Shown: piece by piece, positions 1 through 64,000 of the stretch
Layout: every line of letters starts with the position of its first letter
Position numbering within the stretch: position 1 is the stretch's first letter
DNA from: an uncultured Alphaproteobacteria bacterium
GTDB taxonomy: Bacteria > Pseudomonadota > Alphaproteobacteria > HIMB59 > GCA-002718135
Assembly (NCBI GenBank): GCA_902524385.1
Contig: CABZCZ010000002.1
Location: 112,541-176,540 of the forward strand
Direction of reading: 5' to 3'
Length of the DNA stretch: 64,000 nt
Made by a program: the position numbers and the translations under genes
The notes under the pieces: generated by a model
The model's input: only the letters and a program-made list of their open reading frames with translations
The model's database searches: none
Told to the model about the DNA's origin: nothing

Positions 1-783
1 AGTACCAATGTTTACTTGATATCTACTTGTTCCTATTTTTGCCAAACCAACAGGAACTGTATGAATTGTTGGATCTTGCATGAATATCATTGCATATATA
101 AATTCATTCCAAGTATCTAAAAATAATAATATTACACAAGTTGCAATAGCTGGTTTAGCAAGTGGCAAAAGAACTTTCATTAATAATTGCAAATCAGATG
201 CACCATCAACAGTTCCAGCTTCAGTTAATTCGTAAGGAATTTGTTCGTAAAACATTCTTAAAATTAAAATTCCTATGGGAATTAAAAAGCCAGCATACGC
301 AAGAATAACTGCTTGGTATGTGTTAATTATACCAAGATAAATCAAAATATAAAAAAGTGGAATTAATAAAACCTGAGCTGGCATTGCTACACTAGCTATC
401 ATTACATTGTATAAACTTTCTTTTAAAGGAAAGCGCAGATGACTAAATGCAAACGCAGCAAATATAGACATAGAAATTATTAAAGTCACTGAGAGTGAAG
501 TAACCACAGCGCTATTAATAAACATTCTAGGAAAAGAAACTTTTAATTTTTGTTCAGCATTAACAAATGCATCAATGTAATTTGCAAAGGAAAATTCATA
601 AGGTATTAAAAAATATCTTGCACTATATACAGTTTCTGGAGATCTCACAGATAGTGATAAAGTATAAAGTAATGGAAAAATAATTATAATAATAAAAAAT
701 AAAACAACAATTCTTGTAATGACATAGAAAACTGGACTTCTTTTGAAACTAGCACCATAATTATTTATTTTATTTGTTTCCAT
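1..783 (-). CDS. Carbohydrate ABC transporter permease (MalG-like), truncated at window edge
   Basis: Not in the ORF track. Minus-strand reading from ATG at 783 gives METNKINNYGASFKRSPVFYVITRIVVLFFIIIIIFPLLYTLSLSVRSPE, later ELTEAGTVDGAS (EAA loop). Starts 3 nt after the upstream permease stop. Confidence 0.88.
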   Translation of the reverse strand, partial: METNKINNYGASFKRSPVFYVITRIVVLFFIIIIIFPLLYTLSLSVRSPETVYSARYFLIPYEFSFANYIDAFVNAEQKLKVSFPRMFINSAVVTSLSVTLIISMSIFAAFAFSHLRFPLKESLYNVMIASVAMPAQVLLIPLFYILIYLGIINTYQAVILAYAGFLIPIGILILRMFYEQIPYELTEAGTVDGASDLQLLMKVLLPLAKPAIATCVILLFLDTWNEFIYAMIFMQDPTIHTVPVGLAKIGTSRYQVNIGT

Positions 784-786
784 AAT

Positions 787-1665
787 TTAATTTTCTCTTC
801 TTATTTTTTTACTTATAATAATTCTCGCAACAGCTATAGTTAAAATACATGCAAATATTACAAATGCTACTGCAGCCCCAACACCCATTTTGTTTGGGCC
901 TCCTGCTGAAAATGAATAATAATATAGATAAGATGCCAGAACCTCAGAGTAATGTGCTGGTCCCCCTCTGGTTAAAACATAAACTATATCAAAAGCCCGA
1001 AAGCCTCCAATTAAATTCAATATCATATTTAGAATTGTTGTTGGCCACAATAAAGGAATAATAATTGAAAATATTTTTTGAGACCAATTTGCTCCATCTA
1101 TGTCGGAAGCCTCGAGTAATTCAATATTCATACTTTGGAGACCTGCATAATAAATAACTAAATTATATCCAATCCATTGCCATGTATTAACCATAATAAT
1201 TAACCACATCACAAGGCTTACAGACGATAGATATGAATAATCAAGACCTAAAATTGAATTTAAAACACCATCTTGTTCTAAAATTTTTTTCCATACTAAA
1301 CCAACGGACACAGGTGCTAAAACACATGGAAAAAAGATAATTGAGCGAACTAAAACAGAAAATTTAAAGTTCCCAAAAAATATAAAAATAGATAAAACTA
1401 AAGCAATACCTGTTTGAATAAATACTGCACCAAATACAAATAGAAATGTGTTTTTAAGTGCGATCCAGAAATACTTATCTTCATAAATTTTAATAAAATT
1501 ATCAATTCCAACAAATTTACGAAACAAATTTGTTTCAAAACCTGAAAAATCAAAAAAACTTAATACCAAAGATGTTAGTCCAGGGATAACATTAAAAGTA
1601 AGAAATATAAATACTGCAGGTAATAAATAAAATAATGTTTTAATATGGAAAGTTTTATAAATCAT
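787..1665 (-). CDS. Carbohydrate ABC transporter permease (MalF-like)
   Basis: FVGIDNF, EAA motif ELLEASDIDGAN, FDIVYVLTRGGP, multiple hydrophobic segments. Confidence 0.92.
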   Translation of the reverse strand: MIYKTFHIKTLFYLLPAVFIFLTFNVIPGLTSLVLSFFDFSGFETNLFRKFVGIDNFIKIYEDKYFWIALKNTFLFVFGAVFIQTGIALVLSIFIFFGNFKFSVLVRSIIFFPCVLAPVSVGLVWKKILEQDGVLNSILGLDYSYLSSVSLVMWLIIMVNTWQWIGYNLVIYYAGLQSMNIELLEASDIDGANWSQKIFSIIIPLLWPTTILNMILNLIGGFRAFDIVYVLTRGGPAHYSEVLASYLYYYSFSAGGPNKMGVGAAVAFVIFACILTIAVARIIISKKIRREN

Positions 1666-1672
1666 TTAAAAA

Positions 1673-1699
1673 AGATTAGGGGTATTGAACCCCTAATCT
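1673..1699 (-). terminator. Hairpin downstream of binding-protein gene
   Basis: AGATTAGGGGT / ACCCCTAATCT perfect inverted repeat, followed by a T-run on the minus strand. Confidence 0.75.
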
Positions 1700-1707
1700 A
1701 ATAAATC

Positions 1708-3000
1708 TTAGCCACTGTAGCCAGTGACATCATTCATTTTTTCTACTATGTCATCAACTGAAGTTACACCTAGAAACATTTCCATAATACCATCATACAA
1801 ATGTTTCATTGGTTCTGCTTGAGAATAATAAATATTAGTATTTCTACCTTCTGTAGCTAACATTTTTATACCATCATTAAATAATAAATTAGGTGATGCA
1901 GCTAAAGCATCCATGTCAACTTGTGCAAGGTTTGCTGGAATTTGTCCATAACTAGCAAAAGTCATAGAAGCATTTGGACTATTTGTTAGTTTTACAAATT
2001 CCATTGCTAAATCTTTATTTGGAGAGTTAGCATTAATACCAAGATTAGTTCCTGTTGCTTTATTGTAAGTCATTGGAGAGTCACTAGATAGTTTTGGATA
2101 TGACATCATTGTTATACCTAAGCTATCAGGAGTATTATAATCTGCAGGAGCAGATGAAATAAACCAATCACCATTACAATAGATTCCAACACCTTCTCTT
2201 TCTAGCCATTTACCCCATGCTTGAACTTGGTAATCCATACTCAACGAATCTTTTCTCCAAACTCCGTTGTCATTAAGAGTTTTGTATGCATTAAGTGCAT
2301 CTCTAAACATTGGCTGATCCCAAGAAATTTTTCCATCAAGAGCCATTCCTAAAGAATCTTCAGGGTAATTTTGATTTCCTTGGTTAACAAAATTTGCAAA
2401 TCCATCAAAAACACACCAAGCTTCAACTGGTCCAAACATTAAGCCATCAAGACCTTTTTCTTTTGCTGCATTACCAATTGCAACCCATTCATCAACTGTG
2501 TAAGAGTCACCAAAAGCTGGGAGCTCAAAACCTAGGTCTTCAATCATATCATTGTAAACCCAAATTTCTTCTGTAAAAGCATCTTGAGGTGCCAGATAAA
2601 GATTACCATTTCTACTTAATTCAGGAATATTAATATTGTTTCCTAACCAACCTTTCCATTCATCATCTGCTTCTTTAGTTATGTTAACTAAATGCCCAGC
2701 ATTCATAACCTCATCAAGATCAGGACCAGGATAAACAGCAAAAATGTCGGGCCCTTTTCCAGATGAAAGAGCAGGTTTTAGGAATTCATTATAAGTAGAG
2801 ACTGTATATTGCGTATACTCTACTTTAACTCCTGGATTAGCTGCTTCAAATTCTTTTATAAAGTCAGCATAAGCATTTGTAATACCTCCAACACCAGACT
2901 GCCAATCTACAACAGTAATAACAGTTTCTGCCTTTGCACTGATAGATACGAAGGCACTAACTAGTAGTGCTAGAGAAAATTTAAAAATATTTTTAACCAT
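1708..3000 (-). CDS. Sugar ABC substrate-binding protein (family 1, CUT1)
   Basis: Start reassigned to MVKNIFK at 3000, preceded by GGAGGA. Signal peptide ending SAKA; FEAANPGVKVE and GPDIF motifs. Confidence 0.9.
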   Translation of the reverse strand: MVKNIFKFSLALLVSAFVSISAKAETVITVVDWQSGVGGITNAYADFIKEFEAANPGVKVEYTQYTVSTYNEFLKPALSSGKGPDIFAVYPGPDLDEVMNAGHLVNITKEADDEWKGWLGNNINIPELSRNGNLYLAPQDAFTEEIWVYNDMIEDLGFELPAFGDSYTVDEWVAIGNAAKEKGLDGLMFGPVEAWCVFDGFANFVNQGNQNYPEDSLGMALDGKISWDQPMFRDALNAYKTLNDNGVWRKDSLSMDYQVQAWGKWLEREGVGIYCNGDWFISSAPADYNTPDSLGITMMSYPKLSSDSPMTYNKATGTNLGINANSPNKDLAMEFVKLTNSPNASMTFASYGQIPANLAQVDMDALAASPNLLFNDGIKMLATEGRNTNIYYSQAEPMKHLYDGIMEMFLGVTSVDDIVEKMNDVTGYSG

Positions 3001-3082
3001 ATTTTCCTCCAATATGATTAACATTACATCACACTTTAAAAAATAAATACACTTAAATAATCAGAATTATTAATAAAATTTA

Positions 3083-3111
3083 TTGCTTTTTAGCCATTTC
3101 TGTAACAAGAT
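3083..3111 (+). promoter_or_regulatory. Putative sigma70-type promoter TTGCTT-N17-CAAGAT
   Basis: Same arrangement recurs at 6742-6770 and 42278-42306. Confidence 0.45.
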
Positions 3112-3120
3112 ACATTCCAT

Positions 3121-4299
3121 ATGGATAAACGTTACATAATATCAGAAATAAAAGTTTCAATTGTTAAAACTCAGAGTGCTGGCGCAGACTACACTGATCA
3201 TGCTGCAGGTCACTGGATAAACGATACAATTATTGCAAATCCAATGTCAATTTATAATACATTCCAGGAGTCAAGATCCTCATGGGGTATGGATGTATTA
3301 AAGGGTATTTTTATAGAAGTAACAACCGAGGGAGGTCACCAAGGTTATGCAACTGCTTATGGTGGGTATATCGCAAGTTGGATAATTAAAAATCATTTAA
3401 ACCGTTTTTTAGTTGGCGCTGATGCTAGAGACTTAAATCTTCTTTATGATCAAATGTATAGAGCAGCAATTCCTTATTCGGGTCAAAATGGTGTTGTTAT
3501 GAATACAATTGCTGGTATCGATTTAGCCTTATGGGATTTAATTGGAAAAGTTAGAGGTGAACCAGTTTATAAAATGATAGGCGGAAAAGTAAGAGATAAA
3601 CTTCAAACATATGTAACAGGTCCAGAAGCAAAGCTTGCTCAAGATTGGGGACATGTAGGTTCTAAAATACCACTACCTTATGGTCCAGGAGATGGGATTA
3701 AAGGTCTTAAGAAAAATCAAGAGTATATAATGGAAACTAGAAAACAAGTTGGGCATGATTATCGATTAATGGTTGATTGTTATATGTCACTTGACGTACC
3801 ATATGCGATTGATTTAGCAAACGCTGTTAGAGAAGCCAATCTATTTTGGATTGAAGAAGCTCTTCCACCTCATGATCTTGAGAGTCATAAGTTAATTAAA
3901 GAAGCATGTCCTTGGCAAAAGTGGGCTACTGGAGAGCATACTAATTCTCGTTATGGATTTAGGAATATTATTAGAGATAGATCAGTAGATATTCTTCAAC
4001 CAGATCTGACTCTATGTGGAATGACAGAAACATTACGAATAGCTGCTATGGCATCTGCTTATGATATGATTGTTATTCCTCATTGCAGCGGTGTTTATGC
4101 ATATAACTTTGGTATTGCTTCAACTTTAACACCTTTTAATGAATTTATAAATTTACATCCAAAAGCAACAGAAGTAGTTCCTATTTTTGGTAAGATGTTT
4201 AAAAACGAACCTGTGCCTGTAAATGGAGAAGTTAGCTTAACCGATCTTCCTGGTTTTGGTGCTGAGTTAAATACTGAGGTTGAGTTAGAAGAAATTTAA
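3121..4299 (+). CDS. rhmD: L-rhamnonate dehydratase-like enzyme (enolase superfamily)
   Basis: RhmD-type N-terminus (GADY..GHWI..IANPMS..SRSSWG), K-x-P (SKIP), metal ligands in MVDC, WIEE, TGEH, and His in VIPH. Confidence 0.75.
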   Translation: MDKRYIISEIKVSIVKTQSAGADYTDHAAGHWINDTIIANPMSIYNTFQESRSSWGMDVLKGIFIEVTTEGGHQGYATAYGGYIASWIIKNHLNRFLVGADARDLNLLYDQMYRAAIPYSGQNGVVMNTIAGIDLALWDLIGKVRGEPVYKMIGGKVRDKLQTYVTGPEAKLAQDWGHVGSKIPLPYGPGDGIKGLKKNQEYIMETRKQVGHDYRLMVDCYMSLDVPYAIDLANAVREANLFWIEEALPPHDLESHKLIKEACPWQKWATGEHTNSRYGFRNIIRDRSVDILQPDLTLCGMTETLRIAAMASAYDMIVIPHCSGVYAYNFGIASTLTPFNEFINLHPKATEVVPIFGKMFKNEPVPVNGEVSLTDLPGFGAELNTEVELEEI

Positions 4300-5328
4300 C
4301 TATAGTTTTTTTGCTGTAGCAACTAACATTTTTATTTTGTTTTTAACTATATCTATAGGCACATGACCAAAACCACATTCACTCGTAAGTAAAATTTTTT
4401 CTTTAGGAAAATATTCTAGAGCAGGTTTAATAGCTTTTATAATGTCTTCCTCTGTTTCTGTATTATCAATTCTTTGATCAATTACGCCAAGAGATACTTT
4501 TCCATCAAATTTCCAATCATTAAATACATCCAACATTTTATAATGTAGGCTGCAGTGTTCTAGATGTATTTCATCAACTTTTAATATCTTAAATGCTTCA
4601 ATCATATCAGTGTATTTTCCAAAAAAACCTCTTTTCCTGTGAGCATTACCGCCACATACATGAAGGTTAAAATCTACATTAGGAAATTTTTCAATAATTC
4701 CATTTAATACTTCAGCGGCCCATTTCGTTTCATTTACATTTTCAGTCCAAACAGGTTCATCAAATTGAACATAATCACATCCTTCATTAACGACTTCTTC
4801 TAGTTCTGCTGTTAATACATTTGCATAAGCTTTTGCAAGTGCAATATCATCTGGATAGAGATCAGTTCTTTCATTGACACTAAATCTTGCCAGCATATGA
4901 GGGCCAGTAATTGTTTGTTTCACTCTCACGTTTGAAGGAGTATTATCTCTAGCAACCCTCCATTTTTTTGCCAAACCAATTTTTAGATTTTTTATTTCAT
5001 CTTTTACAACTGCACACTCAATTCCAAATCCTTTAGTTCCATGAGTCTTACTTAAATCCACACCTTTCATTGAACCACCAAGTGTGAAATCTTTGCGAAT
5101 TTTATTTATAGCATCCACCCCATCCAATCGTAATTGATAGAACCAATACATATTTTCTCTGTATCCTTCACCATCTGTAATAATATCAAGTCCGAGATCA
5201 GACTGTTCTTTAACTGCCCATTTAATCATTTCAAAAGATTCTTCTTCTGAAACACTTGGTTTACGCAGTGTATCTTTTTGCACTTCTTTCCTTGGATAGC
5301 TACCTGTGACTGTTGTTGTATAACTCAT
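4300..5328 (-). CDS. Cobalamin-independent methionine synthase-like protein (single catalytic barrel)
   Basis: TGSYPR, DIITDGE, TGP, QFDEP, Zn ligands LHVC and ECGF; 342 aa, no N-terminal folate barrel. Confidence 0.85.
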   Translation of the reverse strand: MSYTTTVTGSYPRKEVQKDTLRKPSVSEEESFEMIKWAVKEQSDLGLDIITDGEGYRENMYWFYQLRLDGVDAINKIRKDFTLGGSMKGVDLSKTHGTKGFGIECAVVKDEIKNLKIGLAKKWRVARDNTPSNVRVKQTITGPHMLARFSVNERTDLYPDDIALAKAYANVLTAELEEVVNEGCDYVQFDEPVWTENVNETKWAAEVLNGIIEKFPNVDFNLHVCGGNAHRKRGFFGKYTDMIEAFKILKVDEIHLEHCSLHYKMLDVFNDWKFDGKVSLGVIDQRIDNTETEEDIIKAIKPALEYFPKEKILLTSECGFGHVPIDIVKNKIKMLVATAKKL

Positions 5329-5331
5329 ATA

Positions 5332-6297
5332 TCAATTACTTTCTCTTACATCTTGTATAAGACATTTAACACCTTCTTCAAACGATCTTGGATTAAAATC
5401 TATTTCTTTTCGAATTCTTTCATCATTTTGATCATCAATTAATGGTGTTGATTTTATATTTTCATCAAAAAAGATTTCTGCATCTGGAATTATTTTTTTA
5501 ACAGTTGCTTCTAATTGACTACCATCTAAAGTTTCAGCACCTGTATTAAAGCAAGAATAATTTAAAGTTTCTTTTAATGCTAAACGAACAAGTTGTTCTG
5601 CACAATCATCTACATAGATCCAGTTGTCTCTATTTTTTTTTGAAAATGGTAAATGAGCTGCTTGTCCCAAAGCAGGCTTAGCAGCAAAATCTTCAGCCCA
5701 GTTGATCGCAGTATTCTGTCTTCCATAACCATATACGACTGATGGCCTAGTATAGGCAATACTACATCCATGTTTTTTGATATATTTTTCAGCCATAAAC
5801 TCATTAAGAAGCTTCATTACGCCATATGTATAAAAGTGATTATTGATGCCTGAGTAATCCTCTTCTGTTACAGCTCTGTTTCCAAAGAATTCTTGATGAG
5901 CACCGTAAACGGTTTCGCTACTTGCAAATACTAATCGTCTAATTTTATACTTCACTATCATTTCAAATATTGAAGTAGTTCCAACGATATTTATTTTACT
6001 TGCTAGTAATGGATTTTCTTCACATATAGTTCCAATTCCATATGCTAAATTAATAACTGAATCTATTTTGTTATTTTGAAAAATATTTTCAATTTCGTTA
6101 TAATTGGTAATATCTAATTTTTGATATTTTACTTTTTCTTTATTTTTCCCAATTTTTAATATGTTACTTTCAAGTTTATCTTTATTTTTTACAATATCAA
6201 GATCTGTCACTAAAACATCAATATCTTTTTTTAGTAATTGCAAAACAACCTTAGATCCAATAAATCCTAAACCACCTGTAACTAAAACAGTCATCAA
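5332..6297 (-). CDS. NAD-dependent epimerase/dehydratase (extended SDR)
   Basis: TGGLGFIG Rossmann motif, FASS, catalytic YGVMK. Confidence 0.88.
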   Translation of the reverse strand: MMTVLVTGGLGFIGSKVVLQLLKKDIDVLVTDLDIVKNKDKLESNILKIGKNKEKVKYQKLDITNYNEIENIFQNNKIDSVINLAYGIGTICEENPLLASKINIVGTTSIFEMIVKYKIRRLVFASSETVYGAHQEFFGNRAVTEEDYSGINNHFYTYGVMKLLNEFMAEKYIKKHGCSIAYTRPSVVYGYGRQNTAINWAEDFAAKPALGQAAHLPFSKKNRDNWIYVDDCAEQLVRLALKETLNYSCFNTGAETLDGSQLEATVKKIIPDAEIFFDENIKSTPLIDDQNDERIRKEIDFNPRSFEEGVKCLIQDVRESN

Positions 6298-6627
6298 TTA
6301 TTCCATAAAAAAAATTTGATCCATCATAACCCAGGATTCATTATCATCATTATTAGGGAAAGGATTAAAGCAATCTATCATTAGTTTAGTCCATTTATCT
6401 ACAATTGGTATTTGTTGCATTTTTCCCATATCACCATCAAAATCTTTTCCTGTATACTCCAGATATCCAAACATAAAATCTTCTTTTAAGAAGATACTAT
6501 AATTTTGAACATTAATTTTTTTTAACTCTTCTAAAACTTCAGGCCAAACATTTGCATGATTGTCAATATAATATTGTCTTTTCTCATCTTTCAACCTGAC
6601 AGCCATTCCATATCTTTGTATAACCAT
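6298..6627 (-). CDS. rhaM: L-rhamnose/L-fucose mutarotase (RhaM family)
   Basis: YIDNHANVWPE, NYSIF, W..M..IF motifs; 109 aa; AGGAGG upstream. Confidence 0.85.
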   Translation of the reverse strand: MVIQRYGMAVRLKDEKRQYYIDNHANVWPEVLEELKKINVQNYSIFLKEDFMFGYLEYTGKDFDGDMGKMQQIPIVDKWTKLMIDCFNPFPNNDDNESWVMMDQIFFME

Positions 6628-6741
6628 ACAACCTCCTTAATTTTTCAAATTAACTTAACATAGAACTTACAATGAAATGAAACAAAATCATTAGTTATTC
6701 ATAATTTTTTCTGATCTTAATTTTTATTACTGCATGATTTA

Positions 6742-6770
6742 TTGCTTTTTTAAAAAATTTAGTTAGAGAT
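6742..6770 (+). promoter_or_regulatory. Putative promoter TTGCTT-N17-AGAGAT, possibly leaderless transcript
   Basis: Shares ATTTATTGCTTTTT with 3078-3091; ATG follows 7 nt after the -10 element and there is no SD. Confidence 0.4.
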
Positions 6771-6777
6771 ATTTTCT

Positions 6778-7863
6778 ATGGAAAAAATTAGTACAGAAGA
6801 TATTGCAAATTTAAATACTGTTTGGGAGCTTCCAAAAAATAAAAAACCAATTGTAATTATTGGTGCTGGTGGAATAGTAAGTGACGCCCATTTGCCAGCA
6901 TATAAAAAAGCAAACTTTCCTGTGAGAGGAATTTATGATCCTGATGTAGAAAAAGCAAAAAAATGTGCTGAAAATTATTCTATTGAAAAGATTTACTCTA
7001 GTGAAGAAGAAGCATTAGCAGAAAAAGATGTAGTTTTTGATATAGCAGTTCCTCCTCAAGTTCTATTAGGTATTGTTCAAAAGATTCCAAATAATTCTAT
7101 TTGCCAATTACAAAAACCAATGGGTAATAGTATGACTCAAGCAAAAAGAATTAAAGAAATCATTAATGAAAAAAATATTATTGCATGTGTTAATCTTCAA
7201 TTAAAATTTAGTCCGATGATGATTGCTTTAAGAGAAGCAATAGACAAAAAAATGTTAGGCAAATTAACAGAATTAGAAATATGTTTAAGCGTGGGCACTC
7301 CATGGCATCTTTGGCCTTTTTTAGAAACACTAGATAATGTCGAAGTTCCACTTCACTCTATTCATTATTTAGATTGGATACGATCAGTTCTTGGGAATCC
7401 AGCAAGTGTACATTGTAAATCAGTAAAACATCCTAATTTACCAAACTTAGCTGATTGTAGATCAAGTATAATTCTTCAATATGAAGATGATATCAGATGT
7501 TGTTTATCTATAAATCATACTCATGATAATTCTTCACATGGTATGAAACACTCACATGCGTATGCCAGGCTCGAAGGCTTGGATGGAGCAGCTTATATCA
7601 AATTTGGGTTACTTCTTAACTATCCAAACGGTGAACCGGAAGAGATTGAAATTTCTACAAAAGATACTGAATGGACCAAAGTCAAGAATGTTGGAACTTG
7701 GTTTCCAGATGCATTTATAGGCACTATGTCTAGCTTACAAAGATATGCATCAGGAGAAGAAGCTGAATTAACTCATTCCGTTGATAATGCCTATAATACA
7801 ATGGCTCTTGTATATGCTTGTCTTGAGTCTAATACTCAACCTGGGACAATAGTTCACTATTAA
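6778..7863 (+). CDS. Gfo/Idh/MocA family oxidoreductase (candidate aldose dehydrogenase)
   Basis: IIGAGGIV..AHLPAY, QKP, HSIHYLD. Confidence 0.85.
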   Translation: MEKISTEDIANLNTVWELPKNKKPIVIIGAGGIVSDAHLPAYKKANFPVRGIYDPDVEKAKKCAENYSIEKIYSSEEEALAEKDVVFDIAVPPQVLLGIVQKIPNNSICQLQKPMGNSMTQAKRIKEIINEKNIIACVNLQLKFSPMMIALREAIDKKMLGKLTELEICLSVGTPWHLWPFLETLDNVEVPLHSIHYLDWIRSVLGNPASVHCKSVKHPNLPNLADCRSSIILQYEDDIRCCLSINHTHDNSSHGMKHSHAYARLEGLDGAAYIKFGLLLNYPNGEPEEIEISTKDTEWTKVKNVGTWFPDAFIGTMSSLQRYASGEEAELTHSVDNAYNTMALVYACLESNTQPGTIVHY

Positions 7864-7941
7864 AAAAAATTTCCCTAAAGTTATTGTATTTTTATCAAAT
7901 AATTGCAACATGGCGTTATTAATTAACAAATTTATGGAGGA

Positions 7942-9270
7942 ATGATGTTAAGATTATTTTTATCATTGGTTCTTGCCGTATCTTTTTTTGGTTCTTTTTC
8001 AGCTAAAGCTGAAACTGAATTATGGGGAGATTATTCTGGTGTAACTCTGAGAGTTAAACTGATCGGTGGAGGACAATACGAAGGATTATACAACGAAGTA
8101 ATTCCATGGTGGGAAGAAAACACGGGTGGAAAAATTGAAATCGTAACACAAAAAAATCACTTTGAATTAGACAAAGAAATTAAGAAAGATATTGCATCAG
8201 GCAATTTAGATTTTTGTGTAGCGTCCAACCACACAAGTTTTGCATCTCAATATGGCAATATTTACACGGACTTAAATAATATAATGCCTGCATCAGTTTT
8301 AGCAGATTATACACCATTAATTTTAGAGCACTCTACTGTTGATGGAAGATTAGTGCAAATGCCAAGACACAGTGATGTTAGTAACTTATATTATCAAAAA
8401 AGTTTATATGAAGATGCTGATAACAAAGCTAACTTTAAAGCAAAGTATGGCTATGATTTAACGCCACCTGAAACTTGGGATCAAGTTAAAGATCAGGCTA
8501 TCTTTTTCTCAAACCCGCCTGATTTCTACGGAACTCAATACGTTGGTAAAGAAGAAGCGATAGCAGGTCGGTTCTATGAGCTAATAATTGCAAATGGTGG
8601 AGCGTTATTTGACGAAGATTATCGTCCAATATTCAACTCAGCAGCAGGTGTTGAAGCTCTTCAATGGTTTATTGATTTGTATAATGCAAAAGCAGTTCCT
8701 GATGGAGTTTTAAACTATCTTTGGGATGACACTGGATTAGGTTTTGCAAGTGGAACAATTGCTATGAACCTTGACTGGGCAGGATGGGCAGGTTTCTTTA
8801 ATGATCCAGAAAACTCAAAAGTTGCTGGTGATATTGGACTTGTACGTGCTCCAATGGGTTCTGGTGGTTTAAGAACTGGTTGGTCAGGATCACACTCTTT
8901 CTCAATGACAGAGTCATGTCCAGATAAAGAAGCAGCTGCATCATTCTTATGGGCTTTAACAAGTAATAAAGCACAAATGATTGAAGCAAGAGGTGGACTA
9001 TCACCAACACGTCCGGCTATTTGGGATGCGATCATTGCTGAAAAGAAAGCTGAAGGTGATGAGTTTATGTTAATGGTATTTGAAACTTTCAAAATGTCAT
9101 TGGCAGAAGATGCATTCACTCCACCACTAATTCCTGAGTGGATTGAATTCACTAACGTTCTATATCCAGAACTTCAAGCAGCTATTCTTGGAGACAAATC
9201 TCCTGAAGATGCGCTAGCTACCGCTTCTAAGAAAGCAACTGAAATTATGGAAGACGCTGGTTACTTCTAA
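7942..9270 (+). CDS. Sugar ABC substrate-binding protein, probably L-fucose type
   Basis: Signal peptide ending SAKA, GGAGG SD. KLIGGGQYE and KNHFELDKE resemble, from memory, the rhizobial L-fucose binding protein; fucose catabolic genes lie downstream. Confidence 0.85.
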   Translation: MMLRLFLSLVLAVSFFGSFSAKAETELWGDYSGVTLRVKLIGGGQYEGLYNEVIPWWEENTGGKIEIVTQKNHFELDKEIKKDIASGNLDFCVASNHTSFASQYGNIYTDLNNIMPASVLADYTPLILEHSTVDGRLVQMPRHSDVSNLYYQKSLYEDADNKANFKAKYGYDLTPPETWDQVKDQAIFFSNPPDFYGTQYVGKEEAIAGRFYELIIANGGALFDEDYRPIFNSAAGVEALQWFIDLYNAKAVPDGVLNYLWDDTGLGFASGTIAMNLDWAGWAGFFNDPENSKVAGDIGLVRAPMGSGGLRTGWSGSHSFSMTESCPDKEAAASFLWALTSNKAQMIEARGGLSPTRPAIWDAIIAEKKAEGDEFMLMVFETFKMSLAEDAFTPPLIPEWIEFTNVLYPELQAAILGDKSPEDALATASKKATEIMEDAGYF

Positions 9271-9283
9271 CATTTACTAAAAT

Positions 9284-9310
9284 ACCTAGCTCTATTAATT
9301 AGAGCTAGGT
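9284..9310 (+). terminator. Hairpin downstream of binding-protein gene (mRNA stabiliser or partial terminator)
   Basis: ACCTAGCTCTA-TTAAT-TAGAGCTAGGT, 11-bp perfect stem, weak T tract. Confidence 0.7.
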
Positions 9311-9323
9311 TTCTAAATCTATC

Positions 9324-10211
9324 ATGAGAAAATTTCTAAATGGTCCATGGGTTTTACTAATGCCCACTTTAATAATACTTACTTGTGTTGTTTTATTACC
9401 CTTGCTCCTATCATTATGGACAAGTTTTACACCTTTTAAATTAACTAAACCAGATACTCTCTATCGATTTGTTGGATTTAGAAATTACGAAAGGTTAATT
9501 GGGGATATTGATTTTTGGATTGCTTTTGGAAGAACAGTCTTATTTTTAGCTGTTGCTCTTAATTTAGAATTAGTCTTTGGTCTAGGAATAGCTTTATTGA
9601 TAAATAAAATTACCTACGGACAAAGAACATTGAGAACACTAATGATGTTTCCAATGATGTTTTCTCCAATTCTAGTTGGATTTCAATGGAAGTATATTTT
9701 TAATGACAATATTGGTTTGATGAATAATTTTCTAAGAGAATTTGGAGTCATACAACCGATACCATGGCTAGTTGATGGCATTTTAGCAAACACTTCAATT
9801 ATGGCAGCTGAAATATGGTCAAGTACTTCAGTATTTGCAATTTTATTATTAGCAGGTTTATTAGGTATACCTAAAGATCCTATTGAGGCTGCTAAAGTTG
9901 ATGGATGCAACTCATGGCAAGTGTTTAAAAATATTACATTACCTTTCTTGATGCCTTTTGTATTTATTGCGATGACGATCAGATCATTAGATGTGGCAAG
10001 AGCTTATGATATTGTTCAGATGATGACTGGAGGAGGTCCAGCCAAAAGGACTGAATTACTATGGACTTTAATTTCGAGAACTGGATATGTTGATGCTAAA
10101 ATGGGAATGGCTAACGCAATGTCGTATATTTCAATTTTTCTTTCTATTGCGTTTACTTTTTTCTTTTTTTACAAATTAGTAGAGGCAAGGCAGAGGTTAA
10201 GTTATGAATAA
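9324..10211 (+). CDS. Carbohydrate ABC permease (MalF-like)
   Basis: FVGFRNY, EAAKVDG, MTGGGP. Confidence 0.92.
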   Translation: MRKFLNGPWVLLMPTLIILTCVVLLPLLLSLWTSFTPFKLTKPDTLYRFVGFRNYERLIGDIDFWIAFGRTVLFLAVALNLELVFGLGIALLINKITYGQRTLRTLMMFPMMFSPILVGFQWKYIFNDNIGLMNNFLREFGVIQPIPWLVDGILANTSIMAAEIWSSTSVFAILLLAGLLGIPKDPIEAAKVDGCNSWQVFKNITLPFLMPFVFIAMTIRSLDVARAYDIVQMMTGGGPAKRTELLWTLISRTGYVDAKMGMANAMSYISIFLSIAFTFFFFYKLVEARQRLSYE

Positions 10212-11064
10212 AAAACAAATCAATAATATTCTAATTTGGTTTTCAGCCATTGTTTTAATAATTTTAATTATGACTCCTGGCTTGTGGGTAGTCCTTACAG
10301 CATTTAGACCTCAAGTAGATGTTATGGCAAAACCTGCTGTTTGGATACCGCGTAATTTAAACTTAATTCAATTTGAAACTATGCTCTTTGGCGGCTCTGA
10401 AGGATCAATGGGTAGAAGCCCTATTCCCGTTTTAAGTTATTTACGAAACTCTCTTATAATTTCTTTTACAAGTACATTTATAGCAGTGTTAGTGGGCACA
10501 ATTGGGGGATATGGTTTTGCGAGACATAATTTTAAGCACAAAAATAAATATTTTTTATTAATTATGCTAACTAGAACAATTCCTGGAATATCTCTAAGTT
10601 TACCAATCTTTATTATATTTTCAAAAATTGGTTTAATCGATACGCATATTGGGATTATATTAGTTTTTGTTGCTTTAAATATTCCGTTTACAATTTGGCT
10701 AACAGACGGTTTTTTTAGACAAATTCCAAGAGCGATGTCTGAAGTAGCAATGACAGATGGTTGTACCAAACTACAAGCTTTTTGGCATATAGAGTTACCA
10801 TTATCTAGATCAGGAATAGCATCTGCTGGAATATTTGCTTTTTTAATTTCATGGAATGAATATGCACTAGTGTCAAATCTAGCAAGAAGCACAGATTCAA
10901 AAACATTAACTGTTGGACTTATGGATTTCACTGCGCAATTCACAATAAATTGGCCAGGAATGTGTGCTCTTGCAGTCTTTATTATTATTCCAGCACTAAT
11001 ATTAACCTTCATGGTTCAAAAGCATTTAGTAACAGGATTAACATTTGGAGGTGTAAAAGGATAA
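10204..11064 (+). CDS. Carbohydrate ABC permease (MalG-like)
   Basis: FFRQIP..EVAMTDG, SWNEY, GLTFGGVKG terminus. Confidence 0.92.
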   Translation: MNKKQINNILIWFSAIVLIILIMTPGLWVVLTAFRPQVDVMAKPAVWIPRNLNLIQFETMLFGGSEGSMGRSPIPVLSYLRNSLIISFTSTFIAVLVGTIGGYGFARHNFKHKNKYFLLIMLTRTIPGISLSLPIFIIFSKIGLIDTHIGIILVFVALNIPFTIWLTDGFFRQIPRAMSEVAMTDGCTKLQAFWHIELPLSRSGIASAGIFAFLISWNEYALVSNLARSTDSKTLTVGLMDFTAQFTINWPGMCALAVFIIIPALILTFMVQKHLVTGLTFGGVKG

Positions 11065-12158
11065 TGGCAAAAGTTATCTTACTAGGTGTCTCAAAGTTTT
11101 ACGGAAAAGTTCAAGCAGTAAAAAAAATTGATTTAGAAATTATTGATAAAGAATTTTTAGTTTTAGTTGGTCCATCGGGTTGTGGAAAATCTTCTTCTTT
11201 AAGAATGATTGCAGGATTAGAGGAAATAGATGAGGGTGTTATTAAAATTGGTGACAAAGAAATTAATAATCTAGAACCTAGAGAAAGAAACGTTTCAATG
11301 GTTTTCCAAAATTATGCTCTTTATCCTCATATGACAGTAGAGGAAAACTTAGGTTTTTCATTAAAGATCGCAGGACTTGCTAAAAAAGAAATTGAAGAAA
11401 GAGTACATGAGGCTGCAGGAATTTTAGATATAACTGAGTTTTTGCAAAGAAAACCATCGCAATTATCAGGTGGTCAAAGACAAAGAGTTGCAATGGGAAG
11501 AGCTATTGTAAGAAGACCAGATGTTTTTTTATTTGATGAACCTTTATCTAATTTAGATGCAAAATTAAGAAATCAAATGAGGACAGAAATTAAAAGATTA
11601 CATCAAAAAGTATCAACAACAATTGTCTACGTTACGCACGATCAAGTTGAGGCAATGACTTTAGCTGATCGAATTGTAATTATGAAAGACGGTATAATAG
11701 AACAAATAGGAACACCATTAGACCTATTTGAGAGACCAGCTACAAAATTTGTAGCCACCTTTATTGGATCTCCTTCAATGAATATGATCAAAGCCTCAAT
11801 AATAAATCACAATGACCAACTATCTATGAAAACAAACGATGGAATTATAGTGCCAGTACCCAAAGATAAACAAAATTTTGTAAGTGAAGGTCAAAATATT
11901 TCTTTTGGATTTAGAGCTGAAGATATAGTGCCACTAAAATTTGGACAAAAACCATCTAGTGCATGGGAAATGCAATCATCGGTTAATCTAGCAGAACCAC
12001 TTGGAACTGAAACTTTGATTTTTACAAACTTTGGTGAAATAGAAATAGTTAGTAGAATGTTTACACCAGAACAAGTTAAATCAAATGATCTTTTAGATTT
12101 TGCTTTAAATTTAGATAGAACATATTTATTCGATGAGAATAGCGGCTTAGCAATATGA
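11064..12158 (+). CDS. Carbohydrate ABC ATP-binding protein (MalK-like)
   Basis: GPSGCGKS, LSGGQRQR, FDEPLSNLD. Start reassigned to ATG 11064, overlapping the upstream TAA. Confidence 0.95.
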   Translation: MAKVILLGVSKFYGKVQAVKKIDLEIIDKEFLVLVGPSGCGKSSSLRMIAGLEEIDEGVIKIGDKEINNLEPRERNVSMVFQNYALYPHMTVEENLGFSLKIAGLAKKEIEERVHEAAGILDITEFLQRKPSQLSGGQRQRVAMGRAIVRRPDVFLFDEPLSNLDAKLRNQMRTEIKRLHQKVSTTIVYVTHDQVEAMTLADRIVIMKDGIIEQIGTPLDLFERPATKFVATFIGSPSMNMIKASIINHNDQLSMKTNDGIIVPVPKDKQNFVSEGQNISFGFRAEDIVPLKFGQKPSSAWEMQSSVNLAEPLGTETLIFTNFGEIEIVSRMFTPEQVKSNDLLDFALNLDRTYLFDENSGLAI

Positions 12159-12811
12159 CAAGTTCTACAGAAATTTCAGATAGATTATCAAAATGTTTTA
12201 GTAGTGTTATCCATGATGTCATGAGAGATGATGGATTTAAAAATTTTGTTTTAAATCCAAATATTAAATCTAATAAGGAAAAACACAAAATCGCAGGGCA
12301 AATTTTTACTATTGAAGGGGAATCAAATACTAGTTTCTCTCATCACGAAACACTCCTTGCTTGGACTGGTCTTTTATCTAAGGCTCCATCAGATAAAGTT
12401 CTTATCTGTCAACCAAACGATAATAATATAGCTTTAATGGGTGAGTTGAGTGCCGAAACTTTACAAAAGAAAAATATTAGAGGCTATATTTCTGATGGCG
12501 GGTGTAGAGATTTAGAATTTATAAACAAAATCGATTTTCCTGTTTGGTCGAAATTTTATACGCCTAAAGATGTCGTTGCTTATTGGAAGCCTACTAAATT
12601 TGAAGAAACTATTAAAATTGGAGATGTGGAAATACATAACGGTGATTATGCAATGGCAGATATTGATGGTGTTGTTATTATTCCCCAAGATAAAGTAATA
12701 GATATTTTGGAAAAATCAGAAAAATTAATTAATACTGAAAGCCAAGTTAGAAAAGCTATAAGAGAAGGAATGGATCCACAAGAAGCATATATTAAGTATA
12801 GCGTTTTTTAA
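12155..12811 (+). CDS. RraA / HMG-aldolase family protein
   Basis: MGEL, DGGCRD, GD..MADIDGVVIIP. Confidence 0.85.
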   Translation: MTSSTEISDRLSKCFSSVIHDVMRDDGFKNFVLNPNIKSNKEKHKIAGQIFTIEGESNTSFSHHETLLAWTGLLSKAPSDKVLICQPNDNNIALMGELSAETLQKKNIRGYISDGGCRDLEFINKIDFPVWSKFYTPKDVVAYWKPTKFEETIKIGDVEIHNGDYAMADIDGVVIIPQDKVIDILEKSEKLINTESQVRKAIREGMDPQEAYIKYSVF

Positions 12812-13257
12812 GTAATTTTTCTTTCAACCAAAAGTATATGTTCAGAATAACAAACACATTTGTCATTTTGATTTAGAATTTCACACGCCTCATTAACCTG
12901 CCCGTATTGAGGTCTTTTCGGATCATCTTTTTTTTCTTTTATAGTAACCTTAGTGTGAATTGTATCACCTATAAAAACAGGATTAGGAAAACGAAGTCTT
13001 TCAAATCCATAGGTGAAAGCTCGCTTGTTAACTATCGAAGCTGTAAGTGCGATACCTATCGAAAAAGTACAACTAAATTGTGCTATTCGTTGACCAAATG
13101 GTCCCTTTTTAGCAAACTCTGCATCAGTGTGATGAGGGTAAAAGTCTCCAGAGTGCATTGCGTGCATTACAATATCAGTTTCAGTGATGGTTCTGCCAAC
13201 AGTGACTCTTTCCGCACCTAGTTCATAGTCTTCGAAGAATTGTTCTATTTCTACCAT
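12808..13257 (-). CDS. MaoC-family (hot-dog) dehydratase
   Basis: FFEDY..G, RTITETD, SGDFYPHHTD, LRFPNPVFIGDT. Confidence 0.88.
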   Translation of the reverse strand: MVEIEQFFEDYELGAERVTVGRTITETDIVMHAMHSGDFYPHHTDAEFAKKGPFGQRIAQFSCTFSIGIALTASIVNKRAFTYGFERLRFPNPVFIGDTIHTKVTIKEKKDDPKRPQYGQVNEACEILNQNDKCVCYSEHILLVERKIT

Positions 13258-13305
13258 TTCTATTGAATAAATATTTCTCTGTAATAAGGTAGCATAATTG
13301 TAAAA

Positions 13306-13869
13306 ATGAATAAAGATAATAAATTTGAAAACACTGTTGGAATTGAGTCAACCTTTCCAAAAGATATGCCCAATGAGCATGGAGAAATTCCAGTATGGAA
13401 TTCTGAAAACTGGTTTTATGAAGATGTTATTGTCGGTCATAAAATTAGATCTCTTCGCCGAACAATATCTGAAGGAGAGGCTATGCAATTTAATTGTATG
13501 GTTTTAGATATGCATCCATATGTAGGTGATGAACATTTTGCTAAAAATGAAGGTATGTTCCAAAAAAGATTAGTAGCAGGAGCTTTGGTTTTTTCTTATG
13601 GGTTGGGTTTAGTTGCTACTAACTGTGTAAATTCTTTTAGTTATGGATATGACCGTTTAAGATTCATCAAACCAGTTTTTATTGGAGATACAATTTATAC
13701 AATTAGAACTAATATGGAAAAAAAACCAAAATATGAAAAAATGGGTTTGGTAAGAACCAGTTACGAAGTTTTTAAAGGTGAAGGCGAAATCGTTCTATAT
13801 TGTGAGCACCTACATTCAGTTTTATATAAAAAACCAGAAGACTTTAAAGATAAATACGAAAAAAAATGA
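13306..13869 (+). CDS. MaoC-family (hot-dog) dehydratase-like protein
   Basis: [25 protein letters not shown]. Confidence 0.85.
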
Positions 13870-14996
13870 TTAACTTAAAGGGGATGACCTGGGATCATTC
13901 TAGAGGTTTTGACCCAATGGTTGCTACATCTAAAAAATTTCAGGAAATTCATAATAATAAAGTTTCAATTGAATGGGATAAAAGACCATTACAAGCATTT
14001 GCAGATAGACCTATAGAAGACATGACCGATGATTATGATTTGATAGTAATAGACTATCCTCATGTTGGTGAAGTGGCTCACAAAGGACTTTTACAAAACT
14101 TATACCTCAATGAATATCAATCTCAATTAAACGATTTAAAAAAGCAATCAGTTGGAAAATCGCATGAGAGTTATTTTATAGACAATAAACAATGGGCTCT
14201 TGCCATAGATGCTGCCTCACAGACCGCCTGTTACAGAGAAGATTTAGTTAGAGCACTTCCATCCAAATGGGATGATGTTCTTTCATTAGCAAAAGAGAGA
14301 AAAGTTCTTTGGCCTTTAAAACCAGTTCATGCAATAAGTAGTTTTTATAGTATCTATAACAACATTACTGAAGAATTAATCCCAGAAAAAAATTTTATTA
14401 ATAAAGATGCTGGCGTTAAAACCCTTACAATGATGAAAGCTGTATCTAAAGAAATAATCAATGATTGTTTAAGTATGGATCCAATTCAAACTGCTGAACT
14501 CATGACAGAGACTAATGATTTTTATTATTGTCCATACATTTATGGATTTTCAAATTACTCGAGAAATAATTATAGAAAAAATATTTTGAAATATATCGAT
14601 GTTTTAGATTTATCGGGTAAAGGTCCATCAGGAACACATTTAGGTGGCACTGGCATAGCAGTATCAAATGTTAGTAAGAATAAAGATCTAGCAATTGAAT
14701 ATGCATTTTGGATAGCAGGGGCTGAATGTCAAAAGTCACTTTTTTACCAAAGTGGTGGACAGCCAGGAAATTCTGAAGCTTGGGAGGATGAAAAGATAAA
14801 TCTAGAAACAAATGATTTTTTTAAAGCAACTCGTAAAACTCTTGATTTGGCATGGGTAAGACCAAGGCATAATGGTTATATGGAATTTCAAGACAAAAGT
14901 GGCGATCTCATTAATGAATATCTACAAACAGAAATTTCAGCTGAAAGTATTTGTGAAAAATTATCTGATATGTACAATAAGAGTTTCAAAGAATAA
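13866..14996 (+). CDS. Solute-binding-fold protein lacking a signal peptide
   Basis: [12 protein letters not shown]-terminus with no hydrophobic leader; [18 protein letters not shown]. Confidence 0.75.
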
Positions 14997-15004
14997 ATTA
15001 TTGT

Positions 15005-16153
15005 ATGACTAAACCATTAGAAGGATTAACTGTATTAGAATTTAGCCAGTTTTTATCAGGGCCATATGCAGGCTTAAGACTTGCTGATTTAGGAGCAAGA
15101 GTAATTAAAATTGAAAGACCAGAAGTTGGTGATCTTTGTAGAAACTTATATATAAGCGATACTGATCTCGAAGGTGATAGCACTTTATTTCATGCAATTA
15201 ATAGAAATAAGGAAAGCTTTGCAGCAAATTTAAAAGATGCCAAAGATATAGAGTTAGTAAAAAAATTAATTGAGAAGGCAGATATAATTACACAAAATTT
15301 TAGACCAGGAGTAATAGAACGTATTGGTTTAGATTATAAAAATGTAAAAAAAATAAATCCAAAAATAGTTTATGGAACTATTTCTGGTTACGGATCTGAT
15401 GGGCCCTGGAATTCATTACCTGGGCAAGATTTATTAGCACAATCTAGAACAGGTTTAGTTTGGTTAAATGGTAATGGAGGTGAAGCACCAACCCCAATGG
15501 GTTTGGCAGTTGCTGACATGTTGGCAGGACATACACTTGTTGAAGGTATACTAGCAGCGGTTATCAAAAGATTTCGAACAGATAATGGATCTCATGTAGA
15601 AACAAGTTTAGTTGAAGCCTTATTAGATTTTCAATTTGAAGTTCTTACGACATATTTTAACGATGGAAACAGAAAGCCGCAAAGAAGTTCGTATAATAAT
15701 GCCCACGCATATTTATCTGCTCCATATGGAATTTATAAAACATCCAATGGATATATAGCAATTGCAATGACACCACTGCCTCAACTTGGTGAATTACTTG
15801 ATTTAAATTCAATTAAAGATTTACATGATCAAAAAGAATGGTTCACAAAAAGAGATGAAATTAAAAAAGATATTGGCGACTGGATTGAACATCAAACAAC
15901 AGAACACTGGTTAAGTATTCTTGAGCCAGCAGATATATGGTGTGCTAAAGTACTTGATTGGGAAACAATGGTTAAACACGAAGGGTTCAAGATCCTCGAT
16001 ATGGTTCAGAGAATTAAAAGAGATGATGGACTTGATATTGAAACACTTCGTTGCCCAATAAAAATTGATGGAGAGATTTTTAAATCAAGTAAGGCAGCTC
16101 CAAAAATTGGAAATGACAATAATAGTATTATGAAAGAATTTGGTATCTCATGA
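15005..16153 (+). CDS. Family III CoA-transferase (CaiB/BaiF)
   Basis: PLEGLTVLE, LADLGARVIKIE, NRNKES, NFRPG, PGQDLLAQ. Confidence 0.92.
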   Translation: MTKPLEGLTVLEFSQFLSGPYAGLRLADLGARVIKIERPEVGDLCRNLYISDTDLEGDSTLFHAINRNKESFAANLKDAKDIELVKKLIEKADIITQNFRPGVIERIGLDYKNVKKINPKIVYGTISGYGSDGPWNSLPGQDLLAQSRTGLVWLNGNGGEAPTPMGLAVADMLAGHTLVEGILAAVIKRFRTDNGSHVETSLVEALLDFQFEVLTTYFNDGNRKPQRSSYNNAHAYLSAPYGIYKTSNGYIAIAMTPLPQLGELLDLNSIKDLHDQKEWFTKRDEIKKDIGDWIEHQTTEHWLSILEPADIWCAKVLDWETMVKHEGFKILDMVQRIKRDDGLDIETLRCPIKIDGEIFKSSKAAPKIGNDNNSIMKEFGIS

Positions 16154-17256
16154 AAATTAAAGATATAGAAATTCGTATGTGTCGACACAAAGAGCCTGTC
16201 ATGAAAGATTCAGAAATGAGAGATGGGAAAAAATCAGATTTAGAATTCTTAGTTATCACATTTCACACTGATGAAGGTCTATCTAGCTCTACTTTTGGGT
16301 TTGCAGGTAGGGGTGCAGAAATGGCTGGTGAAATTGCAAATTCAATTTTTAAACCTTTTTTTATTGGAAGAGACCCACTTTATCGTGAACAACATTGGCA
16401 TGAATACAGAACCGCAGACAGATGGTGGAACCACGCACCTATTTATAGTTATGGACCATTTGATATTAATTGTTGGCTTCTCTCATCTATGCAAGCAGGC
16501 CAACCTCTTTATAAGTATTTAGGTGCTTATAGAGACATGGTTCCAATTTATGGAAGTTCTCTAGTTTTAGATTCACCTGAGGCTTATGCAAAAGAAGCTT
16601 TGGAATATAAAAAGAGAGGTTTCAACGCTTATAAACTTCATCCTCCTGGAAAATATGATTTTGATTTGGAAGCTCATAAAAAAACACGTGAAGCAGTTGG
16701 TGATGAATTTAAGCTCATGAGTGATCCGGTTGCCCCTTATACTTTTGAACAAGCTTTACGTTTTGGAAGAGAGTTAGAAAAATTAAATTATTATTGGTAC
16801 GAGGAGCCTTTGTTTGATGAAAATTTTCATAATCTAAGGGAATTAACTAGAATATTAGATATTCCTATTATTGGAACAGAGGTTATAGCAAAACATCCTT
16901 ACAGTGTTGCTGAATGTATCTCTACAAGGGTTGTTGATATGGTAAGAGCTGATGTTTCATGGAGTGGAGGTATTACGGCTACAATGAAAACAGCACACTT
17001 AGCAGAAAGTTTTGGTGTTCAGTGTGAAATTCATACAGCTATTTATCATCCTTTAGAACTTGTTAACTTACATTGTTGTGCTGCTATAAAAAATTCTGAA
17101 TTTTTTGAAGTACTCGTTCCTTATGAATATTTTAATTTTGGTTTAAAAGATTCTATCAAAGTCGAAAACGGTTATGCTCATTTACCTTCTAAGCCAGGTC
17201 TTGGTATTGATTTAGATTGGGATTTTATAGATAATACAACTTTCAAAAAAATTTAA
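16150..17256 (+). CDS. Mandelate racemase / acid-sugar dehydratase family enzyme
   Basis: YKLH, MSDP, WYEEP, GTE, EIH, PGLGID. Confidence 0.85.
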   Translation: MKIKDIEIRMCRHKEPVMKDSEMRDGKKSDLEFLVITFHTDEGLSSSTFGFAGRGAEMAGEIANSIFKPFFIGRDPLYREQHWHEYRTADRWWNHAPIYSYGPFDINCWLLSSMQAGQPLYKYLGAYRDMVPIYGSSLVLDSPEAYAKEALEYKKRGFNAYKLHPPGKYDFDLEAHKKTREAVGDEFKLMSDPVAPYTFEQALRFGRELEKLNYYWYEEPLFDENFHNLRELTRILDIPIIGTEVIAKHPYSVAECISTRVVDMVRADVSWSGGITATMKTAHLAESFGVQCEIHTAIYHPLELVNLHCCAAIKNSEFFEVLVPYEYFNFGLKDSIKVENGYAHLPSKPGLGIDLDWDFIDNTTFKKI

Positions 17257-17258
17257 AA

Positions 17259-18560
17259 ATGACAAAGATTACTAAATTTAGTGTTCAAGATGTAAGATTT
17301 CCAACTTCAAAAGATTTAACTGGATCTGACGCCATTCATACAGATCCCGATTATTCAGCAACGTATGTGACGGTTTTTACCGATCAATCAGAATTAAAAG
17401 GATATGGTATTGCCTTCACGATTGGTAAAGGAAATGACATTGTTGCTGAATGTATAAAACATTTTTTTCCAATTTTTGAAAATATGGACTTAAATGATTT
17501 AGAAAATAACATTGGTAAGCTCTGGTTCAAGTGTGTTGATCATAGTCAACTACGTTGGTTAGGTCCTGAAAAAGGAGTTGTTCATATGGCTGTATCAGCA
17601 ATCTTTAATTGTTTATGGGATTTAATTACTAAGAAGCACAAAAAACCTTTGTGGCAGTTTGTTGTAGAAAGCGAGCCTGAAAAAATCGTTAGTTGGTTAA
17701 CATTTAAATATATTGAAGATGTTTTAACTCCAGAGGAAGCGTTAGCGATTTTGTCAAACAATCAAAATGATAAACAAAAACGTATCGATACGGTATTGCA
17801 AGAAGGATATCCATCTTACACAACTGCCGCAGGATGGCTTGGCTATTCAGATGAAAAAATAATTCAATTATGCAAAGAATATATGGCGAAAGGTTGGAAG
17901 CATTTTAAAATCAAGGTAGGTTTAGATTTAGATGCAGATGTAAAAAGACTTGAGTTAATTAGAAAAACAATTGGTGATGATTGCTTTATTATGGTTGATG
18001 CAAACCAACAATGGAACGTAGAACAATCAATTAAACATATTAATGCATACAAAAAATTTAATTTATTTTTTGTAGAAGAACCTACAAGTCCAGATGATGT
18101 AATGGGTTTTGCCAAAATAAAAAAAGAAGTTGGAAACGTAAGACTTGCAACTGGAGAAGCTTGTGGAGGTCGTATCATGTTTAAACAATTTCTCGAATCT
18201 GGTGCAATGAACATTTGTCAAATTGATAGTTGCAGATTGGGAAGTATAAATGAAATAATAACTGTATTGTTAATGGCACATAAATTTAATGTTCCAGTCT
18301 TTCCTCATGCAGGTGGTGTTGGTCTTTGTGAGTATGTCCAACACTTATGTATGATTGATTATATTTTAATTAACGGTTCTAAAAATGATAAAGTAGTAGA
18401 ATATCAAGACAGTTTACATGAACACTTCATATATCCTTGTAAAATTGAAAATGGAAATTATATGCCTCCACTTGATCATGGATATTCTATTGAAATGAAA
18501 GAAAAGTCTGTTAATGAGTTCTCTTTTCCTAACGGCAAGTATTGGAATAATAATATATGA
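17259..18560 (+). CDS. fucD: L-fuconate dehydratase
   Basis: DVRFPTS..GSDA..DPDYS, SQLRWLGPEKGV, YTTAAGWLGY, KIKVG, PHAGGVGLCE. Confidence 0.92.
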   Translation: MTKITKFSVQDVRFPTSKDLTGSDAIHTDPDYSATYVTVFTDQSELKGYGIAFTIGKGNDIVAECIKHFFPIFENMDLNDLENNIGKLWFKCVDHSQLRWLGPEKGVVHMAVSAIFNCLWDLITKKHKKPLWQFVVESEPEKIVSWLTFKYIEDVLTPEEALAILSNNQNDKQKRIDTVLQEGYPSYTTAAGWLGYSDEKIIQLCKEYMAKGWKHFKIKVGLDLDADVKRLELIRKTIGDDCFIMVDANQQWNVEQSIKHINAYKKFNLFFVEEPTSPDDVMGFAKIKKEVGNVRLATGEACGGRIMFKQFLESGAMNICQIDSCRLGSINEIITVLLMAHKFNVPVFPHAGGVGLCEYVQHLCMIDYILINGSKNDKVVEYQDSLHEHFIYPCKIENGNYMPPLDHGYSIEMKEKSVNEFSFPNGKYWNNNI

Positions 18561-19294
18561 GACTAAAAGATAAAAAAATAATAGCAACTGCAGCAGCACA
18601 AGGGATTGGCAGAGCAACTGCAATGATGTTTGCTAAAGAAGGTGCTTCTGTGATTGCTACAGATATCAATGAAGAAAAACTTAATGAATTAAACAAAGAA
18701 AATAATTTAATAAAAACTCAAAAATTAGATGCAACTAATAAAAAGGCAGTTGAAGAATTTTGTTCCAGTATTGATTCGGTTGATGTTCTTTTTCATGCAG
18801 TAGGTTTTGTTCATCATGGAACGTTATTGGAATGTGATGATGAAGAATTTTATAGATCAGTGAATGTAAACGTATATTCAGCCTATCTTATGAGCTACAA
18901 TTTAGTTCCTAAAATGTTAGAAAAAGGAAAAGGAAATATTATCATAGTATCTTCTGCAGCTTCTAATGTGAAAGGTGTTGAAAATAGATTTATATATGGA
19001 GCAACTAAAGCAGCTTTAAATGGTTTTGTTAAAGCAGTTGCGGCTGACTATGTGAAAAAAGGAATTCGATGCAATGCAATACTTCCTGGAACTGTAGAAA
19101 CACCTTCCTGGGAAGGAAGAGTAAACATGGCTGCTGATCCAAAGAAAGCTCGTGAAGACTTTATAGCGAGACAGGCAATGGGTAGATTGGCCCAACCAGA
19201 AGAAATTGCTTCACTTGCTACATATCTAGCGAGTGACGAATCATCTTTTGTAACAGGAACCTTAAATTTAATTGATGGAGGATGGACTTTATAA
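18557..19294 (+). CDS. SDR, 2-keto-3-deoxy-L-fuconate dehydrogenase (BDH2-like)
   Basis: TAAAQGIG, GFVHHGT, NRFIYGATKAA, PGTVETPS; coupled to fucD. Confidence 0.85.
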   Translation: MRLKDKKIIATAAAQGIGRATAMMFAKEGASVIATDINEEKLNELNKENNLIKTQKLDATNKKAVEEFCSSIDSVDVLFHAVGFVHHGTLLECDDEEFYRSVNVNVYSAYLMSYNLVPKMLEKGKGNIIIVSSAASNVKGVENRFIYGATKAALNGFVKAVAADYVKKGIRCNAILPGTVETPSWEGRVNMAADPKKAREDFIARQAMGRLAQPEEIASLATYLASDESSFVTGTLNLIDGGWTL

Positions 19295-20142
19295 TGAAAA
19301 CTTTAAGATATAGAATTGGAAAAGAAGTGAAACCAGGGATTGTAGATACACAAGGACAAGTTCGCGATGCTTCATCATTGGTAAAAGATTGGGATAGAGA
19401 AAATGTAACTATTGATAAGCTTAATGAAGTGAAAAAAGCTGATATTGGATCACTTCCTATTGTTCAAAGTTACGATAGTATTGCCCCTTGTGTCTGTAAA
19501 GAAAGTATTGGAAAGTTTATTTGTATAGGATTAAATTACTCAGATCATGCTGAAGAAACTGGGATGAAAGTCCCGCCTGAACCAATTATATTTGCAAAAG
19601 CAACAAGTGCTGTTATTGGTCCAAATGATGATGTAGAAATTCCTAAAAAATCTGTAAAATCTGACTGGGAAGTTGAGCTTGGAGTAATTATTGGAAAAGA
19701 AGCAAAGTATATTTCAGAAAGTGAATCACAATCTCACATAGCCGGTTACTGTGTTATTAATGATTTAAGTGAGAGAGAATTTCAGATTGAACACTCAGGT
19801 CAATGGGTAAAAGGTAAATCATGTGATACTTTTGGACCAATCGGGCCCTATTTGGTTACAACTGATGAAGTATCCGACCCACAAAATCTTAAAATGTGGT
19901 TAGAGGTAAATGGTAAAACAATGCAAAATGGCTCAACCAATACTATGGTTTATGGTGTAAATTTTCTAGTAAGTTATCTAAGTCAATTTATGTCATTGCA
20001 ACCTGGTGACATTATTTCTACTGGTACACCTCCAGGAGTAGGTATGGGAATGAAACCACAGGTATTTTTAAAGGCTGGAGATGTTATGAAATTAGGTATT
20101 GAAGGTCTTGGGGAACAATCACAAAAAACAATTCAAGCTTAA
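19294..20142 (+). CDS. FAH-family hydrolase, 2,4-diketo-3-deoxy-L-fuconate hydrolase
   Basis: CIGLNYSDH, DWEVELG, NDLSER, KGKS.DTFGP, TGTPPGVG; start reassigned to ATG 19294. Confidence 0.85.
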   Translation: MKTLRYRIGKEVKPGIVDTQGQVRDASSLVKDWDRENVTIDKLNEVKKADIGSLPIVQSYDSIAPCVCKESIGKFICIGLNYSDHAEETGMKVPPEPIIFAKATSAVIGPNDDVEIPKKSVKSDWEVELGVIIGKEAKYISESESQSHIAGYCVINDLSEREFQIEHSGQWVKGKSCDTFGPIGPYLVTTDEVSDPQNLKMWLEVNGKTMQNGSTNTMVYGVNFLVSYLSQFMSLQPGDIISTGTPPGVGMGMKPQVFLKAGDVMKLGIEGLGEQSQKTIQA

Positions 20143-21296
20143 TGTTCGGAAGCATCAATAATTGCCATAATGTAAAAGACTTTAGGAATTTAGCAAAAAA
20201 GCGACTCCCTAGCCCTATTTTTCATTATATAGATGGTGCCGCTGACGATGAAATTACATATAAAAGAAATACTGATGCTTATGAACAATGTGATCTAATC
20301 CCTAACGTTCTTAGTGGAGTTGATAAAGTTGATATGTCAACTACAGTAATGGGACAGAAATTAGACATACCTCTATATTGTGCACCTACTGCTCTTCAAA
20401 GGTTATTTCATCATGAAGGTGAGATTGGTGTTGCAAAAGCTGCTGAAAAATTTGGCACTATGTTTGGAATATCTTCCTTAGGTACGGCAAGTATAGAAGA
20501 GATATCAAATTTAGTTAAAACACCAAAACTTTTTCAACTGTATGTTCATAAAGACAAAGGATTAAACAAAGCTCTTATAGAAAGGTGTAAAGAATCTAAT
20601 TTTGAAGCAATGGCTGTAACAGTTGATACTGCTGTTGGAGGAAATCGCGAAAGAGATTTGTATACTGGTTTTACCATTCCAATGAAACTTAAACTCAATA
20701 GTGTTCTAAGTTTTATGTTACATCCAAAGTGGGCAGTAGATTATTTTACAAAACCTAAATGGGAATTAAGCAACTTAAAAGATCATATAAGTGAAGGCAC
20801 AAAAGTAATGACTACTATAGGAGATTATTTCACGAAGATGCTTGATAATTCTATGAGCTGGAAAGATGTTGAAAATATTAATAAAGAGTGGGGCCGCCAA
20901 TTCGCAATTAAAGGTGTCATGTCAGTGGAAGATGCTAAAAAAGCAGTTGATGTTGGAGCTTCAGCTATAATGGTTTCAAATCATGGAGGAAGACAATTAG
21001 ATGGATCAAGATCGCCTTTTGATCAACTAGCTGAAATAGTTGATGCTGTTGGAGATAAAATAGATGTAATATGTGAAGGAGGCATTAGAAGAGGCACGCA
21101 TGTTTTAAAAGCATTATCGCTTGGTGCAAAAGCATGTTCTGGAGGACGCATGTATTTGTATGCTTTAGCTGCTGGAGGTCAAAAAGGAGTTGAAAAAAGT
21201 TTATCTAACTTACGTAATGAAATTGAAAGAGATATGAAATTAATGGGAGTTTCTAACGTAAAAGAATTAACAAGAAAAAATCTTAAATTCAGATAA
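20142..21296 (+). CDS. lldD: FMN-dependent L-lactate / alpha-hydroxy acid dehydrogenase
   Basis: FHYIDG, FQLY, SNHGGRQLD, GGIRRG. Confidence 0.85.
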   Translation: MFGSINNCHNVKDFRNLAKKRLPSPIFHYIDGAADDEITYKRNTDAYEQCDLIPNVLSGVDKVDMSTTVMGQKLDIPLYCAPTALQRLFHHEGEIGVAKAAEKFGTMFGISSLGTASIEEISNLVKTPKLFQLYVHKDKGLNKALIERCKESNFEAMAVTVDTAVGGNRERDLYTGFTIPMKLKLNSVLSFMLHPKWAVDYFTKPKWELSNLKDHISEGTKVMTTIGDYFTKMLDNSMSWKDVENINKEWGRQFAIKGVMSVEDAKKAVDVGASAIMVSNHGGRQLDGSRSPFDQLAEIVDAVGDKIDVICEGGIRRGTHVLKALSLGAKACSGGRMYLYALAAGGQKGVEKSLSNLRNEIERDMKLMGVSNVKELTRKNLKFR

Positions 21297-21356
21297 ATCA
21301 ACAATTTTCTTAAAAAAAATATTTATTCTAATTCAATTTTATTTTAAAAATTTTGT

Positions 21357-21677
21357 ATGAATGATGAAATTGAACCAATTTTAATAGGTGAAGTTGATGA
21401 TATTGATATTGGTTCAGTAGAAAATTTTGAATATGAAGATATAAATTATGCAATTTATAGACTCGAATCTGGCTTTTTTGCAACTGAAGGAAATTGCCCT
21501 TGTGCCGAAAAACCTTTATTAAGTGAATCTAGTATTGAAGGTGAAGAACTAGAGTGCCCATCATGCGGTAATAAATTTAGCATTGTATCTGGAGACTCTC
21601 TCTCTGATTTAGAACAAATTTCATTAAAAATATTTGATATTACAGAAGAAGATGGAAATCTTTACTTAAATATTTAA
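21357..21677 (+). CDS. Rieske-fold ferredoxin (MocE-like) with atypical four-Cys ligand set
   Basis: YAIYR..GFFATEGN-CPC-x17-CPSC-GNKF..SG; acidic, 106 aa. Confidence 0.75.
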   Translation: MNDEIEPILIGEVDDIDIGSVENFEYEDINYAIYRLESGFFATEGNCPCAEKPLLSESSIEGEELECPSCGNKFSIVSGDSLSDLEQISLKIFDITEEDGNLYLNI

Positions 21678-22639
21678 CTTATAATATTATAATTTATTAT
21701 ATTACTTTTATTTAAATTTTTACTTTTAGTTAAAAAATTAAAAACATTTTCACAGGTTTCAGTAGCCATTCTTTTTCTACATTCAAGTGTAAGTGCTGAA
21801 TTGTGAGGTGTTAGCAAAGTGTTTTGTAAAGAAAATAACATATGATTTTCTATTGGAGGTTCAGTTTTAAAAACATCTAATCCAGCAGCGCGAATTTTTT
21901 TATTTTTTAAAGCATCAAATAAAGCATTTTCATTAACGATACCTCCGCGTGCAGTATTTATTAGAATTAAATTCGATTTAAATACTTCAAATTGTTCAAA
22001 AGAAATCAAATCATTTGTTTCTGAGTTTAGTGGCAAATGAATACTTATATAATCTGCAATCATAAATCCACTTTCTTTGTCTGTAGGAATATAATTCATA
22101 GAACGGATTTCATCATCGGAAATAAATGGATCATGAATGTAAATTTCCATATCAAAAGCCATGCATCTTTTAGCTAATTCTTTTCCAATTCTACCAAAAC
22201 CCAAAATAAGTATTTTTTTCTGATATAATTCAAAATAATTAGGAAGATTTGCTTTTTCTTCAAATTTATTAAGTTTAACTAATTTATCAGATTCATAGAT
22301 ATTTTTAGTTAAGCAAAGCATCATTGTCATTACATGCTCAGAAACACTTACAGCATTAGCTGTGCCTGTTATAGCTAAAGCTATTTTGTTGTCATTTAAG
22401 AAATTGTAATCAACGTTATCATAACCAACTCCATGTCTTGCAACAACCTTTAATTTTTTTGCATTTGACAGAACTTTTTTACTTAATTTGACTGTTCTTA
22501 CAACAATTCCATCCACATCAGATAATTCATTCGTAAGTTGATCTTCTTCTTTACTATTAGTAACAAAATATTCTATGTTATTATTTTCAAAGATCTCATA
22601 TCCACAAGTATGAATTTCTCCAACCACACCAACTTTCAT
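21674..22639 (-). CDS. D-isomer-specific 2-hydroxyacid dehydrogenase (SerA-like, no ACT domain)
   Basis: RHGVGYDNVD, GFGRIG, NTARGG, LDVF..EP, TPH. Confidence 0.9.
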   Translation of the reverse strand: MKVGVVGEIHTCGYEIFENNNIEYFVTNSKEEDQLTNELSDVDGIVVRTVKLSKKVLSNAKKLKVVARHGVGYDNVDYNFLNDNKIALAITGTANAVSVSEHVMTMMLCLTKNIYESDKLVKLNKFEEKANLPNYFELYQKKILILGFGRIGKELAKRCMAFDMEIYIHDPFISDDEIRSMNYIPTDKESGFMIADYISIHLPLNSETNDLISFEQFEVFKSNLILINTARGGIVNENALFDALKNKKIRAAGLDVFKTEPPIENHMLFSLQNTLLTPHNSALTLECRKRMATETCENVFNFLTKSKNLNKSNIINYNIIS

Positions 22640-22738
22640 AAAAGATTTATATTCTATAATTATAAAAAAATAAATTGATTAACTCTTTAAATTATTTTTT
22701 TATTATAATAGTATCTATTTTTTTTGCGAAAGGAACCT

Positions 22739-24583
22739 ATGAAAACAGTTAGAATGTCTTGTTCACACGCATTAATTAAATATTTAACTATGCAAAAAAT
22801 TTTAATTAATGGAAAAAAAGAACCACTTTTTCCAGGTGCATTTGGTATTTATGGTCATGGTAATGTAGCTTGTATTGGACAGGCCATGGAAGAATATCAA
22901 AATGAACTTCCAGGATACAGAGGTCATCATGAACAAAACATGGCTTTAACTGGAATAGCATATGCTCGTGCAAAAAGAAGAAAACAAATATTTGTTGCTA
23001 CTTCGTCAGTTGGACCAGGCGCAACTAACATGGTTACCGCAGCAGCAGTTGCATTAAGCAACAGACTTCCAATTTTACTTTTACCAGGTGATACATTTTC
23101 AAGTCGTTTTCCAGACCCTGTTTTACAACAAGTAGAACATTTTAATTCTCCTTCAGAAACTCAGAATGATTCATTTAAATCTGTATCAAGATATTTTGAT
23201 CGAATAACTAGACCTGAACAAATTTTAACTTCTTTACCTCAAGCAATTAATGTGATGCTTGACCCTGCAGATTGTGGTCCTGCAGTAATTTCGATGTCAC
23301 AAGATGTTCAAGGAGAAGCTTTTGATTATCCAGAAATTTTTTTTGAAGAAAAAATTTATCGAATAAGAAGAATTCACCCTGATCCAAATCAAATACAAAA
23401 AGCAGCTGATAAATTAAAAAAATCAAAACAACCTATTATTATTTCTGGAGGAGGTGTTTTATATTCAGAAGCTGAAGAGGAAATTTCTGCTTTTGCAATG
23501 AAACATAATATTCCCGTAACTGCAACTGTAATGGGTATTGGATGTATGAACAAAGATGATCCCTATTATATAAGTGCAATTGGATGTTTAGGAGAAGGCT
23601 CATCTAATAACCTTGCTACAGATACAGATTTAGCACTAGCTGTAGGAACAAAATTAGGAGACTTTACAACTGGCTCTTGGACGAATTTTGAAAATGAAAA
23701 TTTTCAACTTGTATCAATAAATACTTCACGATTTGACACTATAAAACATCGTGCAACTCCTGTTGTAAGTGATGCAAAAATTGGACTTCAAGAATTATCA
23801 AAAGTATTAGGAGATTGGAGAGCGCCTGATAATTGGTACCAGCGATCTATTGAGGAAAGAGATAGATGGGATGAATATGTTGCTAAAGAGAGTGGGCCAA
23901 CAAACCAAGAATTACCGTCCTATGCTCATGCAGTGGGTGCAGTTTATAGAAATTCAGATCCATCAGATATTGTTGTAACTGCAGCTGGAGGCTTAGTTGG
24001 AGAAGTGGTTCAAATATGGAAACCAAAAGAGCTAAATACTTTTGAAACTGAATGGGGATTTAGTTGCATGAGTTATGAAATATCGGGTGCACTTGGAATT
24101 AAAATGGCAAAACCTGATCAAGATGTAATTGTATTTGTAGGAGATGGTTCATACCTATTACAAAACAGCGATATTTATAGTTCTGTTTTGTATGATAAAA
24201 AATTAATAATAGTTGTTTGTGATAATGGTGGTCATATGGTTATTAATAGATTGCAGCTAGCAAAAGGTGGGAATGAATATCTTTGTAATCTCAATGCAGC
24301 CAGAGCTACAAATGTACAGTTTGTAGATTTTGAAGCTCATGCAAAAAGTATGGGGGCAAATGGTGAGACCGTTAAATCCATTTCAGAGTTAGAGGCTGCT
24401 TTTAAAAGAGCAAAAGAATCAGACAAAACCTATCTGATTTCTATGAAAACAGATGGTTATGAATGGTTAGAAGGTACAGCTTTTTGGGAGAGTCCAACAC
24501 TTGAAGTGGATAATACCGAAGGTAAGAAATTAGCTCTTAATGAATTTTTAGAAGGAAAAAATAAACAACGTAAGGGCGTATAA
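22739..24583 (+). CDS. iolD: 3D-(3,5/4)-trihydroxycyclohexane-1,2-dione acylhydrolase (ThDP enzyme)
   Basis: GHGNV, SSVGPGATN, PDPVLQQ, GFSCMSYEI, VGDGSY; start reassigned to ATG 22739. Confidence 0.9.
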   Translation: MKTVRMSCSHALIKYLTMQKILINGKKEPLFPGAFGIYGHGNVACIGQAMEEYQNELPGYRGHHEQNMALTGIAYARAKRRKQIFVATSSVGPGATNMVTAAAVALSNRLPILLLPGDTFSSRFPDPVLQQVEHFNSPSETQNDSFKSVSRYFDRITRPEQILTSLPQAINVMLDPADCGPAVISMSQDVQGEAFDYPEIFFEEKIYRIRRIHPDPNQIQKAADKLKKSKQPIIISGGGVLYSEAEEEISAFAMKHNIPVTATVMGIGCMNKDDPYYISAIGCLGEGSSNNLATDTDLALAVGTKLGDFTTGSWTNFENENFQLVSINTSRFDTIKHRATPVVSDAKIGLQELSKVLGDWRAPDNWYQRSIEERDRWDEYVAKESGPTNQELPSYAHAVGAVYRNSDPSDIVVTAAGGLVGEVVQIWKPKELNTFETEWGFSCMSYEISGALGIKMAKPDQDVIVFVGDGSYLLQNSDIYSSVLYDKKLIIVVCDNGGHMVINRLQLAKGGNEYLCNLNAARATNVQFVDFEAHAKSMGANGETVKSISELEAAFKRAKESDKTYLISMKTDGYEWLEGTAFWESPTLEVDNTEGKKLALNEFLEGKNKQRKGV

Positions 24584-24617
24584 AAATAAATTTCTTTTTC
24601 TAAAATTTAAAAATTGT

Positions 24618-25646
24618 ATGAGTCAAAACAAGCCTATAATTTTATTAGATCCATATCCAAGAACAATGGACCTACTTTTTTCTAAAGAAAATTTAAAATA
24701 CTTAAAAAAAAATTTTAAACTTATTACTGCTCCAAATAAAAATAAAAAAAATTTTTATGAAAAAAATTTACCAAAGGCAGATTATATTTTTGGGCAACCC
24801 AATTTACCTTTATCTTTAATTTCTAAATCTAAAAAACTTAAAGCAATATTTAATGTAGAGAGCAATTTTATGGACAATATGGATTATGATTATTGTTTTA
24901 GAAAAGGAATACATGTATTAGCAACATCTCCTGTTTTTGCTCAACCCGTTGCTGAAATGGCAATGGGACTTACTTTATCAATAGCAAGAAGTATTCATAT
25001 TGCCCACTCAGACTTTATTTTAAAAAAAGAAAGGTATGGAGGAGAAATTAGTCAGAATAATTTTTTAATAAAAAATAAAACATTTGGTTTAATTGGTTTT
25101 GGTGATTTAGCAAAATCACTTACTCCTATACTAAAAGTATTCTCAAATAATATAATCGCTTATGATCCTTGGATTCCTGATAAAGAAATTGAAAAATTGG
25201 ATGTTAAGCCTACCAGTTTAAATTTGTTACTCAAAAATGCTGACATCATTTATGTACTCGCGTCTATTACTTCTTCTAATAAATCTATGATTAATTCTTC
25301 AAAGTTTAAATTAATAAAAGATGGATCAGCGTTTGTATTAATGAGTAGAGCAGCCATAATAAATTTTGATGATTTTTTTAATTTTTTAAAAAATAGAAAT
25401 GTATTTGCTGCTATTGATGTTTTTCCACAAGAACCATTTCCTAAAAATCATAAATTAAGAAAACTCAAAAATGTAATTTTTTCTCCGCATAGGGCTGGTG
25501 CATTAGACAGTGCATTTAAAGAGATGGGTGAATTAGTAATTCAAGATTTAAAACTGATTTCAAAAGGCCTACCTCCTAAATTATGTAAAAAAGCTGAAAG
25601 AGAAACTGTTAAATATTTACGATCGAAACCAGTTGATATTAATTAA
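24618..25646 (+). CDS. D-2-hydroxyacid dehydrogenase family protein
   Basis: GFGDLA, YDPW, DVFPQEP, SPHRAG. Confidence 0.82.
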   Translation: MSQNKPIILLDPYPRTMDLLFSKENLKYLKKNFKLITAPNKNKKNFYEKNLPKADYIFGQPNLPLSLISKSKKLKAIFNVESNFMDNMDYDYCFRKGIHVLATSPVFAQPVAEMAMGLTLSIARSIHIAHSDFILKKERYGGEISQNNFLIKNKTFGLIGFGDLAKSLTPILKVFSNNIIAYDPWIPDKEIEKLDVKPTSLNLLLKNADIIYVLASITSSNKSMINSSKFKLIKDGSAFVLMSRAAIINFDDFFNFLKNRNVFAAIDVFPQEPFPKNHKLRKLKNVIFSPHRAGALDSAFKEMGELVIQDLKLISKGLPPKLCKKAERETVKYLRSKPVDIN

Positions 25647-25667
25647 AATTTATTTAAAAACATAGTT

Positions 25668-26414
25668 ATGTCAGATCAATTAGTACTGGAAGCTAAATCA
25701 GTTTCAAAATTCTTTGGTACTATAACAGCTCTTCAAAATGTAGATCTTCATTTAAATAAAGGTGAGGTTCTAGGTGTCGTTGGCGATAACGGTGCTGGGA
25801 AATCAACATTAATGAAAGTTTTATCAGGATTATACAAGCCAAGTGAAGGGTCTCTTTTTTTTGATAAAGAGAAAGTAACATTAAATAGTCCAAGAGACTC
25901 TCAAAATTTGGGTTTAGAAATGGTCTATCAAGATTTAGCACTTGCTGGGAACCTTCCTATTGGCGATAATATTTTTTTAGGAAGAGAACCAACAAGAAAA
26001 GTTGGCCCTTTCAATTTTTTAGATCATAAAAAAAAAAAACAGTTAACCGAAGAGCATCTTGCAAAACTAAAAATAAACGTAAAGAGTGCTGATCAAAAGG
26101 TTGAAGAATTATCAGGTGGACAAAGACAAGCTGTAGCAATTGCTAGAGCTACAGCTTTTAATGCAAAAATTGTATTGATGGATGAACCAACAGCAGCACT
26201 TGCTGTTAAGGAAGTTGGAAAAGTTTTAGATTTAATTTTAAATCTTAAAAAGTTAGGTGTTAGTGTAATAGTAATTAGCCATCGAATGGATGATATTTTT
26301 ACTGTTTGTGATCGCGTAATGGCACTTTTTCAAGGAACAAATTTTGCTGAATCAGAATTAAAAAAAACTTCAAGAGACGAAGTTATTGGATGGATCATGG
26401 GGAAAAAAGATTAA
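25668..26414 (+). CDS. Monosaccharide ABC ATP-binding protein (single domain)
   Basis: GDNGAGKS, YQDLAL, LSGGQRQ, DEPTAAL. Confidence 0.93.
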   Translation: MSDQLVLEAKSVSKFFGTITALQNVDLHLNKGEVLGVVGDNGAGKSTLMKVLSGLYKPSEGSLFFDKEKVTLNSPRDSQNLGLEMVYQDLALAGNLPIGDNIFLGREPTRKVGPFNFLDHKKKKQLTEEHLAKLKINVKSADQKVEELSGGQRQAVAIARATAFNAKIVLMDEPTAALAVKEVGKVLDLILNLKKLGVSVIVISHRMDDIFTVCDRVMALFQGTNFAESELKKTSRDEVIGWIMGKKD

Positions 26415-27421
26415 TGGATAAGAGTCAAGAATCTTTATTTGTCAGACTAATTCCTTTTTTTGAAAGGTATGGGATCTTATTACTTATCCTAATAATGATT
26501 GCTGTTTTGCATTTGTTACAACCTGATGTGTTTTTATCATGGAGAAATGTAACAAATATTTTTAAACAGGTTTCCTGGCAGTCTATGTTAGCACTTGGTG
26601 TCTTTATGGTCATTGTAACTGCAGGTATAGATTTATCAGTCGGTTCAATTATTATGTTATCATTAATGGGACTAGCTATTGCTTCCAAAGCAGGAATGCC
26701 TTGGTACGTTGTTATGTTAGTTGCACCAGCAATTGGATTTTTGTGTGGTATGTTTAATGGTATTGGCATCACGTTACTTCGAATGCCTCATCCATTCATC
26801 ATGACACTTGGTACTCTATATATATTCAGAGGAATTGGGAATCTAATTTCAGGCGGTGTGCCAATAACAGGATTTGCTGAACAGATAAGAGTTATTGGAA
26901 ATGGTAAAATCAAGCTAGATGCATTTTTTGGAGAAGGGGCAAGAGAATACATACCCACAAGTTTAATTTTGATGATTGTAATATTTTTTATTTTTTGGAT
27001 ATTTTTAAATCATACAAGAATAGGTAAATGGATCTACGCTATTGGAGGTAACCCTGGAGCTGCAAGAGCAGCAGGTATTAATGTAGACCGAATTTTAATC
27101 GTAGTTTACACTCTATGTGGTTTTTTGGCGGGAATTGGAGGTTTAATTTTAGCTGGAAGAACGAATTCTGCTTATCCAAATGCTGGTTTACAATCTGAGT
27201 TAGATGCAATTGCGGCAGTCATAATTGGTGGAGCGAGCTTTTTTGGAGGCAGAGGAACAGTATTAGGCGTGTTTGCTGGAGTTATGATAATGGGTATACT
27301 CCGAAATGGTCTAAATTTGATGAACGTTAGTGTTTTCTGGCAACAAGTTCTGATTGGTTCTATTATTATTTTGGCCGTTTATATTGATGTTTTAAGAAGA
27401 CAACTTGCAACCAGAACATAA
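26414..27421 (+). CDS. Monosaccharide ABC permease (RbsC-like)
   Basis: GIDLSVG, AIGGN..AA, ELDAIAAVIIGG; start reassigned to ATG 26414. Confidence 0.92.
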   Translation: MDKSQESLFVRLIPFFERYGILLLILIMIAVLHLLQPDVFLSWRNVTNIFKQVSWQSMLALGVFMVIVTAGIDLSVGSIIMLSLMGLAIASKAGMPWYVVMLVAPAIGFLCGMFNGIGITLLRMPHPFIMTLGTLYIFRGIGNLISGGVPITGFAEQIRVIGNGKIKLDAFFGEGAREYIPTSLILMIVIFFIFWIFLNHTRIGKWIYAIGGNPGAARAAGINVDRILIVVYTLCGFLAGIGGLILAGRTNSAYPNAGLQSELDAIAAVIIGGASFFGGRGTVLGVFAGVMIMGILRNGLNLMNVSVFWQQVLIGSIIILAVYIDVLRRQLATRT

Positions 27422-27510
27422 TATTAAAAAATAATCACTTTCTGACAAACAGTCTCTTGATTAGATTTTCATTTTTCATTAATGGTTAAAAAAAAAATTT
27501 AGGAGGAAAA

Positions 27511-28428
27511 ATGAAATTTTTTATTTCTATAATTACTACTTCAGTATTGTTTTTTTCAGGTAGCCTTCTAGCAGGCTCACACGCTAAAACAATAATGTTA
27601 AGTACCAAAGGACCAGGTGCTGGAAACCCATTTTGGGCTTCAGTAGAAGCTGGTGCTAAAGATGCTGCTGAAGAATTAGGTGTTAACCTAATTATCCTAT
27701 CACCACCACAAGAGAGTGATGTTATGGCTCAGGTGGCGCAAATTGAAGACCAAATAGCAAAAGGTGTAGACGGTATTGCGATTGCACCAACTGACCCTAA
27801 TGCAGTTGCACCAATTCTTGATGATGCAATGGCTTCTGGTGTTCCAGTTGTATACATTGATACTAATGGAATTAATGAAGGTGTAACTTTCATTGGAACT
27901 AATAATATTAATGGTGCTGCTTTAGCCGCTCAATACATCTGTGATAACGTTCCAAGTGGCTCTGATGTTGCAATTCTTCAAGGAATGATAACTCAAACTA
28001 CTGGTCAGCACAGAGCTGAAGGATCTCATAAAGGTCTTGAAGCATGTGGCATGAACATTGTTGCTGAACTTCCAGCTAACTGGGATACCGCACAAGGTAT
28101 GTCAGTAACTGAAGATATCTTAACTGGTAACCCCAATCTAAAAGCAATCTTTGCTTCTAATGATAATATGGGTCTAGGCGCTATCCAAGCATTAAAAAAT
28201 GCTGATATGCTAGATGATGTTTTGGTTGTTGGATTTGATGCTAACCCTGATGCTGCTGCAAGTGTAATGGCTGGTGAAATGTCAGCTACTATTGCTCAGT
28301 TCTCATACAACATGGGATATATGGGTGTAGAAAATGCACTTAAATTAGCTAATGGTGAAAGCATTCCAGATAACATTGATACTGGAACTGTGTTAGTAAC
28401 TAAAGAAAATGCTGCTGACTTTATGTAA
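27511..28428 (+). CDS. Sugar/polyol ABC substrate-binding protein (RbsB-like)
   Basis: Signal peptide, NPFW, ANW, ASNDNM, VGFD; AGGAGG SD. Confidence 0.92.
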   Translation: MKFFISIITTSVLFFSGSLLAGSHAKTIMLSTKGPGAGNPFWASVEAGAKDAAEELGVNLIILSPPQESDVMAQVAQIEDQIAKGVDGIAIAPTDPNAVAPILDDAMASGVPVVYIDTNGINEGVTFIGTNNINGAALAAQYICDNVPSGSDVAILQGMITQTTGQHRAEGSHKGLEACGMNIVAELPANWDTAQGMSVTEDILTGNPNLKAIFASNDNMGLGAIQALKNADMLDDVLVVGFDANPDAAASVMAGEMSATIAQFSYNMGYMGVENALKLANGESIPDNIDTGTVLVTKENAADFM

Positions 28429-28449
28429 GTCATCAAGACTATTTAAATT

Positions 28450-28478
28450 AAAAAGGCCGCAATTTGCGGCCTTTTTTT
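28450..28478 (+). terminator. Rho-independent terminator
   Basis: AAAAAGGCCGCA...TGCGGCCTTTTTTT. Confidence 0.88.
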
Positions 28479-28543
28479 ATTAAAATATAACATTTACATA
28501 TTGAATTAATTCCTTAAATTGAAATGATTATTTAGGAGGAAAA

Positions 28544-29497
28544 ATGAAAAAATTTATTTTAATTATAGCTTCGGCTGTAAGTTTATTAACTTTTTCTTTC
28601 TCAGCAAATGCACTTAAAGTAGGTGCTCTATATCTTGATACTGCTGGTTTTTTTGGTGAGATTAAATATGGTATAGAAAAAGCTGGGGAAGAAGAAGGTA
28701 TCGAGCTAACTGGAGCGAATTCTCAAAGTGATGTAGCAAGGGAAGCTGAATTTATCGATACGCTTTTAGCAACTGGCGTTGATGTTGTAATAATGTCACC
28801 AGTTTCAACTGATTCTTCTGTTGCAGCTGTTGAAAGACTTGCAGAAGCAGGTGTTCCAGTTGTATGCTATAATACATGTTTAAATGATGAAGATGCTAAA
28901 AGACTCGCTTATGCACTTGTTACTACAAGTCAAAGAGAGTTGGGTTATCCAGTTGGTGTTATTGCTGGAAACTGGGCAATCAAAGCTGGTATTGATTTAA
29001 AAATTGGTATTCATAATTGTAATAGATACGAAGCTTGTCAGGAAAGAGAAGATGGTTTTATAGATGGACTAAATTCTACAGGTGTAAATTTTGAAGTTAT
29101 CAATAACCAAGAAGCCTTTGCAAATGATGTTGCAACTCAAGTTGGTACAGACATGCTTATTGCAAACCCTGAAATTAACCTAATGTATGCTGCTAATGAA
29201 GGTGGGACAATTGGTGCCGTTAATGCTGTTCTGGCAGCAGGACAAATTGGTCAAACATACGTAATGGGAACTGATGCAACTGCAGAATTAATGAATTTTG
29301 TAAGTGATGGAGAAATTCTATTAGCTGTTAATTCACAATTCCCAAGAGATATGGGAGCAGGTGCAATGAGAGCTGCACTAAAAGCAGTTAAAGGTGAGGC
29401 TATCGACGAATATGTTCAATTAACACCTACTAAAGTATTTACTTCTATAGACAAAATAGCCATTGATACATGGTTGTCTGAAAGAGGATACGACTAA
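28544..29497 (+). CDS. Sugar ABC substrate-binding protein (RbsB-like)
   Basis: Signal peptide ending ANA, GVPVVCYN, AANEGG; AGGAGG SD. Confidence 0.9.
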   Translation: MKKFILIIASAVSLLTFSFSANALKVGALYLDTAGFFGEIKYGIEKAGEEEGIELTGANSQSDVAREAEFIDTLLATGVDVVIMSPVSTDSSVAAVERLAEAGVPVVCYNTCLNDEDAKRLAYALVTTSQRELGYPVGVIAGNWAIKAGIDLKIGIHNCNRYEACQEREDGFIDGLNSTGVNFEVINNQEAFANDVATQVGTDMLIANPEINLMYAANEGGTIGAVNAVLAAGQIGQTYVMGTDATAELMNFVSDGEILLAVNSQFPRDMGAGAMRAALKAVKGEAIDEYVQLTPTKVFTSIDKIAIDTWLSERGYD

Positions 29498-29507
29498 CTA
29501 TTTTTTT

Positions 29508-29534
29508 AAGGGGTATCTAAAGATACCCCTTTTT
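29508..29534 (+). terminator. Hairpin between binding protein and permease
   Basis: AAGGGGTATC-TAAA-GATACCCCTT followed by T-run. Confidence 0.72.
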
Positions 29535-29537
29535 CTT

Positions 29538-30530
29538 ATGACAGAACAGACTCTAGAAAAAACTAAAAAGAGAATAAAAATCAGTAATCTGCATGAGATA
29601 GGATTGCTTATAGCGTTAATTATTGTCTTACTTTTATTTTCTTTCACTACTGAAAACTTTTTTACACAAAGAAATTTTACAAGTATTTTGAGAAGTGCCT
29701 CTTATGTTGGTTTAATTGCTTTTCCAATGACTTTTGTCCTTATCACTAGAGAAATAGATATTAGTGTTGGACCATCAGTTGCTTGGTCAGGTTTACTTTT
29801 TGTAATTTTAATAAAGTGGTACGACTTTGGTTATTTAACTTCAGCTGTAATAGTAATTTTATGGGGGACCTTACTAGGGTATTTTATAGGAGTAGCTAGA
29901 ACAAAATTATTCATTCCTACATTTATTACAACTTTAGCACTATGGAGTGCCTTAAGAGGCTATTCTCTTTTTGTTACCGAAGGTCGGCCTATAGCAATAA
30001 GTAATAAGGAATTTAGATATTTTTTTGGAGGAGATATTTTAGGTTTACCAACAGTCACATGGATAATGCTTGGAGCTTTTCTTATTTTTTGGTTTGCAAG
30101 CAAGTATACTGTTACCGGAACTAACTTCTATGCAGTTGGTGGAAATCCTAAAGCTGCAAGAAATATTGGTATTAATGTTGATAGAGTAAAGATTTTAGCA
30201 TTAATAGGAACCAGTCTTTTTTCTGCTATTGTTGGTATATTATTTGTGGCTAGAGTTTCCTCTGGAAACGCAAATTTAGCAGATGGAATGGAATTTGACG
30301 TTATAGCTGCAGTTGTTGTTGGAGGAACAGCACTTGCAGGTGCTGTAGGAACTATGACTGGTACACTTCTAGGATGTGTTTTTATAGCAATGATTAGCAA
30401 TGGATTAATACATTGGGGTATAGATCCTGATTTGAATAGAGTAGTAAAAGGAATAATTATTTTTTTAGCTGTTGTAATTAATTCAAATTTTACCTTTAAA
30501 TCAAATTCAGGTGGACCAAAAGAGGACTAA
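29538..30530 (+). CDS. Monosaccharide ABC permease
   Basis: EIDISVG, AVGGN..AA, EFDVIAAVVVGG; start reassigned to ATG 29538. Confidence 0.9.
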   Translation: MTEQTLEKTKKRIKISNLHEIGLLIALIIVLLLFSFTTENFFTQRNFTSILRSASYVGLIAFPMTFVLITREIDISVGPSVAWSGLLFVILIKWYDFGYLTSAVIVILWGTLLGYFIGVARTKLFIPTFITTLALWSALRGYSLFVTEGRPIAISNKEFRYFFGGDILGLPTVTWIMLGAFLIFWFASKYTVTGTNFYAVGGNPKAARNIGINVDRVKILALIGTSLFSAIVGILFVARVSSGNANLADGMEFDVIAAVVVGGTALAGAVGTMTGTLLGCVFIAMISNGLIHWGIDPDLNRVVKGIIIFLAVVINSNFTFKSNSGGPKED

Positions 30531-31270
30531 TGGAGATTCTAGAATTAAATAAAATATCTAAAAATTTTGGAGCTATAAAGGCATTGGATAACGTTACACT
30601 TTCATTAAGATCAGGTGAAGTTTTAGGATTAATGGGAGACAATGGTGCTGGTAAATCTACTTTAATTAAAATTATAGCAGGCAATTTTAAACAGTCATCT
30701 GGAACAATAAATTTTGAAAATAAAAAAGTTCAATTTTCAAAACCTATGGAAGCGAGAGATAAAGGTATAGAAGTTGTCTACCAAGATTTGGCATTGTGTG
30801 ATAATTTAACTGCTGCCTCAAATATTTTTCTTACAAGGGAGATTAAGAGAAATTTTGGAATACTAAAAATAATTAATTTTTCAGAGATGTTCAAAAGAGC
30901 TAAAGATATTTTCAAAGAACTTAAATCTGAAACTTTACCAGATGAGGAAGTGAAAATGATGTCTGGTGGGCAAAGACAAGCAGTTGCCATTGGTAGAACA
31001 AAATTATCAGCAGCTAAAGTTGTATTATTAGATGAGCCTACTGCAGCAATTAGCGTAAGACAGGTTGCAGAAGTTCTAGAGTTAATTAAGCAACTTAAAA
31101 ATCAAGGTATTGCGGTTGTAATTATTAGTCATAGAATGCCAGATGTATTCGCTGTTAGCGATAGAATAGCTGTACTTAGGAGAGGCCAGTTAGTGGCTAA
31201 TAAACTAGCGAAAGAAAGTTCACCTGAAGAAGTTACAGCTTTAATAACCGGTGCTATTGAAAAAGCTTGA
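30530..31270 (+). CDS. Monosaccharide ABC ATP-binding protein (single domain)
   Basis: GDNGAGKS, MSGGQRQ, DEPTAA. Confidence 0.93.
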   Translation: MEILELNKISKNFGAIKALDNVTLSLRSGEVLGLMGDNGAGKSTLIKIIAGNFKQSSGTINFENKKVQFSKPMEARDKGIEVVYQDLALCDNLTAASNIFLTREIKRNFGILKIINFSEMFKRAKDIFKELKSETLPDEEVKMMSGGQRQAVAIGRTKLSAAKVVLLDEPTAAISVRQVAEVLELIKQLKNQGIAVVIISHRMPDVFAVSDRIAVLRRGQLVANKLAKESSPEEVTALITGAIEKA

Positions 31271-31291
31271 TTATAGAATTATTTTATAATT

Positions 31292-32263
31292 ATGCATGTA
31301 GATGATACTTGGTTTAAACCTGAATTAAATAAAAGATTATTAAAAGATCTTTCAAGAAAGAGCGATTGGGAAGGTTTAAAACATTTTGGTATTTATTTCT
31401 TTTTTTTATTCTTCTTTGGTTTTAGTATTTTTTTAACATGGGGAAGCTTATTAGCTATACTTCCTCTCATTTGTTACAGTACAATATGGGCCTACAGCCC
31501 ATCTAACTGGCACGAAACACTTCATAGAACAGCATTCAAAAGTAAATTGTTAAATAATGTTTTCTATTATTTAAGCTCATTTATGGCAAATATGGAGCCA
31601 GTGAGATGGAGATGGAGTCATACCTTTCATCACAGCCATACTCTTCAAACACACGGTGATTATGACCACGAAATACAATTGACAAGACCAACAGATTTAA
31701 TTCATTTCTTTTGTCAATTTATTCCTTTTGGACAACTAATCTATCCGCATAAAACTCTTCAGTTCGAAATACTAAAACACTCAATGGGTTACTTAACAGA
31801 TGTCGTAAAACAGAATGCTCCAGAAAAAGAAAAATCAATTATAATTAGAAATTCAAGATTGTTTGTTTTGTTGTGGTTATTAATTATTTCAATTTCGATA
31901 TATTATAATTCTTGGTTACCAATTTTTTTATTCCTACTTCCAAATTATTTAGGAGCTCCACTAAACCAAATTGTCAACATAACACAACATTTGGGTGTGC
32001 CATTTGATGTTAAAGATCATCGGTTAACAACTCATAATATAAAATTAAACCCTATCTTTAGTTTTTTATATTATCATATGGAATATCATCTTGAGCACCA
32101 TCTATTTCCAACTGTACCATCTTATAATCTTCCTAAATTACACAACCTAATCAAAGATCAAATACCTAAACCACATCCTTCATTATTTTCATTTTGGAAA
32201 TCAGTTCTTCCATCTGTTATTAAACAAGCTTACAATTCAAAGCATACATACAAAATGTATTAA
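31292..32263 (+). CDS. Membrane di-iron oxygenase, fatty-acid-desaturase superfamily, MocD-like (copy 1)
   Basis: His boxes HETLH, HTFHH, HLEHH; WRWSH and QH..DVKDHR. Confidence 0.85.
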   Translation: MHVDDTWFKPELNKRLLKDLSRKSDWEGLKHFGIYFFFLFFFGFSIFLTWGSLLAILPLICYSTIWAYSPSNWHETLHRTAFKSKLLNNVFYYLSSFMANMEPVRWRWSHTFHHSHTLQTHGDYDHEIQLTRPTDLIHFFCQFIPFGQLIYPHKTLQFEILKHSMGYLTDVVKQNAPEKEKSIIIRNSRLFVLLWLLIISISIYYNSWLPIFLFLLPNYLGAPLNQIVNITQHLGVPFDVKDHRLTTHNIKLNPIFSFLYYHMEYHLEHHLFPTVPSYNLPKLHNLIKDQIPKPHPSLFSFWKSVLPSVIKQAYNSKHTYKMY

Positions 32264-33084
32264 TATTTATCAGATAATTTCAAAAAACTTTCGTATTCTT
32301 TATCTTCAATTCCAACAGTGATCTTAGGATCATCAAACTTTTTATCTTCAGTGTCTCTAATAAACTCCTTATAAGCATTTACTCTTTCAAGATGAAGTTT
32401 ATCGAACTCTTTTTTAAAGTTTTTATAGATTCTTGAATGTCTTGGTACGTGGCCTGTGTTGTATCCAAGAATGTCTTGAGAAAATAAATATTGGCCATCA
32501 CAACCAGAACCACTGCCCATTGAAATTGTTAATAGCTTTACTTTTTTTGTAATTATTTCAGCTACTTTTGGAGGAACAACTTCAACCTCTAGACCTATTG
32601 CTCCTGCATCATCAAGTTCTAAAGCATGTTCTAATACTTCTATAGCTTCTTTGGCATTTTTACCAATAGCTCTAAAACCACCAATCCAATTTACATGACC
32701 TGGAATCAAACCAATATGACTAATTACTGGAACTTTTTCTTTTCTTAAGCTTCTGATAATACTTGAACTATTATTTGTATAAAATGAATCACAACCAATT
32801 GATAACAATTTATAAGCCGCCCTTACCGCTTCATCAGCAGTTGCGTATGATTTTTCAGGTGCGGCACTCATCAGGTGTGTGTTAGGTGCCGCATCTCTTA
32901 TTCTTTTAACATCATCTAATTTTCCAAAAATTCCATGGTGCGGCATATCATACGCTGTACATATCATATCAATCCCAGCCTCTTCTGCCGCTATTGCCTC
33001 TTCTACATTATTTACATATACCTCATGAATTTGTCTGACACTCTTAAGCTTTAACAGGTCATATACGGTTAGTTTATTTTTCAT
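32260..33084 (-). CDS. Ketopantoate hydroxymethyltransferase (PanB)-like paralog, non-canonical
   Basis: AEEAGID, HIGLIP, EVEVVP, MGSG..CDGQ..DILG present; LVGDS and KxEG absent. Confidence 0.8.
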   Translation of the reverse strand: MKNKLTVYDLLKLKSVRQIHEVYVNNVEEAIAAEEAGIDMICTAYDMPHHGIFGKLDDVKRIRDAAPNTHLMSAAPEKSYATADEAVRAAYKLLSIGCDSFYTNNSSSIIRSLRKEKVPVISHIGLIPGHVNWIGGFRAIGKNAKEAIEVLEHALELDDAGAIGLEVEVVPPKVAEIITKKVKLLTISMGSGSGCDGQYLFSQDILGYNTGHVPRHSRIYKNFKKEFDKLHLERVNAYKEFIRDTEDKKFDDPKITVGIEDKEYESFLKLSDKY

Positions 33085-33130
33085 AAATATTGTTTATTTT
33101 TTTTTAATAAAAATTATATATATAAAATAT

Positions 33131-34159
33131 ATGACTGTCATTAGAGATACAAATGTTTCTGCGGATCTTGAAGCCAAACTAGGTAAGAATATTTGGTGGA
33201 AACCTGATCTTGACAGAAAAGTATTAAAAGAACTTTGTGTTAAAAGATCCTTACCAGGAATTATTTATGTCTCCTTATATTTTTTTGCTTTAGCTATTTC
33301 AGGTTATCTAGCATATTACACTTGGGGCACTTACTGGACAATTTTATGGTTTTGGGTTTATGGAACCATTTACACTTTCAGCGGCGCTTACGATCACGAA
33401 AGTCGACACAGAACACTTTTTAAAGAAAGATGGTTAAACGATTTATTTCAATATATTTTTTCTTTCATGACAAACTTTGAACCAGTTCGATGGAGATGGA
33501 CTCACACATTACATCATAGTTACACATTACATACGAAAGAACCTCATGATTTTGAAATTCAAGTAGATAGACCAAGTAAGTTATTTAAATATTTCGTAAG
33601 TTTCATCCCTTTTGGACCTCTATTATGGATACATCAGTCCTATCTAGTAGAAACATTAAAAAATTCTCTAGGTATAATGACTCCGGTAATAAGAGATTGT
33701 GTTCCAAAAGAACATCAATGGAAAGTTTTTTTATCATCTAGAATTCACATGTTAATATGGTTTTCTATAATTTTATTTTCTATATATTTTCAAACTATTT
33801 TACCTGTATTATTTTTTCTTTTACCTACTTTTTATGGCAACACATTATTTTTTATGTGCGGTTTAACTCAACATGCAGGACTTGCGTTTGATGTTAAAGA
33901 TCACAGAGTAAATACAAGAACAGTAATTCTTAATCCAATTTTAAGCTGGCTTTATATTAAATTAGAGTATCATATCGAACATCATATGTACCCTCAAGTA
34001 CCTTGGTATAATCTACCAAAATTACATAAAATTATTAAGAATCAACTACCAAAACCAAACTATGGTTTAATTAGCGCCTATAAAGATATTGTGCCAGCTA
34101 TTATTAAGCAGGCATTTGATCCTAACTACGTTCCTGTTAGAAAAATACCAAACGTATAG
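33131..34159 (+). CDS. MocD-like membrane di-iron oxygenase (copy 2)
   Basis: His boxes HESRH, HTLHH, HIEHH; QHAGL..DVKDHRVNTRT. Confidence 0.85.
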   Translation: MTVIRDTNVSADLEAKLGKNIWWKPDLDRKVLKELCVKRSLPGIIYVSLYFFALAISGYLAYYTWGTYWTILWFWVYGTIYTFSGAYDHESRHRTLFKERWLNDLFQYIFSFMTNFEPVRWRWTHTLHHSYTLHTKEPHDFEIQVDRPSKLFKYFVSFIPFGPLLWIHQSYLVETLKNSLGIMTPVIRDCVPKEHQWKVFLSSRIHMLIWFSIILFSIYFQTILPVLFFLLPTFYGNTLFFMCGLTQHAGLAFDVKDHRVNTRTVILNPILSWLYIKLEYHIEHHMYPQVPWYNLPKLHKIIKNQLPKPNYGLISAYKDIVPAIIKQAFDPNYVPVRKIPNV

Positions 34160-34220
34160 CGTAATTTTATTTTTCAATTTTTTATTTTAAATTTTGTAGT
34201 AATGTATATCATTTAACAGT

Positions 34221-35369
34221 ATGAAAAATATTGGATTGATTGGCTGTGGTAATATTGCAGAAACATATTTTAGAGCAAAAGAATATTTTAATAACATAAA
34301 TTTTGTAGCTTGTGCTGATATCAATCTAGATGCAGCTAAAAAAACAGCTGAGCAGTACAAAATTGCAGCTTTATCCGTGGATGAAATATTTAATGATAAA
34401 AATGTAGACATTATTCTTAACCTCACAATTCCTCAAGCGCACTATGAAATATCGAAAAGAGCTCTTGAGTCAAACAAACATGTTTATTGTGAAAAACCAA
34501 TGAGTGTTAAATTTGATGATGCAAAAGAATTACTAAATTTAGCAAAAAAAAATAGCTTATATATTGGCAATGCCCCTGATACTTTTTTAGGAGGAGGAGG
34601 GCAGCTTACACGAAATTTAATTGATAATAATGATATTGGACAAGTTCTAACAGGTAATTTTATATTTGCCTTTCCGGGTGTTCAAGATTTTCATCCAAGT
34701 CCTGAGTCTTGGTTTCAAGAAGGGGGAGGGCCTGTAATAGACATGGGTCCATATTTTTTTACAACACTGGTTAATCTTCTAGGCCCTGTTAAAAATATAA
34801 GAGGTAGAGGAGCAAAATTTTTTGACAAAAGAGAATACAAAGCTGGTCCAAAAAAAGGAGAAACCTTTAATGTGGAAATTCCAACTTCGTACATGTTTAA
34901 TATTGAATTTCAAAGTAAAGCAATTGTCCAGGGTTTCATTTCATTTGATGTTTTAAATCATAAACGTAATCATATGGAGCTTTATGGTACTATGGGTTCA
35001 ATTGTTGTCCCTGACCCAAATATGTTTGGTGGTCCAGTATCTATTTCTGGGGAGTTTGGATCTGAATGGAAAAATATAAGTGTCGAAGATAAGCCTCTTG
35101 GAAAGACAAATATCGTCAATCATAGTGGAAGAAGTAATGAGGCACCAGAACAAGCAAATTATAGAGGTATTGGACTAGCTGAAATGATTGATGCGATTGA
35201 AAACAATAGAATGCATAGATGTAATGGAGAGTTGGCTCTTCATGTTATTGATGTAATTGAATGTGCCATGATTTCATCAATTTATAAAGTAGAAGTAGAA
35301 CTCAGATCTTCTTGTGTGAGGCCAGAGCCAATGCATGATGATTTCGTGAGGCAAATCCTAAAAAAATAA
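34221..35369 (+). CDS. Gfo/Idh/MocA family oxidoreductase
   Basis: IGCGNI, HVYCEKP, APDTFLG, DMGPY. Confidence 0.88.
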   Translation: MKNIGLIGCGNIAETYFRAKEYFNNINFVACADINLDAAKKTAEQYKIAALSVDEIFNDKNVDIILNLTIPQAHYEISKRALESNKHVYCEKPMSVKFDDAKELLNLAKKNSLYIGNAPDTFLGGGGQLTRNLIDNNDIGQVLTGNFIFAFPGVQDFHPSPESWFQEGGGPVIDMGPYFFTTLVNLLGPVKNIRGRGAKFFDKREYKAGPKKGETFNVEIPTSYMFNIEFQSKAIVQGFISFDVLNHKRNHMELYGTMGSIVVPDPNMFGGPVSISGEFGSEWKNISVEDKPLGKTNIVNHSGRSNEAPEQANYRGIGLAEMIDAIENNRMHRCNGELALHVIDVIECAMISSIYKVEVELRSSCVRPEPMHDDFVRQILKK

Positions 35370-35484
35370 TAATAAATTTTACCTTTTGTTCATTAGTGCG
35401 ATAATTTTACGTTTAAATTCACAATATTTCTGCTTGTTTTACAAATCTATTCTTGCTAGGGAAACATAAAAATAGGAGGAATGC

Positions 35485-36450
35485 ATGAAAAAATTTGCTT
35501 CAATTATTTTAGCTTCAGTAGCTCTTTTCGCTACTTCAGCAAAAGCAGAATATAAATTTAACTTTGTTATGCATAGTGACACAAACAACGCTTTTTGGGC
35601 AGCAGTTCATAAAGGTTTTAAAGATGCTTGTGCACAAATTAATGCAGATTGCCAAATGTTAACTCTATCAGGTGATGGAGATCAACAGGAGCAATTACAA
35701 AACTTAGAATCTTCAATCGCTCAAGGTGTTGATGGTATTGTAACTACAATTACAAATCCAACAATTTTTGATGCCGCTGTTGACGAAGCTTTAGCAGCTG
35801 GTATTCCAGTTATTACTGCTAATACAGATGACCCAGAAGGTGCTGCAGGTAGTAATAGACTTGCATACGTTGGTCAAGATTTGGAAGCAGCAGGTTATGA
35901 ACTTGCAGCAACTTTATCTAAACAATTTCCTGATGGACCAGTACATGTTCTTATAGGTGTGGCAGACATGAACCAATCATGGGCCTACACAAGAGCTAAC
36001 GGTATTGCAAGATTTATGGATGACTATAAAGCTGCAAATCCAGATAGAGAAGTGACTTATGAAAAAATCGAATCTGGAATGGATCTATCAACTGTAGGAA
36101 ACAGAGTAGCTTCATATGTTCAAACTAATCCAAATACTACTGCATATTTTGATGTAGGATTTTGGGAAGCAGGAGCAGCTCAAGGTATCAGAAATCTTGG
36201 TTATGAGCCTGGTCAAATGCTGCTTGCGGGATTTGACTTAGTTGACGTGGTATTTGAAGAAATGGAAAAAGGTTATGTTCAACTAACCGTTGACCAACAG
36301 CCATACTATCAAGGTTATATGTCAGTTCACCAACTATACTTAATGAACAAGTATGGTTTAAGTGCACTTGATATCAACACTGGTAAGGCAATGATTGGTC
36401 CGGATGATGTTGCCCAAATCCGTTCTTTCAAAGGAATGTCAGTTAGATAA
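35485..36450 (+). CDS. Sugar/cyclitol ABC substrate-binding protein
   Basis: Signal peptide ending SAKA, FW..V..G, YVGQD, GFD, DQQPYYQGY; AGGAGG SD. Confidence 0.9.
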   Translation: MKKFASIILASVALFATSAKAEYKFNFVMHSDTNNAFWAAVHKGFKDACAQINADCQMLTLSGDGDQQEQLQNLESSIAQGVDGIVTTITNPTIFDAAVDEALAAGIPVITANTDDPEGAAGSNRLAYVGQDLEAAGYELAATLSKQFPDGPVHVLIGVADMNQSWAYTRANGIARFMDDYKAANPDREVTYEKIESGMDLSTVGNRVASYVQTNPNTTAYFDVGFWEAGAAQGIRNLGYEPGQMLLAGFDLVDVVFEEMEKGYVQLTVDQQPYYQGYMSVHQLYLMNKYGLSALDINTGKAMIGPDDVAQIRSFKGMSVR

Positions 36451-36462
36451 CAAAAACAATGT

Positions 36463-36494
36463 AAAGCCGGATAAAATTTATCCGGCTTTTTTTT
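36463..36494 (+). terminator. Hairpin / terminator after binding-protein gene
   Basis: AAAGCCGGATAAA / TTTATCCGGCTTT followed by T-run. Confidence 0.82.
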
Positions 36495-36508
36495 AAGTAA
36501 GAAATTAT

Positions 36509-37546
36509 ATGAAAAGTAACAGATTAAAATCAATATTGATGCGTCCAGAAATAAGTACGTTCATAATGTTTGTAGTAATTATGACTGCATTCTTTATTGC
36601 AAATGATAAGTTTCTTAGCCCTAGAAATATTCGAATAGTTATGGGAATAACACCTGAGTATATCATCGTTGCTATTGGTATCGCTATACTAATGATCTCT
36701 GGTGAATTTGACTTATCAGTTGGATCTGTTTTTGCACTCGTACCTATGACAATGGTTCAATTAGTACATCAAGGCATTCCACCATGGTTTGCTATAGCAC
36801 TGGGATTATCAATTGGTATTGCTGTTGGTTTTGTAAATGGTTTTATAACGATCAGATTTGGGATACCCTCCTTTATAGCCACTTTAGGTATGTTATACAT
36901 TGCTAGAAGTTTAACTACTGTTGCAACAGGCGGATTTCCTCCACCATTCCCTCACTCATTACCAAATGAACTTTTTGTGTTTCAATTTGAAGTTTTTAGA
37001 GCATCACTATTTTGGATGCTTGGAGTAGCATTTATTGCTGGCATAATGCTACATAGAAGTAACCTTGGAAATTGGATTTATTCTACAGGCGGTGATACGC
37101 CCGCAGCATCATCAATGGGAATAAAGACTAATAATGTAAAAATGTTTTGTTTTATACTTTGTGGATTTTTAGCAGGCTTTGCAGGAATGATTCAAACTTT
37201 CAGAATCGAAGCCCCTTTACCTTCTCAGGGATATCTTCTTGAATTAGAGTCTATCGCTGCAGCAGTAATTGGAGGGGTCAGCTTATTTGGTGGAGTTGGA
37301 ACAATATTCGGAGCTGCAATCGGAGCAATACTTATTCGCTTTCTTGAAAGTGGAATTATAATGGCGAGAATTGATGCCGAATGGTTCAGAGCAGGACTAG
37401 GATCTTTAATTATCATCTCCGTTGTATTTAATACTTGGGTTGTAAGAAGAGGTGAAAATATGGTTCATAAAAACCAAGCTGAAGAAAATGAAATTGACTC
37501 CAAGAAAAATACTCAGAAAAGTGAAGGAGAAACTAATGAGCAGTGA
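36509..37546 (+). CDS. Monosaccharide/cyclitol ABC permease
   Basis: GEFDLSVG, IPSFIATLG, ELESIAAAVIGG. Confidence 0.92.
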   Translation: MKSNRLKSILMRPEISTFIMFVVIMTAFFIANDKFLSPRNIRIVMGITPEYIIVAIGIAILMISGEFDLSVGSVFALVPMTMVQLVHQGIPPWFAIALGLSIGIAVGFVNGFITIRFGIPSFIATLGMLYIARSLTTVATGGFPPPFPHSLPNELFVFQFEVFRASLFWMLGVAFIAGIMLHRSNLGNWIYSTGGDTPAASSMGIKTNNVKMFCFILCGFLAGFAGMIQTFRIEAPLPSQGYLLELESIAAAVIGGVSLFGGVGTIFGAAIGAILIRFLESGIIMARIDAEWFRAGLGSLIIISVVFNTWVVRRGENMVHKNQAEENEIDSKKNTQKSEGETNEQ

Positions 37547-38279
37547 GAATATTATTGAATGCCAAGATCTTAATAAATATTACTCTGGAGTTCATGCTCT
37601 TAAAAATCTCAGTTTAAAAATAAAAAAAGATACGGTTGTTGGTTTAATTGGTGATAACGGTGCTGGGAAATCAACATTAATTAAAATTCTATCCGGTGCT
37701 CATGCACCTGACTCTGGCCACATTTACTTTGAAGGAAATGAAGTGAAATTTAAGTCTACTAAAGAAGCGATGAACTTAGGAATAGAAACTATCTATCAAT
37801 ATTCTGCATTAATTCCACAGATGTCTATTGCACGAAATATTTTTATAGGAAGAGAGCAGACAACTTTTTCACTTGGATCAATTGGTTTAATGAAATCTAA
37901 ATCAATGGATAAAGCTGCGATGGAAGCGTTAAATGATGTTGAACTTCATTTAAGGTCTCCTGAAACACCTGTAAACCAACTCTCAGGAGGAGAAAGACAA
38001 GGTGTTGTAATTGCAAGAGCTATGTATTTTAAATCAAAAGTTTTAATCTTGGATGAACCAACAAACCATTTATCAGTTAAAGAAACAAATAAAGTTCTTC
38101 GGTTTGTTGAAGGATTAAAAAAACAAGGTGTAACATCGATATTTATTACTCACAACTTGAGTCACGTCTATCCTATAGCAGATCATTTGTGTGTTATGGC
38201 AAGGGGTGAAAAGATTGCTGATTTAGCAAAAGTGGATACAAACATTGATGAGTTAACTGATCTATTGGTAAATGGATAA
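37536..38279 (+). CDS. Monosaccharide ABC ATP-binding protein (single domain)
   Basis: GDNGAGKS, LSGGERQ, DEPT; start reassigned to ATG 37536 after AAGGAG. Confidence 0.92.
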   Translation: MSSENIIECQDLNKYYSGVHALKNLSLKIKKDTVVGLIGDNGAGKSTLIKILSGAHAPDSGHIYFEGNEVKFKSTKEAMNLGIETIYQYSALIPQMSIARNIFIGREQTTFSLGSIGLMKSKSMDKAAMEALNDVELHLRSPETPVNQLSGGERQGVVIARAMYFKSKVLILDEPTNHLSVKETNKVLRFVEGLKKQGVTSIFITHNLSHVYPIADHLCVMARGEKIADLAKVDTNIDELTDLLVNG

Positions 38280-38317
38280 ATATTGTTTAAGATCACTTAT
38301 AAATATGGGGGCGATTA

Positions 38318-39253
38318 ATGATTAGTAAAACACAAATAGAGCAATATAATGAAGAGGGATATACAATAGTTGAAGATGTATTTAGTATGGATGAATTAAA
38401 TCCAATATTAAATGAGTTTGAGGAAATCGTTGAAGATTTTGCAGACAAAGCTTTTAAAGCAGAAAAAATTTCAAATAAACATGAGGATAAAGATGTTTTC
38501 AAAAGATTGGCAGCTCTTGAGAAAGATTTTAAAGGATCATCTGTTTTAATTCATCATAGAGGAGAACTTAAACCTGCACTCGCAAATTTATGGGGATCAA
38601 AAAAACTTTTAGACATTGTTGAGAATTGGGTAGGAAAAGATATCTCAGGCCACCCTGTTTGGAACATTAGATCAAAAACTCCACAAACTGCAAGAATGAC
38701 AGTTCCTTGGCATCAAGACTCAGCTTACTTAAAAGAAGGTGCTGAAAAAACGACTCAACCAGCTGCCTGGATTCCTTTTCTAGATGTAAATAAGGAAAAT
38801 GGATGCATGCAGGTACTTCCTGGAGGACATAGACCAGAAAGAGTATTGAACCACAAACTTGAAAAAAAAGATGGTTCAGTAAAAGACTCTTGGTATTTGT
38901 TTATTGAAGAAAAAGATATTGCTGAGGAAAAAATAGTTACCTGTGATATGAAGGCTGGTTCTGTTTTATTTCTTCACCAATTAGTTCCGCATAGATCACT
39001 TGAAAATTTATCTGATTCCGTAAGATGGAGTGTTGATTTAAGATTTCAAAATCCAAAAGATGAAGCTGGATTTCATACTGGTTTAGTTGACCCAATCATA
39101 ATGAGAAAATCTGATGATACCAATTATACAGCTGACTGGAATTCTTGGTTTGAAGGATACGAAGAACAACATACAAAATTTAGAGGCACTTCTAAAAAAG
39201 ATCAGTTTGATTCTAGCGTTGATGGAAGCTGGCTTGAACGTTGGGATAATTAG
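38318..39253 (+). CDS. PhyH-family Fe(II)/2-oxoglutarate dioxygenase
   Basis: WHQD (HxD), ENGCM..PGGH, VPHRS..N...RWS.DLRF. Confidence 0.88.
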   Translation: MISKTQIEQYNEEGYTIVEDVFSMDELNPILNEFEEIVEDFADKAFKAEKISNKHEDKDVFKRLAALEKDFKGSSVLIHHRGELKPALANLWGSKKLLDIVENWVGKDISGHPVWNIRSKTPQTARMTVPWHQDSAYLKEGAEKTTQPAAWIPFLDVNKENGCMQVLPGGHRPERVLNHKLEKKDGSVKDSWYLFIEEKDIAEEKIVTCDMKAGSVLFLHQLVPHRSLENLSDSVRWSVDLRFQNPKDEAGFHTGLVDPIIMRKSDDTNYTADWNSWFEGYEEQHTKFRGTSKKDQFDSSVDGSWLERWDN

Positions 39254-39267
39254 ACTAAATAATAAAA

Positions 39268-40251
39268 ATGCACGTAAATTTAGAAGATTGGTACAAACCA
39301 GAACTAGATAAAAGGGTTTTAAAAAATTTATCAAAAAGAAAAGACCTACCTGGTCTAATACATTTCTTTTTTTACTTTTTATCTTTAATTGTCTCGGGTT
39401 ATCTTGCTTACATAACTCTAGGTACTTGGTGGACGTACTTATTCTTCTTTATATATGGAACAATTTATGCGTTCAGTGTAGCTAACTGGCATGAAACTGT
39501 TCACCGAACTGCATTCAAAACAAGATGGATAAATGAAATTTTTTATCACATTAGTTCTTTCATGTGTGATTTTGAAGGTTTCCGATGGAGATGGAGTCAT
39601 ACATTTCACCATTCCAAAACTCTTCAAACTGAGGATGATTATGATCATGAAATTCAAGTTTCAAGACCTGTGGAGTTGTTAGCATTCTTTTTAAATTTTA
39701 TTCCACTAACTGATTTACTTTATCCACATAAACTTATTAAGTACGAAGTTTTAAAACATGCCTTTGGAAAATTTTCACCAGTTATTGATATTACTGCCCC
39801 TAAAGAAGAAAAGAAAAAAATATTATGGAACTCAAGATTATATGTTTTGATATGGGTAATAGTAATTGCTTATTCTTTTTATATTGGTTCCATCTTACCA
39901 ATTGTATATATTATTTTACCAACATATATTGGTAAACCAATCTGGTTTGCTGTTAATGTAACACAACATTTAGCAGCTAAAGTTGATACAAAGGATCATC
40001 GCTTAAGCACTTATTCAGTAAGAATAAATCCTATTTTAAGTTTTTTGTACTGGCATATGGAATATCATCTAGAACATCATATGTATCCAATGGTTCCTTC
40101 GTATAATTTAAAAAAACTTCGTAAAGAAATTGACTCAGAACTTCCTAAACCCTTTAATAGCCTTTTTGATTTTTATAGAAAAGTTTTACCTTCGGTAATA
40201 GCTTTAGCAACTAATCCAGATAAATATTATAAAGTGAAACTTAATAATTAG
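39268..40251 (+). CDS. MocD-like membrane di-iron oxygenase (copy 3)
   Basis: His boxes HETVH, HTFHH, HLEHH; closest to copy 1. Confidence 0.85.
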   Translation: MHVNLEDWYKPELDKRVLKNLSKRKDLPGLIHFFFYFLSLIVSGYLAYITLGTWWTYLFFFIYGTIYAFSVANWHETVHRTAFKTRWINEIFYHISSFMCDFEGFRWRWSHTFHHSKTLQTEDDYDHEIQVSRPVELLAFFLNFIPLTDLLYPHKLIKYEVLKHAFGKFSPVIDITAPKEEKKKILWNSRLYVLIWVIVIAYSFYIGSILPIVYIILPTYIGKPIWFAVNVTQHLAAKVDTKDHRLSTYSVRINPILSFLYWHMEYHLEHHMYPMVPSYNLKKLRKEIDSELPKPFNSLFDFYRKVLPSVIALATNPDKYYKVKLNN

Positions 40252-40253
40252 AT

Positions 40254-40679
40254 TTACCAAGTTCCCAAATTTTCCATAGATTTCCATGGTTCCTGAACTG
40301 GAAGTGCTGCACCCTCTTGTAAAATTTCTAAAGATATTCCATCAGGTGAACGCACAAAAGCCATATGTCCATCACGCGGTGGTCTATTTATAGTGACACC
40401 ATTATTCATCAACTTTTCACATACCTCATAAATATTTTTGACACTGTAAGCAAGATGACCAAAGTTTCTTCCGCTAGTATATTCTTCTGGATCCCAATTA
40501 TATGTTAATTCGAGTAGTCCTGTTTTTTCATCACTGTTTTCTGCACCTAGAAATATAAGAGTAAAGCGTCCTTTTTCATTATCTACTCTTCTAACTTCTT
40601 TTAAATCCAACTTATTGCAATAAAAGTCTAGTGACTCATCAATATTGTTAACTCTAACCATAGTATGTAAATATTTCAT
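40254..40679 (-). CDS. gloA: Lactoylglutathione lyase (glyoxalase I)
   Basis: YLHTMVRV, LELTYNWD, FGHLA, FVRSPDG..LE. Confidence 0.9.
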   Translation of the reverse strand: MKYLHTMVRVNNIDESLDFYCNKLDLKEVRRVDNEKGRFTLIFLGAENSDEKTGLLELTYNWDPEEYTSGRNFGHLAYSVKNIYEVCEKLMNNGVTINRPPRDGHMAFVRSPDGISLEILQEGAALPVQEPWKSMENLGTW

Positions 40680-40740
40680 TTTTATAATCCTGTATAATTT
40701 TGTATTTGTACTACAAAATACATAGTATAATTTAAATTAT

Positions 40741-42252
40741 ATGAAAACTGTTTTTTTACTTTTTGATTCATTAAACAAAAGAATGTTAAATTCTTATGGT
40801 GGAAAATATATTGAAACACCAAATTTTAATAGATTAGCAAAAAAATCGGTTCAATTTAATAATCATTATATAGGAAGCATGCCTTGTATGCCTGCCAGAC
40901 GTGATATGCATTCAGGACGGCTAAGCTTCCTTCATCGAGCATGGGGACCTTTAGAACCATTTGATAATTCATTTCCAGAAATGTTAAGAATTAATAATAC
41001 GTATACTCACCTAGTAACTGATCACTATCATTACTTTGAAGATGGTGGAGCAACTTATCATAATAGGTTTAATTCATGGGACTTTATTCGAGGACAAGAG
41101 AGCGATCCTTGGAAAGCAATGGTTCAGCCTCCACTTGAAAAATTGAGAGAAAAATATCACAAATCGCAATTCAATTTAAGTGATAGGGAGGGAAAATATT
41201 ATAACTATGTAATAAATAGTGAATTTATAAAAGATGAGAAAGATTTTCCATCAGTGAAATGTTTTCAATCTGGATTAGATTTTTTAAATATAAATAAAAA
41301 TACTGATAATTGGTTTCTACAATTAGAGACTTTTGATCCACATGAACCCTTTTTCGCTCCTGAAAGATTCAGAGAAAAACTTAAGACAAATTATAGAGGG
41401 CCAAGATTAGATTGGCCTCAATATGATAAAGTAAGGGAAAATGATGAAGAGGTTGCTGAATTAAAAGCAAATTATTTAGCCCTTATAGGATTATGTGATT
41501 ATTTGTTAGGAACAGTATTAGATTTTTTTGATTCAAATAATCTCTGGCAAAATACAGCATTAATTTTAACTACAGATCATGGTTTTATGCTAGGCGAGCA
41601 TGATTGGTGGGCAAAAAACAGGATGCCGTTGTATAATGAGATAGCAAATATTCCGCTTTATTTTTCTCATCCTGATTTCAAAAAGTATAATGGCGAAAAA
41701 AGAAATGTCGTTACTCAAAATATTGATTTAATGCCAACCTTTATGATAATGCACGGTCATAAAATCCCAAAAGAAGTAAAAGGAAAATCGATTGTAAATT
41801 TTTTAGATAAAGATAATGAAAGAGATTATTGTGCATTATATGGATATTGGGGTGGAGGAATTAATATTTCAGATGGGAAATATACATATTTTCATTATCC
41901 AGAAAATTTTAATCAATATGACAGAAGTAGGTACCAATACACGTTAATGCCTACAAATATGAGACAATTTTTTTCAAATGAAGAATTGCAAACAGCAACT
42001 ATGCACAAACCATTTAACTTCACTAAAAATATTCCAGTAATGAAGGTAAATAAAATATTAAGGAAGACTGATTCCCTTGCGACTTTAATTGATACAAAAA
42101 GCGCCCTTTATGACTTGAAAGAAGATCCAGGACAATTAAATCAATTACATGATAATGATCTAATTGCTCGATATAAAGATCTCATGTTTAAAGAAATAAA
42201 ATTATATGATCCTCCTAAAGAATTATTGGAAAACTATTTTAATCTGGAATAA
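40741..42252 (+). CDS. Cys-type (formylglycine) sulfatase, no signal peptide
   Basis: FDS at N-terminus, CMPAR (CxPxR), DPHEP, TTDHG..GEH..K. Confidence 0.9.
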   Translation: MKTVFLLFDSLNKRMLNSYGGKYIETPNFNRLAKKSVQFNNHYIGSMPCMPARRDMHSGRLSFLHRAWGPLEPFDNSFPEMLRINNTYTHLVTDHYHYFEDGGATYHNRFNSWDFIRGQESDPWKAMVQPPLEKLREKYHKSQFNLSDREGKYYNYVINSEFIKDEKDFPSVKCFQSGLDFLNINKNTDNWFLQLETFDPHEPFFAPERFREKLKTNYRGPRLDWPQYDKVRENDEEVAELKANYLALIGLCDYLLGTVLDFFDSNNLWQNTALILTTDHGFMLGEHDWWAKNRMPLYNEIANIPLYFSHPDFKKYNGEKRNVVTQNIDLMPTFMIMHGHKIPKEVKGKSIVNFLDKDNERDYCALYGYWGGGINISDGKYTYFHYPENFNQYDRSRYQYTLMPTNMRQFFSNEELQTATMHKPFNFTKNIPVMKVNKILRKTDSLATLIDTKSALYDLKEDPGQLNQLHDNDLIARYKDLMFKEIKLYDPPKELLENYFNLE

Positions 42253-42277
42253 TTAGTAAAACTTTTATCATCGTGGT

Positions 42278-42306
42278 TTGCTTTAGGCATTAAGATAGAG
42301 TAAGAT
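42278..42306 (+). promoter_or_regulatory. Putative xylA promoter TTGCTT-N17-TAAGAT
   Basis: Near-consensus -35/-10 with 17-nt spacer, followed by GAGGA SD. Confidence 0.6.
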
Positions 42307-42322
42307 AGTTAACGAGGAAATT

Positions 42323-43636
42323 ATGACAGATTATTTTAAAAATATACCTGAAATAAAATATGAAGGATCCAACAGTACTAATCCTTTAGCTTTTAAATTT
42401 TATGATGAAAATAAAAAAGTTTTAGGTAGGTCTATGAAAGAACATTTACGATTTGCTACTTGTTATTGGCATACATTTAATTGGCCTGGCCATGATCCAT
42501 TTGGTGGTCAAACATTTGATAGACCTTGGATGCAAGCAGGTGATGAAATGAAAATGGCTGAAGTGAAACTTGATGCTGCATTTGATTTTTTCACTAAAAT
42601 TAAAACACCCTTTTTCTGCTTTCACGACAGAGATATTTCTCCTGAAGGTTCAAATTATGCTGAGACACAAAAAAATTTCTTTCATATTATAGATTTAATG
42701 GAACAAAAAATTAATATCTCAGGAATGAAATTACTTTGGGGAACAGCAAATGCTTTTTCTCATAAAAGATATATGAGTGGTGCCTCTACCAATCCAGATC
42801 CAGAAGTTTTTGCATATAAAGCTGCTCAAGTAAAAGATTGCATGGATGCAACTAAGAGATTAGGTGGTCAAAATTACGTTCTTTGGGGTGGAAGAGAAGG
42901 ATACGAAACTATTCTTAATACTGATATGAATATGGAAACTGCTAATCTACAAAGATTTTTGGAATTAGTCGTTAATTATAAACACAAGATTGGATTTAAA
43001 GGTCAAATTTTATTGGAACCAAAGCCTCATGAACCAACTAAACACCAATATGATTTTGATTCTGCAACTTGCTTAGCTTTTTTACGAAAGGCAGGTTTAG
43101 AAAATGAGATTAAATTAAATATTGAAGTTAATCATGCAACTTTATCTGGTCATAATTTTGAACATGAAATTGCTTATGCAACTTCGAACAGAGTATTAGG
43201 AAGTATTGATATCAATAGAGGCGATACTTTAATTGGTTGGGATACGGATCAATTCCCAAATAACCCTGCTGACTTAATTATGTCATTTTATTTTATTTTT
43301 AAAAATGGTGGCTTAGGCCAAGGAGGTATGAACTTTGATGCAAAAATAAGAAGACAATCTATTGATGCTGAAGATTTATTTCATGCTCACATTGGGGGTA
43401 TGGATGTATGTGCTAAAACACTTATCGCTGTTGAAAAATTAATGAATGATAATGTTATTCCTAAGTTTATTGAAGATAGATATGAAGACTGGAATAAAAT
43501 TTTGGGGCAGTTTATTCATAATAAAGATACTGGATTAGATGATATAAATAAAAAAGTAATCGATGATAATATTGAACCAGAACCTCGTTCAGGAAAACAA
43601 GAATATCTGGAAAATATCTTAAATAAATATTTGTAG
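42323..43636 (+). CDS. xylA: Xylose isomerase (class II)
   Basis: YWHTF, FHDRD, WGGREGY, EPKP.EP.KHQYD, WDTDQF, NFDAK. Confidence 0.95.
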   Translation: MTDYFKNIPEIKYEGSNSTNPLAFKFYDENKKVLGRSMKEHLRFATCYWHTFNWPGHDPFGGQTFDRPWMQAGDEMKMAEVKLDAAFDFFTKIKTPFFCFHDRDISPEGSNYAETQKNFFHIIDLMEQKINISGMKLLWGTANAFSHKRYMSGASTNPDPEVFAYKAAQVKDCMDATKRLGGQNYVLWGGREGYETILNTDMNMETANLQRFLELVVNYKHKIGFKGQILLEPKPHEPTKHQYDFDSATCLAFLRKAGLENEIKLNIEVNHATLSGHNFEHEIAYATSNRVLGSIDINRGDTLIGWDTDQFPNNPADLIMSFYFIFKNGGLGQGGMNFDAKIRRQSIDAEDLFHAHIGGMDVCAKTLIAVEKLMNDNVIPKFIEDRYEDWNKILGQFIHNKDTGLDDINKKVIDDNIEPEPRSGKQEYLENILNKYL

Positions 43637-43678
43637 TTACTAACCATAAGTTTCTATACTAATTGATTTATAAATATT

Positions 43679-44608
43679 ATGAAAATTTATAAATTAGATA
43701 CAGCATCAGATTTTGAAAAGTTAAACCTTTGTCTTGCAATAGGTAATTTTGATGGAATACATAAAGGGCACCAAGAAATAATAAATAAAATTAAGGAGAT
43801 TGCATCAAACAATAATTTATTATCTTCTATAATGAGTTTTAATCCTCATCCTCGTGTTTACTTTAATCAAATTAATGACCCTTTTAATATTTATACTCAA
43901 AGTGATAAAATAAATTTTCTTGAAAGATTGGGTTTAGAAATATTTATAGATTTTACTTTTGATAACAATCTATCAATATTATCAGCTGATGATTTTGTAA
44001 CTAAAATTCTTATTGACAAATTAAATATTAAATACTTAGTTATAGGTACTGACTTTAAGTTTGGAAAAGATAGAAAAGGTAATTTTAAAATATTACAAAA
44101 GTATGTAGAAAAAAATAATTTTAATATTCATTTAATCGATCCTATTATGCTTGCTGATAAATCTGATAAATATTCATCTTCAATAATTCGATCACAAATA
44201 AAAGAAGGTTATATGGAAGATGTTACAGAGTCTTTAGGTAGGCCCTGGCATATGCATGGAACAATAATTCAAGGTGATAAAAGGGCTAGAGAAATCAATT
44301 TTCCGACTGCTAATATGATACCAGATCAACACATATTACCAAAAAGAGGTGTTTACTGTGTTAAAGTGATGTTAGAAGGTAAAAAATACAAAGGTGTTTC
44401 AAATTTTGGTTTAAGACCAACAGTCGATGGAAGCAAACTCCTTCTAGAGACACATATGTTTAATTTTAGTAAAGAAATATATGGTAAAGAATTGACTGTT
44501 GAATTCCTTACATTTATTAGGTCTGAACAAAAGTTTAATAATTTTGAAGAATTAACTAAGCAAATCAATAACGATATAAATAAAGCTAAAAAATATCACC
44601 AAATATAA
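43679..44608 (+). CDS. ribF: Riboflavin kinase / FAD synthetase
   Basis: GNFDGIHKGH, DFKFG, FPTAN, G.RPT, ETH. Confidence 0.95.
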   Translation: MKIYKLDTASDFEKLNLCLAIGNFDGIHKGHQEIINKIKEIASNNNLLSSIMSFNPHPRVYFNQINDPFNIYTQSDKINFLERLGLEIFIDFTFDNNLSILSADDFVTKILIDKLNIKYLVIGTDFKFGKDRKGNFKILQKYVEKNNFNIHLIDPIMLADKSDKYSSSIIRSQIKEGYMEDVTESLGRPWHMHGTIIQGDKRAREINFPTANMIPDQHILPKRGVYCVKVMLEGKKYKGVSNFGLRPTVDGSKLLLETHMFNFSKEIYGKELTVEFLTFIRSEQKFNNFEELTKQINNDINKAKKYHQI

Positions 44609-47385
44609 TGGAATATAAAGATACAATTTTTCTTCCCAAAACATCTTTTGAAATGAGAGCTAACCTTCCTTCAAAAGAACCTGCAATAATAAAGGAGTGG
44701 GATAAAAAAAATATTTTTAAAAAGCTAAGAGATAAATCTATAGGTAGAGAAAAATTTGTTCTTCATGATGGCCCACCATATGCAAATGGACATATTCATA
44801 TGGGGACAGCTCTTAATAAAATTTTAAAAGATGTCATTGTGCGAACACAACAAATGGTTGGAAAAGACTCTATTTATGTTCCTGGATGGGATTGTCACGG
44901 TTTACCAATTGAATGGAAAATAGAGGAAGAATATAGAAATAAAGGAAAGAACAAGGATGATGTCCCAACTGTTCAATTTAGAAATGAGTGTAGAGAGTTT
45001 GCAGAAAAATGGATCGATATACAAAAAAAAGAGTTTAGACGACTTGGTGTTGAAGGAGATTGGGAAAATCCTTACCTCACAATGTCAAATCAAGCAGAGG
45101 CACAAATAGTTAGAGAGCTAGGAAAATTTCTTCTTGATGAAAGTTTGTATAAAGGAGCAAAACCAGTTCTTTGGTCCGTTGTAGAAAAGACAGCTTTAGC
45201 TGATGCTGAAGTTGAATATGAAGATCATACCTCCAACACTATATACGTTAAATTTTTAATTAAAAATTCTACTGATAAAGATTTAATTGACTCTAATATT
45301 GTTATTTGGACAACAACTCCTTGGACGATTCCAGGTAATAGAGCTTTGGCTTATGGTAAAGAATTAGATTATTCACTTATTGTTGTTGAAGAATTAGAAA
45401 AGGATAGTTTAGTTAAAAAAAATGATAAATTAATATTTGCTTCAGAACTTTTAGAAAGTGTAACTAAAGAAATTGGTATTAAGAAATTTAGTACAAAAAA
45501 GAAATTAAAAGGAGATAATTTATCTTCTTGTGAGTGCGAGCACCCATTTAAACAATTGGGTTATGATTTTATTGTAAAACCATTTCATGGGGATTTTGTA
45601 AACTTAGAACAGGGAACAGGAGTCGTACACATAGCTCCTGGACACGGAGATGATGACTATGTTTTAGGTATAGAAAACAATGTTGATATTATCCAGACAG
45701 TTCAAGATGATGGAAAATATAATCAACATGCCGTTGGTTTTGAAGGTGAACATATTTATAAAGTAGATCACAAAATTGCAGATAAATTAGAAGAATTTTC
45801 AAAATTATTATTTAAAGGGACGCTTCGTCATAGCTATCCACATTCATGGAGGTCTAAAGCTCCTCTTATTTATAGAAATACTCCACAATGGTTCATTTCC
45901 ATGGAAAAAAATAATTTAAGACACATTGCTCTTAAATCAATTGATGAAACTACTTTTTATCCTCCTCAAGGCCAAACAAGGCTTAGATCAATGATTGAAA
46001 CTAGACCGGATTGGTGTGTATCTAGACAAAGAGTGTGGGGTGTACCTTTACCATTATTTGTAAATAAAAAAACGGGTCAACCTTTAAGAGATGAAAATAT
46101 TATCAATAGAATAGCTGACATATATGAAAAAGAAGGAAGCAATACGTGGTTTACTGAAGATCCACAAAGGTTTTTAGGTGATGAATATTCAATTGATGAT
46201 TATGAACAGGTAAAAGATGTAGTTGAAGTATGGTTTGATAGTGGTTCTACACATGCCTTTTGTTTAGAACAAAGAGAAGATTTGAAATGGCCTGCATCGA
46301 TGTACTTAGAAGGAAGTGATCAACACAGAGGATGGTTTCATTCATCTCTTTTAGAATCTTCGGGCACTAGGGGAAAGGCACCATATGAAAGTGTTTTGAC
46401 ACACGGATTCGTTGTTGACGGAAGAGGACGTAAAATGTCTAAATCTTTAGGTAATGTCATTTCTCCTGATGATATTTTAAAAAAATATGGAGTAGATATT
46501 TTAAGATTATGGGTTGTTGCTTCTGATTATTATGATGATCTTAAACTTGATAATGCCATTCTCAAATCACAAGCTGAGTCTTATAGAAGAATAAGAAACA
46601 CCTTTCGTTTTTTAATCGGTAATTTATATGATTTTACTGAAGAAGAAGCTATTGATGAGAGTGAGTTTCCAGAGTTAGAAAAATATCTTCTACATCGGTT
46701 GTGGGAAGTTGATCAAGTTGTCCAAAAATGTGTATCAACATTTAACTTTCACTTGATGTTTACAACACTATTGAACTTTTGTTCAAGCGACCTTTCAGCT
46801 TTTTATTTTGATATTAGAAAAGACACTATATATTGTGATAGTAAAGAGTCAGTTAAAAGAAGGTCTACTAGAACTCTATTAAATATAATTTTTAATCATT
46901 TAGTAAGATGGTTTGCCCCATCGATTTCCTTTACTTCTGAAGAAGCTTGGAAAGCCATGGGAAATAAAGAAAGTATACACCTACAAGATTTTTTACAATG
47001 TAAAAAAGAATATGAGGATAATCAATTAAATGAAAAATGGAATATAATTAAAAATATTAGAAAAGTTGCTACTGGAGCCATTGAAATAATTAGAGAAGAA
47101 AAAACTATTCGCTCAAGCCTTGAAGCACACATAGATATTTTTGTTTCTACAGAAAGTTATAAAAAACTAGATAAAGTAATGTTTGATGAAATTACAATTA
47201 CTTCATCATTTTCTTTGTATGTTATTGACGAAAAATCCAATGGTTTTTCTATTGAAGATATTTCTGATGTTATTGTAAAAGCATCAAAGGTAAATGGAAA
47301 AAAGTGTCAAAGATGTTGGAAATATGAGGCAAAGTTAATAAATGATGAAGTTTGTAAAAGGTGTAATACTGTAATATTTAAGTGA
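44608..47385 (+). CDS. ileS: Isoleucine-tRNA ligase
   Basis: HDGPPYANG.IHMG, GWDCHGLP, WTTTPWT, KMSKS, C-terminal Zn finger. Confidence 0.98.
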   Translation: MEYKDTIFLPKTSFEMRANLPSKEPAIIKEWDKKNIFKKLRDKSIGREKFVLHDGPPYANGHIHMGTALNKILKDVIVRTQQMVGKDSIYVPGWDCHGLPIEWKIEEEYRNKGKNKDDVPTVQFRNECREFAEKWIDIQKKEFRRLGVEGDWENPYLTMSNQAEAQIVRELGKFLLDESLYKGAKPVLWSVVEKTALADAEVEYEDHTSNTIYVKFLIKNSTDKDLIDSNIVIWTTTPWTIPGNRALAYGKELDYSLIVVEELEKDSLVKKNDKLIFASELLESVTKEIGIKKFSTKKKLKGDNLSSCECEHPFKQLGYDFIVKPFHGDFVNLEQGTGVVHIAPGHGDDDYVLGIENNVDIIQTVQDDGKYNQHAVGFEGEHIYKVDHKIADKLEEFSKLLFKGTLRHSYPHSWRSKAPLIYRNTPQWFISMEKNNLRHIALKSIDETTFYPPQGQTRLRSMIETRPDWCVSRQRVWGVPLPLFVNKKTGQPLRDENIINRIADIYEKEGSNTWFTEDPQRFLGDEYSIDDYEQVKDVVEVWFDSGSTHAFCLEQREDLKWPASMYLEGSDQHRGWFHSSLLESSGTRGKAPYESVLTHGFVVDGRGRKMSKSLGNVISPDDILKKYGVDILRLWVVASDYYDDLKLDNAILKSQAESYRRIRNTFRFLIGNLYDFTEEEAIDESEFPELEKYLLHRLWEVDQVVQKCVSTFNFHLMFTTLLNFCSSDLSAFYFDIRKDTIYCDSKESVKRRSTRTLLNIIFNHLVRWFAPSISFTSEEAWKAMGNKESIHLQDFLQCKKEYEDNQLNEKWNIIKNIRKVATGAIEIIREEKTIRSSLEAHIDIFVSTESYKKLDKVMFDEITITSSFSLYVIDEKSNGFSIEDISDVIVKASKVNGKKCQRCWKYEAKLINDEVCKRCNTVIFK

Positions 47386-47834
47386 TTAAAACAACAGTAT
47401 TTATTTTTTTGATATTATTAGATTTATTAACAAAATTTTTGATTCAAAAAAATTTATTTTTAAATCAATCAATAAGAATCAATGAATATTTTGATTTGGT
47501 TTATGTTCAGAACTTTGGTGTTTCTTTTGGTTTATTTTCTGGTTATGTTTCTCATTGGATACTAATATTTATAGCCTTATTAGTTGTTATATTAATTTTT
47601 TATTTATATATTAAATCAGATAAACAACTTGAAAAACTGGCTTATTTCTTTGTTATGATTGGGGCATTATCAAATATTATTGATAGATTGATAAATAGTT
47701 ATGTTGTTGATTTTATCTTACTACATTATGAAAATTTTTATTTGCCAGCATTTAATCTAGCAGATATCTATATTACAATTGGAATTATCATGTTATTAAT
47801 TAGTTTTTTTATAAAATCAAAAAAATTAAAATGA
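47382..47834 (+). CDS. lspA: Lipoprotein signal peptidase
   Basis: N.G.SFG, GALSNIIDR, VVDF, FNLAD; follows ileS. Confidence 0.95.
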   Translation: MIKTTVFIFLILLDLLTKFLIQKNLFLNQSIRINEYFDLVYVQNFGVSFGLFSGYVSHWILIFIALLVVILIFYLYIKSDKQLEKLAYFFVMIGALSNIIDRLINSYVVDFILLHYENFYLPAFNLADIYITIGIIMLLISFFIKSKKLK

Positions 47835-48331
47835 AAAAAGTTATTTTTGTAACAATCATTTCCTCAATTTTTCTATCTTCTTGTAATACTATAAGAAGTA
47901 GTGCTGGTGTAGAAAGAAAGGTAATAGATGAATACAATGTAGTTGAAAACCCTCCATTGGTAATTCCACCAAATTTTAATTTACTACCACCTGATCAAAT
48001 TGAATCAAAAGATATTGATGATACCGATAGTGAGCTTGCAAAGGAAATTCTCTTTGGTCTGGATGAAGATAGTGATGAAACAGCTTCTGAAAATTCTGTT
48101 ATTGACAATATTTTAAAAGAAACTGAAGCAGATCAAGTAGATAATAGTATCAGACAAGATCTTGATGGGAACTCAGAAGATGAAATAACTCAAAATAATA
48201 CAGATGTTGAAATTGAAAATATAGAAGAGCCAAAAAAGAAGAAAAAGCTTCTCTTTTTCAAGAGTAAAGTAGAAAATGAAGATGATGAAGAAGATCAACC
48301 TAAAAAGAAAAAGAAATTTTTCTTCTTTTAA
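47831..48331 (+). CDS. DUF3035-like lipoprotein
   Basis: Lipobox LSSC, DE..V...PPLVIPP.F.L.PP; usual position after lspA. Confidence 0.75.
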   Translation: MKKVIFVTIISSIFLSSCNTIRSSAGVERKVIDEYNVVENPPLVIPPNFNLLPPDQIESKDIDDTDSELAKEILFGLDEDSDETASENSVIDNILKETEADQVDNSIRQDLDGNSEDEITQNNTDVEIENIEEPKKKKKLLFFKSKVENEDDEEDQPKKKKKFFFF

Positions 48332-48339
48332 TTTTATCA

Positions 48340-49545
48340 ATGGAAATAAAATACTTTAATTCAAATTTTGACAAAATCACTCAAAATAAAGATACTGATC
48401 AAAGTATAACTAATGTAATAGAAAAACTGTCTTCTCTGAATATTATTTCAGATAAAAATTTATTAGAAGAAACTATAAAAATTTCAAATCAATTTAAAGA
48501 GAAAAAGGAAAAAATAATTGTATTTGGCACAGGAGGTTCAAATTTAGGAGCTAGAGCATTAAACAATATTATTTCCAATAATAAAATTACCTTAGAATTT
48601 TATGATAATGTTGACCCTATTAATTTTGAGAAAAATTTTCAAAATACTAATTTTGAGCTAACTGGCTTCCTAGTTATTTCAAAATCTGGTACTACACCAG
48701 AGACATTATCTCAATTTTCATGTCTCTATCAAAAGGCAATAGAAGCAAACAAAGTTGAAGTTTTTTTTTCAAATACTCTAATCATAACTGAATTTAAAGA
48801 ATCACCACTTTTTACAATAGCAAAAGATAATAATTGTTTACTATTAGAGCATCATAAAGATGTTGGAGGTAGATATTCTATATTTACCAATGTAGGTATA
48901 GTTCCTGCAATCATTTCTGGATTAAATATACATACACTTTTTAGTGGAGCATCTGAAGTAATTAATAATATTAATAATTACAGACCTTATGATCTTGGAA
49001 GATATTTAACTCAAAAAGAAAATATAAAATTCACTAATAATGTTTTAATGACATATTCTGATTCTCTTTATTTTTTTGGAAAATGGTATCTGCAACTTTG
49101 GGCAGAAAGTATTGGAAAAAATAATAAAGGTATTACAGCAATTCATTCAGTAGGGACTACTGATCAGCATAGTCAATTACAATTATATTTAGATGGACCT
49201 AAAGATAAATATTTTACTTTTATCACTACAGATCATTCAAATAAAGGCATAAAAATTCATAATGATATGTTTAAAGGAACTGCTGTTGACTATTTTAAAG
49301 ATAAAACAATGGGAGATTTAATGGAAGCTGAACAGCGTGCAACCATTGAAACTTTTAAATTAAATAATTTTAGTTTTAGACAAATCTATATTCCTAAAAT
49401 AGATGAACAAAACTTAGGTAAATTATTATCGTTTAGTATTATAGAAACAATTGCTTCCTGTATGTATTTAGATGTAGATCCTTTTGATCAACCTGCTGTT
49501 GAACAAGGTAAAAAACTAACAAAAACTTATTTAAGACAATTTTAA
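48340..49545 (+). CDS. pgi: Glucose-6-phosphate isomerase (short form)
   Basis: GTGGSNLG, SKSGTTPET, VGGRYS, QLWAES.GK, DQHS, PFDQPAVE.GK. Confidence 0.93.
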   Translation: MEIKYFNSNFDKITQNKDTDQSITNVIEKLSSLNIISDKNLLEETIKISNQFKEKKEKIIVFGTGGSNLGARALNNIISNNKITLEFYDNVDPINFEKNFQNTNFELTGFLVISKSGTTPETLSQFSCLYQKAIEANKVEVFFSNTLIITEFKESPLFTIAKDNNCLLLEHHKDVGGRYSIFTNVGIVPAIISGLNIHTLFSGASEVINNINNYRPYDLGRYLTQKENIKFTNNVLMTYSDSLYFFGKWYLQLWAESIGKNNKGITAIHSVGTTDQHSQLQLYLDGPKDKYFTFITTDHSNKGIKIHNDMFKGTAVDYFKDKTMGDLMEAEQRATIETFKLNNFSFRQIYIPKIDEQNLGKLLSFSIIETIASCMYLDVDPFDQPAVEQGKKLTKTYLRQF

Positions 49546-50091
49546 AAAATAAATTATTGTTTTACCGTAAGTTTTTTTTTGAAGTATATTTAAATTTTCT
49601 GGTATTATAATATTATCTTTCATACTCGTCTCCAAACCAATCAAAGTAGTATCTTTAACTTTATTTGATAAATTTTCTAAAAAATTTGTTAAATTATACT
49701 TTCCATATGGTGGATCAATATAAACAACTGAAATATTTTGAAATTCTACTTCTAATGTAGAATTAATAATGTCTTCATCATAAATTTTAAATTGATTATT
49801 TTTACAAATACCTAAGCAATTTTTTGTTAAAATATTAATAACATTAATATTATTCTCAAAAAAAATTACCTCACTTATGCCTCTAGAAATTGCCTCTAAA
49901 CCCATTGTGCCAATACCTGCGAAAAGATCTAAAAAAATTTTATTTTTATATAATTCAATAGAATTTTTGATTGCATAACTTTCAATAATTGAAAAAAAAG
50001 CTTCTCTTTTTAGAGAAGAAGTTGGTCTTACAAAATCATCAATGCTAGTTAATTTTTTTTGCTTAAACTTTCCTCCAGTAATCCGTATCAT
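49531..50091 (-). CDS. rsmD: 16S rRNA m2G966 methyltransferase
   Basis: RITGG, RPT, DLFAG.G..GLEAISRG, DPPY. Confidence 0.92.
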   Translation of the reverse strand: MIRITGGKFKQKKLTSIDDFVRPTSSLKREAFFSIIESYAIKNSIELYKNKIFLDLFAGIGTMGLEAISRGISEVIFFENNINVINILTKNCLGICKNNQFKIYDEDIINSTLEVEFQNISVVYIDPPYGKYNLTNFLENLSNKVKDTTLIGLETSMKDNIIIPENLNILQKKTYGKTIIYFLKLS

Positions 50092-50780
50092 TTGCTAATT
50101 GAATTTAATTTTTGAAATTGCCCTTCTTTAAGTCTTCCAAGCTTATAAGGGCCATATCCAATTCTTATTAATTTAACTATTTTCCATGAAAAATAATTAC
50201 AAATATTTCTAATTTCTCTATTTTTTCCTTCTTTAAGTTTAAAAATTAACCAACTGTGATTTTTTAATTTTTTTTCATAGGCAACTTTAATTTTTTTATA
50301 ACTTATTTTTTTAATGGTAATTCCTTTATTTATTTTTTGTAAATCTGTATTTTGTACATTGCTATTTAAACAAACTCTATAGATCCGCTCAATGTTTGAA
50401 GATGGATGTTCTAAATATCTTGAATAATCACCATTATTAGTTAGCAAGACCAATCCTTCACTCATATAATCTAATCTTCCAACACTTATTAATTGACCAA
50501 TATTTTTTGGTAATAAATCAAAAATTTTTTTTCTACCTAAACTATCTTTTGTACTACAAATATATTTTACTGGTTTATATAACTTCCATACTTCAACTTT
50601 ATTTGCTTTTTTAACAATTTTATTATTAACTTTAATTACATCTAAATTACTTACTTTATGACTTGGATGAACGCATAGTTGATTATTAATTTTGATTTTT
50701 TTTTCTACAATTAATTTTTCTGCATCTCTTCGTGAACAAATTCCAGCACTGGATAGATATTTTGAAATTCTAATATTCAC
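50088..50780 (-). CDS. rluB: rRNA pseudouridine synthase (RluB/RsuA family)
   Basis: S4 domain CSRRDAE, VGRLD, EGKNREIR. Confidence 0.85.
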   Translation of the reverse strand: MNIRISKYLSSAGICSRRDAEKLIVEKKIKINNQLCVHPSHKVSNLDVIKVNNKIVKKANKVEVWKLYKPVKYICSTKDSLGRKKIFDLLPKNIGQLISVGRLDYMSEGLVLLTNNGDYSRYLEHPSSNIERIYRVCLNSNVQNTDLQKINKGITIKKISYKKIKVAYEKKLKNHSWLIFKLKEGKNREIRNICNYFSWKIVKLIRIGYGPYKLGRLKEGQFQKLNSISK

Positions 50781-51475
50781 TTTGTTTCACTAATAAAATT
50801 ATTAATTATTTTTATGTCATATTTTGTAATTAAAAATTCAGGATGCCATTGTAAGCCAATACACCATTTATGTTTTTTATGCTCTATTCCTTCAATAACA
50901 CCATCATTGGCTGTACATGAAACATTTAAGTCCTTACCTACTTTTTTTACTGACTGATGATGTGCACTATTAACATTTATTTTTTGAGTCCCACATATTT
51001 CATGTAGTTGAGTATTTTCTGAAATATTAACACTATGACTAGTTTGATTTCTTGGATTTACTTGTTCATGGTTTATCGGGTCTCTTTTTAAATCTTGTAT
51101 TAATGTTCCACCACATGCAACATTAATAAGTTGCGCACCACCACAAATTCCCAATATAGGTTTGTTATATTTAAAAAAATTATTGAAAATATTTATTTCA
51201 AAATTTGTTCTCTTATTTTTAATATTTTTAGATTGAGTGTTACTTGTTTTATATAATTTGGGATTAATATCAAAATCTCCTCCAGTTATAATTAAACCAT
51301 CAATTAAATGACAAAAATCATCAATATATTTTTTTTCGTGCAACAGAGGAAACGGAATAGCATTAAATTTTGTTAAGGAAGTTAAATAATTTTCCCTCAA
51401 TGCATACCATGGAAACTTTGAGTATGTTTTCTTTTTTTCACTATCAAGAGATATTCCAATAATTGGTTTTTTCAT
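50777..51475 (-). CDS. Gamma-glutamyl-GABA hydrolase family amidase (peptidase C26)
   Basis: TGG.D..P, GICGG.Q, VNSAHHQ, QWHPE. Confidence 0.88.
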   Translation of the reverse strand: MKKPIIGISLDSEKKKTYSKFPWYALRENYLTSLTKFNAIPFPLLHEKKYIDDFCHLIDGLIITGGDFDINPKLYKTSNTQSKNIKNKRTNFEINIFNNFFKYNKPILGICGGAQLINVACGGTLIQDLKRDPINHEQVNPRNQTSHSVNISENTQLHEICGTQKINVNSAHHQSVKKVGKDLNVSCTANDGVIEGIEHKKHKWCIGLQWHPEFLITKYDIKIINNFISETK

Positions 51476-51515
51476 TATAATTCAATTATAATGTACAACA
51501 TAAGTGTGTTCCAGA

Positions 51516-51971
51516 ATGAACGTTGATTTTTTTATGAAAGAAGCAATTATAGAAGCAGACAAAGCTTATAATTTAAATGAGATTCCAGTTGGGGGAATAC
51601 TTGTCGATAATACAACGAACAAGATTGTAGCCAGAAGTTACAATACAGTAAATAAAGATAAAAATGCTATCAAGCATTGTGAATTAAATCTAATTCAAGA
51701 AACTTGTGAAAAACTAAAGCTAAAATATTTAGAGAATATGACATTATTTGTTACCTTGGAACCATGCACTATGTGTGCTAGTGCAATAAGTGAGGTACAT
51801 ATTAAAGATGTATATTTTGGGGCTTATGATGAAAAAAATGGAGGAATTGAAAAACTCCGAGTTGCTTTTCAAAGACAAAATATATTTATGCCAAGTATTT
51901 ATGGTGGCATTATGGAAAAAGAATGTAGTAGTTTACTAAAAAAATTTTTTAAAAATAAAAGTGATAGATAA
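51516..51971 (+). CDS. tadA: tRNA adenosine deaminase
   Basis: EIPVG, HCE (HxE), TLEPCTMC; start reassigned to ATG 51516. Confidence 0.88.
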   Translation: MNVDFFMKEAIIEADKAYNLNEIPVGGILVDNTTNKIVARSYNTVNKDKNAIKHCELNLIQETCEKLKLKYLENMTLFVTLEPCTMCASAISEVHIKDVYFGAYDEKNGGIEKLRVAFQRQNIFMPSIYGGIMEKECSSLLKKFFKNKSDR

Positions 51972-53292
51972 AATTAATATACCAGAATTTGAGGTTTCAG
52001 AATTTAACCAAGCGTTTAAAGAAGTAATTGAGTCCAATTTTAATTATGTAAGAATTAAAGGAGAAATTTCTGAAGTTAAAACTGCAACAAGAGGTCAAAT
52101 CTATTTAACACTTAAAGACGAGGATTCTATTTTAAGTGGAGTTATCTGGGATCAGAAAAAAAAATATTTAGATATAAATCCAGAAATAGGACTAGAAATA
52201 ATAGCAATTGGCAGAATCACCACTTGGTCTCGCTATAAAACTACTTACCAAATTGATATTGATAAAATTGAAATTGCAGGAGAGGGGGCACTTTTAAAAC
52301 TTATTGAAGAAAGAAAAAAAAGACTTCAAAGAGAAGGCTATTTTGATGAAGATAAAAAAATTCCATTACCTTTTTTACCTGAGAGATTAGGTATTATTAC
52401 CTCTCCCACTGGCTCTGTAGTACATGACATAATTAATAGGGTGAATGATCGTTTTCCAATGCCATTAGATATATGGCCTGTTTCTGTTCAGGGTGTTGAC
52501 GCAGCAGATAGCATTATAAATGCTATTGTAGGTTTCAATAACCTTAAATCTAGTAAACCAGATATTCTTATTGTTGCTAGAGGTGGAGGTAGTACTGAAG
52601 ACTTAATGGCATTTAATGATGAAAATCTTGCAACAACTGTTTTTGAATCAAAGATACCAATTATTTCAGCAATAGGTCATGAAACAGATACAACAATTAT
52701 TGATTTAGTATCAGATTTGAGAGCTTCTACACCAACTGCAGCAGCTGAAAAAGCTACTCCAGTTAGATTTGAATTAATAGAAAAAATTAATAATTTACAA
52801 CTAAGATTAAGCACAAAAGTAAATTCACAAATTCAATCCAAAAAAGAAAATTATGAATATTTAAATAAATTTCTCAAATCTCCAAGCTTGATAGTTAATA
52901 ATTATAAGGAGAAGCTTTTAGACGATTTTAAAAATTTAACATTATCGATTGAAAATAAATTTAGTATATCAAAATTGAATCTTCTTAACCTGGGAAAATC
53001 TATTATTTCACCAGATTCATCAATAAACTTAAAACAAACAAAGATTAACAATCTTTCAAAAAATCTTAATTTAAATATAGCTAATAATTATAAAGATAAG
53101 CTTGAAAAATATAAGTCTAATATAAGATTGCTCAATTCTAATTCTATTTCTTCAAATCTTAAAAAAGGATACTCAATTTTGATGGATAAAAAGAATATTG
53201 TTAAGACAAGTAAAAAAATTACTACTGACGATCAATTATCAGTGAAACTTATTGATGGTACAATTGATATAAAAGTAACAAAAATTAACTAA
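51961..53292 (+). CDS. xseA: Exodeoxyribonuclease VII large subunit
   Basis: GEIS, Y.TLKD, ARGGGS.EDL..FN, GHETD, TPTAAA. Confidence 0.95.
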   Translation: MIDKINIPEFEVSEFNQAFKEVIESNFNYVRIKGEISEVKTATRGQIYLTLKDEDSILSGVIWDQKKKYLDINPEIGLEIIAIGRITTWSRYKTTYQIDIDKIEIAGEGALLKLIEERKKRLQREGYFDEDKKIPLPFLPERLGIITSPTGSVVHDIINRVNDRFPMPLDIWPVSVQGVDAADSIINAIVGFNNLKSSKPDILIVARGGGSTEDLMAFNDENLATTVFESKIPIISAIGHETDTTIIDLVSDLRASTPTAAAEKATPVRFELIEKINNLQLRLSTKVNSQIQSKKENYEYLNKFLKSPSLIVNNYKEKLLDDFKNLTLSIENKFSISKLNLLNLGKSIISPDSSINLKQTKINNLSKNLNLNIANNYKDKLEKYKSNIRLLNSNSISSNLKKGYSILMDKKNIVKTSKKITTDDQLSVKLIDGTIDIKVTKIN

Positions 53293-54148
53293 ATCTTTTA
53301 TGCTGCCAGAACCATTGACTGGGTTCTGCTTTAATCCACTGTTCAACCTTATTATGAATTTCTTCCATCATCTGAGTATCATTAATTTCTAAATTATTAT
53401 GATAAATTGGCTGTAAAAACGTTAGCTCAATATTTCCATTATCAATTCTTTTATTTTGTATTGGAATTATTGGTAAGTTATATTTTCTAGCTATTTTTAA
53501 AAAACCTGTTTGTGTTTTAACTTTTTTATTAAAAAACATCACTTCTTCTCCTGAGGAGTCTTTTTGATCTATTAATAATACAATTGATAAAGAATTATTT
53601 ATTGCATCAACAACATCTTTTGCACTTTTCTTACCCTTGGGAGTATAAAAGCTATTTTTAGAAACAAGAGAATTTTGTCTGATATTAAGTATTAGTTTAT
53701 CAATAAAATTATTGTTTATATGCCTATAAATGCCACCAATATTAATTCCAATTCTATCTAAACCTGGAACTAATACTTCCCAATTAGATTGATGAATACT
53801 AATAAAAATTGCTTGTTTTTTATTTTTAATAAAATCTTCTATATTTTCTAAGTTGATATACTTTATTTTATTTTTAATAAAAATATCATTTATTCTTAGA
53901 AGTTCACAAATTGTAATTCCAAGATTATTCCAACTTTTTTTAATAATATTTTGTATTTCTTCATCTTTAAGATTTGGGAAAACATACTTACAATTATTTA
54001 TAGCTGTTTTATTCGCTCGTGAAAATTTACCAAAAGTTCTAAATAAAAATGATGAAACTTTCAAAGATAGATTGAGTGGTAAAATTTTATATAAAAAATA
54101 AATAAAAATAAATCCAATATACTGTAAAAAGTAAATCATCTGCTTCAT
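53285..54148 (-). CDS. lpxL: Lipid A late acyltransferase (LpxL/HtrB family)
   Basis: HQSNWE, LIDQ, QWFWQHKRF; in lipid A operon. Confidence 0.85.
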   Translation of the reverse strand: MKQMIYFLQYIGFIFIYFLYKILPLNLSLKVSSFLFRTFGKFSRANKTAINNCKYVFPNLKDEEIQNIIKKSWNNLGITICELLRINDIFIKNKIKYINLENIEDFIKNKKQAIFISIHQSNWEVLVPGLDRIGINIGGIYRHINNNFIDKLILNIRQNSLVSKNSFYTPKGKKSAKDVVDAINNSLSIVLLIDQKDSSGEEVMFFNKKVKTQTGFLKIARKYNLPIIPIQNKRIDNGNIELTFLQPIYHNNLEINDTQMMEEIHNKVEQWIKAEPSQWFWQHKRFS

Positions 54149-55143
54149 AGTGCTAAATCATTAATTTTATTTTCTAGTACATTACTTAAAATCTCTTTGA
54201 GTAAATTTTCATCTTCAAATTTGATTTCACCATTAAGTGTGCTAACTAAAGTACGATATGATTTTGGTATTCTTACAAAATCTTTTTTTGTAGTAACCAA
54301 TATAGATTTTGTAAGATTAGCATTTTCAGCAAGATTTAACATGTCATTTTCATCAAATATATGGTGATCTGGGTAGCTAATTTTTTTTTCTAAAATAGCG
54401 CCTTGTTCAGTTAGTGAATTATAAAATTTTTCGGGATAAGCGATGCCTGCAAAAGCTGTCACTTTTTGATTTTTATAAATTTTATTATCCGTACTAATTT
54501 GAAACTTAGCATGAATAATTGGAACAGTGCTAGGTATTTTATCTCTAACATCTTGAGCAATGTCACCAATTACAATTACTAAATTTGCTCTAGAAATACC
54601 TCTTGATATACTCTCCCTAAGAGGTCCAGATGGAATCACTCGTTTATTTCCAAATCCTTGTTCACCATTAATTACTATAATTGAAAAATCTTTCTGAAGA
54701 GTTGGATTTTGAAAGCCATCATCCATAATTATGCAGTCAGCACCTTTTTCTTTAGCTAAGAAAAAAGATCTATTTCTATTTTGTCCGATCCAGGTTGGTG
54801 CAACTTCAGCTAGTAACAAAGACTCATCCCCAACACTTTTTGCTGAATGCCACTCTTCAACGAGAACATTGGATGTTTCAACTCCTCCATAACCCCTTGA
54901 AACAAAGTGAGGATTATATCCATTAAGTTTTAATAAATTTCCAATTTTTAATGCAACAGGTGTTTTACCAGCACCTCCCACCACTATATTGCCAATACAA
55001 ATCACAGGAATTCCAGAAGATTTTTTTCTACTTACAAAATTTCTTATCTTTGTTCCAAATCTAAATAGTAATGAGAGTGGGTATAAAGAATTAGATAAAT
55101 ATGTATCATTTTTTTTATACCAAAATTTAGGAGCTTTAAGCAT
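54145..55143 (-). CDS. lpxK: Tetraacyldisaccharide 4'-kinase
   Basis: GN..GGAGKTP, SRGYG, GDE, DDGFQ, P.GPLRE; start reassigned to MLKAPKFW. Confidence 0.93.
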   Translation of the reverse strand: MLKAPKFWYKKNDTYLSNSLYPLSLLFRFGTKIRNFVSRKKSSGIPVICIGNIVVGGAGKTPVALKIGNLLKLNGYNPHFVSRGYGGVETSNVLVEEWHSAKSVGDESLLLAEVAPTWIGQNRNRSFFLAKEKGADCIIMDDGFQNPTLQKDFSIIVINGEQGFGNKRVIPSGPLRESISRGISRANLVIVIGDIAQDVRDKIPSTVPIIHAKFQISTDNKIYKNQKVTAFAGIAYPEKFYNSLTEQGAILEKKISYPDHHIFDENDMLNLAENANLTKSILVTTKKDFVRIPKSYRTLVSTLNGEIKFEDENLLKEILSNVLENKINDLAL

Positions 55144-56365
55144 TGTAATTAATGTACTTTTCGATGTCTTTGAAAAGCTTTTCTTTTTCAAAGAAAGATC
55201 TATTAGAAAACTTAAGTGCATTTGCTTGAATTTTTTTTATTTCCAAATTATTATTTAGTAGTTCTTTCATCTTTATATCAATATTTTCAAAATTATTTAC
55301 CATTATACATGATTTTGCTTTTACCATATCTTCATAAATATTAGTCCAATTATCAACATAATTACCGCTAATAATAGCACATCCATAACTTGCAGGCTCT
55401 ATAGGATTATGTCCGCCAATATTTTTTAAAAAAGAACCACCTAAAATAACTAAATCACTAATTTTAAAATATTGATCTAATTTTCCAAAACTATCAATTA
55501 TTACGATATTATTTTCCTCAAATTCTTTTTTAGATTCTAAAGAAATAGTAAATCCTTCTTTATTTAATTCTTGCTTAATTTTACTAATTCTTTCCGGATG
55601 CCTTGGTGCAAGATAAATTTTTAAATTAAATTCATGAATTGTTTTTTTAATACATTTAATTATCTCTTTTTCCTCATTAAAATGAGTACTCACAATCATG
55701 ATTGTATTTGATTGATCTTTATTTATTGAAGAATTGTTTTTGTTAATAGCTAATTTTAAATTTCCAACATAATCAATTTGTAAGCTTGTTAATTCTTGAA
55801 TTCTTTTTTTGTCATCTTTGCTTTGCGCAAAAATTTTATTAAAACTCTTTAATGAATTTCTGTAGAAATTTTTTGTATTTTTCCATTTTTTAAAAGATGA
55901 TGGAGAAATCCTTGCATTTAAATATAAACAATTGATATTTTTAACTCTAATTTTATTAAGCATATTTGGCCAAATATCTGACTCTATCCATAGAATCAGA
56001 TTTGGCTTCCAAAAGTTTAAAAATCTTGAACACCACAGAGGCACATCAAATGGGATGTACTGATGGATAATTTTATTTTTATAAAACTGCTTAATATATT
56101 CTGCTGAAGATTTTGTTGTTGTAGTAACTAAAATATCAAATACTTTATGATATCGTTCTATAATTAATTCTGAAGATTTAAATTCGCCAATACTTGCTGC
56201 ATGTATCCATAAAGTTTTTTTCTTAGTACTTTTTTTTACCGTTGATTTTCCAAACCTTTCAATAAATCTTAGCCTATCCTCCTTTTTTCTATAGATACGA
56301 ATAAATATATTAAAAATAATTACTGGTATGAGAAGAGTACTGAGTATTTGATATATTCTAAGCAT
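55136..56365 (-). CDS. waaA: Kdo transferase
   Basis: WIHAASIGE, ESDIWP, APRHPER, GGHNPIEP. Confidence 0.93.
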   Translation of the reverse strand: MLRIYQILSTLLIPVIIFNIFIRIYRKKEDRLRFIERFGKSTVKKSTKKKTLWIHAASIGEFKSSELIIERYHKVFDILVTTTTKSSAEYIKQFYKNKIIHQYIPFDVPLWCSRFLNFWKPNLILWIESDIWPNMLNKIRVKNINCLYLNARISPSSFKKWKNTKNFYRNSLKSFNKIFAQSKDDKKRIQELTSLQIDYVGNLKLAINKNNSSINKDQSNTIMIVSTHFNEEKEIIKCIKKTIHEFNLKIYLAPRHPERISKIKQELNKEGFTISLESKKEFEENNIVIIDSFGKLDQYFKISDLVILGGSFLKNIGGHNPIEPASYGCAIISGNYVDNWTNIYEDMVKAKSCIMVNNFENIDIKMKELLNNNLEIKKIQANALKFSNRSFFEKEKLFKDIEKYINYNA

Positions 56366-57029
56366 TTAGATTTTTTTCTGCTGATACCATGCAATCATTA
56401 ATTTTTCCTTCCAAGAAATTCTTATATTTATCTAAATCATCATCTTTAGTAGAAGAAGGAATACTAATTGGTTCACCCCAGACAAATCTACATTTTGAAA
56501 ATGGATATGTTATTAAAAATGAATCCCAAGATTTAAGTTTAAGATTTTTATTTGAAGCAAAACCAAGTGGTATAATTGGGACTTGAGAATGAATTGCAAT
56601 TTTTATAATTCCTTCTGAGACTTTCTTATTTGGTCCTCTTGGTCCATCAGGAGTAATACCAATATAATTTCTATCTTTTAAAATTTTAAATACTTTCCTT
56701 AATGACGGTGATTTATTTTTTGACATTATAGAAACATTTTTTAAATTAAAATGACCTGCAATATATGCACCAAATCGACCATCACTATGGCTAGATGCTA
56801 ACATATTTAACACAGCTTTACTTTTCCATACATGTCCTATCATCATCAATTGACCATGCCAAAATGCCAAAATAAAAGGTTTATTCTCTCTCCACAATTT
56901 TTCTGGTAACTCAGAGTTTATAATCTGTATTTTAGAAGTGTAACATACGAATAAGATATATAGGTAACCTATAAATGCCAAAATTTTTTGAGATATAGAA
57001 AATTTAAAAATTTTTTTTTTAAAACTCAT
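56358..57029 (-). CDS. DUF374 lysophospholipid acyltransferase-family protein
   Basis: FWHG, S.HSDG, TPDGPRGP, SWD..PF. Confidence 0.85.
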   Translation of the reverse strand: MSFKKKIFKFSISQKILAFIGYLYILFVCYTSKIQIINSELPEKLWRENKPFILAFWHGQLMMIGHVWKSKAVLNMLASSHSDGRFGAYIAGHFNLKNVSIMSKNKSPSLRKVFKILKDRNYIGITPDGPRGPNKKVSEGIIKIAIHSQVPIIPLGFASNKNLKLKSWDSFLITYPFSKCRFVWGEPISIPSSTKDDDLDKYKNFLEGKINDCMVSAEKNLNA

Positions 57030-58767
57030 TTTCCAACTGTTCTTTTAGTTGTAATTTTTTGTAAATATTAGATTTTAAAATTAGCTCTTCATGTGATCCT
57101 TGATTTTTAATTTTGCCTTTGTCTAGAACGTAGATTATGTCTGCATCTTCTATTGTGCTTAATCTATGTGCAATTATTAATTTGGTTTTATTATTCATAA
57201 GATTGTTAATCGTTTCATGAATCTTATTTTCAGTTATGTTATCAAGAGAAGATGTAGCTTCATCCATAATTAAAAATGGTGCATCTTTAATAAGAGCTCG
57301 AGCAATAGCAATTCTTTGTCGTTGTCCACCTGACAATTTTATACCGTTTTCTCCGATGACGGTATGTAATTTTTGTTCCAATTCTTCTGAAAAACTATTC
57401 ACTCCAGCTTTTTTAGCAACTGAAATTATTTCTTCATCGCTTGCTTTTAGATTTCCATATTTAATATTATTAAATATACTCTCGTTGAACAGAATTGTTT
57501 CTTGCGTAACTATTGAAACACTATTTCTTAAATCTATCAGATCTAGCTCTTTTATATCTTTAGAATTAATTAATATAGAGCCTGAATAATTATCATATAA
57601 TCGCAAAATTATATTTGCTATAGTTGATTTACCAGATCCAGATAAACCAACTAATGCAACTTTTTTTCCTTTTGGTATTCTTAAACTTATTTTATCAAGT
57701 ACTGTATTATCGTTATATGCAAATGAAACGTCTTTAAAAACAATGTCTCCATCTAGATCTATGGTTTTTTTTGGAGAAATATTTTCCATATTTTTTTCGC
57801 TTGTATCTAAAAGTTTAAATATTCTCTCAGCTCCAGCTAGTCCTTCTTGGACACTAATGTTTAAATTGCCAAGTGCCTTTACCGGTTGATAAGCCAGAAG
57901 AAGACTTACTAAAAAACTCATAAATTGACCTGTTGTCATACTTTCATTTAAGACAAAAACACCCCCAGCATAAATTGAGAGTGCTACAGCTAAACTTCCA
58001 ATAAATTCCATTAAAGGGCTTAAGCGATTGCTTATAAAAGCAGATTTTGTAAAATATTTTTGAATGAAAGTAATTGTTTCAAAAGCTCTTTGTTTTTCAT
58101 AGTTTTCTCTCGAGTATGCTTTTACTTGTCTAATACCTTTAATGCTCTCAGCTAATACATTAGAAAAAACTGCAATTTCGTTTTGGATAGTGTAAGTAAT
58201 TTTTCTTATACTCTTTCCAATTTTTCTTATGGGCCAGATTGCTAAAGGGAATGCAAAAAAAGCAAAAAGAGTTAGAGTCCAACTTTGGTAAAACATATTA
58301 CCTAGTAAAAAAATAATAACTAAAACATCTTTTATAATTCCTGTTACAGATTTAACTATTGCAAGTCTTAAGTAGTAAGTATCATTTATGAGTCTTGAAA
58401 TTAAATTACCTGACTTAGAGTCATTATAAAATTTCATATTCAAATACATAAGTTTTTCAAACATCTGAGTTTGAAGTTTTGCAATAATAGAATGTGCAAC
58501 TTTACTCATTTGATAAGAGTGAGTATATGTTGCCAATCCTTTACAGAGCGTCACTACAATAATTGCAATTGGAATTAAAAATAACATTTCTTTATTCCCT
58601 TTGATTAATACTTCATCAAGCGCAGGTCTTACTAACCAAGCATGTAAACCTGTTGCTGCTGCTGAGATAACCATCATCAATAAAGCTAATATTATTTTGA
58701 GTTTATGACTCATTAAATAATGAAAAACTATTCTTGAAGTAACTGACTGTTTTTTATCTGCAGACAT
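57019..58767 (-). CDS. msbA: Lipid A export ABC transporter
   Basis: TMD+NBD fusion, GLSGSGKS, LSGGQRQR, DEATS; upstream of waaA/lpxK. Confidence 0.88.
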   Translation of the reverse strand: MSADKKQSVTSRIVFHYLMSHKLKIILALLMMVISAAATGLHAWLVRPALDEVLIKGNKEMLFLIPIAIIVVTLCKGLATYTHSYQMSKVAHSIIAKLQTQMFEKLMYLNMKFYNDSKSGNLISRLINDTYYLRLAIVKSVTGIIKDVLVIIFLLGNMFYQSWTLTLFAFFAFPLAIWPIRKIGKSIRKITYTIQNEIAVFSNVLAESIKGIRQVKAYSRENYEKQRAFETITFIQKYFTKSAFISNRLSPLMEFIGSLAVALSIYAGGVFVLNESMTTGQFMSFLVSLLLAYQPVKALGNLNISVQEGLAGAERIFKLLDTSEKNMENISPKKTIDLDGDIVFKDVSFAYNDNTVLDKISLRIPKGKKVALVGLSGSGKSTIANIILRLYDNYSGSILINSKDIKELDLIDLRNSVSIVTQETILFNESIFNNIKYGNLKASDEEIISVAKKAGVNSFSEELEQKLHTVIGENGIKLSGGQRQRIAIARALIKDAPFLIMDEATSSLDNITENKIHETINNLMNNKTKLIIAHRLSTIEDADIIYVLDKGKIKNQGSHEELILKSNIYKKLQLKEQLENEF

Positions 58768-59630
58768 TAAAAAGTATGTAAAAGTAAAAATAACATAATT
58801 GCAAAAATATTATTTTGTCTGAAATAATAATTTGAACTTATCGGCGATGTTATATCCCATTTCTGAATTGCTATATACGTACAAATTGCGATAGTGGCTA
58901 TAATAATTGAACTAAGTAAAAAATTTGAGGAATTCCATACGAAATAAGACAATATAATTAAGATAATAAGATAGCATGTTTGAACAAATTTTTTACCATT
59001 TTTATCAAAATAAACCGCAGTAGATTTGATTTTATTTAAAACATCATCTGACCTATCTTGGTAGGCATAAATCGTATCGTATGCTAACGTCCATAAAATA
59101 CATACAAAATACAATATAAGAAAATCAAATGTAATTCGTGTATTAAATTGCATTGAAACTATTAGCACACCCCAACTAAAAATAATTCCAAGGAATAATT
59201 GTGGGAAGAAAGTTATTCTTTTCATAAAAGGATATAAAATAACAAATGGCACACTTAACAAACCTAATACAATTGATTTAAAATTAAACTCGAGAAGAAT
59301 GAAAAAACTAATTACCAATAACATTATTAATAATAATATCGCTTCAGTAATAGAAATCTTTTTTGATGCTAAAGGTCTAAATTTAGTACGTGTAACTTTT
59401 TGATCAAAATCAATATCAATAATGTCATTAATTATACAACCCGCACTTCTCATTAAAAAAGAACCAATTAAAAAAAGTATATACCAAAATAATAGTTTAG
59501 AAGTTTCTGTTTTTAGTAACGCTAAACCAAACCAGCACGGCCACATTAATAGAAGGAAGCCAATAGGTTTGTTAAGTCTGATTAACTCGCAGTAATCAAA
59601 TATTTTTTTTACAACTAAGTTATCCCACAT
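58767..59630 (-). CDS. ubiA: 4-hydroxybenzoate polyprenyltransferase
   Basis: KPIG..LL.WP, NDIID..D..V.RT..RP, YDTIYA.QD..DD. Confidence 0.95.
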   Translation of the reverse strand: MWDNLVVKKIFDYCELIRLNKPIGFLLLMWPCWFGLALLKTETSKLLFWYILFLIGSFLMRSAGCIINDIIDIDFDQKVTRTKFRPLASKKISITEAILLLIMLLVISFFILLEFNFKSIVLGLLSVPFVILYPFMKRITFFPQLFLGIIFSWGVLIVSMQFNTRITFDFLILYFVCILWTLAYDTIYAYQDRSDDVLNKIKSTAVYFDKNGKKFVQTCYLIILIILSYFVWNSSNFLLSSIIIATIAICTYIAIQKWDITSPISSNYYFRQNNIFAIMLFLLLHTF

Positions 59631-59665
59631 ATATGAATATAATGTTATAATTCTAAACTATTGTA

Positions 59666-60397
59666 ATGAAAATGTCTAAAACACGATTATTTGTATCAAA
59701 AAAATTATCAGCCAATATTTTAATTTATATAAAAAATAAGCAGCACCACTTTCTGAAAAATGTTCTTAGAATCAAAAAAGAAGATAACATAAATTTATTC
59801 GATGGTTTGACAGGTGAATGGCTATCTAAAGTAATTTCTATCAATAGAGATAACATTGTTTTACAAATACAAAACAAATTGAGAGATATTCCTCAAGAAT
59901 CTGATTTATGGCTAATATTTGCTCCAATCAAATCTTATAGAATGAATATCTCCATTCAAAAAGCTACCGAGCTTGGCATCTCTAGATTTATTCCAATTTT
60001 GACAGAATATACAAATCAATCAAAAATAAATTTTAAAAATTTTGAATTAAATATGATTGAAGCATCAGAACAATCTGAGCGATTGTCAATTCCGACTTTA
60101 GAAAAAACAATTAAACTAAATGATTTAGTTGACAATTTTCCATCTGATAGAGGGTTAGTATTTTGTGACGAAGGAAATGAAAATTTACCAACTATTTACA
60201 ATGCAATAATTAATGAAACAAAAAAATACAAAAAATGGTCTGTCATTATTGGACCTGAAGGTGGTTTTTCTGAAAAGGAACGAAGAACTATCTCTTCTTT
60301 GTCTTCATGTATATCCGTCTCTTTGGGAAAAAGAATTCTACGATCAGACACTGCAACTACAGCTGCAATTTTTTCTATTCAATCGGTTATTGAATAA
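59666..60397 (+). CDS. rsmE: 16S rRNA m3U1498 methyltransferase
   Basis: HH...VLR, QKATELG, EASEQS.R, IGPEGG, LG.RILR. Confidence 0.93.
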   Translation: MKMSKTRLFVSKKLSANILIYIKNKQHHFLKNVLRIKKEDNINLFDGLTGEWLSKVISINRDNIVLQIQNKLRDIPQESDLWLIFAPIKSYRMNISIQKATELGISRFIPILTEYTNQSKINFKNFELNMIEASEQSERLSIPTLEKTIKLNDLVDNFPSDRGLVFCDEGNENLPTIYNAIINETKKYKKWSVIIGPEGGFSEKERRTISSLSSCISVSLGKRILRSDTATTAAIFSIQSVIE

Positions 60398-60473
60398 ATC
60401 ATAATGAGCGACAACCTGTCCTAGAATTTTGCCTCTAAATCACTGGTTAATTTACTGAATAATATATTTATTA

Positions 60474-62904
<2,431 letters not shown>

Positions 62905-62909
62905 TTTAA

Positions 62910-63830
62910 GTGGATGCTAAATCCTTAGAAGCTGGTTATAGCAATAATTTTCTTTTAAGAAAATTGAAAGGCTATTACGAACTCATGAAACCAAGAGTTA
63001 TGTCCTTGGTTATCTTTACAGCTTTTGCTGGAATGTTTTTGGCACCAGGGCAGATAACATTTCTAAACAGTTTTTTAGTAATTGTTGCTATTGCACTTGG
63101 AGCGGGTTCTTCAGCAGCAATCAATATGTGGTTTGATGAAGACATTGATAAAACTATGGAAAGAACAAAACTAAGACCAATTCCACTTGGAATAGTTTCT
63201 AAAAATGAAGCCTTAGTTTTAGGGATATTAACAGGGACTATTTCTTTAATTTTGATGCAATGGTTCTCAAATTCATTGGCAACAAGTTTACTTCTTTTTA
63301 CAATTCTTTTTTATGTATTTATCTATACATTTTGGCTTAAACGAACGACTTCATTAAATATAGTTATTGGAGGAGCAGCAGGAGCAATTCCTCCAATTAT
63401 TGGATGGACAGCAGTTGTTCCTGAATTAAATTTCTTACCAATTAGTTTATTTGTAATTATATTTTTTTGGACGCCGCCTCATTTTTGGGCCCTATCTGTA
63501 TATAGATATAATGATTATAAAAATGCTAATGTGCCTATGTTACCAAATGTAAGCAGTATTGAAGATACAAAAAAACAGATTGTTTATTATGCTGTAATAT
63601 TAATTTTATCGAGTTATCTTCCATACTTAGATAGCAATGTTGGAATAATATACTTAACTATAGTTACTATATTAAATTTATTATTACTTAATAGTTCTTT
63701 GAAGTTAAAAAAATCTAGAGAAAAAAAATCAATTCCAAATTCTGAAGGGTTGAAATTTTTTGCTATTTCAATTCTTTATTTATTCAGTTTATTTTCAGCA
63801 TTGTTGATTGATCATGTGGTACTAAGATGA
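62910..63830 (+). CDS. ctaB: Protoheme IX farnesyltransferase (heme O synthase)
   Basis: KPRV, D.D..M.RT..RP, NIVIGG, WTPPHFWAL. Confidence 0.95.
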   Translation: MDAKSLEAGYSNNFLLRKLKGYYELMKPRVMSLVIFTAFAGMFLAPGQITFLNSFLVIVAIALGAGSSAAINMWFDEDIDKTMERTKLRPIPLGIVSKNEALVLGILTGTISLILMQWFSNSLATSLLLFTILFYVFIYTFWLKRTTSLNIVIGGAAGAIPPIIGWTAVVPELNFLPISLFVIIFFWTPPHFWALSVYRYNDYKNANVPMLPNVSSIEDTKKQIVYYAVILILSSYLPYLDSNVGIIYLTIVTILNLLLLNSSLKLKKSREKKSIPNSEGLKFFAISILYLFSLFSALLIDHVVLR

Positions 63831-63934
63831 AAAATAGAAGAAGAAAAAATATTATCACTTTAATTATTCTATTTTGTATTGTCGCATTCTTTTATTTGTG
63901 GACTCTATTTAAGGCTAATATTTTTGGAGTATAA
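63827..63934 (+). CDS. 35-aa single-TM protein in cox operon
   Basis: Not in the ORF track: MKNRRRKNIITLIILFCIVAFFYLWTLFKANIFGV; ATGA and TAATG overlaps with both neighbours. Confidence 0.65.
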   Translation: MKNRRRKNIITLIILFCIVAFFYLWTLFKANIFGV

Positions 63935-64000
63935 TGACAAATACTAGAACAGCTTTAGGATTATCATTAATTGTTTTAACAATGATAACTTTAGTTGCTT
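63934..64000 (+). CDS. ctaG: Probable CtaG/Cox11 copper chaperone, N-terminus only
   Basis: MTNTRTALGLSLIVLTMITLVA hydrophobic start at the conserved operon position; truncated at window edge. Confidence 0.55.
   Translation, partial: MTNTRTALGLSLIVLTMITLVA

Follow-up and report, generated by a model that had tools for sequence, protein, structure and literature searches.

MocD-type oxygenases and sugar importers in a modular island of a marine alphaproteobacterium: a candidate system for O-demethylation of imported sugars or cyclitols

The described systems that come closest to the locus reported here are MocDEF of Sinorhizobium and Rhizobium, a P450-based sugar demethylase of marine Bacteroidota, the membrane di-iron hydroxylases of the AlkB/XylM type and, for one of its enzymes, PanB (3-methyl-2-oxobutanoate hydroxymethyltransferase). 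Rhizopine is an O-methyl compound, and the accessible portions of published accounts describe the role of MocDEF as putative. In the available passages on the Bacteroidota system, three-component P450 demethylation of 6-O-methyl-galactose yields formaldehyde (PMC6292453, PMC9400963).

We analysed a stretch of 64,000 nucleotides (the window) from the 1.43 Mb genome, about 80% complete, of a small-genome ocean bacterium. The host is plausibly a streamlined, low-GC, free-living marine alphaproteobacterium and the span a flexible sugar/cyclitol-utilisation island. Window genes were identified by open reading frame calls combined with Pfam and NCBIfam profile searches, which recovered every gene that a preliminary description of this DNA had listed, each in its place:

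16150..21296 (+), flanking route: two enolase-superfamily sugar-acid dehydratases, an SDR, a FAH-family hydrolase and an FMN-dependent alpha-hydroxyacid (lactate) dehydrogenase (Pfam)
21357..21677 (+), all-cysteine Rieske-fold protein (above the Pfam cut-off, below that of the MocE family)
21674..22639 (-), D-2-hydroxyacid dehydrogenase
22724..24583 (+), IolD, 3D-(3,5/4)-trihydroxycyclohexane-1,2-dione acylhydrolase (TIGR04377, 765.1 bits; cut-off 715)
24618..25646 (+), D-2-hydroxyacid dehydrogenase that stays beside ABC1 in relatives
25668..28428 (+), ABC1: ATPase, permease and ribose-binding-protein-like binding protein (SBP); no oxygenase of its own
28544..31270 (+), ABC2: SBP, permease and ATPase; opens the variable module B
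31292..32263 (+), DES1, MocD-type membrane di-iron oxygenase, 22 nt downstream of the ABC2 ATPase
32260..33084 (-), PanB-like enzyme, not PanB (Pfam Pantoate_transf)
33131..34159 (+), DES2, MocD-type oxygenase; closes module B
34221..35369 (+), GFO, Gfo/Idh/MocA-family NAD(P) sugar/cyclitol dehydrogenase; opens the stable core module
35485..38279 (+), ABC3: SBP, permease and ATPase
38318..39253 (+), PhyH-family Fe(II)/2-oxoglutarate dioxygenase, 15 nt upstream of DES3
39268..40251 (+), DES3, MocD-type oxygenase with an AlkB-like model fold
40254..40679 (-), glyoxalase I-like protein, near-GloA (113.8 bits; cut-off 120)
40741..42252 (+), Cys-type S1 sulfatase, cytoplasmic (PF00884; C-M-P-A-R)
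42323..43636 (+), xylose isomerase XylA (655.2 bits; cut-off 533.25); the island ends here

Downstream of XylA follow ribF, ileS and lspA. The gene set at 16150..21296, for which all NCBIfam matches fall below cut-off, presumably belongs, by analogy, to a non-phosphorylative 6-deoxyhexose pathway of the fucose/rhamnose type, of which it would supply the lower half. Each of the three importers comprises a Peripla_BP_4 SBP, a BPD_transp_2 permease and an ABC_tran ATPase, which places them in the CUT2 class. Their ATPases carry a single nucleotide-binding domain (246–275 aa); classical CUT2 ATPases are fused doubles. All three SBPs have signal-peptide-like N-termini, and that of ABC1 matches E. 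coli ribose-binding protein at 158.6 bits. A close relative with a known ligand was found for none of the binding proteins of the window.

MocD-type oxygenases and their electron partners

PF00487 (FA_desaturase) matches DES1–3 at 110.9–117.9 bits (gathering score 29.7). The genome holds seven genes of this family, three of them within a 9 kb part of the window. Six of the seven are close paralogues, DES1–3 included, and all six adjoin CUT2 or CUT1 ABC genes. This clustering, the importer linkage and the recurrence of the core gene order in relatives go beyond what chance would give. The PF00487 motif is defined by three His boxes (HX3-4H, HX2-3HH, HX2-3HH); the residues H75/H79, H111/H114/H115 and H267/H270/H271 (DES3 numbering) are invariant across the six paralogues and a 25-row alignment. 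A hydropathy scan placed a hydrophobic segment at about residues 30–60 in all six paralogues and another at about 195–240 in five. The AlphaFold model of DES3 (pLDDT 88.3, pTM 0.87) resembles AlkB (8sbb_A, TMq 0.53, E 1.7e-3; 8f6t, TMq 0.46) more than it does the stearoyl-CoA desaturase SCD1 (TMq 0.35). As modelled, the DES oxygenases would adopt an integral-membrane helical fold like that of the solved members of the superfamily; a PDB sequence search with DES returned zero matches at E values up to 1. In public sources and the Atlas, the DES proteins carry the automatic name 'fatty acid desaturase'.

DES proteins share 37–42% identity with rhizobial proteins over their full length. In our tree a single clade (100/99) unites the six paralogues and is nested with soil MocD-type proteins (rhizobial, Aminobacter and Caballeronia), while the seventh PF00487 desaturase of the genome is very distant (branch length 7.56). 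The preliminary description had called the three window oxygenases MocD-like, and the tree bears this out: they fall among MocD-type proteins, apart from the seventh desaturase. NCBIfam holds no model for MocD itself. In S. meliloti, the comparator adjoins a true MocR (763.9 bits; cut-off 650) and a true MocE (183.7 bits; cut-off 136.15). The accessible part of the literature yielded a demonstrated reaction for no enzyme of the MocD-type clade that contains the six paralogues.

The window was also said to encode a MocE-like ferredoxin, and this assignment did not hold. The Rieske-fold protein at 21357..21677 passes the Pfam threshold for the fold (24.8 versus 20.3 bits) but scores only 34.3 bits with the MocE model, whose cut-off is 136.15, and its predicted ligands are C47xC49...C67xxC70 (CPC...CPSC) where Rieske centres have CxH...CxxH. 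These four positions align with C-T-H...C-P-M-H of MocE; among 12 aligned marine homologues, every row keeps C47 and C67, and at least 90% of rows keep C49 and C70. On both ligands and score the protein was rejected as MocE. Possible roles are that of another kind of electron carrier or of a partner to the dehydrogenase encoded upstream.

MocE and MocF are instead encoded on another contig (C5), in an operon that opens with a fourth DES and continues with the Pyr_redox_2/Reductase_C reductase, MocE, PanB-like, lactonase, SDR, sugar-acid dehydratases and aldolase. The C5 Rieske protein clears the MocE cut-off (137.0 versus 136.15), and the MocF candidate combines Pyr_redox_2 and Reductase_C domains, resembles HcaD at 298 bits, short of the equivalog cut-off of 450, and shares 26–31% identity with the reductases of four plasmid operons. 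Both genes are single-copy in the genome. Across 60 genomes of the family, MocE occurs in 48 of the 57 with DES and in none of the 3 without, and never exceeds one copy, while DES reaches seven. The nine DES-bearing genomes (of 57) in which MocE was not found are 67–91% complete. Complex prediction for DES3 with MocE gave a score of 0.51 (best of three controls, 0.00). Of 80 solved complexes, 58 attained this mark, as did 2 of 110 mismatched pairs; scores past the mark but at most 0.60 came from only 7 of the 80 solved complexes and from both passing mismatches. Runs agreed in at least 85% of contacts, with a partner pLDDT of at least 84. The predicted complex thus lends weak backing to a DES3–MocE pairing.

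C1 handling and the oxygenase reaction

Judged from gene content and context, the oxygenases may well O-demethylate imported sugars or cyclitols ahead of catabolism, a reading we hold with middling confidence. One shared NADH-dependent MocF-like reductase and one Rieske ferredoxin of the MocE family, whose genes lie on the other contig, would supply electrons to all DES proteins. At the cytoplasmic face of the membrane, each DES paralogue would act on its own imported methylated sugar or cyclitol and hydroxylate the O-methyl group, and collapse of the hemiacetal would release the free sugar and a C1 unit at the formaldehyde level. The PanB-like enzyme would transfer this unit to tetrahydrofolate for oxidation by FolD and formate-THF ligase, and the unblocked sugar would enter Gfo/Idh/MocA-, IolD-, XylA- or deoxyhexose-type routes.

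The substrates of PanB are methylene-THF and a carbon acid, between which it moves a hydroxymethyl unit. Pfam Pantoate_transf matches the PanB-like proteins at 137 bits, and the window copy reaches 109.4 and 123.7 bits against NCBIfam cut-offs of 207.55 and 272 (TIGR00222/NF001452), for which reason it was rejected as PanB. The four PanB-like paralogues of the genome and two members from rhizobial operons score 65–133 bits, all under both cut-offs. In the window copy, both C5 copies and the rhizobial copies, the match begins only at about position 65–120 of the profile (259–267 positions long); a copy on contig C3 matches NF001452 from position 3.

Gene order at the true Sinorhizobium moc locus is MocD-MocE-MocF-PanB-like-PurU. 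A PanB-like gene lies downstream of MocDEF in both R. bangladeshense and S. meliloti, with PurU next in S. meliloti. The Sinorhizobium order suggests that a C1 unit enters the folate pool, which makes O-demethylation the best reading. PurU adjacency is confined to one lineage (1 of 4 plasmid loci, 0 of 15 distant genomic loci). PanB-like counts track DES counts in the family (Spearman 0.68, among relatives that are not independent). FTHFS was found in this genome and FolD in 12 of 12 sampled genomes of the genus. Counting against the scheme, four enzymes were looked for in the 80%-complete genome and not found: glutathione-dependent formaldehyde dehydrogenase, S-formylglutathione hydrolase, RuMP synthase and PurU. 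A third PanB-like paralogue adjoins a GH4 glycosidase and has no oxygenase nearby, so PanB-like enzymes may act on sugar keto-intermediates and not on C1 units.

It is unlikely, in our estimate, that the same three-component oxygenases hydroxylate an unactivated C–H bond of an imported compound, with no C1 release and with further oxidation of the product by the dehydrogenases. Candidates would be 6-deoxyhexoses such as fucose, rhamnose and quinovose, attacked at their C6 methyl, or else C-methyl-cyclitols or deoxy-cyclitols. The nearest solved enzyme fold is that of AlkB, a terminal-methyl hydroxylase, and a module on contig C4, with DES beside an aldehyde dehydrogenase and a GFO-DES pair, looks like a series of hydroxylase, alcohol dehydrogenase and aldehyde dehydrogenase; the first of these pairings would also suit a C-methyl group that is oxidised step by step. 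Deoxyhexose-type catabolic genes, moreover, flank both the window island and the C5 operon. However, the genome already has a route for deoxyhexose degradation without hydroxylation, the presence of PanB-like and PurU in the true moc operon suggests that a C1 unit is released, and rhizopine, the sole genetically linked substrate, is an O-methyl compound.

A second alternative, which we consider quite unlikely, is that the targets are not sugars but methylated or aminated cyclitols or small polar osmolytes (inosamine-like, rhizopine-like or N-methyl compounds), carried by the same importers. A rhizopine-catabolism SBP is the best named relative of the ABC3 SBP, yet the match of 99.5 bits lies far under the cut-off of 420, and the window SBPs span 58.7–99.5 bits against that model. 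A search for a full-length MocR-like protein found none in this genome; together with these SBP scores, this argues for a system that is MocD-type but not a rhizopine system. An inositol route had been described as adjacent: IolD indeed lies in the window, but IolE, which passes its cut-off, is on another contig, and the best IolC-like and IolB-like matches, just under cut-off, are on a third. These genes fit this second alternative, as does the hydroxylation of free arginine that the NCBIfam description ascribes to the family member GntB (40.8 bits in the profile search). Against it, the modules are flanked by sugar-acid dehydratases, a lactonase, an aldolase, XylA, ThuA and GH4.

Modular variation among relatives

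The core GFO-ABC3-PhyH-DES3 recurs in the same gene order in relatives: GFO is present at 47 of 52 related loci, ABC3 at 47 of 54, and PhyH is adjacent to DES3 at 52 of 57. Module B (ABC2-DES1-PanB-like-DES2) occurs at only 9 of 43. The glyoxalase I-like gene, kept at 52 of 54 loci, is probably a housekeeping gene, and a hypervariable insertion site has its edge there. Co-occurrence in relatives thus holds for the stable core, while the other modules vary independently and do not form the one toolkit of the preliminary description; the region is a mosaic of independently varying modules, not one co-inherited system. It is reasonable to view these modules as swappable units, each pairing an ABC importer with oxidative tailoring enzymes.

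The sulfatase, too, had been counted as part of the toolkit. It matches PF00884 at 91.2 bits (threshold 25), its C-M-P-A-R motif fits the C/S-x-P-x-R of S1 (formylglycine) sulfatases, and it begins directly at the catalytic domain and thus has no signal peptide. The genome contains one gene for a maturation enzyme (FGE-sulfatase, contig C9), and no named sulfatase equivalog was reached (PehA, 125.5 versus 900 bits). In relatives the sulfatase closes a separate block that holds four sulfatases along with a CUT1 importer, and a link to an oxygenase was seen at only one distant locus. From this comparison the window gene appears to be what is left of an import-and-desulfate module, separate and now partly lost, which would stand outside the oxygenase scheme. 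Of 44 loci, 22 have the sulfatase only, 12 XylA only, 5 both and 5 neither.

Free variation of this kind, together with the extensive presence, absence or swapping of blocks at the same site among close relatives, could indicate an insertion hot spot of unrelated genes, in which oxygenases, PhyH, PanB-like enzyme and importers share no pathway. We regard this as very unlikely: intergenic gaps are tight (15–62 nt), and DES with ABC3-like, PhyH with ABC3-like and DES, and DES with PanB-like recur in distant lineages in differing gene orders. A Caballeronia locus combines DES-MocE-MocF with an ABC3-like transporter (SBP 45%, ATPase 58%). In one unrelated genome (G203), CUT2 genes accompany 6 of 8 DES loci, one of which (L112) holds PhyH, ABC3-like and DES, and the DES and PanB-like pairing recurs in Rhizobium, Sinorhizobium, G203 and another genome, G088. 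The proposed associations of the oxygenases with importers, which each close paralogue here adjoins, and with PhyH and PanB-like genes are therefore also found in unrelated Proteobacteria.

Despite their PF00487 membership and automatic names, a role of DES1–3 in membrane-lipid remodelling, as desaturases or hydroxylases of lipids unconnected with their neighbours, was rejected as scarcely credible, since they reach no lipid-desaturase equivalog (DesB 38.1–45.3 versus 500 bits; CrtR 24.9–27.1 versus 475), nest with MocD-type proteins far from the other desaturase of the genome (the clustering with lipid desaturases that had been named as counter-evidence was not seen), occur in up to seven copies per ~1.5 Mb genome, each adjoining an importer, and would depend on a Rieske ferredoxin operon.

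Comparison with known systems

O-demethylation of imported sugars or cyclitols, the reading we prefer, has a close parallel in MocDEF of Sinorhizobium and Rhizobium. The two share a homologous oxygenase, in a common clade with the six paralogues; a MocE above cut-off and an HcaD-like reductase, here in an operon with one paralogue; a PanB-like gene that comes afterwards in both the rhizobial and the C5 operons; and CUT2-type binding proteins and Gfo/Idh/MocA dehydrogenases among the neighbours. They differ in that here six paralogues (up to seven in relatives) face a single ferredoxin and reductase encoded elsewhere, PhyH is the constant partner of DES3, and the host appears to be marine, free-living and streamlined.

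The 6-O-methyl-D-galactose demethylase of marine Bacteroidota, as described in the available parts of the reports, resembles our proposal in its three components (P450, ferredoxin and reductase), in taking the O-methyl group off a monomer of algal origin and in releasing formaldehyde that needs handling (PMC6292453, PMC9400963, PMC10033563). Its catalyst, however, is unrelated to the membrane di-iron protein found here; a search for cytochrome P450 (PF00067) gave no match in the 80%-complete genome. The C1 unit is here proposed to pass via folate and the PanB-like enzyme, not via formaldehyde detoxification as described in the Bacteroidota.

With membrane di-iron hydroxylases of the AlkB/XylM type, the DES proteins share a common fold, as modelled, and a histidine-box di-iron site. 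The proposed system would use a Rieske ferredoxin as electron donor, whereas the solved 8f6t complex contains AlkG, a rubredoxin, and the gene context of the DES oxygenases suggests water-soluble sugars, not hydrocarbons, as substrates.

Gene content and mosaic structure of the island

The window has a G+C content of ~30% and lies on contig C2 of the source assembly (1.43 Mb, 80% complete). A gene table for 21357-43636 was compiled from ORF calls together with Pfam and NCBIfam matches. Since ORFs with such matches were recovered at these coordinates, the gene list of the preliminary description, which had proposed one co-occurring toolkit for removing O-methyl and sulfate groups from imported sugars or cyclitols, is confirmed as an observation.

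Genes of the island and the adjacent upstream set
16150-21296: two enolase-superfamily dehydratases, an SDR, a FAH hydrolase and an FMN lactate-type dehydrogenase (upstream)
21357-21677: Rieske-fold protein
21674-22639, minus strand: D-2-hydroxyacid dehydrogenase
22724-24583: IolD (765.1 bits; cut-off 715)
24618-25646: second 2-hydroxyacid dehydrogenase
25668-28428: ABC1, CUT2-type importer (ATPase 25668-26414)
28544-31270: ABC2, CUT2-type importer (ATPase 30530-31270)
31292-32263: DES1, MocD-type oxygenase
32260-33084, minus strand: PanB-like (Pantoate_transf family)
33131-34159: DES2, MocD-type oxygenase
34221-35369: Gfo/Idh/MocA dehydrogenase
35485-38279: ABC3, CUT2-type importer (ATPase 37452-38279)
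38318-39253: PhyH
39268-40251: DES3, MocD-type oxygenase
40254-40679, minus strand: glyoxalase I-like protein
40741-42252: sulfatase
42323-43636: XylA

Next after XylA come ribF, ileS and lspA, and Rfam returned no RNA families in the window at gathering thresholds. The genes at 16150-21296, none of which reached a named NCBIfam equivalog cut-off, are what we take to be the lower non-phosphorylative fucose/rhamnose route. Between a CUT1 importer and these dehydratases, the stretch 12155-16153 encodes an RraA-like aldolase, two hydratases of the MaoC type, an SBP_bac_8 binding protein and a CoA-transferase of family III, a putative and unassigned acyl-CoA-linked step inside the sugar island. 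In each of the three CUT2-type importers, the ATPase (246-275 aa) has only one nucleotide-binding domain; classical CUT2 systems carry fused double ATPases. For the third ATPase, the listed GTG start gives a 95-nt overlap with the permease, and the true start is probably further downstream. Among solved structures, the binding proteins of the window matched only generic sugar, ribose or allose binders (91-159 bits), from which no ligand can be inferred. Fourteen seawater RNA runs shared 0.23-0.28 of the sampled words, a word-level overlap that is not evidence for expression.

The island is a mosaic. We compared 76 related loci, 60 of them with a DES3 orthologue at at least 75% identity, and scored each feature only where the contig extends far enough to decide. 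PhyH adjoins DES3 at 52 of 57 loci, all three ABC3 genes are present at 47 of 54, the Gfo/Idh/MocA dehydrogenase at 47 of 52 and the glyoxalase at 52 of 54. The ABC2-DES1-PanB-like-DES2 block upstream of the dehydrogenase occurs at 9 of 43 loci; at 33 of 43, the ABC1 binding protein abuts the dehydrogenase directly. Downstream of the glyoxalase, 44 loci have 9 kb of sequence or more; they hold a sulfatase only (22), XylA only (12), both (5) or neither (5). With the oxygenase block this rare and the sulfatase and XylA states this variable, the idea of one co-occurring toolkit is not borne out.

The sulfatase of the window belongs to the Cys-type S1 enzymes and lacks a signal peptide; an FGE gene is located on contig C9. 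At the 22 sulfatase-only loci, the sulfatase lies ~8.3 kb from DES3. In the annotated example, L022, the insert encodes the binding protein and two permeases of a CUT1 system plus three more sulfatases, each beginning at its catalytic domain; this gives a block (11505-20823) with four consecutive signal-less sulfatases, of which the window keeps only the last, at the 40679/40741 junction. From the identical spacing, we infer an insert of this type at the other 21 loci. The L022 block resembles a module that desulfates an imported sulfated compound in the cytoplasm, and the surroundings of the sulfatase in relatives favour import with subsequent desulfation inside the cell, as a separate module. 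The sulfatase had been correctly described as signal-less, but its place in the oxygenase toolkit is not supported. At the same hot spot, L015 carries an alternative insert (11469-19894) with a GHL6 putative glycosidase, a CUT1 ABC system, PhyH, a Gfo/Idh/MocA dehydrogenase and ThuA; it also holds an unassigned 130-aa ORF. The adjacent inositol route that had been proposed is likewise reduced to IolD, the only iol gene in the window: IolE is on C4 (377 bits; cut-off 290), and C15 encodes matches just below cut-off (IolC-like, 289.4 versus 300; IolB-like, 165.6 versus 205).

MocD-type oxygenases and their distribution

DES1, DES2 and DES3, the FA_desaturase-family (PF00487) genes of the window, share 45-53% pairwise identity. 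Of the seven PF00487 genes in the source genome, six are paralogous to one another (42-53% identity) and keep the three histidine boxes; the window holds three of them, C4 two and C5 one. In a maximum-likelihood tree, midpoint-rooted and with the C1 desaturase as sole outgroup, the six form one clade with four divergent copies from relatives (100/99), which nests with proteins from Aminobacter, Rhizobium, Sinorhizobium and Caballeronia. None of the three window genes approached any lipid-desaturase equivalog (38-45 bits versus 500). Given this nesting with soil MocD-type proteins and the distance from the lipid equivalog, their earlier designation as MocD-like holds: DES1-3 are MocD-type oxygenases, not lipid desaturases. 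The seventh gene (C1, 144051-145070) stands far apart from these six, on a branch of length 7.56 in the same tree, and NCBIfam gives no match for it at 1e-6; the true lipid-modifying enzyme of the cell may be this one.

The structure model of DES3 is confident (pLDDT 88.3), and among solved enzymes it matches the alkane hydroxylase AlkB best (TMq 0.53, against 0.35 for stearoyl-CoA desaturase). A sequence search with DES3 against the PDB gave no match at E up to 1, and the protein Atlas returned solely 'fatty acid desaturase domain' clusters for the oxygenase. Searching plasmids with tblastn yielded 389 records, all below 60% identity, the best being full-length matches at 37-41%, mostly from Rhizobium, Ralstonia and Sinorhizobium.

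DES genes were found at E ≤1e-30 in 57 of 60 other genomes of the same family (median 5 copies, range 0-7). Across the class, 30 of 250 other genomes, each at least 85% complete, matched at 1e-30 and, by our own count from the listing, only nine of these 250 at E <1e-75; a single class genome, of 4.8 Mb, had more DES copies (eight). Related arrangements recur independently. In the unrelated genome G203, CUT2-type genes are found at six of eight DES loci and PanB-like genes at two, and one locus (L112) combines PhyH (45%), ABC3-like genes (binding protein 42%, ATPase 65%) and DES. A PanB-like gene adjoins the single DES of G088, from the same order. Genome G119 has a tandem DES pair and MocE ~4 kb from a sulfatase 48% identical to that of the window. 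This locus (L110, 7589-14700 on its contig C92), from an unrelated alphaproteobacterium, is the sole oxygenase-sulfatase link seen outside the family.

Candidate redox partners and soil moc loci

The MocE-like ferredoxin reported for the window is a different protein. At 30% identity to MocE, the product of 21357-21677 has CxC...CxxC at the ligand positions, versus CxH...CxxH in Rieske centres, which rules it out as MocE; the actual MocE is encoded on C5. In an alignment of 12 marine homologues, the most divergent at 68% identity, two of these four cysteines never vary and the remaining pair is kept in at least 90% of rows; the protein collection holds 749 homologues at E ≤0.001. The gene directly follows the FMN-dependent lactate-type dehydrogenase. 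It is single-copy in 49 of 60 family genomes, and is present in one genome lacking DES and in 7 of 9 DES-bearing genomes in which MocE was not found. A role as the ferredoxin of the oxygenase system, which we considered, is neither supported nor excluded. Candidate identities for the protein are a natural, all-cysteine ferredoxin of Rieske fold and a zinc protein.

The C5 operon begins with DES, a Pyr_redox_2/Reductase_C reductase, a Rieske ferredoxin passing the MocE cut-off (137.0 versus 136.15) and a PanB-like gene, and continues with an SMP-30 lactonase, an SDR, two dehydratases of the enolase superfamily, an aldolase of the DHDPS family and an IlvD/Edd dehydratase; divergent from it lies a CUT2 importer. 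On C4, the order is DES, aldehyde dehydrogenase, CUT2 ABC, ThuA, Gfo/Idh/MocA dehydrogenase, DES and CUT1 ABC. The source genome has one MocE and one MocF-like reductase, and neither MocR nor PurU was found in the 80% complete assembly. Family-wide, MocE occurs in 48 of 57 DES-bearing genomes and in none of the three without DES, never in more than one copy (60 genomes). In more distant relatives (L065, L070 and L085), MocE and MocF lie within the DES/PhyH/PanB-like cluster.

A complex prediction for DES3 and MocE scored 0.51 (best of three controls, 0.00), with at least 85% contact agreement between runs and a partner pLDDT of at least 84. Of 80 solved complexes, 58 reached the mark applied, as did 2 of 110 mismatched pairs; with a score of ≤0.60, only 7 of the 80 and both of these mismatches did so. 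The prediction lends weak support to a putative DES3-MocE pairing.

In soil bacteria, the same partners are adjacent. By NCBI models, pSymA of S. meliloti T073 carries a genuine moc locus (MocR 763.9 versus 650; MocE 183.7 versus 136.15), in which the operon MocD-MocE-MocF-PanB-like-PurU (L091, 8280-14424; PurU 327.4 bits versus 285.95) lies divergent from MocR; the papers searched yielded no mention of PanB-like and PurU at the end of a moc operon. R. bangladeshense has LacI, a desaturase-family gene, a MocE-family ferredoxin and an FAD oxidoreductase, ending in a gene annotated '3-methyl-2-oxobutanoate hydroxymethyltransferase' (PanB). Aminobacter has oxygenase, ferredoxin and reductase near a TPP enzyme and a Gfo/Idh/MocA gene, and Caballeronia has DES-MocE-MocF with an ABC3-like transporter (binding protein 45%, permease 48%, ATPase 58%).

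PanB-like enzyme, proposed reaction and known systems

None of the four PanB-like genes scored in the source genome reached the PanB cut-off, and a fifth, weaker match lies at C2 17163-17948. Family genomes hold 0-6 such genes, in numbers that rise with those of DES (Spearman 0.68, a descriptive value, as relatives are not independent). Constant pairing with the oxygenase is rejected because the third paralogue (C3 28104-39465, L093) comes after a GH4 glycosidase, without DES. With a CUT1 ABC system, a class II FBP aldolase, a second PhyH, two Gfo/Idh/MocA dehydrogenases, an aldo-keto reductase and a sugar-isomerase TIM barrel on the opposite strand, L093 looks like an oxidative glycoside-processing cluster lacking a di-iron oxygenase.

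Formate-THF ligase is present in the source genome. FolD was not found in the 80% complete assembly, an absence that we read as incompleteness since 12 of 12 genus genomes sampled encode it, and no glutathione-dependent or RuMP formaldehyde route was found in the same assembly. With formate-THF ligase and FolD in the lineage and neither of these routes found, a folate sink for the C1 unit is plausible.

The conserved partnership with a Rieske ferredoxin and reductase points to monooxygenases, and the constant company of importers and sugar-oxidising enzymes to imported polar substrates. The PanB-like and PurU genes that close a true moc operon link the reaction to C1 units bound to folate, as would follow from hydroxylation of a methoxy group and its departure at the formaldehyde level. 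On this comparative evidence, O-demethylation is the leading reading, about as likely as not. Against it, the C4 pairing of DES with an aldehyde dehydrogenase also fits C-methyl oxidation, PurU adjacency was seen in one lineage only, the C3 PanB-like copy has a glycosidase and no oxygenase beside it, and no demonstrated reaction was found for any member of the clade in the literature covered.

Extending O-demethylation to a complete scheme gives a tentative picture that, as a whole, is rather unlikely to be correct. In bacterioplankton of the AEGEAN-169/HIMB59 type, a MocD-type di-iron oxygenase would have diversified into a set of O-demethylases, each specific to its substrate. These would act on methylated sugars and cyclitols that derive from algal polysaccharides and from dissolved organic matter in the sea, and all would be served by one common ferredoxin and reductase. 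PanB-like would be a previously unrecognised enzyme passing the hydroxymethyl or formaldehyde unit straight to tetrahydrofolate, and the methoxy carbon would be oxidised for energy via FolD and formate-THF ligase, not released as toxic formaldehyde. If true, this would amount to non-P450, folate-coupled demethylation of methyl sugars in oligotrophic oceans.

Methylated sugars and deoxy sugars recur in the semi-labile fraction of marine dissolved organic matter. Should the oxygenases prove to be demethylases, an abundant lineage of oligotrophs would have as many as seven in ~1.5 Mb, and a concrete gene set could be named for a poorly understood step of ocean carbon turnover. The long-putative MocD family would gain a general biochemical role and the PanB-like family, now annotated as a pantothenate enzyme, a function, while gain and loss of modules would explain strain-level niche differences.

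Neither an expansion of MocD-type oxygenases nor a desaturase-family sugar O-demethylase with a Rieske ferredoxin was found in the literature covered, which lies outside subscription journals. The main text of the clade's comparative-genomics paper (PMC10308909) does not mention desaturases, inositol, fucose or sulfatases, and its pangenome tables may list these gene clusters. For marine sugar methoxy removal, the only enzymology found is a P450 system of algal-polysaccharide-degrading Bacteroidota. One paper on rhizopine describes mocDEF as induced by this compound and needed for its catabolism (PMC10107442), and a second paper calls the MocDEF functions 'putative' and places mocDEF of Pseudomonas syringae just upstream of a second xylA (PMC5132102), an arrangement resembling the DES3...XylA order in the window.

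Follow-up and report, generated by a model that had tools for sequence, protein, structure and literature searches.

Genes and features of the locus

The window, that is, the whole 64,000-nucleotide stretch of DNA that we analysed, carries a short gene whose product has four cysteines at Rieske-type spacing (hereafter the 4-Cys gene and 4-Cys protein). It is the last same-strand gene after an LldD-like gene, which itself closes a putative deoxy-sugar operon. The features of the region are as follows.

15005..20142, + strand: operon encoding a CoA-transferase III, two enolase-superfamily dehydratases, an SDR and a FAH-family hydrolase (Pfam; synteny in related loci)
20142..21296, + strand: FMN-dependent alpha-hydroxy-acid (L-lactate) dehydrogenase-like (LldD-like) gene, directly upstream of the 4-Cys gene (Pfam FMN_dh, E 6e-130)
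21320..21346, + strand: conserved A/T-rich motif (TATTTATTCT, about 8 nt, TTTATT[CT]TA) in the 60-bp gap between the LldD-like and 4-Cys genes, with its end about 10 nt upstream of the ATG
21357..21677, + strand: gene for the predicted 4-Cys Rieske-fold protein, 106 aa (ORF and translation)
21495..21503, + strand: putative first ligand loop C47-P-C49, replacing the Rieske C-x-H (alignment to CarAc, 1vck)
21555..21569, + strand: putative second ligand loop C67-P-S-C70-G71, a C-x-x-C-G knuckle replacing the Rieske C-P-x-H-G (alignment to 1vck)
21674..22639, - strand: convergent D-2-hydroxyacid dehydrogenase gene, whose end overlaps the 4-Cys stop codon by 4 bases
22724..24583, + strand: IolD (myo-inositol catabolism), opening a variable sugar island (TIGR04377, 765 bits against a cut-off of 715)

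Judged from its gene content, the upstream operon is a putative non-phosphorylative deoxy-sugar route that would end in pyruvate and L-lactate. The FAH gene matched 2,4-didehydro-3-deoxy-L-rhamnonate hydrolase at E 1.8e-114 with 382 bits, under the cut-off of 500, and the LldD-like gene scored 316 bits with the NCBIfam L-lactate dehydrogenase model, under its cut-off of 376. One study reports lldD genes within the rhamnose regulons of other bacteria (PMC3870299). Across 62 related genomic loci, the 4-Cys gene is preceded by the LldD-like gene in 60 and followed by the convergent 2-hydroxyacid dehydrogenase gene in 58, usually with IolD next; this synteny is not independent evidence, because all loci with the 4-Cys gene are close kin. 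The gap between the LldD-like and 4-Cys genes is 42–63 bp in all but one of these 60 loci (the exception being L039), where it measures 317 bp and follows a truncated LldD frame. The 2-hydroxyacid dehydrogenase is unusually variable, at 53–94% identity, while its neighbours reach 96–99% in the closest loci.

The conserved intergenic motif, derived from an alignment of 12 intergenic regions with 60–96% identity between their flanking Rieske genes, may be the 4-Cys gene's own promoter. An exact search for the composite motif found no copy in the window, where the second half-site has T for C, and a relaxed genome-wide search returned the window site and one loose match; a role as a regulon motif was therefore rejected. 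Rfam gave no family over 21100–22900, with two snoRNA matches at chance level (E 0.7–0.8). Over 20900–22900, neither the terminator scan (none after the LldD-like gene, none after the 4-Cys gene) nor the count of promoter-like sites (7 found, 12.6 expected) is informative in such A/T-rich DNA. In 4/4 metatranscriptome runs from seawater, contigs matched parts of the 4-Cys gene at 90% identity or above; this is a weak sign of its presence in RNA, as DNA carry-over is possible. No contig among the listed pieces of these four runs bridges the LldD/4-Cys junction; as contigs cannot show transcript ends, they are silent on co-transcription of the two genes.

Four conserved cysteines on a predicted Rieske fold

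Rieske centres are defined by their histidine ligation, which also gives them a high potential that varies with pH, and proton-coupled electron transfer. The translated gene reads C47-P-C49-x17-C67-P-S-C70, with the cysteines encoded by TGC (21495–21497), TGT (21501–21503), TGC (21555–21557) and TGC (21564–21566). Searched with phmmer against PDB chains, the protein matched CarAc, the ferredoxin of carbazole dioxygenase (1vck), with an E-value of 5.2e-8, and the alignment places C47 and C49 on C-x-H and C67 and C70 on C-x-x-H. It scored 24.8 bits with the Pfam Rieske model PF00355 against a cut-off of 20.3, a match that is marginal, since a six-frame scan of the whole genome with the same model missed the gene. 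An AF2 model was obtained with a pLDDT of 84.4 and a pTM of 0.70, and the best PDB folds found for it by Foldseek are Rieske ferredoxins (CarAc, BphA3 and the NDO ferredoxin), with TM scores of 0.85–0.88 and rmsd values of 1.6–2.1 Å over about 100 residues. The protein is small, very acidic and soluble, with 26 Asp+Glu against 4 Lys+Arg and a pI of 4.05, resembling its own genome's canonical Rieske ferredoxin. Fold and profile are thus those of the Rieske class, and the C-x-H...C-x-x-H ligand motif is not, both histidines being cysteine. Taken together, alignment and model indicate that the 4-Cys protein is a true Rieske-ferredoxin fold with four cysteines at the four ligand positions. The initial annotation had placed C47, C49, C67 and C70 at Rieske spacing on such a fold, and reading frame, translation, 1vck alignment and the confident model all agree with it. 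It had also remarked that the protein contains no histidine, which is correct for the copy in the window and does not extend to the family, as 81 of the 120 best homologs have histidine elsewhere (C-H-C in 6 of them).

To describe the family, we took the best 120 of 749 homolog clusters. The motif C-x-C-x17-C-x-x-C is present in 119 of these 120, and the sole exception (P0095) keeps all four cysteines with a shorter spacer; the form C-x-H...C-x-x-H occurs in 0/120. Among these 119, both cysteines of C-x-C are invariant and the residue between them varies freely (N, P, T, L, Y, H, A, Q, S, F, I, V), the other residues between the cysteines are likewise free to vary, and a glycine directly follows the last cysteine in 116 of the 119. 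The two loops are separated by 17 residues in 119/119 of them, compared with 16 in 93 of 105 canonical motifs. In the related genomic loci the motif is intact in 62/62, with TGT and TGC both in use at every position, and the median dN/dS of the gene is 0.13 (223 pairs). Because the cysteines are kept in 120/120 homologs and 62/62 loci while both codons are used, the intervening residues are free and dN/dS is about 0.13, the four-cysteine site is, by these sequence comparisons, a fixed family trait under purifying selection and not the product of decay or chance. This agrees with the earlier argument that a double His-to-Cys change, each step requiring two base substitutions (CAY to TGY, by the genetic code), is unlikely to be sequencing error or decay.

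The gene is confined to one family of small-genome marine alphaproteobacteria, where 91 of 116 genomes carry it, against 0 of 71 in the sister family. The host bacteria are abundant, SAR11-like, streamlined inhabitants of the open ocean. In a quick tree (111 columns, SH-aLRT support only, many forks open), the 4-Cys proteins group together at the end of a long branch (0.74, SH-aLRT 93), as a clade separate from the genome's canonical paralog. A second, unrelated Rieske-like lineage also has C-x-C...C-x-x-C; such a site on a Rieske-like fold can be dispensable, because close relatives in that lineage lack any ligands. Using the divergent member P0124 as query against metagenome contigs yielded no confirmed locus, and look-alikes in the ESM Atlas were just clusters named 'putative Rieske domain-containing protein', with nothing new among them.

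Candidate partners and the nature of the metal site

The 4-Cys protein probably binds metal in a type of centre that has not been described on the Rieske fold. Our best guess, offered tentatively, is that it is a Cys4-ligated iron carrier accepting electrons from the neighbouring LldD-like flavoenzyme. The four thiolates would hold redox-active iron; a [2Fe-2S] cluster on all four cysteines and an Fe(Cys)4 site like that of rubredoxin seem to us about equally likely. The protein would then act as a one-electron acceptor or shuttle, taking electrons from the reduced FMN after L-lactate oxidation and handing them on towards the respiratory chain. In yeast flavocytochrome b2, a cytochrome b5 domain plays such an electron-accepting role. 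An LldD ortholog is present in 89 of the 91 genomes that carry the 4-Cys gene. No rubredoxin gene was found in the source genome (80% complete), which leaves no rubredoxin competitor for the carrier role. An all-Cys [2Fe-2S] cluster would be expected to have a potential too low for it to take up electrons from lactate.

The link between the two genes is not strict, as each occurs without the other. Three genomes that are 85–93% complete (G115, G106 and G108) have an LldD-like gene, 60–69% identical, that adjoins Glyoxalase-RibF-IleS directly and is not accompanied by a 4-Cys gene. Two sister-family genomes (G125 and G184) have the whole operon through LldD (83–84% identical) and no 4-Cys gene; the 162-aa ORF that follows LldD there matches no Pfam family and gives no hint of a substitute carrier. 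Conversely, the 4-Cys gene of G107 (91% complete) directly follows the FAH hydrolase gene, with no LldD ortholog found in that genome, and at L039 (genome G044) the LldD frame contains an internal TGA and the 4-Cys gene is intact. Because close flavoenzyme orthologs exist without the 4-Cys gene, the carrier's help to the flavoenzyme would be optional and not obligatory. We also looked for an obligatory partner by phyletic profile, and none was singled out: IolD in 29 of 34 sister-family genomes, the FAH/LldD operon in two genomes and MocD-like genes in 32 of 34 all occur without a 4-Cys gene. Complex prediction for the LldD-like and 4-Cys proteins (27-row alignments each) returned an ipSAE of 0.00 in two runs without controls and is neutral on binding.

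The stronger version of the carrier reading, in which a Rieske-fold protein with a redox-active all-Cys iron centre (Fe(Cys)4 or [2Fe-2S]) serves a soluble FMN L-lactate dehydrogenase as its dedicated one-electron acceptor, we regard as unlikely. If true, an abundant ocean clade would have a 'flavo-ferredoxin' lactate dehydrogenase made of two components, the equivalent of flavocytochrome b2, and nature would have solved a ligand swap that did not succeed in the laboratory.

A different partner had been proposed by the initial annotation, which saw a MocE-like context and suggested the protein as electron donor for the MocD-like enzymes. MocE is the ferredoxin of rhizopine catabolism. The context did not hold up: the MocE model TIGR02377 gave 34.3 bits against a cut-off of 136.15, and the fixed neighbours are the LldD-like and 2-hydroxyacid dehydrogenase genes described above. 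The window has no MocF-type reductase, as had been noted, and the adjacent oxygenase and reductase expected of MocE are found instead beside the canonical paralog on contig C5 of the same genome, where the gene for a C-T-H...C-P-M-H Rieske ferredoxin sits next to a MocD-like gene and the gene for a reductase of 410 aa. The canonical ferredoxin also lies near a MocD-like gene in two further genomes, one of them also with a reductase; across L001, L072 and L073 it is thus accompanied by a MocD-like gene in 3/3 and by a reductase in 2/3. A MocD-like gene lies within 10 kb of the 4-Cys gene in just 3 of 62 loci, and in the G067 genome (85% complete), which carries the 4-Cys gene, no FA_desaturase match was found. 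These results speak against the donor role. Spelled out, this reading, which we consider improbable, makes the 4-Cys protein an alternative low-potential or rubredoxin-like donor to MocD-like membrane di-iron oxygenases, reduced by the single BphA4/MocF-type reductase encoded elsewhere. Three MocD-like genes do lie 10–18 kb downstream in the same sugar island, and the genome has only a single canonical Rieske ferredoxin and a single reductase of the Reductase_C type to serve its seven FA_desaturase-family (MocD-like) genes. AlkB enzymes, to which the MocD-like enzymes are related, use a Cys4 rubredoxin, and the missing rubredoxin gene would suit this donor as well; up to 8 MocD-like genes per genome occur in the family with the 4-Cys gene, versus mostly 1 in the sister family. 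However, the MocD-like genes travel with the canonical ferredoxin and not with the 4-Cys protein, four genomes (G069, G097, G001 and G107) combine the 4-Cys gene with a single MocD-like gene, and in the sister family, where 32 of 34 genomes have a MocD-like gene, only 2 of 71 genomes show any Rieske-ferredoxin match.

Two further readings dispense with electron transfer. The protein could be a non-redox accessory with a structural Zn(Cys)4 site, in which the Rieske scaffold serves as a binding module, as in the cluster-less NirD, and the cysteines stabilise the loops; we hold this to be doubtful, if a serious competitor. NirD (TIGR02378) is the best NCBIfam match (E 2e-10, 40.8 bits, above MocE) and the NirD structures 3c0d, 2jo6 and 4aiv are among the Foldseek matches, yet the score is far under the cut-off of 74.65 and a search of the window revealed no NirB-like partner. 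Zinc-ribbon models gave weak matches to the cysteine-bearing part (Trm112p, E 0.0076; LysW, E 9.1e-6), whose second loop forms a C-(P)-x-C-G knuckle; against this, the protein has remained extremely acidic, as is typical of ferredoxins in electron transfer, and no binding partner was identified. The passage of the second Rieske-like lineage from C-x-C...C-x-x-C to no ligands, and the suitability of zinc in place of iron in an iron-poor ocean, would also fit a structural role. Engineering of an archaeal Rieske ferredoxin points both ways: H44C/H64C assembled its cluster poorly and a redesign with four cysteines took up Fe or Zn as a mononuclear site, but that redesign needed C-x-x-C (PMC2946596), whereas the natural protein keeps the exact Rieske register C-x-C. 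A thiol switch or metal handler, which would bind Zn or Fe reversibly, release it or form disulfides on oxidation, and so sense redox state or metal supply without carrying electrons, seems very improbable to us. In Hsp33 the same pattern, C-x-C...C-x-x-C, binds zinc as a redox switch, and the 4-Cys gene has its own conserved upstream motif and persists when either neighbour is lost; against this, the whole 106 residues form one Rieske domain with no DNA-binding or chaperone domain, the fold is without precedent for such a role, and the gene context gives no pointer to stress or metal homeostasis.

Significance and comparison with known systems

A natural all-Cys Rieske fold was not found in the literature searched, in which coverage of subscription journals was thin, and papers on SAR11 and rhamnose and on MocE and MocD held nothing further on the 4-Cys protein. 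A natural, conserved and widespread all-Cys Rieske protein would be a ready test case for bioinorganic chemists, in which metal, potential and compensating changes can be studied, the one-residue longer stretch between the loops being an example of such a change. The poor assembly of the engineered double mutant kept it from serving this purpose. The choice of two Fe, one Fe or Zn bears on the iron economy of streamlined open-ocean cells. If electrons do come from the lactate dehydrogenase, the protein would be a new type of partner for the FMN alpha-hydroxy-acid dehydrogenase family and would sharpen the view of how these bacteria burn the deoxy-sugars fucose and rhamnose.

Compared with the Rieske ferredoxins (CarAc, 1vck; BphA3/BphF, 2e4p/1fqt; NDO, 2qpz; T4moC; MocE), the 4-Cys protein shares fold, length, acidity and loop register, and homology is detectable (E 5e-8, 24–25% identity). 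It differs in having cysteine for both histidines, a spacer of 17 instead of the usual 16, and a gene without an adjacent reductase or oxygenase; with the models for MocE, HcaC and AndAb it scores far under the cut-offs. Like NirD, the small subunit of assimilatory nitrite reductase, it is a small stand-alone Rieske-like protein without histidine ligands whose gene adjoins that of a flavoenzyme. NirD, however, has no metal ligands at all whereas the 4-Cys protein has four invariant cysteines, and the neighbour here is an FMN alpha-hydroxy-acid dehydrogenase and not NirB. With rubredoxin and zinc ribbons it shares the four-cysteine set and the C-(P)-x-C-G second knuckle. It differs from rubredoxin, a fold of roughly 50 residues with two C-x-x-C-G knuckles, in its C-x-C first loop, its double length and its full Rieske beta-sandwich, and PF00301 does not appear in its list of four Pfam families at E <=10. 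By analogy, yeast flavocytochrome b2 likewise combines an FMN alpha-hydroxy-acid dehydrogenase with a small one-electron carrier; there a haem b5 domain is fused, whereas here a separate Cys4 protein would be paired with the enzyme, as gene order alone suggests.

The closest comparison is with the Sulfolobus Rieske ferredoxin ARF, for which one source reviews the engineered variants H64C, H44C, H44C/H64C and H44I/K45C/H64C (PMC2946596). H44C alone failed and H44C/H64C 'largely impaired the cluster assembly', a stable mononuclear Fe(Cys)4 design having required C-x-x-C as the first loop; the Rieske cluster loops are said there to share their geometry with rubredoxin and zinc ribbons. The natural protein has the identical ligand set to ARF H44C/H64C, C-x-C...C-x-x-C on a Rieske scaffold. 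In contrast to the ARF mutants, the natural family keeps C-x-C, has one additional residue between the loops, and has been maintained by selection across hundreds of sequence clusters.

Motif conservation and fold of the 4-Cys protein

The ORF and its translation agree with the motif described in the initial annotation.

21357..21677, + strand, 4-Cys gene (ORF and translation, 106 residues)

Cysteines are found at positions 47, 49, 67 and 70 and nowhere else, giving C47-P-C49-x17-C67-P-S-C70. The annotation's remark that the protein lacks His holds for this copy but not for the family, as 81 of the 120 best homologs carry His elsewhere. A word-index search with the protein returned 749 clusters at E <= 1e-3, nearly all exactly 106 aa long and of marine source. 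Among the best 120 of these 749, 119 contain C-x-C-x17-C-x-x-C, the remaining one (P0095) retains the four Cys but has lost seven residues between them, and none has the His form of the motif. The four Cys are invariant. The position between the first two is unconstrained (N, P, T, L, Y, H, A, Q, S, F, I, V); inside the last pair both residues vary as well. The motif is likewise kept in 62/62 genomic loci (one-genome-per-species contigs), with TGT and TGC each used at all four positions. The gene has a median pairwise dN/dS of 0.13 (223 pairs), compared with 0.076 (272 pairs) for the neighbouring flavoenzyme gene. These data agree with the earlier argument that the double His-to-Cys change is not decay, and show that the all-Cys motif is a fixed family trait under selection. 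The inter-loop stretch is 17 residues in 119/119 4-Cys motifs versus 16 in 93/105 canonical C-x-H...C-x-x-H motifs taken from profile matches, and Gly follows the last Cys in 116/119, forming a C-x-x-C-G knuckle; both are derived features fixed in the family.

The 4-Cys protein scores 24.8 bits against the Pfam Rieske domain family, slightly over the curated cut-off of 20.3, and only sub-threshold against NCBIfam models (NirD 40.8 bits, cut-off 74.65; MocE 34.3, cut-off 136.15; HcaC 29-31). Using phmmer against all PDB chains, it matched Rieske ferredoxins, with CarAc (1vck, E 5.2e-8) at the top and C47/C49 aligned on C-x-H and C67/C70 on C-x-x-H. An AlphaFold2 model using 51 family members (mean pLDDT 84.4, pTM 0.70) was compared with the PDB by Foldseek, matching the Rieske ferredoxins CarAc, BphA3, those of naphthalene and toluene dioxygenases and T4moC at TM 0.83-0.88 and rmsd 1.6-2.1 Å over ~100 columns. 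Structures of the cluster-less NirD rank slightly below these. Because of this model and its matches, the predicted fold is Rieske; the alternative that it is not was checked and fails, and the annotated structural reading, a Rieske fold with Cys at all ligand positions, was right. The feature is confirmed as real and selected.

Range of the family and gene order at the locus

Among 1.84 billion representatives, a profile search found only a few full-length 50%-identity clusters of the family (P0121, P0122, P0124, plus fragments); the ordinary C-x-H...C-x-x-H ferredoxins that come next, below E 1e-17, are set off by a gap. In a quick ML tree, with few columns and many forks open, the family forms a single clade (branch length 0.74, SH-aLRT 93), and the canonical ferredoxin of the same genome stands apart from it. 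Searching 187 genomes of the order, with orthologs taken at >= 172 bits, we found the gene in 91/116 genomes of its own family versus 0/71 of the sister family; weaker 65-80-bit matches are the canonical Rieske paralog. The organisms of related loci are recorded as 'uncultured Alphaproteobacteria', Pelagibacterales/Pelagibacteraceae, MarineAlpha5 and HIMB59, for which we use SAR11-like as a working label.

The profile matches also include three members of an unrelated Rieske-like clade that have C-x-C-x16-C-x-x-C (P0173, P0179, P0257). In their ten nearest relatives (P0271-P0280), between two and four of the ligand positions are gone. All thirteen form one clade (SH-aLRT 99). The Cys4 site was dispensable in this second lineage, which may record a path from metal binding to a protein without ligands, like NirD.

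The 4-Cys gene closes a same-strand block of a CoA-transferase III, two enolase-superfamily dehydratases, an SDR, an FAH-family hydrolase and an FMN_dh protein, here termed LldD.

3121-4299, + strand, L-rhamnonate dehydratase (NCBIfam, 446 bits, over cut-off)
6298-6627, - strand, L-rhamnose mutarotase, further upstream than the block
Block upstream of the 4-Cys gene, FAH-family hydrolase: 2,4-didehydro-3-deoxy-L-rhamnonate hydrolase, E 1.8e-114, 382 bits (below the cut-off of 500)
20142..21296, + strand, FMN_dh protein, upstream neighbour; nearest to L-lactate dehydrogenase, 316 bits (cut-off 376)
21320-21346, A/T-rich conserved motif in intergenic 21297-21356 (60 bp), two TTATT[CT]T half-sites ~8 nt apart
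21674-22639, - strand, D-2-hydroxyacid dehydrogenase, convergent, overlapping the 4-Cys stop codon
Downstream of this dehydrogenase, IolD (765 bits, over cut-off)
31292-32263, 33131-34159 and 39268-40251, three MocD-like FA_desaturase genes in the sugar island
40741-43636, + strand, sulfatase and adjoining xylose-isomerase-like TIM-barrel gene

By analogy with the non-phosphorylative route for L-rhamnose/L-fucose, which includes a diketo-hydrolase step, the block should end in pyruvate and L-lactate, and the FMN enzyme would then oxidise the lactate. Rhamnose regulons of other bacteria are reported to contain lldD genes (PMC3870299). Past IolD, sugar ABC transporters make up a long island. Taken together, the rhamnonate dehydratase, the mutarotase, the sulfatase/xylose-isomerase-like pair and five ABC import systems identify the window as a region for sugar utilisation that is large considering the genome size of 1.4 Mb.

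Gene order is well kept. LldD is directly upstream in 60/62 loci, the other two being a contig edge and L057, with the FAH gene directly upstream, and the intergenic gap measures 42-63 bp, with one locus excepted. The convergent dehydrogenase is the downstream neighbour in 58/62, followed by IolD in 54/58; IolD adjoins the 4-Cys gene directly in 2 more. This dehydrogenase is 53-94% identical among loci, its neighbours up to 96-99% in the closest ones. In L062 (10001-10318), LldD is 98.7% identical to that of the window and the 4-Cys gene only 63%, which suggests a recombination boundary between them. In three more distant genomes (L069, L070, L071) the LldD-like gene directly adjoins Glyoxalase-RibF-IleS, from which ~19 kb separates it in the window (21674-40679; IolD, ABC transporters, MocD-like genes, PhyH); the stretch thus behaves as a variable insertion island beginning right at the 4-Cys gene.

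The intergenic motif is kept even where coding identity between loci is only 60-70%, and it is essentially the only such site in the genome, suggesting a control element of the 4-Cys gene's own, which may be a promoter or operator; Rfam gave no match for it. In seawater metatranscriptomes, contigs from 4/4 runs match stretches of the gene at >= 90% identity (21542-21754, 21459-21665, 21393-21754, 21396-21541), a weak sign of transcription, as such libraries can contain DNA.

Candidate partners of the 4-Cys protein

The annotation proposed the 4-Cys protein as a possible electron donor for the MocD-like enzymes and noted that the window has no MocF-type reductase. The latter is true of the 64 kb; the donor role we consider unlikely, since a canonical ferredoxin keeps MocD company elsewhere in the genome.

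C5:76159-79422, with C5:79327-80052 (L001), MocD-type cassette with BphA4/MocF-type reductase

Here a MocD-like gene, a 410-aa reductase (the genome's only Reductase_C match), a 105-aa canonical Rieske ferredoxin (C-T-H...C-P-M-H) and a PanB-like gene lie in a row. The genome holds seven FA_desaturase-family genes, yet one such reductase/ferredoxin pair only. A canonical ferredoxin is also near a MocD-like gene in L072 (5420-6801) and L073 (3533-7309), with a reductase in the latter grouping and none in the former. Further against the donor role, only 3/62 loci have a MocD-like gene less than 10 kb away from the 4-Cys gene, one genome (G067, 85% complete) has the 4-Cys gene with no FA_desaturase match, and the sister family has MocD-like genes in 32/34 genomes but any Rieske-ferredoxin match in only 2/71.

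LldD orthologs (E <= 1e-150) occur in 89/91 own-family genomes with the 4-Cys gene, the exceptions being G107 and also G009, where the contig stops at the gene; this says little, because the two are adjacent genes in close kin. The exceptions tell more. In three genomes (G115, G106, G108; 85-93% complete) an LldD-like gene with 60-69% identity is present but the 4-Cys gene, an FAH ortholog and IolD are not, and there it directly adjoins Glyoxalase-RibF-IleS, genes found 19 kb further on in the window. In two sister-family genomes (G125, G184) the operon is complete up to and including LldD (83-84% identity), and an unrelated ORF for which Pfam gave no family comes next.

L075 9059-9544 (+) and L076 7122-7619 (-), ORF in the 4-Cys slot after LldD, 162-166 aa (kept as P0281)

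Conversely, in G107 (91% complete) the 4-Cys gene is directly behind the FAH gene and no LldD ortholog was found. In L039 (single-cell genome G044) an internal TGA interrupts the LldD frame, perhaps a pseudogene, perhaps an error in the sequence, and the 4-Cys gene is intact; the LldD remnant is a 293-aa ORF (8025-8903, G044:C10:33671-34552), then a 317-bp gap. A second FMN_dh paralog in the window's genome (387 aa, C14:31918-33081, -) adjoins a 580-aa ORF, with no Rieske-like gene beside it. IolD occurs without the 4-Cys gene in 29/34 sister-family genomes. As LldD and IolD each occur without the 4-Cys gene, and the 4-Cys gene without LldD, no neighbour is its obligatory partner.

Probable metal site and comparison with known systems

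Our best mechanistic guess, made from gene order and with a chance of about one in three, is that the 4-Cys protein would act as a Cys4 iron carrier for the L-lactate dehydrogenase-like flavoenzyme next to it. Its ferredoxin-like charge (26 acidic versus 4 basic residues, pI 4.05) argues for an electron-transfer surface. Rubredoxin-like sites have potentials around 0 mV and all-Cys [2Fe-2S] clusters well below -200 mV, so the former would suit an acceptor for reduced FMN and the latter would not. Nearly as likely is a structural zinc site. Hsp33, with a C-x-C...C-x-x-C pattern, binds zinc tetrahedrally, making a mononuclear site chemically plausible, and weak matches of residues 47-99 to the zinc-ribbon models Trm112p and LysW point in the same direction. 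Ligand loss in the second lineage favours a non-redox role in general terms; the retained acidic charge speaks against it.

The 4-Cys protein is a variant of the known Rieske fold, and its natural all-Cys form is new to the literature searched, where none was found in print, most subscription journals being outside the coverage. A comparison can be made with engineered forms of the Sulfolobus Rieske-type ferredoxin ARF, as described in a review (PMC2946596). H64C gave a low-potential 3-Cys-1-His [2Fe-2S] cluster, H44C assembled none, and H44C/H64C, exactly the ligand set of the natural family, 'largely impaired the cluster assembly'; H44I/K45C/H64C, with C-x-x-C in the first loop, gave a stable Fe(Cys)4 site of rubredoxin type, able to hold Zn as well. 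The natural family retains C-x-C in the Rieske register, and its inter-loop stretch is one residue longer, which could be a compensation fitting either a cluster or a single ion.

Follow-up and report, generated by a model that had tools for sequence, protein, structure and literature searches.

Putative MocD-like membrane di-iron oxygenases encoded behind sugar importers in a small-genome marine alphaproteobacterium

The window (the whole 64,000-nucleotide stretch of DNA analysed, from an uncultured alphaproteobacterium) carries three putative membrane di-iron oxygenase genes, copies 1–3, in operon-like runs on the plus strand behind CUT2 sugar importers (Table 1). As the initial annotation had proposed, all three are intact: the reading frames are uninterrupted and cover the PF00487 (FA_desaturase) profile almost end to end, with E values of about 1e-31 to 1e-33. 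The HxxxH, HxxHH and HxxHH boxes, at positions 74, 110 and 266 in copy 1, 89, 125 and 281 in copy 2, and 75, 111 and 267 in copy 3, can be read in every translation, together with the reported WRW(S/T)H and QH..D.KDHR motifs (in full, RWRW(S/T)H and TQH...D.KDHR), and two long hydrophobic stretches flank boxes 1 and 2. The described pairing of copies 1 and 3 also held: they share NWHET.HRTAFK, are 53% identical and form sister clades in the tree, while copy 2 carries YDHESRH and is 45% and 49% identical to copies 1 and 3, respectively. Measured against orthologues from two further genomes of this genus, dN/dS was 0.08–0.11 for copy 1, 0.02–0.03 for copy 2 and 0.05–0.06 for copy 3; the overall range of 0.018–0.108 indicates purifying selection on all three. 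Copy 1 has an orthologue at 97% identity in one homologous locus (L017).

Table 1 Features around the three oxygenase genes (window coordinates)
Feature	Position	Strand	Details
IolD, ring-cleaving enzyme of inositol catabolism	22724..24583	+	TIGR04377 765 bits (cut-off 715)
Upstream CUT2 importer	27511..31270	+	Runs into copy 1
Importer binding protein, ribose-binding-protein-like	27511-28428	+	
Importer second binding protein	28544-29497	+	
Upstream importer permease	29463-30530	+	
Terminator-like hairpin in upstream importer	29508-29531		
Upstream importer ATPase	30530-31270	+	
Copy 1, MocD-like membrane di-iron oxygenase	31292..32263	+	323 aa; PF00487 E 3.7e-32
PanB-like protein	32260..33084	-	274 aa; PF02548 E 1e-39
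Copy 2, MocD-like membrane di-iron oxygenase	33131..34159	+	342 aa; PF00487 E 1.2e-31
Gfo/Idh/MocA-family NAD(P) sugar or inositol dehydrogenase	34221..35369	+	PF01408 + PF22725
CUT2 periplasmic sugar-binding protein	35485..36450	+	PF13407 E 8e-44
Terminator-like hairpin	36463..36489	+	12-bp stem then T run; directly 3' of binding-protein gene
ABC permease BPD_transp_2	36509..37546	+	PF02653 E 7e-40
ABC ATPase	37452..38279	+	PF00005 E 1.6e-34
PhyH-family Fe(II)/2-oxoglutarate dioxygenase	38318..39253	+	PF05721 E 5.8e-31
Copy 3, MocD-like membrane di-iron oxygenase	39268..40251	+	327 aa; PF00487 E 8.3e-34

The neighbours are sugar rather than lipid genes, in agreement with the initial annotation: ABC importers, the Gfo/Idh/MocA dehydrogenase, PhyH, the PanB-like gene and IolD surround copies 1–3, and no lipid-metabolism gene was seen next to them. 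Copy 1 is the final gene behind its importer and lies 6.7 kb downstream of IolD. The PanB-like gene converges on copy 1 and diverges from copy 2, with 46 bp separating it from the latter. The dehydrogenase following copy 2 matches IolG and further sugar dehydrogenase equivalogs weakly, staying below the cut-off of each. For the binding protein after it, the top NCBIfam model was the rhizopine-binding protein NF052284; since this best match reaches 99.5 bits where 420 are required, the window is not a rhizopine locus. The ligand class of its binding proteins can be given no more finely than 'CUT2 monosaccharide type'. The true start of the second ATPase is probably later than listed, because its GTG start overlaps the permease gene. 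The PhyH gene ends 15 bp upstream of copy 3 and also stands beside all five of the closest copy-3 homologues (L016–L020). The ORFs that were scanned showed no regulator. Elsewhere in the genome, iolE scored above cut-off and iolC-like and iolB-like genes below it, the iolB-like match lying at most 10 bases from the end of its contig.

The initial count of three paralogs is right for the window and understates the genome, which (1.43 Mb, 80% complete) has seven PF00487 genes: six of this subfamily and one AlkB-like gene 19% identical to copy 1. MocD-like copies number 0–7 per genome within the genus (1–7 in 23 of 24 genomes) and 0–1 in the sister family (exactly one in 15 of 16), where a PanB-like gene comes directly after the single copy. 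The six paralogs differ in the importer or partner enzyme (PanB-like, PhyH, aldehyde dehydrogenase or ThuA/Gfo) that goes with each. They probably serve different substrates; the distinct regiospecificities that the initial annotation also suggested are conjectural. No lipid or carotenoid gene was seen around the six copies, all embedded among sugar-importer genes, and our literature search found no paper on the MocD-like family in these bacteria.

Copies 1–3 align end to end, at 34–40% identity, with a group of rhizobial proteins of which one bears the depositor's name MocD, and the paralogs share all eight box histidines with this group without exception. A single marine clade (SH-aLRT 99) contains all six paralogs, with the rhizobial clade annotated as MocD as its sister, and the orthologues of each window paralog from other genomes form a separate clade; these trees came from quick searches, with one very long AlkB-like branch as outgroup and neither Des sequences nor the L5-30 MocD included. 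Copies 1–3 therefore probably belong with the MocD-type oxygenases. The earlier statement that the motifs match MocD holds relative to annotated homologues rather than to the authentic Sinorhizobium meliloti L5-30 protein. Both an FAD reductase and a ferredoxin of the MocE family are encoded beside the rhizobial homologues. In Rhizobium rosettiformans p1 the order is LacI, oxygenase, MocE-family ferredoxin, FAD oxidoreductase, PanB-like and IolG, bordered by a sugar ABC importer, a TIM-barrel protein, purU and folD; a protein 90% identical to this oxygenase carries the depositor name MocD. In our own genome, a tblastn search with rhizobial FolD gave no match at 80% completeness. No MocD-like gene was found near a true rhizopine binding protein in the stretches fetched from three genomes (up to 10 kb on each side in two, the third reaching a contig end 2.5 kb past the gene). 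Nor is the family uniformly sugar-linked, because the one locus examined from a Pelagibacteraceae clade (L030) lies beside proteorhodopsin, a plant-type 2Fe-2S ferredoxin and a reductase, with no sugar genes.

The window contains no usable ferredoxin or reductase, and none adjoins copies 1–3; a Rieske-like ORF at 21357-21677 was rejected as a ferredoxin, CxC...CxxC replacing the His ligands and the score reaching 34 bits against 136. On contig 5 of the genome, another paralog comes first in an operon that continues with an FAD reductase, a MocE-family ferredoxin and a PanB-like gene. This ferredoxin keeps CxH...CxxH, is 57% identical to the MocE-family ferredoxin of R. rosettiformans and scores 136.1 bits against 136.15 for TIGR02377, the tool scoring it over together with its neighbours. 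The reductase, the single FAD ferredoxin reductase of the proposed chain, has Pyr_redox_2 and Reductase_C domains. We infer that electrons reach copies 1–3 in trans from contig 5. Across homologous genome loci, a MocE-like ferredoxin lay within ±8 kb in 43 of 80: 38 of the 43 loci L053–L095, which have lower identity and come mostly from soil and freshwater taxa, and 5 of the 37 mostly marine loci L016–L052.

Located between copies 1 and 2, the PanB-like gene falls short of both PanB models (109 bits against 207.55 for TIGR00222, 124 against 272 for NF001452) and its product lacks the GDS and KIE motifs, both kept by the true PanB of the genome (C2:17163-17948); we therefore rejected it as the housekeeping enzyme. 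Four PanB-like genes occur in the genome, all in sugar clusters. Among metagenome loci picked by PanB-like similarity, 50 of 80 contain a MocD-like gene, at most 300 bp away in 34, and the fraction is 15 of 17 for loci with at least 3 kb on both sides, a linkage that suggests one-carbon handling. The missing residues are what we take to be the metal and substrate ligands of PanB, so a one-carbon role for the PanB-like protein is a guess.

Contigs at least 92% identical from seawater RNA libraries (four libraries, four studies) cover 22–28 of 30 bins. Every run includes parts of copies 2 and 3, and three of the four also include parts of copy 1. Over the binding-protein gene at 35485..36450, word depth was 97–1400 in contigs of the four libraries, and depth dropped after the hairpin that follows it; as DNA carry-over is possible, these contigs are read as presence only.

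On balance, we favour the reading that copies 1–3 are MocD-type four-helix membrane di-iron monooxygenases acting on water-soluble sugars or cyclitols supplied by the importers, not on lipids. The substrates would be water-soluble and the reaction is probably O-demethylation. Electrons from NAD(P)H would pass through the contig-5 FAD ferredoxin reductase and MocE-family Rieske ferredoxin to the di-iron centre in trans, and the centre would hydroxylate a methyl group on the sugar or cyclitol. With an O-methyl ether, the resulting hemiacetal would yield the free sugar or inositol and a one-carbon unit; the former could enter the iol and sugar-acid pathways through the neighbouring Gfo/Idh/MocA dehydrogenase, and the PanB-like partner would probably take the one-carbon product as hydroxymethyl or formaldehyde. 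More tentatively, the MocD-like and altered PanB-like proteins may form a two-enzyme module for harvesting methyl carbon, the six- to seven-fold expanded set of the genus being substrate-specific versions that share one electron chain. The oxygenase would then hydroxylate the methyl substituent of the sugar or cyclitol; its PanB-like partner would transfer the one-carbon unit to tetrahydrofolate or remove a hydroxymethyl branch. If so, streamlined ocean bacteria would gain both sugar and one-carbon energy from methylated carbohydrates in dissolved organic matter.

A different fate of the methyl carbon is unlikely but deserves weighing: the enzymes could hydroxylate C–H or C-methyl groups of a deoxy or branched sugar or cyclitol, such as a C-methyl inositol or 6-deoxy sugar, with no O-methyl carbon released. 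The Gfo/Idh/MocA enzyme would oxidise the neighbouring carbon and the PanB-like protein would strip off the newly formed hydroxymethyl branch by running a PanB-type reaction backwards. The gain or loss of a hydroxymethyl group beside a carbonyl is what PanB catalyses, which suits this scheme; a dehydrogenase follows both copy 2 and the rhizobial PanB-like gene, AlkB (the nearest solved fold with known chemistry) hydroxylates unactivated methyl groups, and a PanB-like partner would be superfluous for plain O-demethylation, in which formaldehyde leaves spontaneously. However, the absence of GDS and KIE makes PanB-type chemistry uncertain, and MocDEF, the sole genetic precedent here, has to do with an O-methyl ether.

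In source records, close homologues are indeed called fatty acid desaturases, as had been expected of annotation pipelines, and membrane enzymes for lipophilic substrates, performing fatty-acyl desaturation or hydroxylation or carotenoid modification, would fit the Pfam family, the weak NCBIfam matches to DesA/DesB, CrtR and CrtW, and the Pelagibacter homologue L030, which directly follows proteorhodopsin and has its own ferredoxin and reductase. The AF2 model of copy 3 (pLDDT 88.9) is nearest in fold to desaturase-like chains and FtAlkB, and the closest solved folds are lipid or alkane enzymes. We nevertheless consider such substrates improbable: none of these NCBIfam scores exceeds 45 bits, where the cut-offs are 350–500 (DesB at most 45 against 500, so that no copy reaches the curated DesA or DesB equivalogs), the surroundings of the six copies are sugar-importer operons in which lipid and carotenoid genes were not seen, the family-wide linkage is to Rieske ferredoxins, joined in rhizobia by LacI, IolG and sugar ABC genes, and the genome has a separate AlkB-like gene. 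It is very unlikely that copies 1–3 are lipid desaturases. That they are redundant recent duplicates or decaying genes without distinct roles is scarcely credible: they are closely spaced within 9 kb of a variable sugar island, yet are only 45–53% identical, have separate orthologue clades in other genomes, and combine dN/dS of 0.02–0.11 with intact box histidines.

The closest described counterpart of the MocD-type oxygenases favoured here is MocD–MocE–MocF of S. meliloti L5-30 and Rhizobium leguminosarum, the 'ferredoxin oxygenase' of rhizopine (3-O-methyl-scyllo-inosamine) catabolism, which has widespread rhizobial homologues and belongs to the same PF00487 subfamily. Shared features are the MocE-family Rieske ferredoxin and FAD reductase in the operon of the contig-5 paralog and the association of the window with inositol genes (IolD, Gfo/Idh/MocA) and CUT2 sugar importers. 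The present system differs in its 34–40% identity to rhizobial homologues, its six paralogs rather than one, its PanB-like partner, its lack of a rhizopine-type binding protein (MocB), window copies that have no ferredoxin or reductase of their own, and scanned ORFs that show no regulator. To our knowledge, a PanB-like gene is not part of the described mocCABRDEF locus, and the MocDEF demethylation step was reportedly set out by Bahar in 1998 as a genetic and sequence model. The literature search found a measured activity for no member of the family, MocD included; pinitol-rich root exudate is reported to induce mocDEF homologues of R. mesoamericanum (PMC5789663).

Other systems offer partial parallels. 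In AlkB–AlkG, the alkane 1-monooxygenase (PDB 8sbb, 8f6t; Foldseek TMq 0.55, probability 1.00), a membrane di-iron hydroxylase is likewise fed by a small iron-sulfur protein, but identity is 13%, and that system oxidises a hydrophobic alkane with rubredoxin in place of a Rieske ferredoxin. GntB, the transmembrane L-arginine hydroxylase of guanitoxin biosynthesis (NF041365; PMC10367076), was the first or second NCBIfam match for copies 1 and 2 and the third for copy 3, alongside DesB; it provides a precedent for the superfamily acting on a small polar molecule, although the scores (24–41 bits, at most 41 against a cut-off of 380) are far too low and the pathway is unrelated. The PanB-like protein shares PF02548 with PanB, 3-methyl-2-oxobutanoate hydroxymethyltransferase (PDB 1m3u), and retains a glutamate at the aligned position of E. 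coli Glu181; unlike PanB, it falls under both models, lacks GDS and KIE, and occurs as four copies in sugar clusters. Finally, a P450, ferredoxin and ferredoxin reductase of marine Bacteroidota are reported to demethylate 6-O-methyl-D-galactose (PMC6292453, PMC9400963, PMC10033563). That marine three-component chain resembles our proposal in removing a sugar O-methyl group oxidatively as formaldehyde and in having neighbouring genes tied to formaldehyde handling; it differs in its haem P450, where we propose a membrane di-iron catalyst, in a polysaccharide-degrading host as opposed to a streamlined oligotroph, and in an activity measured there and inferred here. In the literature found, this P450 of polysaccharide-degrading Bacteroidota is the only measured marine sugar demethylase.

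The proposal can be tested directly. Its parts are identified, with six oxygenases and four PanB-like genes beside one reductase and one ferredoxin, and culturable strains offer a rhizobial counterpart. Algae make methylated sugars and cyclitols, and a methyl group that is not removed can block sugar catabolism. If the assignment is true, it would correct a widespread 'fatty acid desaturase' mis-annotation, give a first handle on the PanB-like family and name a carbon source for very abundant small-genome alphaproteobacteria.

Three genes for MocD-like membrane oxygenases lie in the window exactly where the initial annotation had placed them. All three match the Pfam family FA_desaturase (PF00487; E values of 1e-31 to 1e-33, near-full profile coverage) and retain the three histidine boxes that it had described as intact. 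Boxes 1 and 2 are flanked by two long hydrophobic stretches, the usual arrangement in membrane di-iron desaturases and hydroxylases. Copies 1 and 3 form the closer pair, again as proposed, at 53% identity versus 45% (copies 1 and 2) and 49% (copies 2 and 3). AlphaFold2 modelled copy 3 with confidence (pLDDT 88.9, pTM 0.87), and the solved folds nearest to the model are, in order, the desaturase-like chains of two chloroplast motor complexes, FtAlkB (TMq 0.55) and SCD1 (about 0.36). An orthologue comparison with two congeneric genomes gave dN/dS of 0.018–0.108 for the oxygenases and 0.09–0.10 for the PanB-like gene between copies 1 and 2; with open reading frames and boxes preserved, the oxygenase genes are therefore intact and under selection. 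In the same comparison, dS of copy 3 was 1.2–1.4 versus 0.09–0.42 for copies 1 and 2 (3–14 times higher), and so the right-hand part of the island may have had a separate history, such as recombination or replacement.

Coordinates of the oxygenases, PanB-like genes and associated features (C, contig of the window's genome, G000; L, locus handle)
Feature	Location	Position	Strand	Remarks
Copy 1	window	31292–32263	+	ORF, PF00487 match
Copy 2	window	33131–34159	+	ORF, PF00487 match
Copy 3	window	39268–40251	+	ORF, PF00487 match
PanB-like gene	window	32260–33084	-	PanB fold family, not PanB
PanB-like paralog	C3	38638–39465		without PanB motifs
PanB-like paralog	C5	59573–60430		without PanB motifs
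PanB-like paralog	C5	76770–77597		without PanB motifs
True PanB	C2	17163–17948		TIGR00222, 230 bits
Rieske-fold ORF	window	21357–21677	+	106 aa; CPC...CPSC; best matches NirD (41 bits) and MocE family (34 bits)
AlkB-like PF00487 gene	C1 (L015)	144051–145070 (8052–9071)	-	HELIHR, EHIYGHH, NYIQHYGL
Binding-protein gene	window	35478–36374		terminator-like hairpin 3'
Left half of window	window	1–21300		carbohydrate and organic-acid island
Right end of island	window	40254–43636		glyoxalase I to xylose isomerase
Pelagibacteraceae locus	L030	7131–10400		Candidatus Pelagibacter sp. HIMB1748
Sister-family pair	L121 (G428)	about 7300–12100		oxygenase and PanB-like gene

The Pfam name suggests lipid desaturation, and the three copies are probably not lipid desaturases: they score at most 45 bits against the curated DesA and DesB models, whose cut-off is 500. 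Copy 1 ends an operon-like run of IolD (TIGR04377, 765 bits versus a cut-off of 715), a 2-hydroxyacid dehydrogenase and ABC genes (two ATPases, two permeases and two binding proteins). Downstream of copy 2 are a Gfo/Idh/MocA dehydrogenase and a second importer, in a run that ends with a PhyH dioxygenase and copy 3. On contig 4, two further oxygenase copies enclose an aldehyde dehydrogenase, an importer, ThuA and a Gfo/Idh/MocA gene. The neighbours are thus sugar importers and sugar or inositol enzymes, as initially annotated, and no lipid gene was seen around the window and contig-4 copies. PDB sequence searches with the three binding proteins of the window returned just generic ribose-, allose- and glucose-type relatives of the CUT2 importer class, which assign no ligand. 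No Rfam family exceeded its gathering score anywhere in the window, and promoter matches were rarer than in shuffled sequence and hence uninformative.

The surroundings are likewise rich in carbohydrate genes. A single long island fills the left half of the window and carries two CUT1 importers, rhamnose mutarotase, several MR/MLE dehydratases, a CoA transferase, MaoC hydratases and an FAA hydrolase. At the right end, a glyoxalase I gene convergent with copy 3 is followed by a sulfatase-family gene, and a xylose isomerase (over cut-offs) is the last gene of the sugar island before ribF and ileS.

The count of three paralogs holds for the window and is too low for the genome (1.43 Mb, roughly 80% complete, 29% GC), which encodes seven PF00487 proteins. 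Six belong to one subfamily at 43–53% identity; the seventh is an AlkB-like protein on contig 1 with 19% identity, encoded beside a Zn-dehydrogenase and an EamA transporter. At least one copy was present in 23 of 24 other genomes of the genus (56–89% complete; 1 to 7 matches each), and exactly one in 15 of 16 genomes from a sister family belonging to the same order (86–99% complete). In a quick maximum-likelihood tree of 82 rows, from which 20 of 82 scanned loci were left out for want of a full-length ORF fitting the pattern, all six paralogs fell inside one marine clade (53 rows, SH-aLRT 99), whose sister is a rhizobial clade. Well-supported subclades comprised copy 2; copies 1 and 3 (99); the two contig-4 copies (96); and the contig-5 copy with the sister-family single copy. 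Further well-supported marine subclades were formed by a seventh paralog missing from this assembly and by Pelagibacteraceae sequences. Other genomes carry separate orthologues of each paralog, which indicates that the duplications are old. The rhizopine binding-protein model, run on 401 Rhizobiaceae genomes, gave 12 matches over its cut-off. At three such loci (up to 10 kb on each side in two, the third ending 2.5 kb past the gene) no MocD-like gene was found near the binding-protein gene, those of the same genomes being 35–110 kb away or on other contigs, and so the tree is without an authentic MocD. Context and phylogeny together make the initial reading of the copies as MocD-like rather than lipid enzymes well supported.

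The family is not always sugar-linked, as one locus of the Pelagibacteraceae clade shows. Here a single MocD-like gene (third box HVTHH) lies directly downstream of proteorhodopsin and upstream of genes for a plant-type 2Fe-2S ferredoxin, an FAD reductase and a GST; both electron chain and context differ from those of the sugar-linked copies. Given this neighbourhood, a lipophilic substrate is kept alive as an alternative for the Pelagibacteraceae-clade oxygenases.

For the sugar-linked MocD-like copies, candidate electron partners are encoded on contig 5, where one cluster joins genes for an oxygenase, an FAD ferredoxin reductase and a MocE-family Rieske ferredoxin to a PanB-like gene. Further downstream come lactonase, dehydrogenase and sugar-acid dehydratase genes, and a sugar importer is divergent from the cluster. 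The ferredoxin retains CxH...CxxH, shares 57% identity with a MocE-family ferredoxin from a rhizobium and scores 136.1 bits against the TIGR02377 cut-off of 136.15; the scoring tool places it over the cut-off when its neighbours are taken into account. Among 80 homologous loci from species-representative genomes, a MocE-like ferredoxin occurred within 8 kb at 43: 38 of 43 among the lower-identity, mostly soil and freshwater loci (L053–L095) versus 5 of 37 among the mostly marine loci (L016–L052). A MocF-like reductase was found at 17 of the 80 by our own threshold. No usable ferredoxin or reductase lies beside copies 1–3 in the window, and because of this we assume that their electrons would be supplied in trans by the contig-5 proteins. 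The Rieske-fold ORF of the window was rejected as a carrier, its histidine ligands being replaced by cysteine and its score being 34 bits; its neighbours are an FMN-dependent 2-hydroxyacid dehydrogenase on one side and a D-2-hydroxyacid dehydrogenase on the other, with iolD a short way downstream.

The window genes are present in RNA libraries. About a fifth of sampled window words occurred in fourteen seawater RNA libraries, and matching contigs (identity of 92% or more) from four libraries, each of a different study, covered 22–28 of 30 bins; copies 2 and 3 and the PanB-like gene were partly covered in all four runs and copy 1 in three. Word depth was 97–1400 in one binding-protein gene, which has a strong terminator-like hairpin directly downstream, versus 0–117 elsewhere. 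We read these data as presence alone, because genes cannot be ranked from contigs and carry-over of DNA is possible.

The demethylation role of MocDEF reportedly goes back to Bahar et al. 1998. The accessible text of one paper gives mocDEF, mocR, mocBA and mocC as the organisation of rhizopine catabolism genes (PMC10107442). In that of another, root exudate with pinitol as its main component induces the mocDEF homologues of Rhizobium mesoamericanum, which share 59.7–79.3% identity with the authentic genes (PMC5789663). Homologues of the window oxygenases on rhizobial plasmids are 36–40% identical across 98% of their length. In Rhizobium rosettiformans the order is LacI, oxygenase, MocE-family ferredoxin, FAD oxidoreductase, PanB-like protein and IolG, adjoining a sugar ABC importer, a TIM-barrel protein, purU and folD; the depositor of a protein sharing 90% identity with this oxygenase named it MocD. 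A tblastn search with the rhizobial FolD gave no match in the window's ~80%-complete assembly, an incomplete genome from which absence cannot be read. For marine bacteria (Pelagibacter/SAR11, AEGEAN-169/HIMB59), our literature search found no description of the family beyond a passing remark on a mocD-like match in the accessible text of a 2007 deep-sea metagenome paper (PMC1976395). The word 'desaturase' is absent from the AEGEAN-169 paper (PMC10308909), and a search linking pinitol, S. meliloti and fatty acid desaturase returned nothing. A marine P450 demethylase acts on 6-O-methyl-galactose, according to the accessible parts of three reports (PMC6292453, PMC9400963 and PMC10033563).

The PanB-like protein of the window scores 109 bits against TIGR00222 (cut-off 207.55). 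Aligned to E. coli PanB (1m3u), it has Ala74 for Asp84 and 'FYTNNS' for 'VKIEGG', positions that we take to be PanB metal and substrate ligands; the glutamate aligned with Glu181 is retained, and nothing corresponds to the GDS motif of the true PanB. Four PanB-like genes occur in the genome, every one in a sugar cluster, and the family is co-expanded with the oxygenases. Among the other three, one lies downstream of a GH4 glycosidase and one between a sugar importer and an SDR and PhyH pair.

Linkage of the two families is strong in both directions, in counts from phylogenetically non-independent loci: a PanB-like gene was found at 15 of 80 oxygenase-centred loci, and a MocD-like gene in 50 of 80 metagenome loci chosen by PanB-like similarity (within 300 bp in 34) and in 15 of the 17 flanked by 3 kb or more on each side. 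The pairing occurs in both marine and rhizobial lineages, the PanB-like list also containing contigs just 34–45% identical, and the single sister-family oxygenase has a PanB-like gene immediately downstream. One such pair, in the sister-family genome G428, has no sugar neighbours and is flanked by a glutamine-synthetase-like gene, CorA and a Rieske ring-hydroxylating oxygenase alpha subunit. Complex prediction for copy 2 and the PanB-like protein scored 0.00, which bears neither way. PanB enzymes handle a hydroxymethyl (one-carbon) unit, and folD and purU accompany the rhizobial cluster; on these grounds we read the linkage as tentative support for a reaction in which the oxygenase would release a one-carbon unit. 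Putative O-demethylation by the MocD-like copies is plausible.
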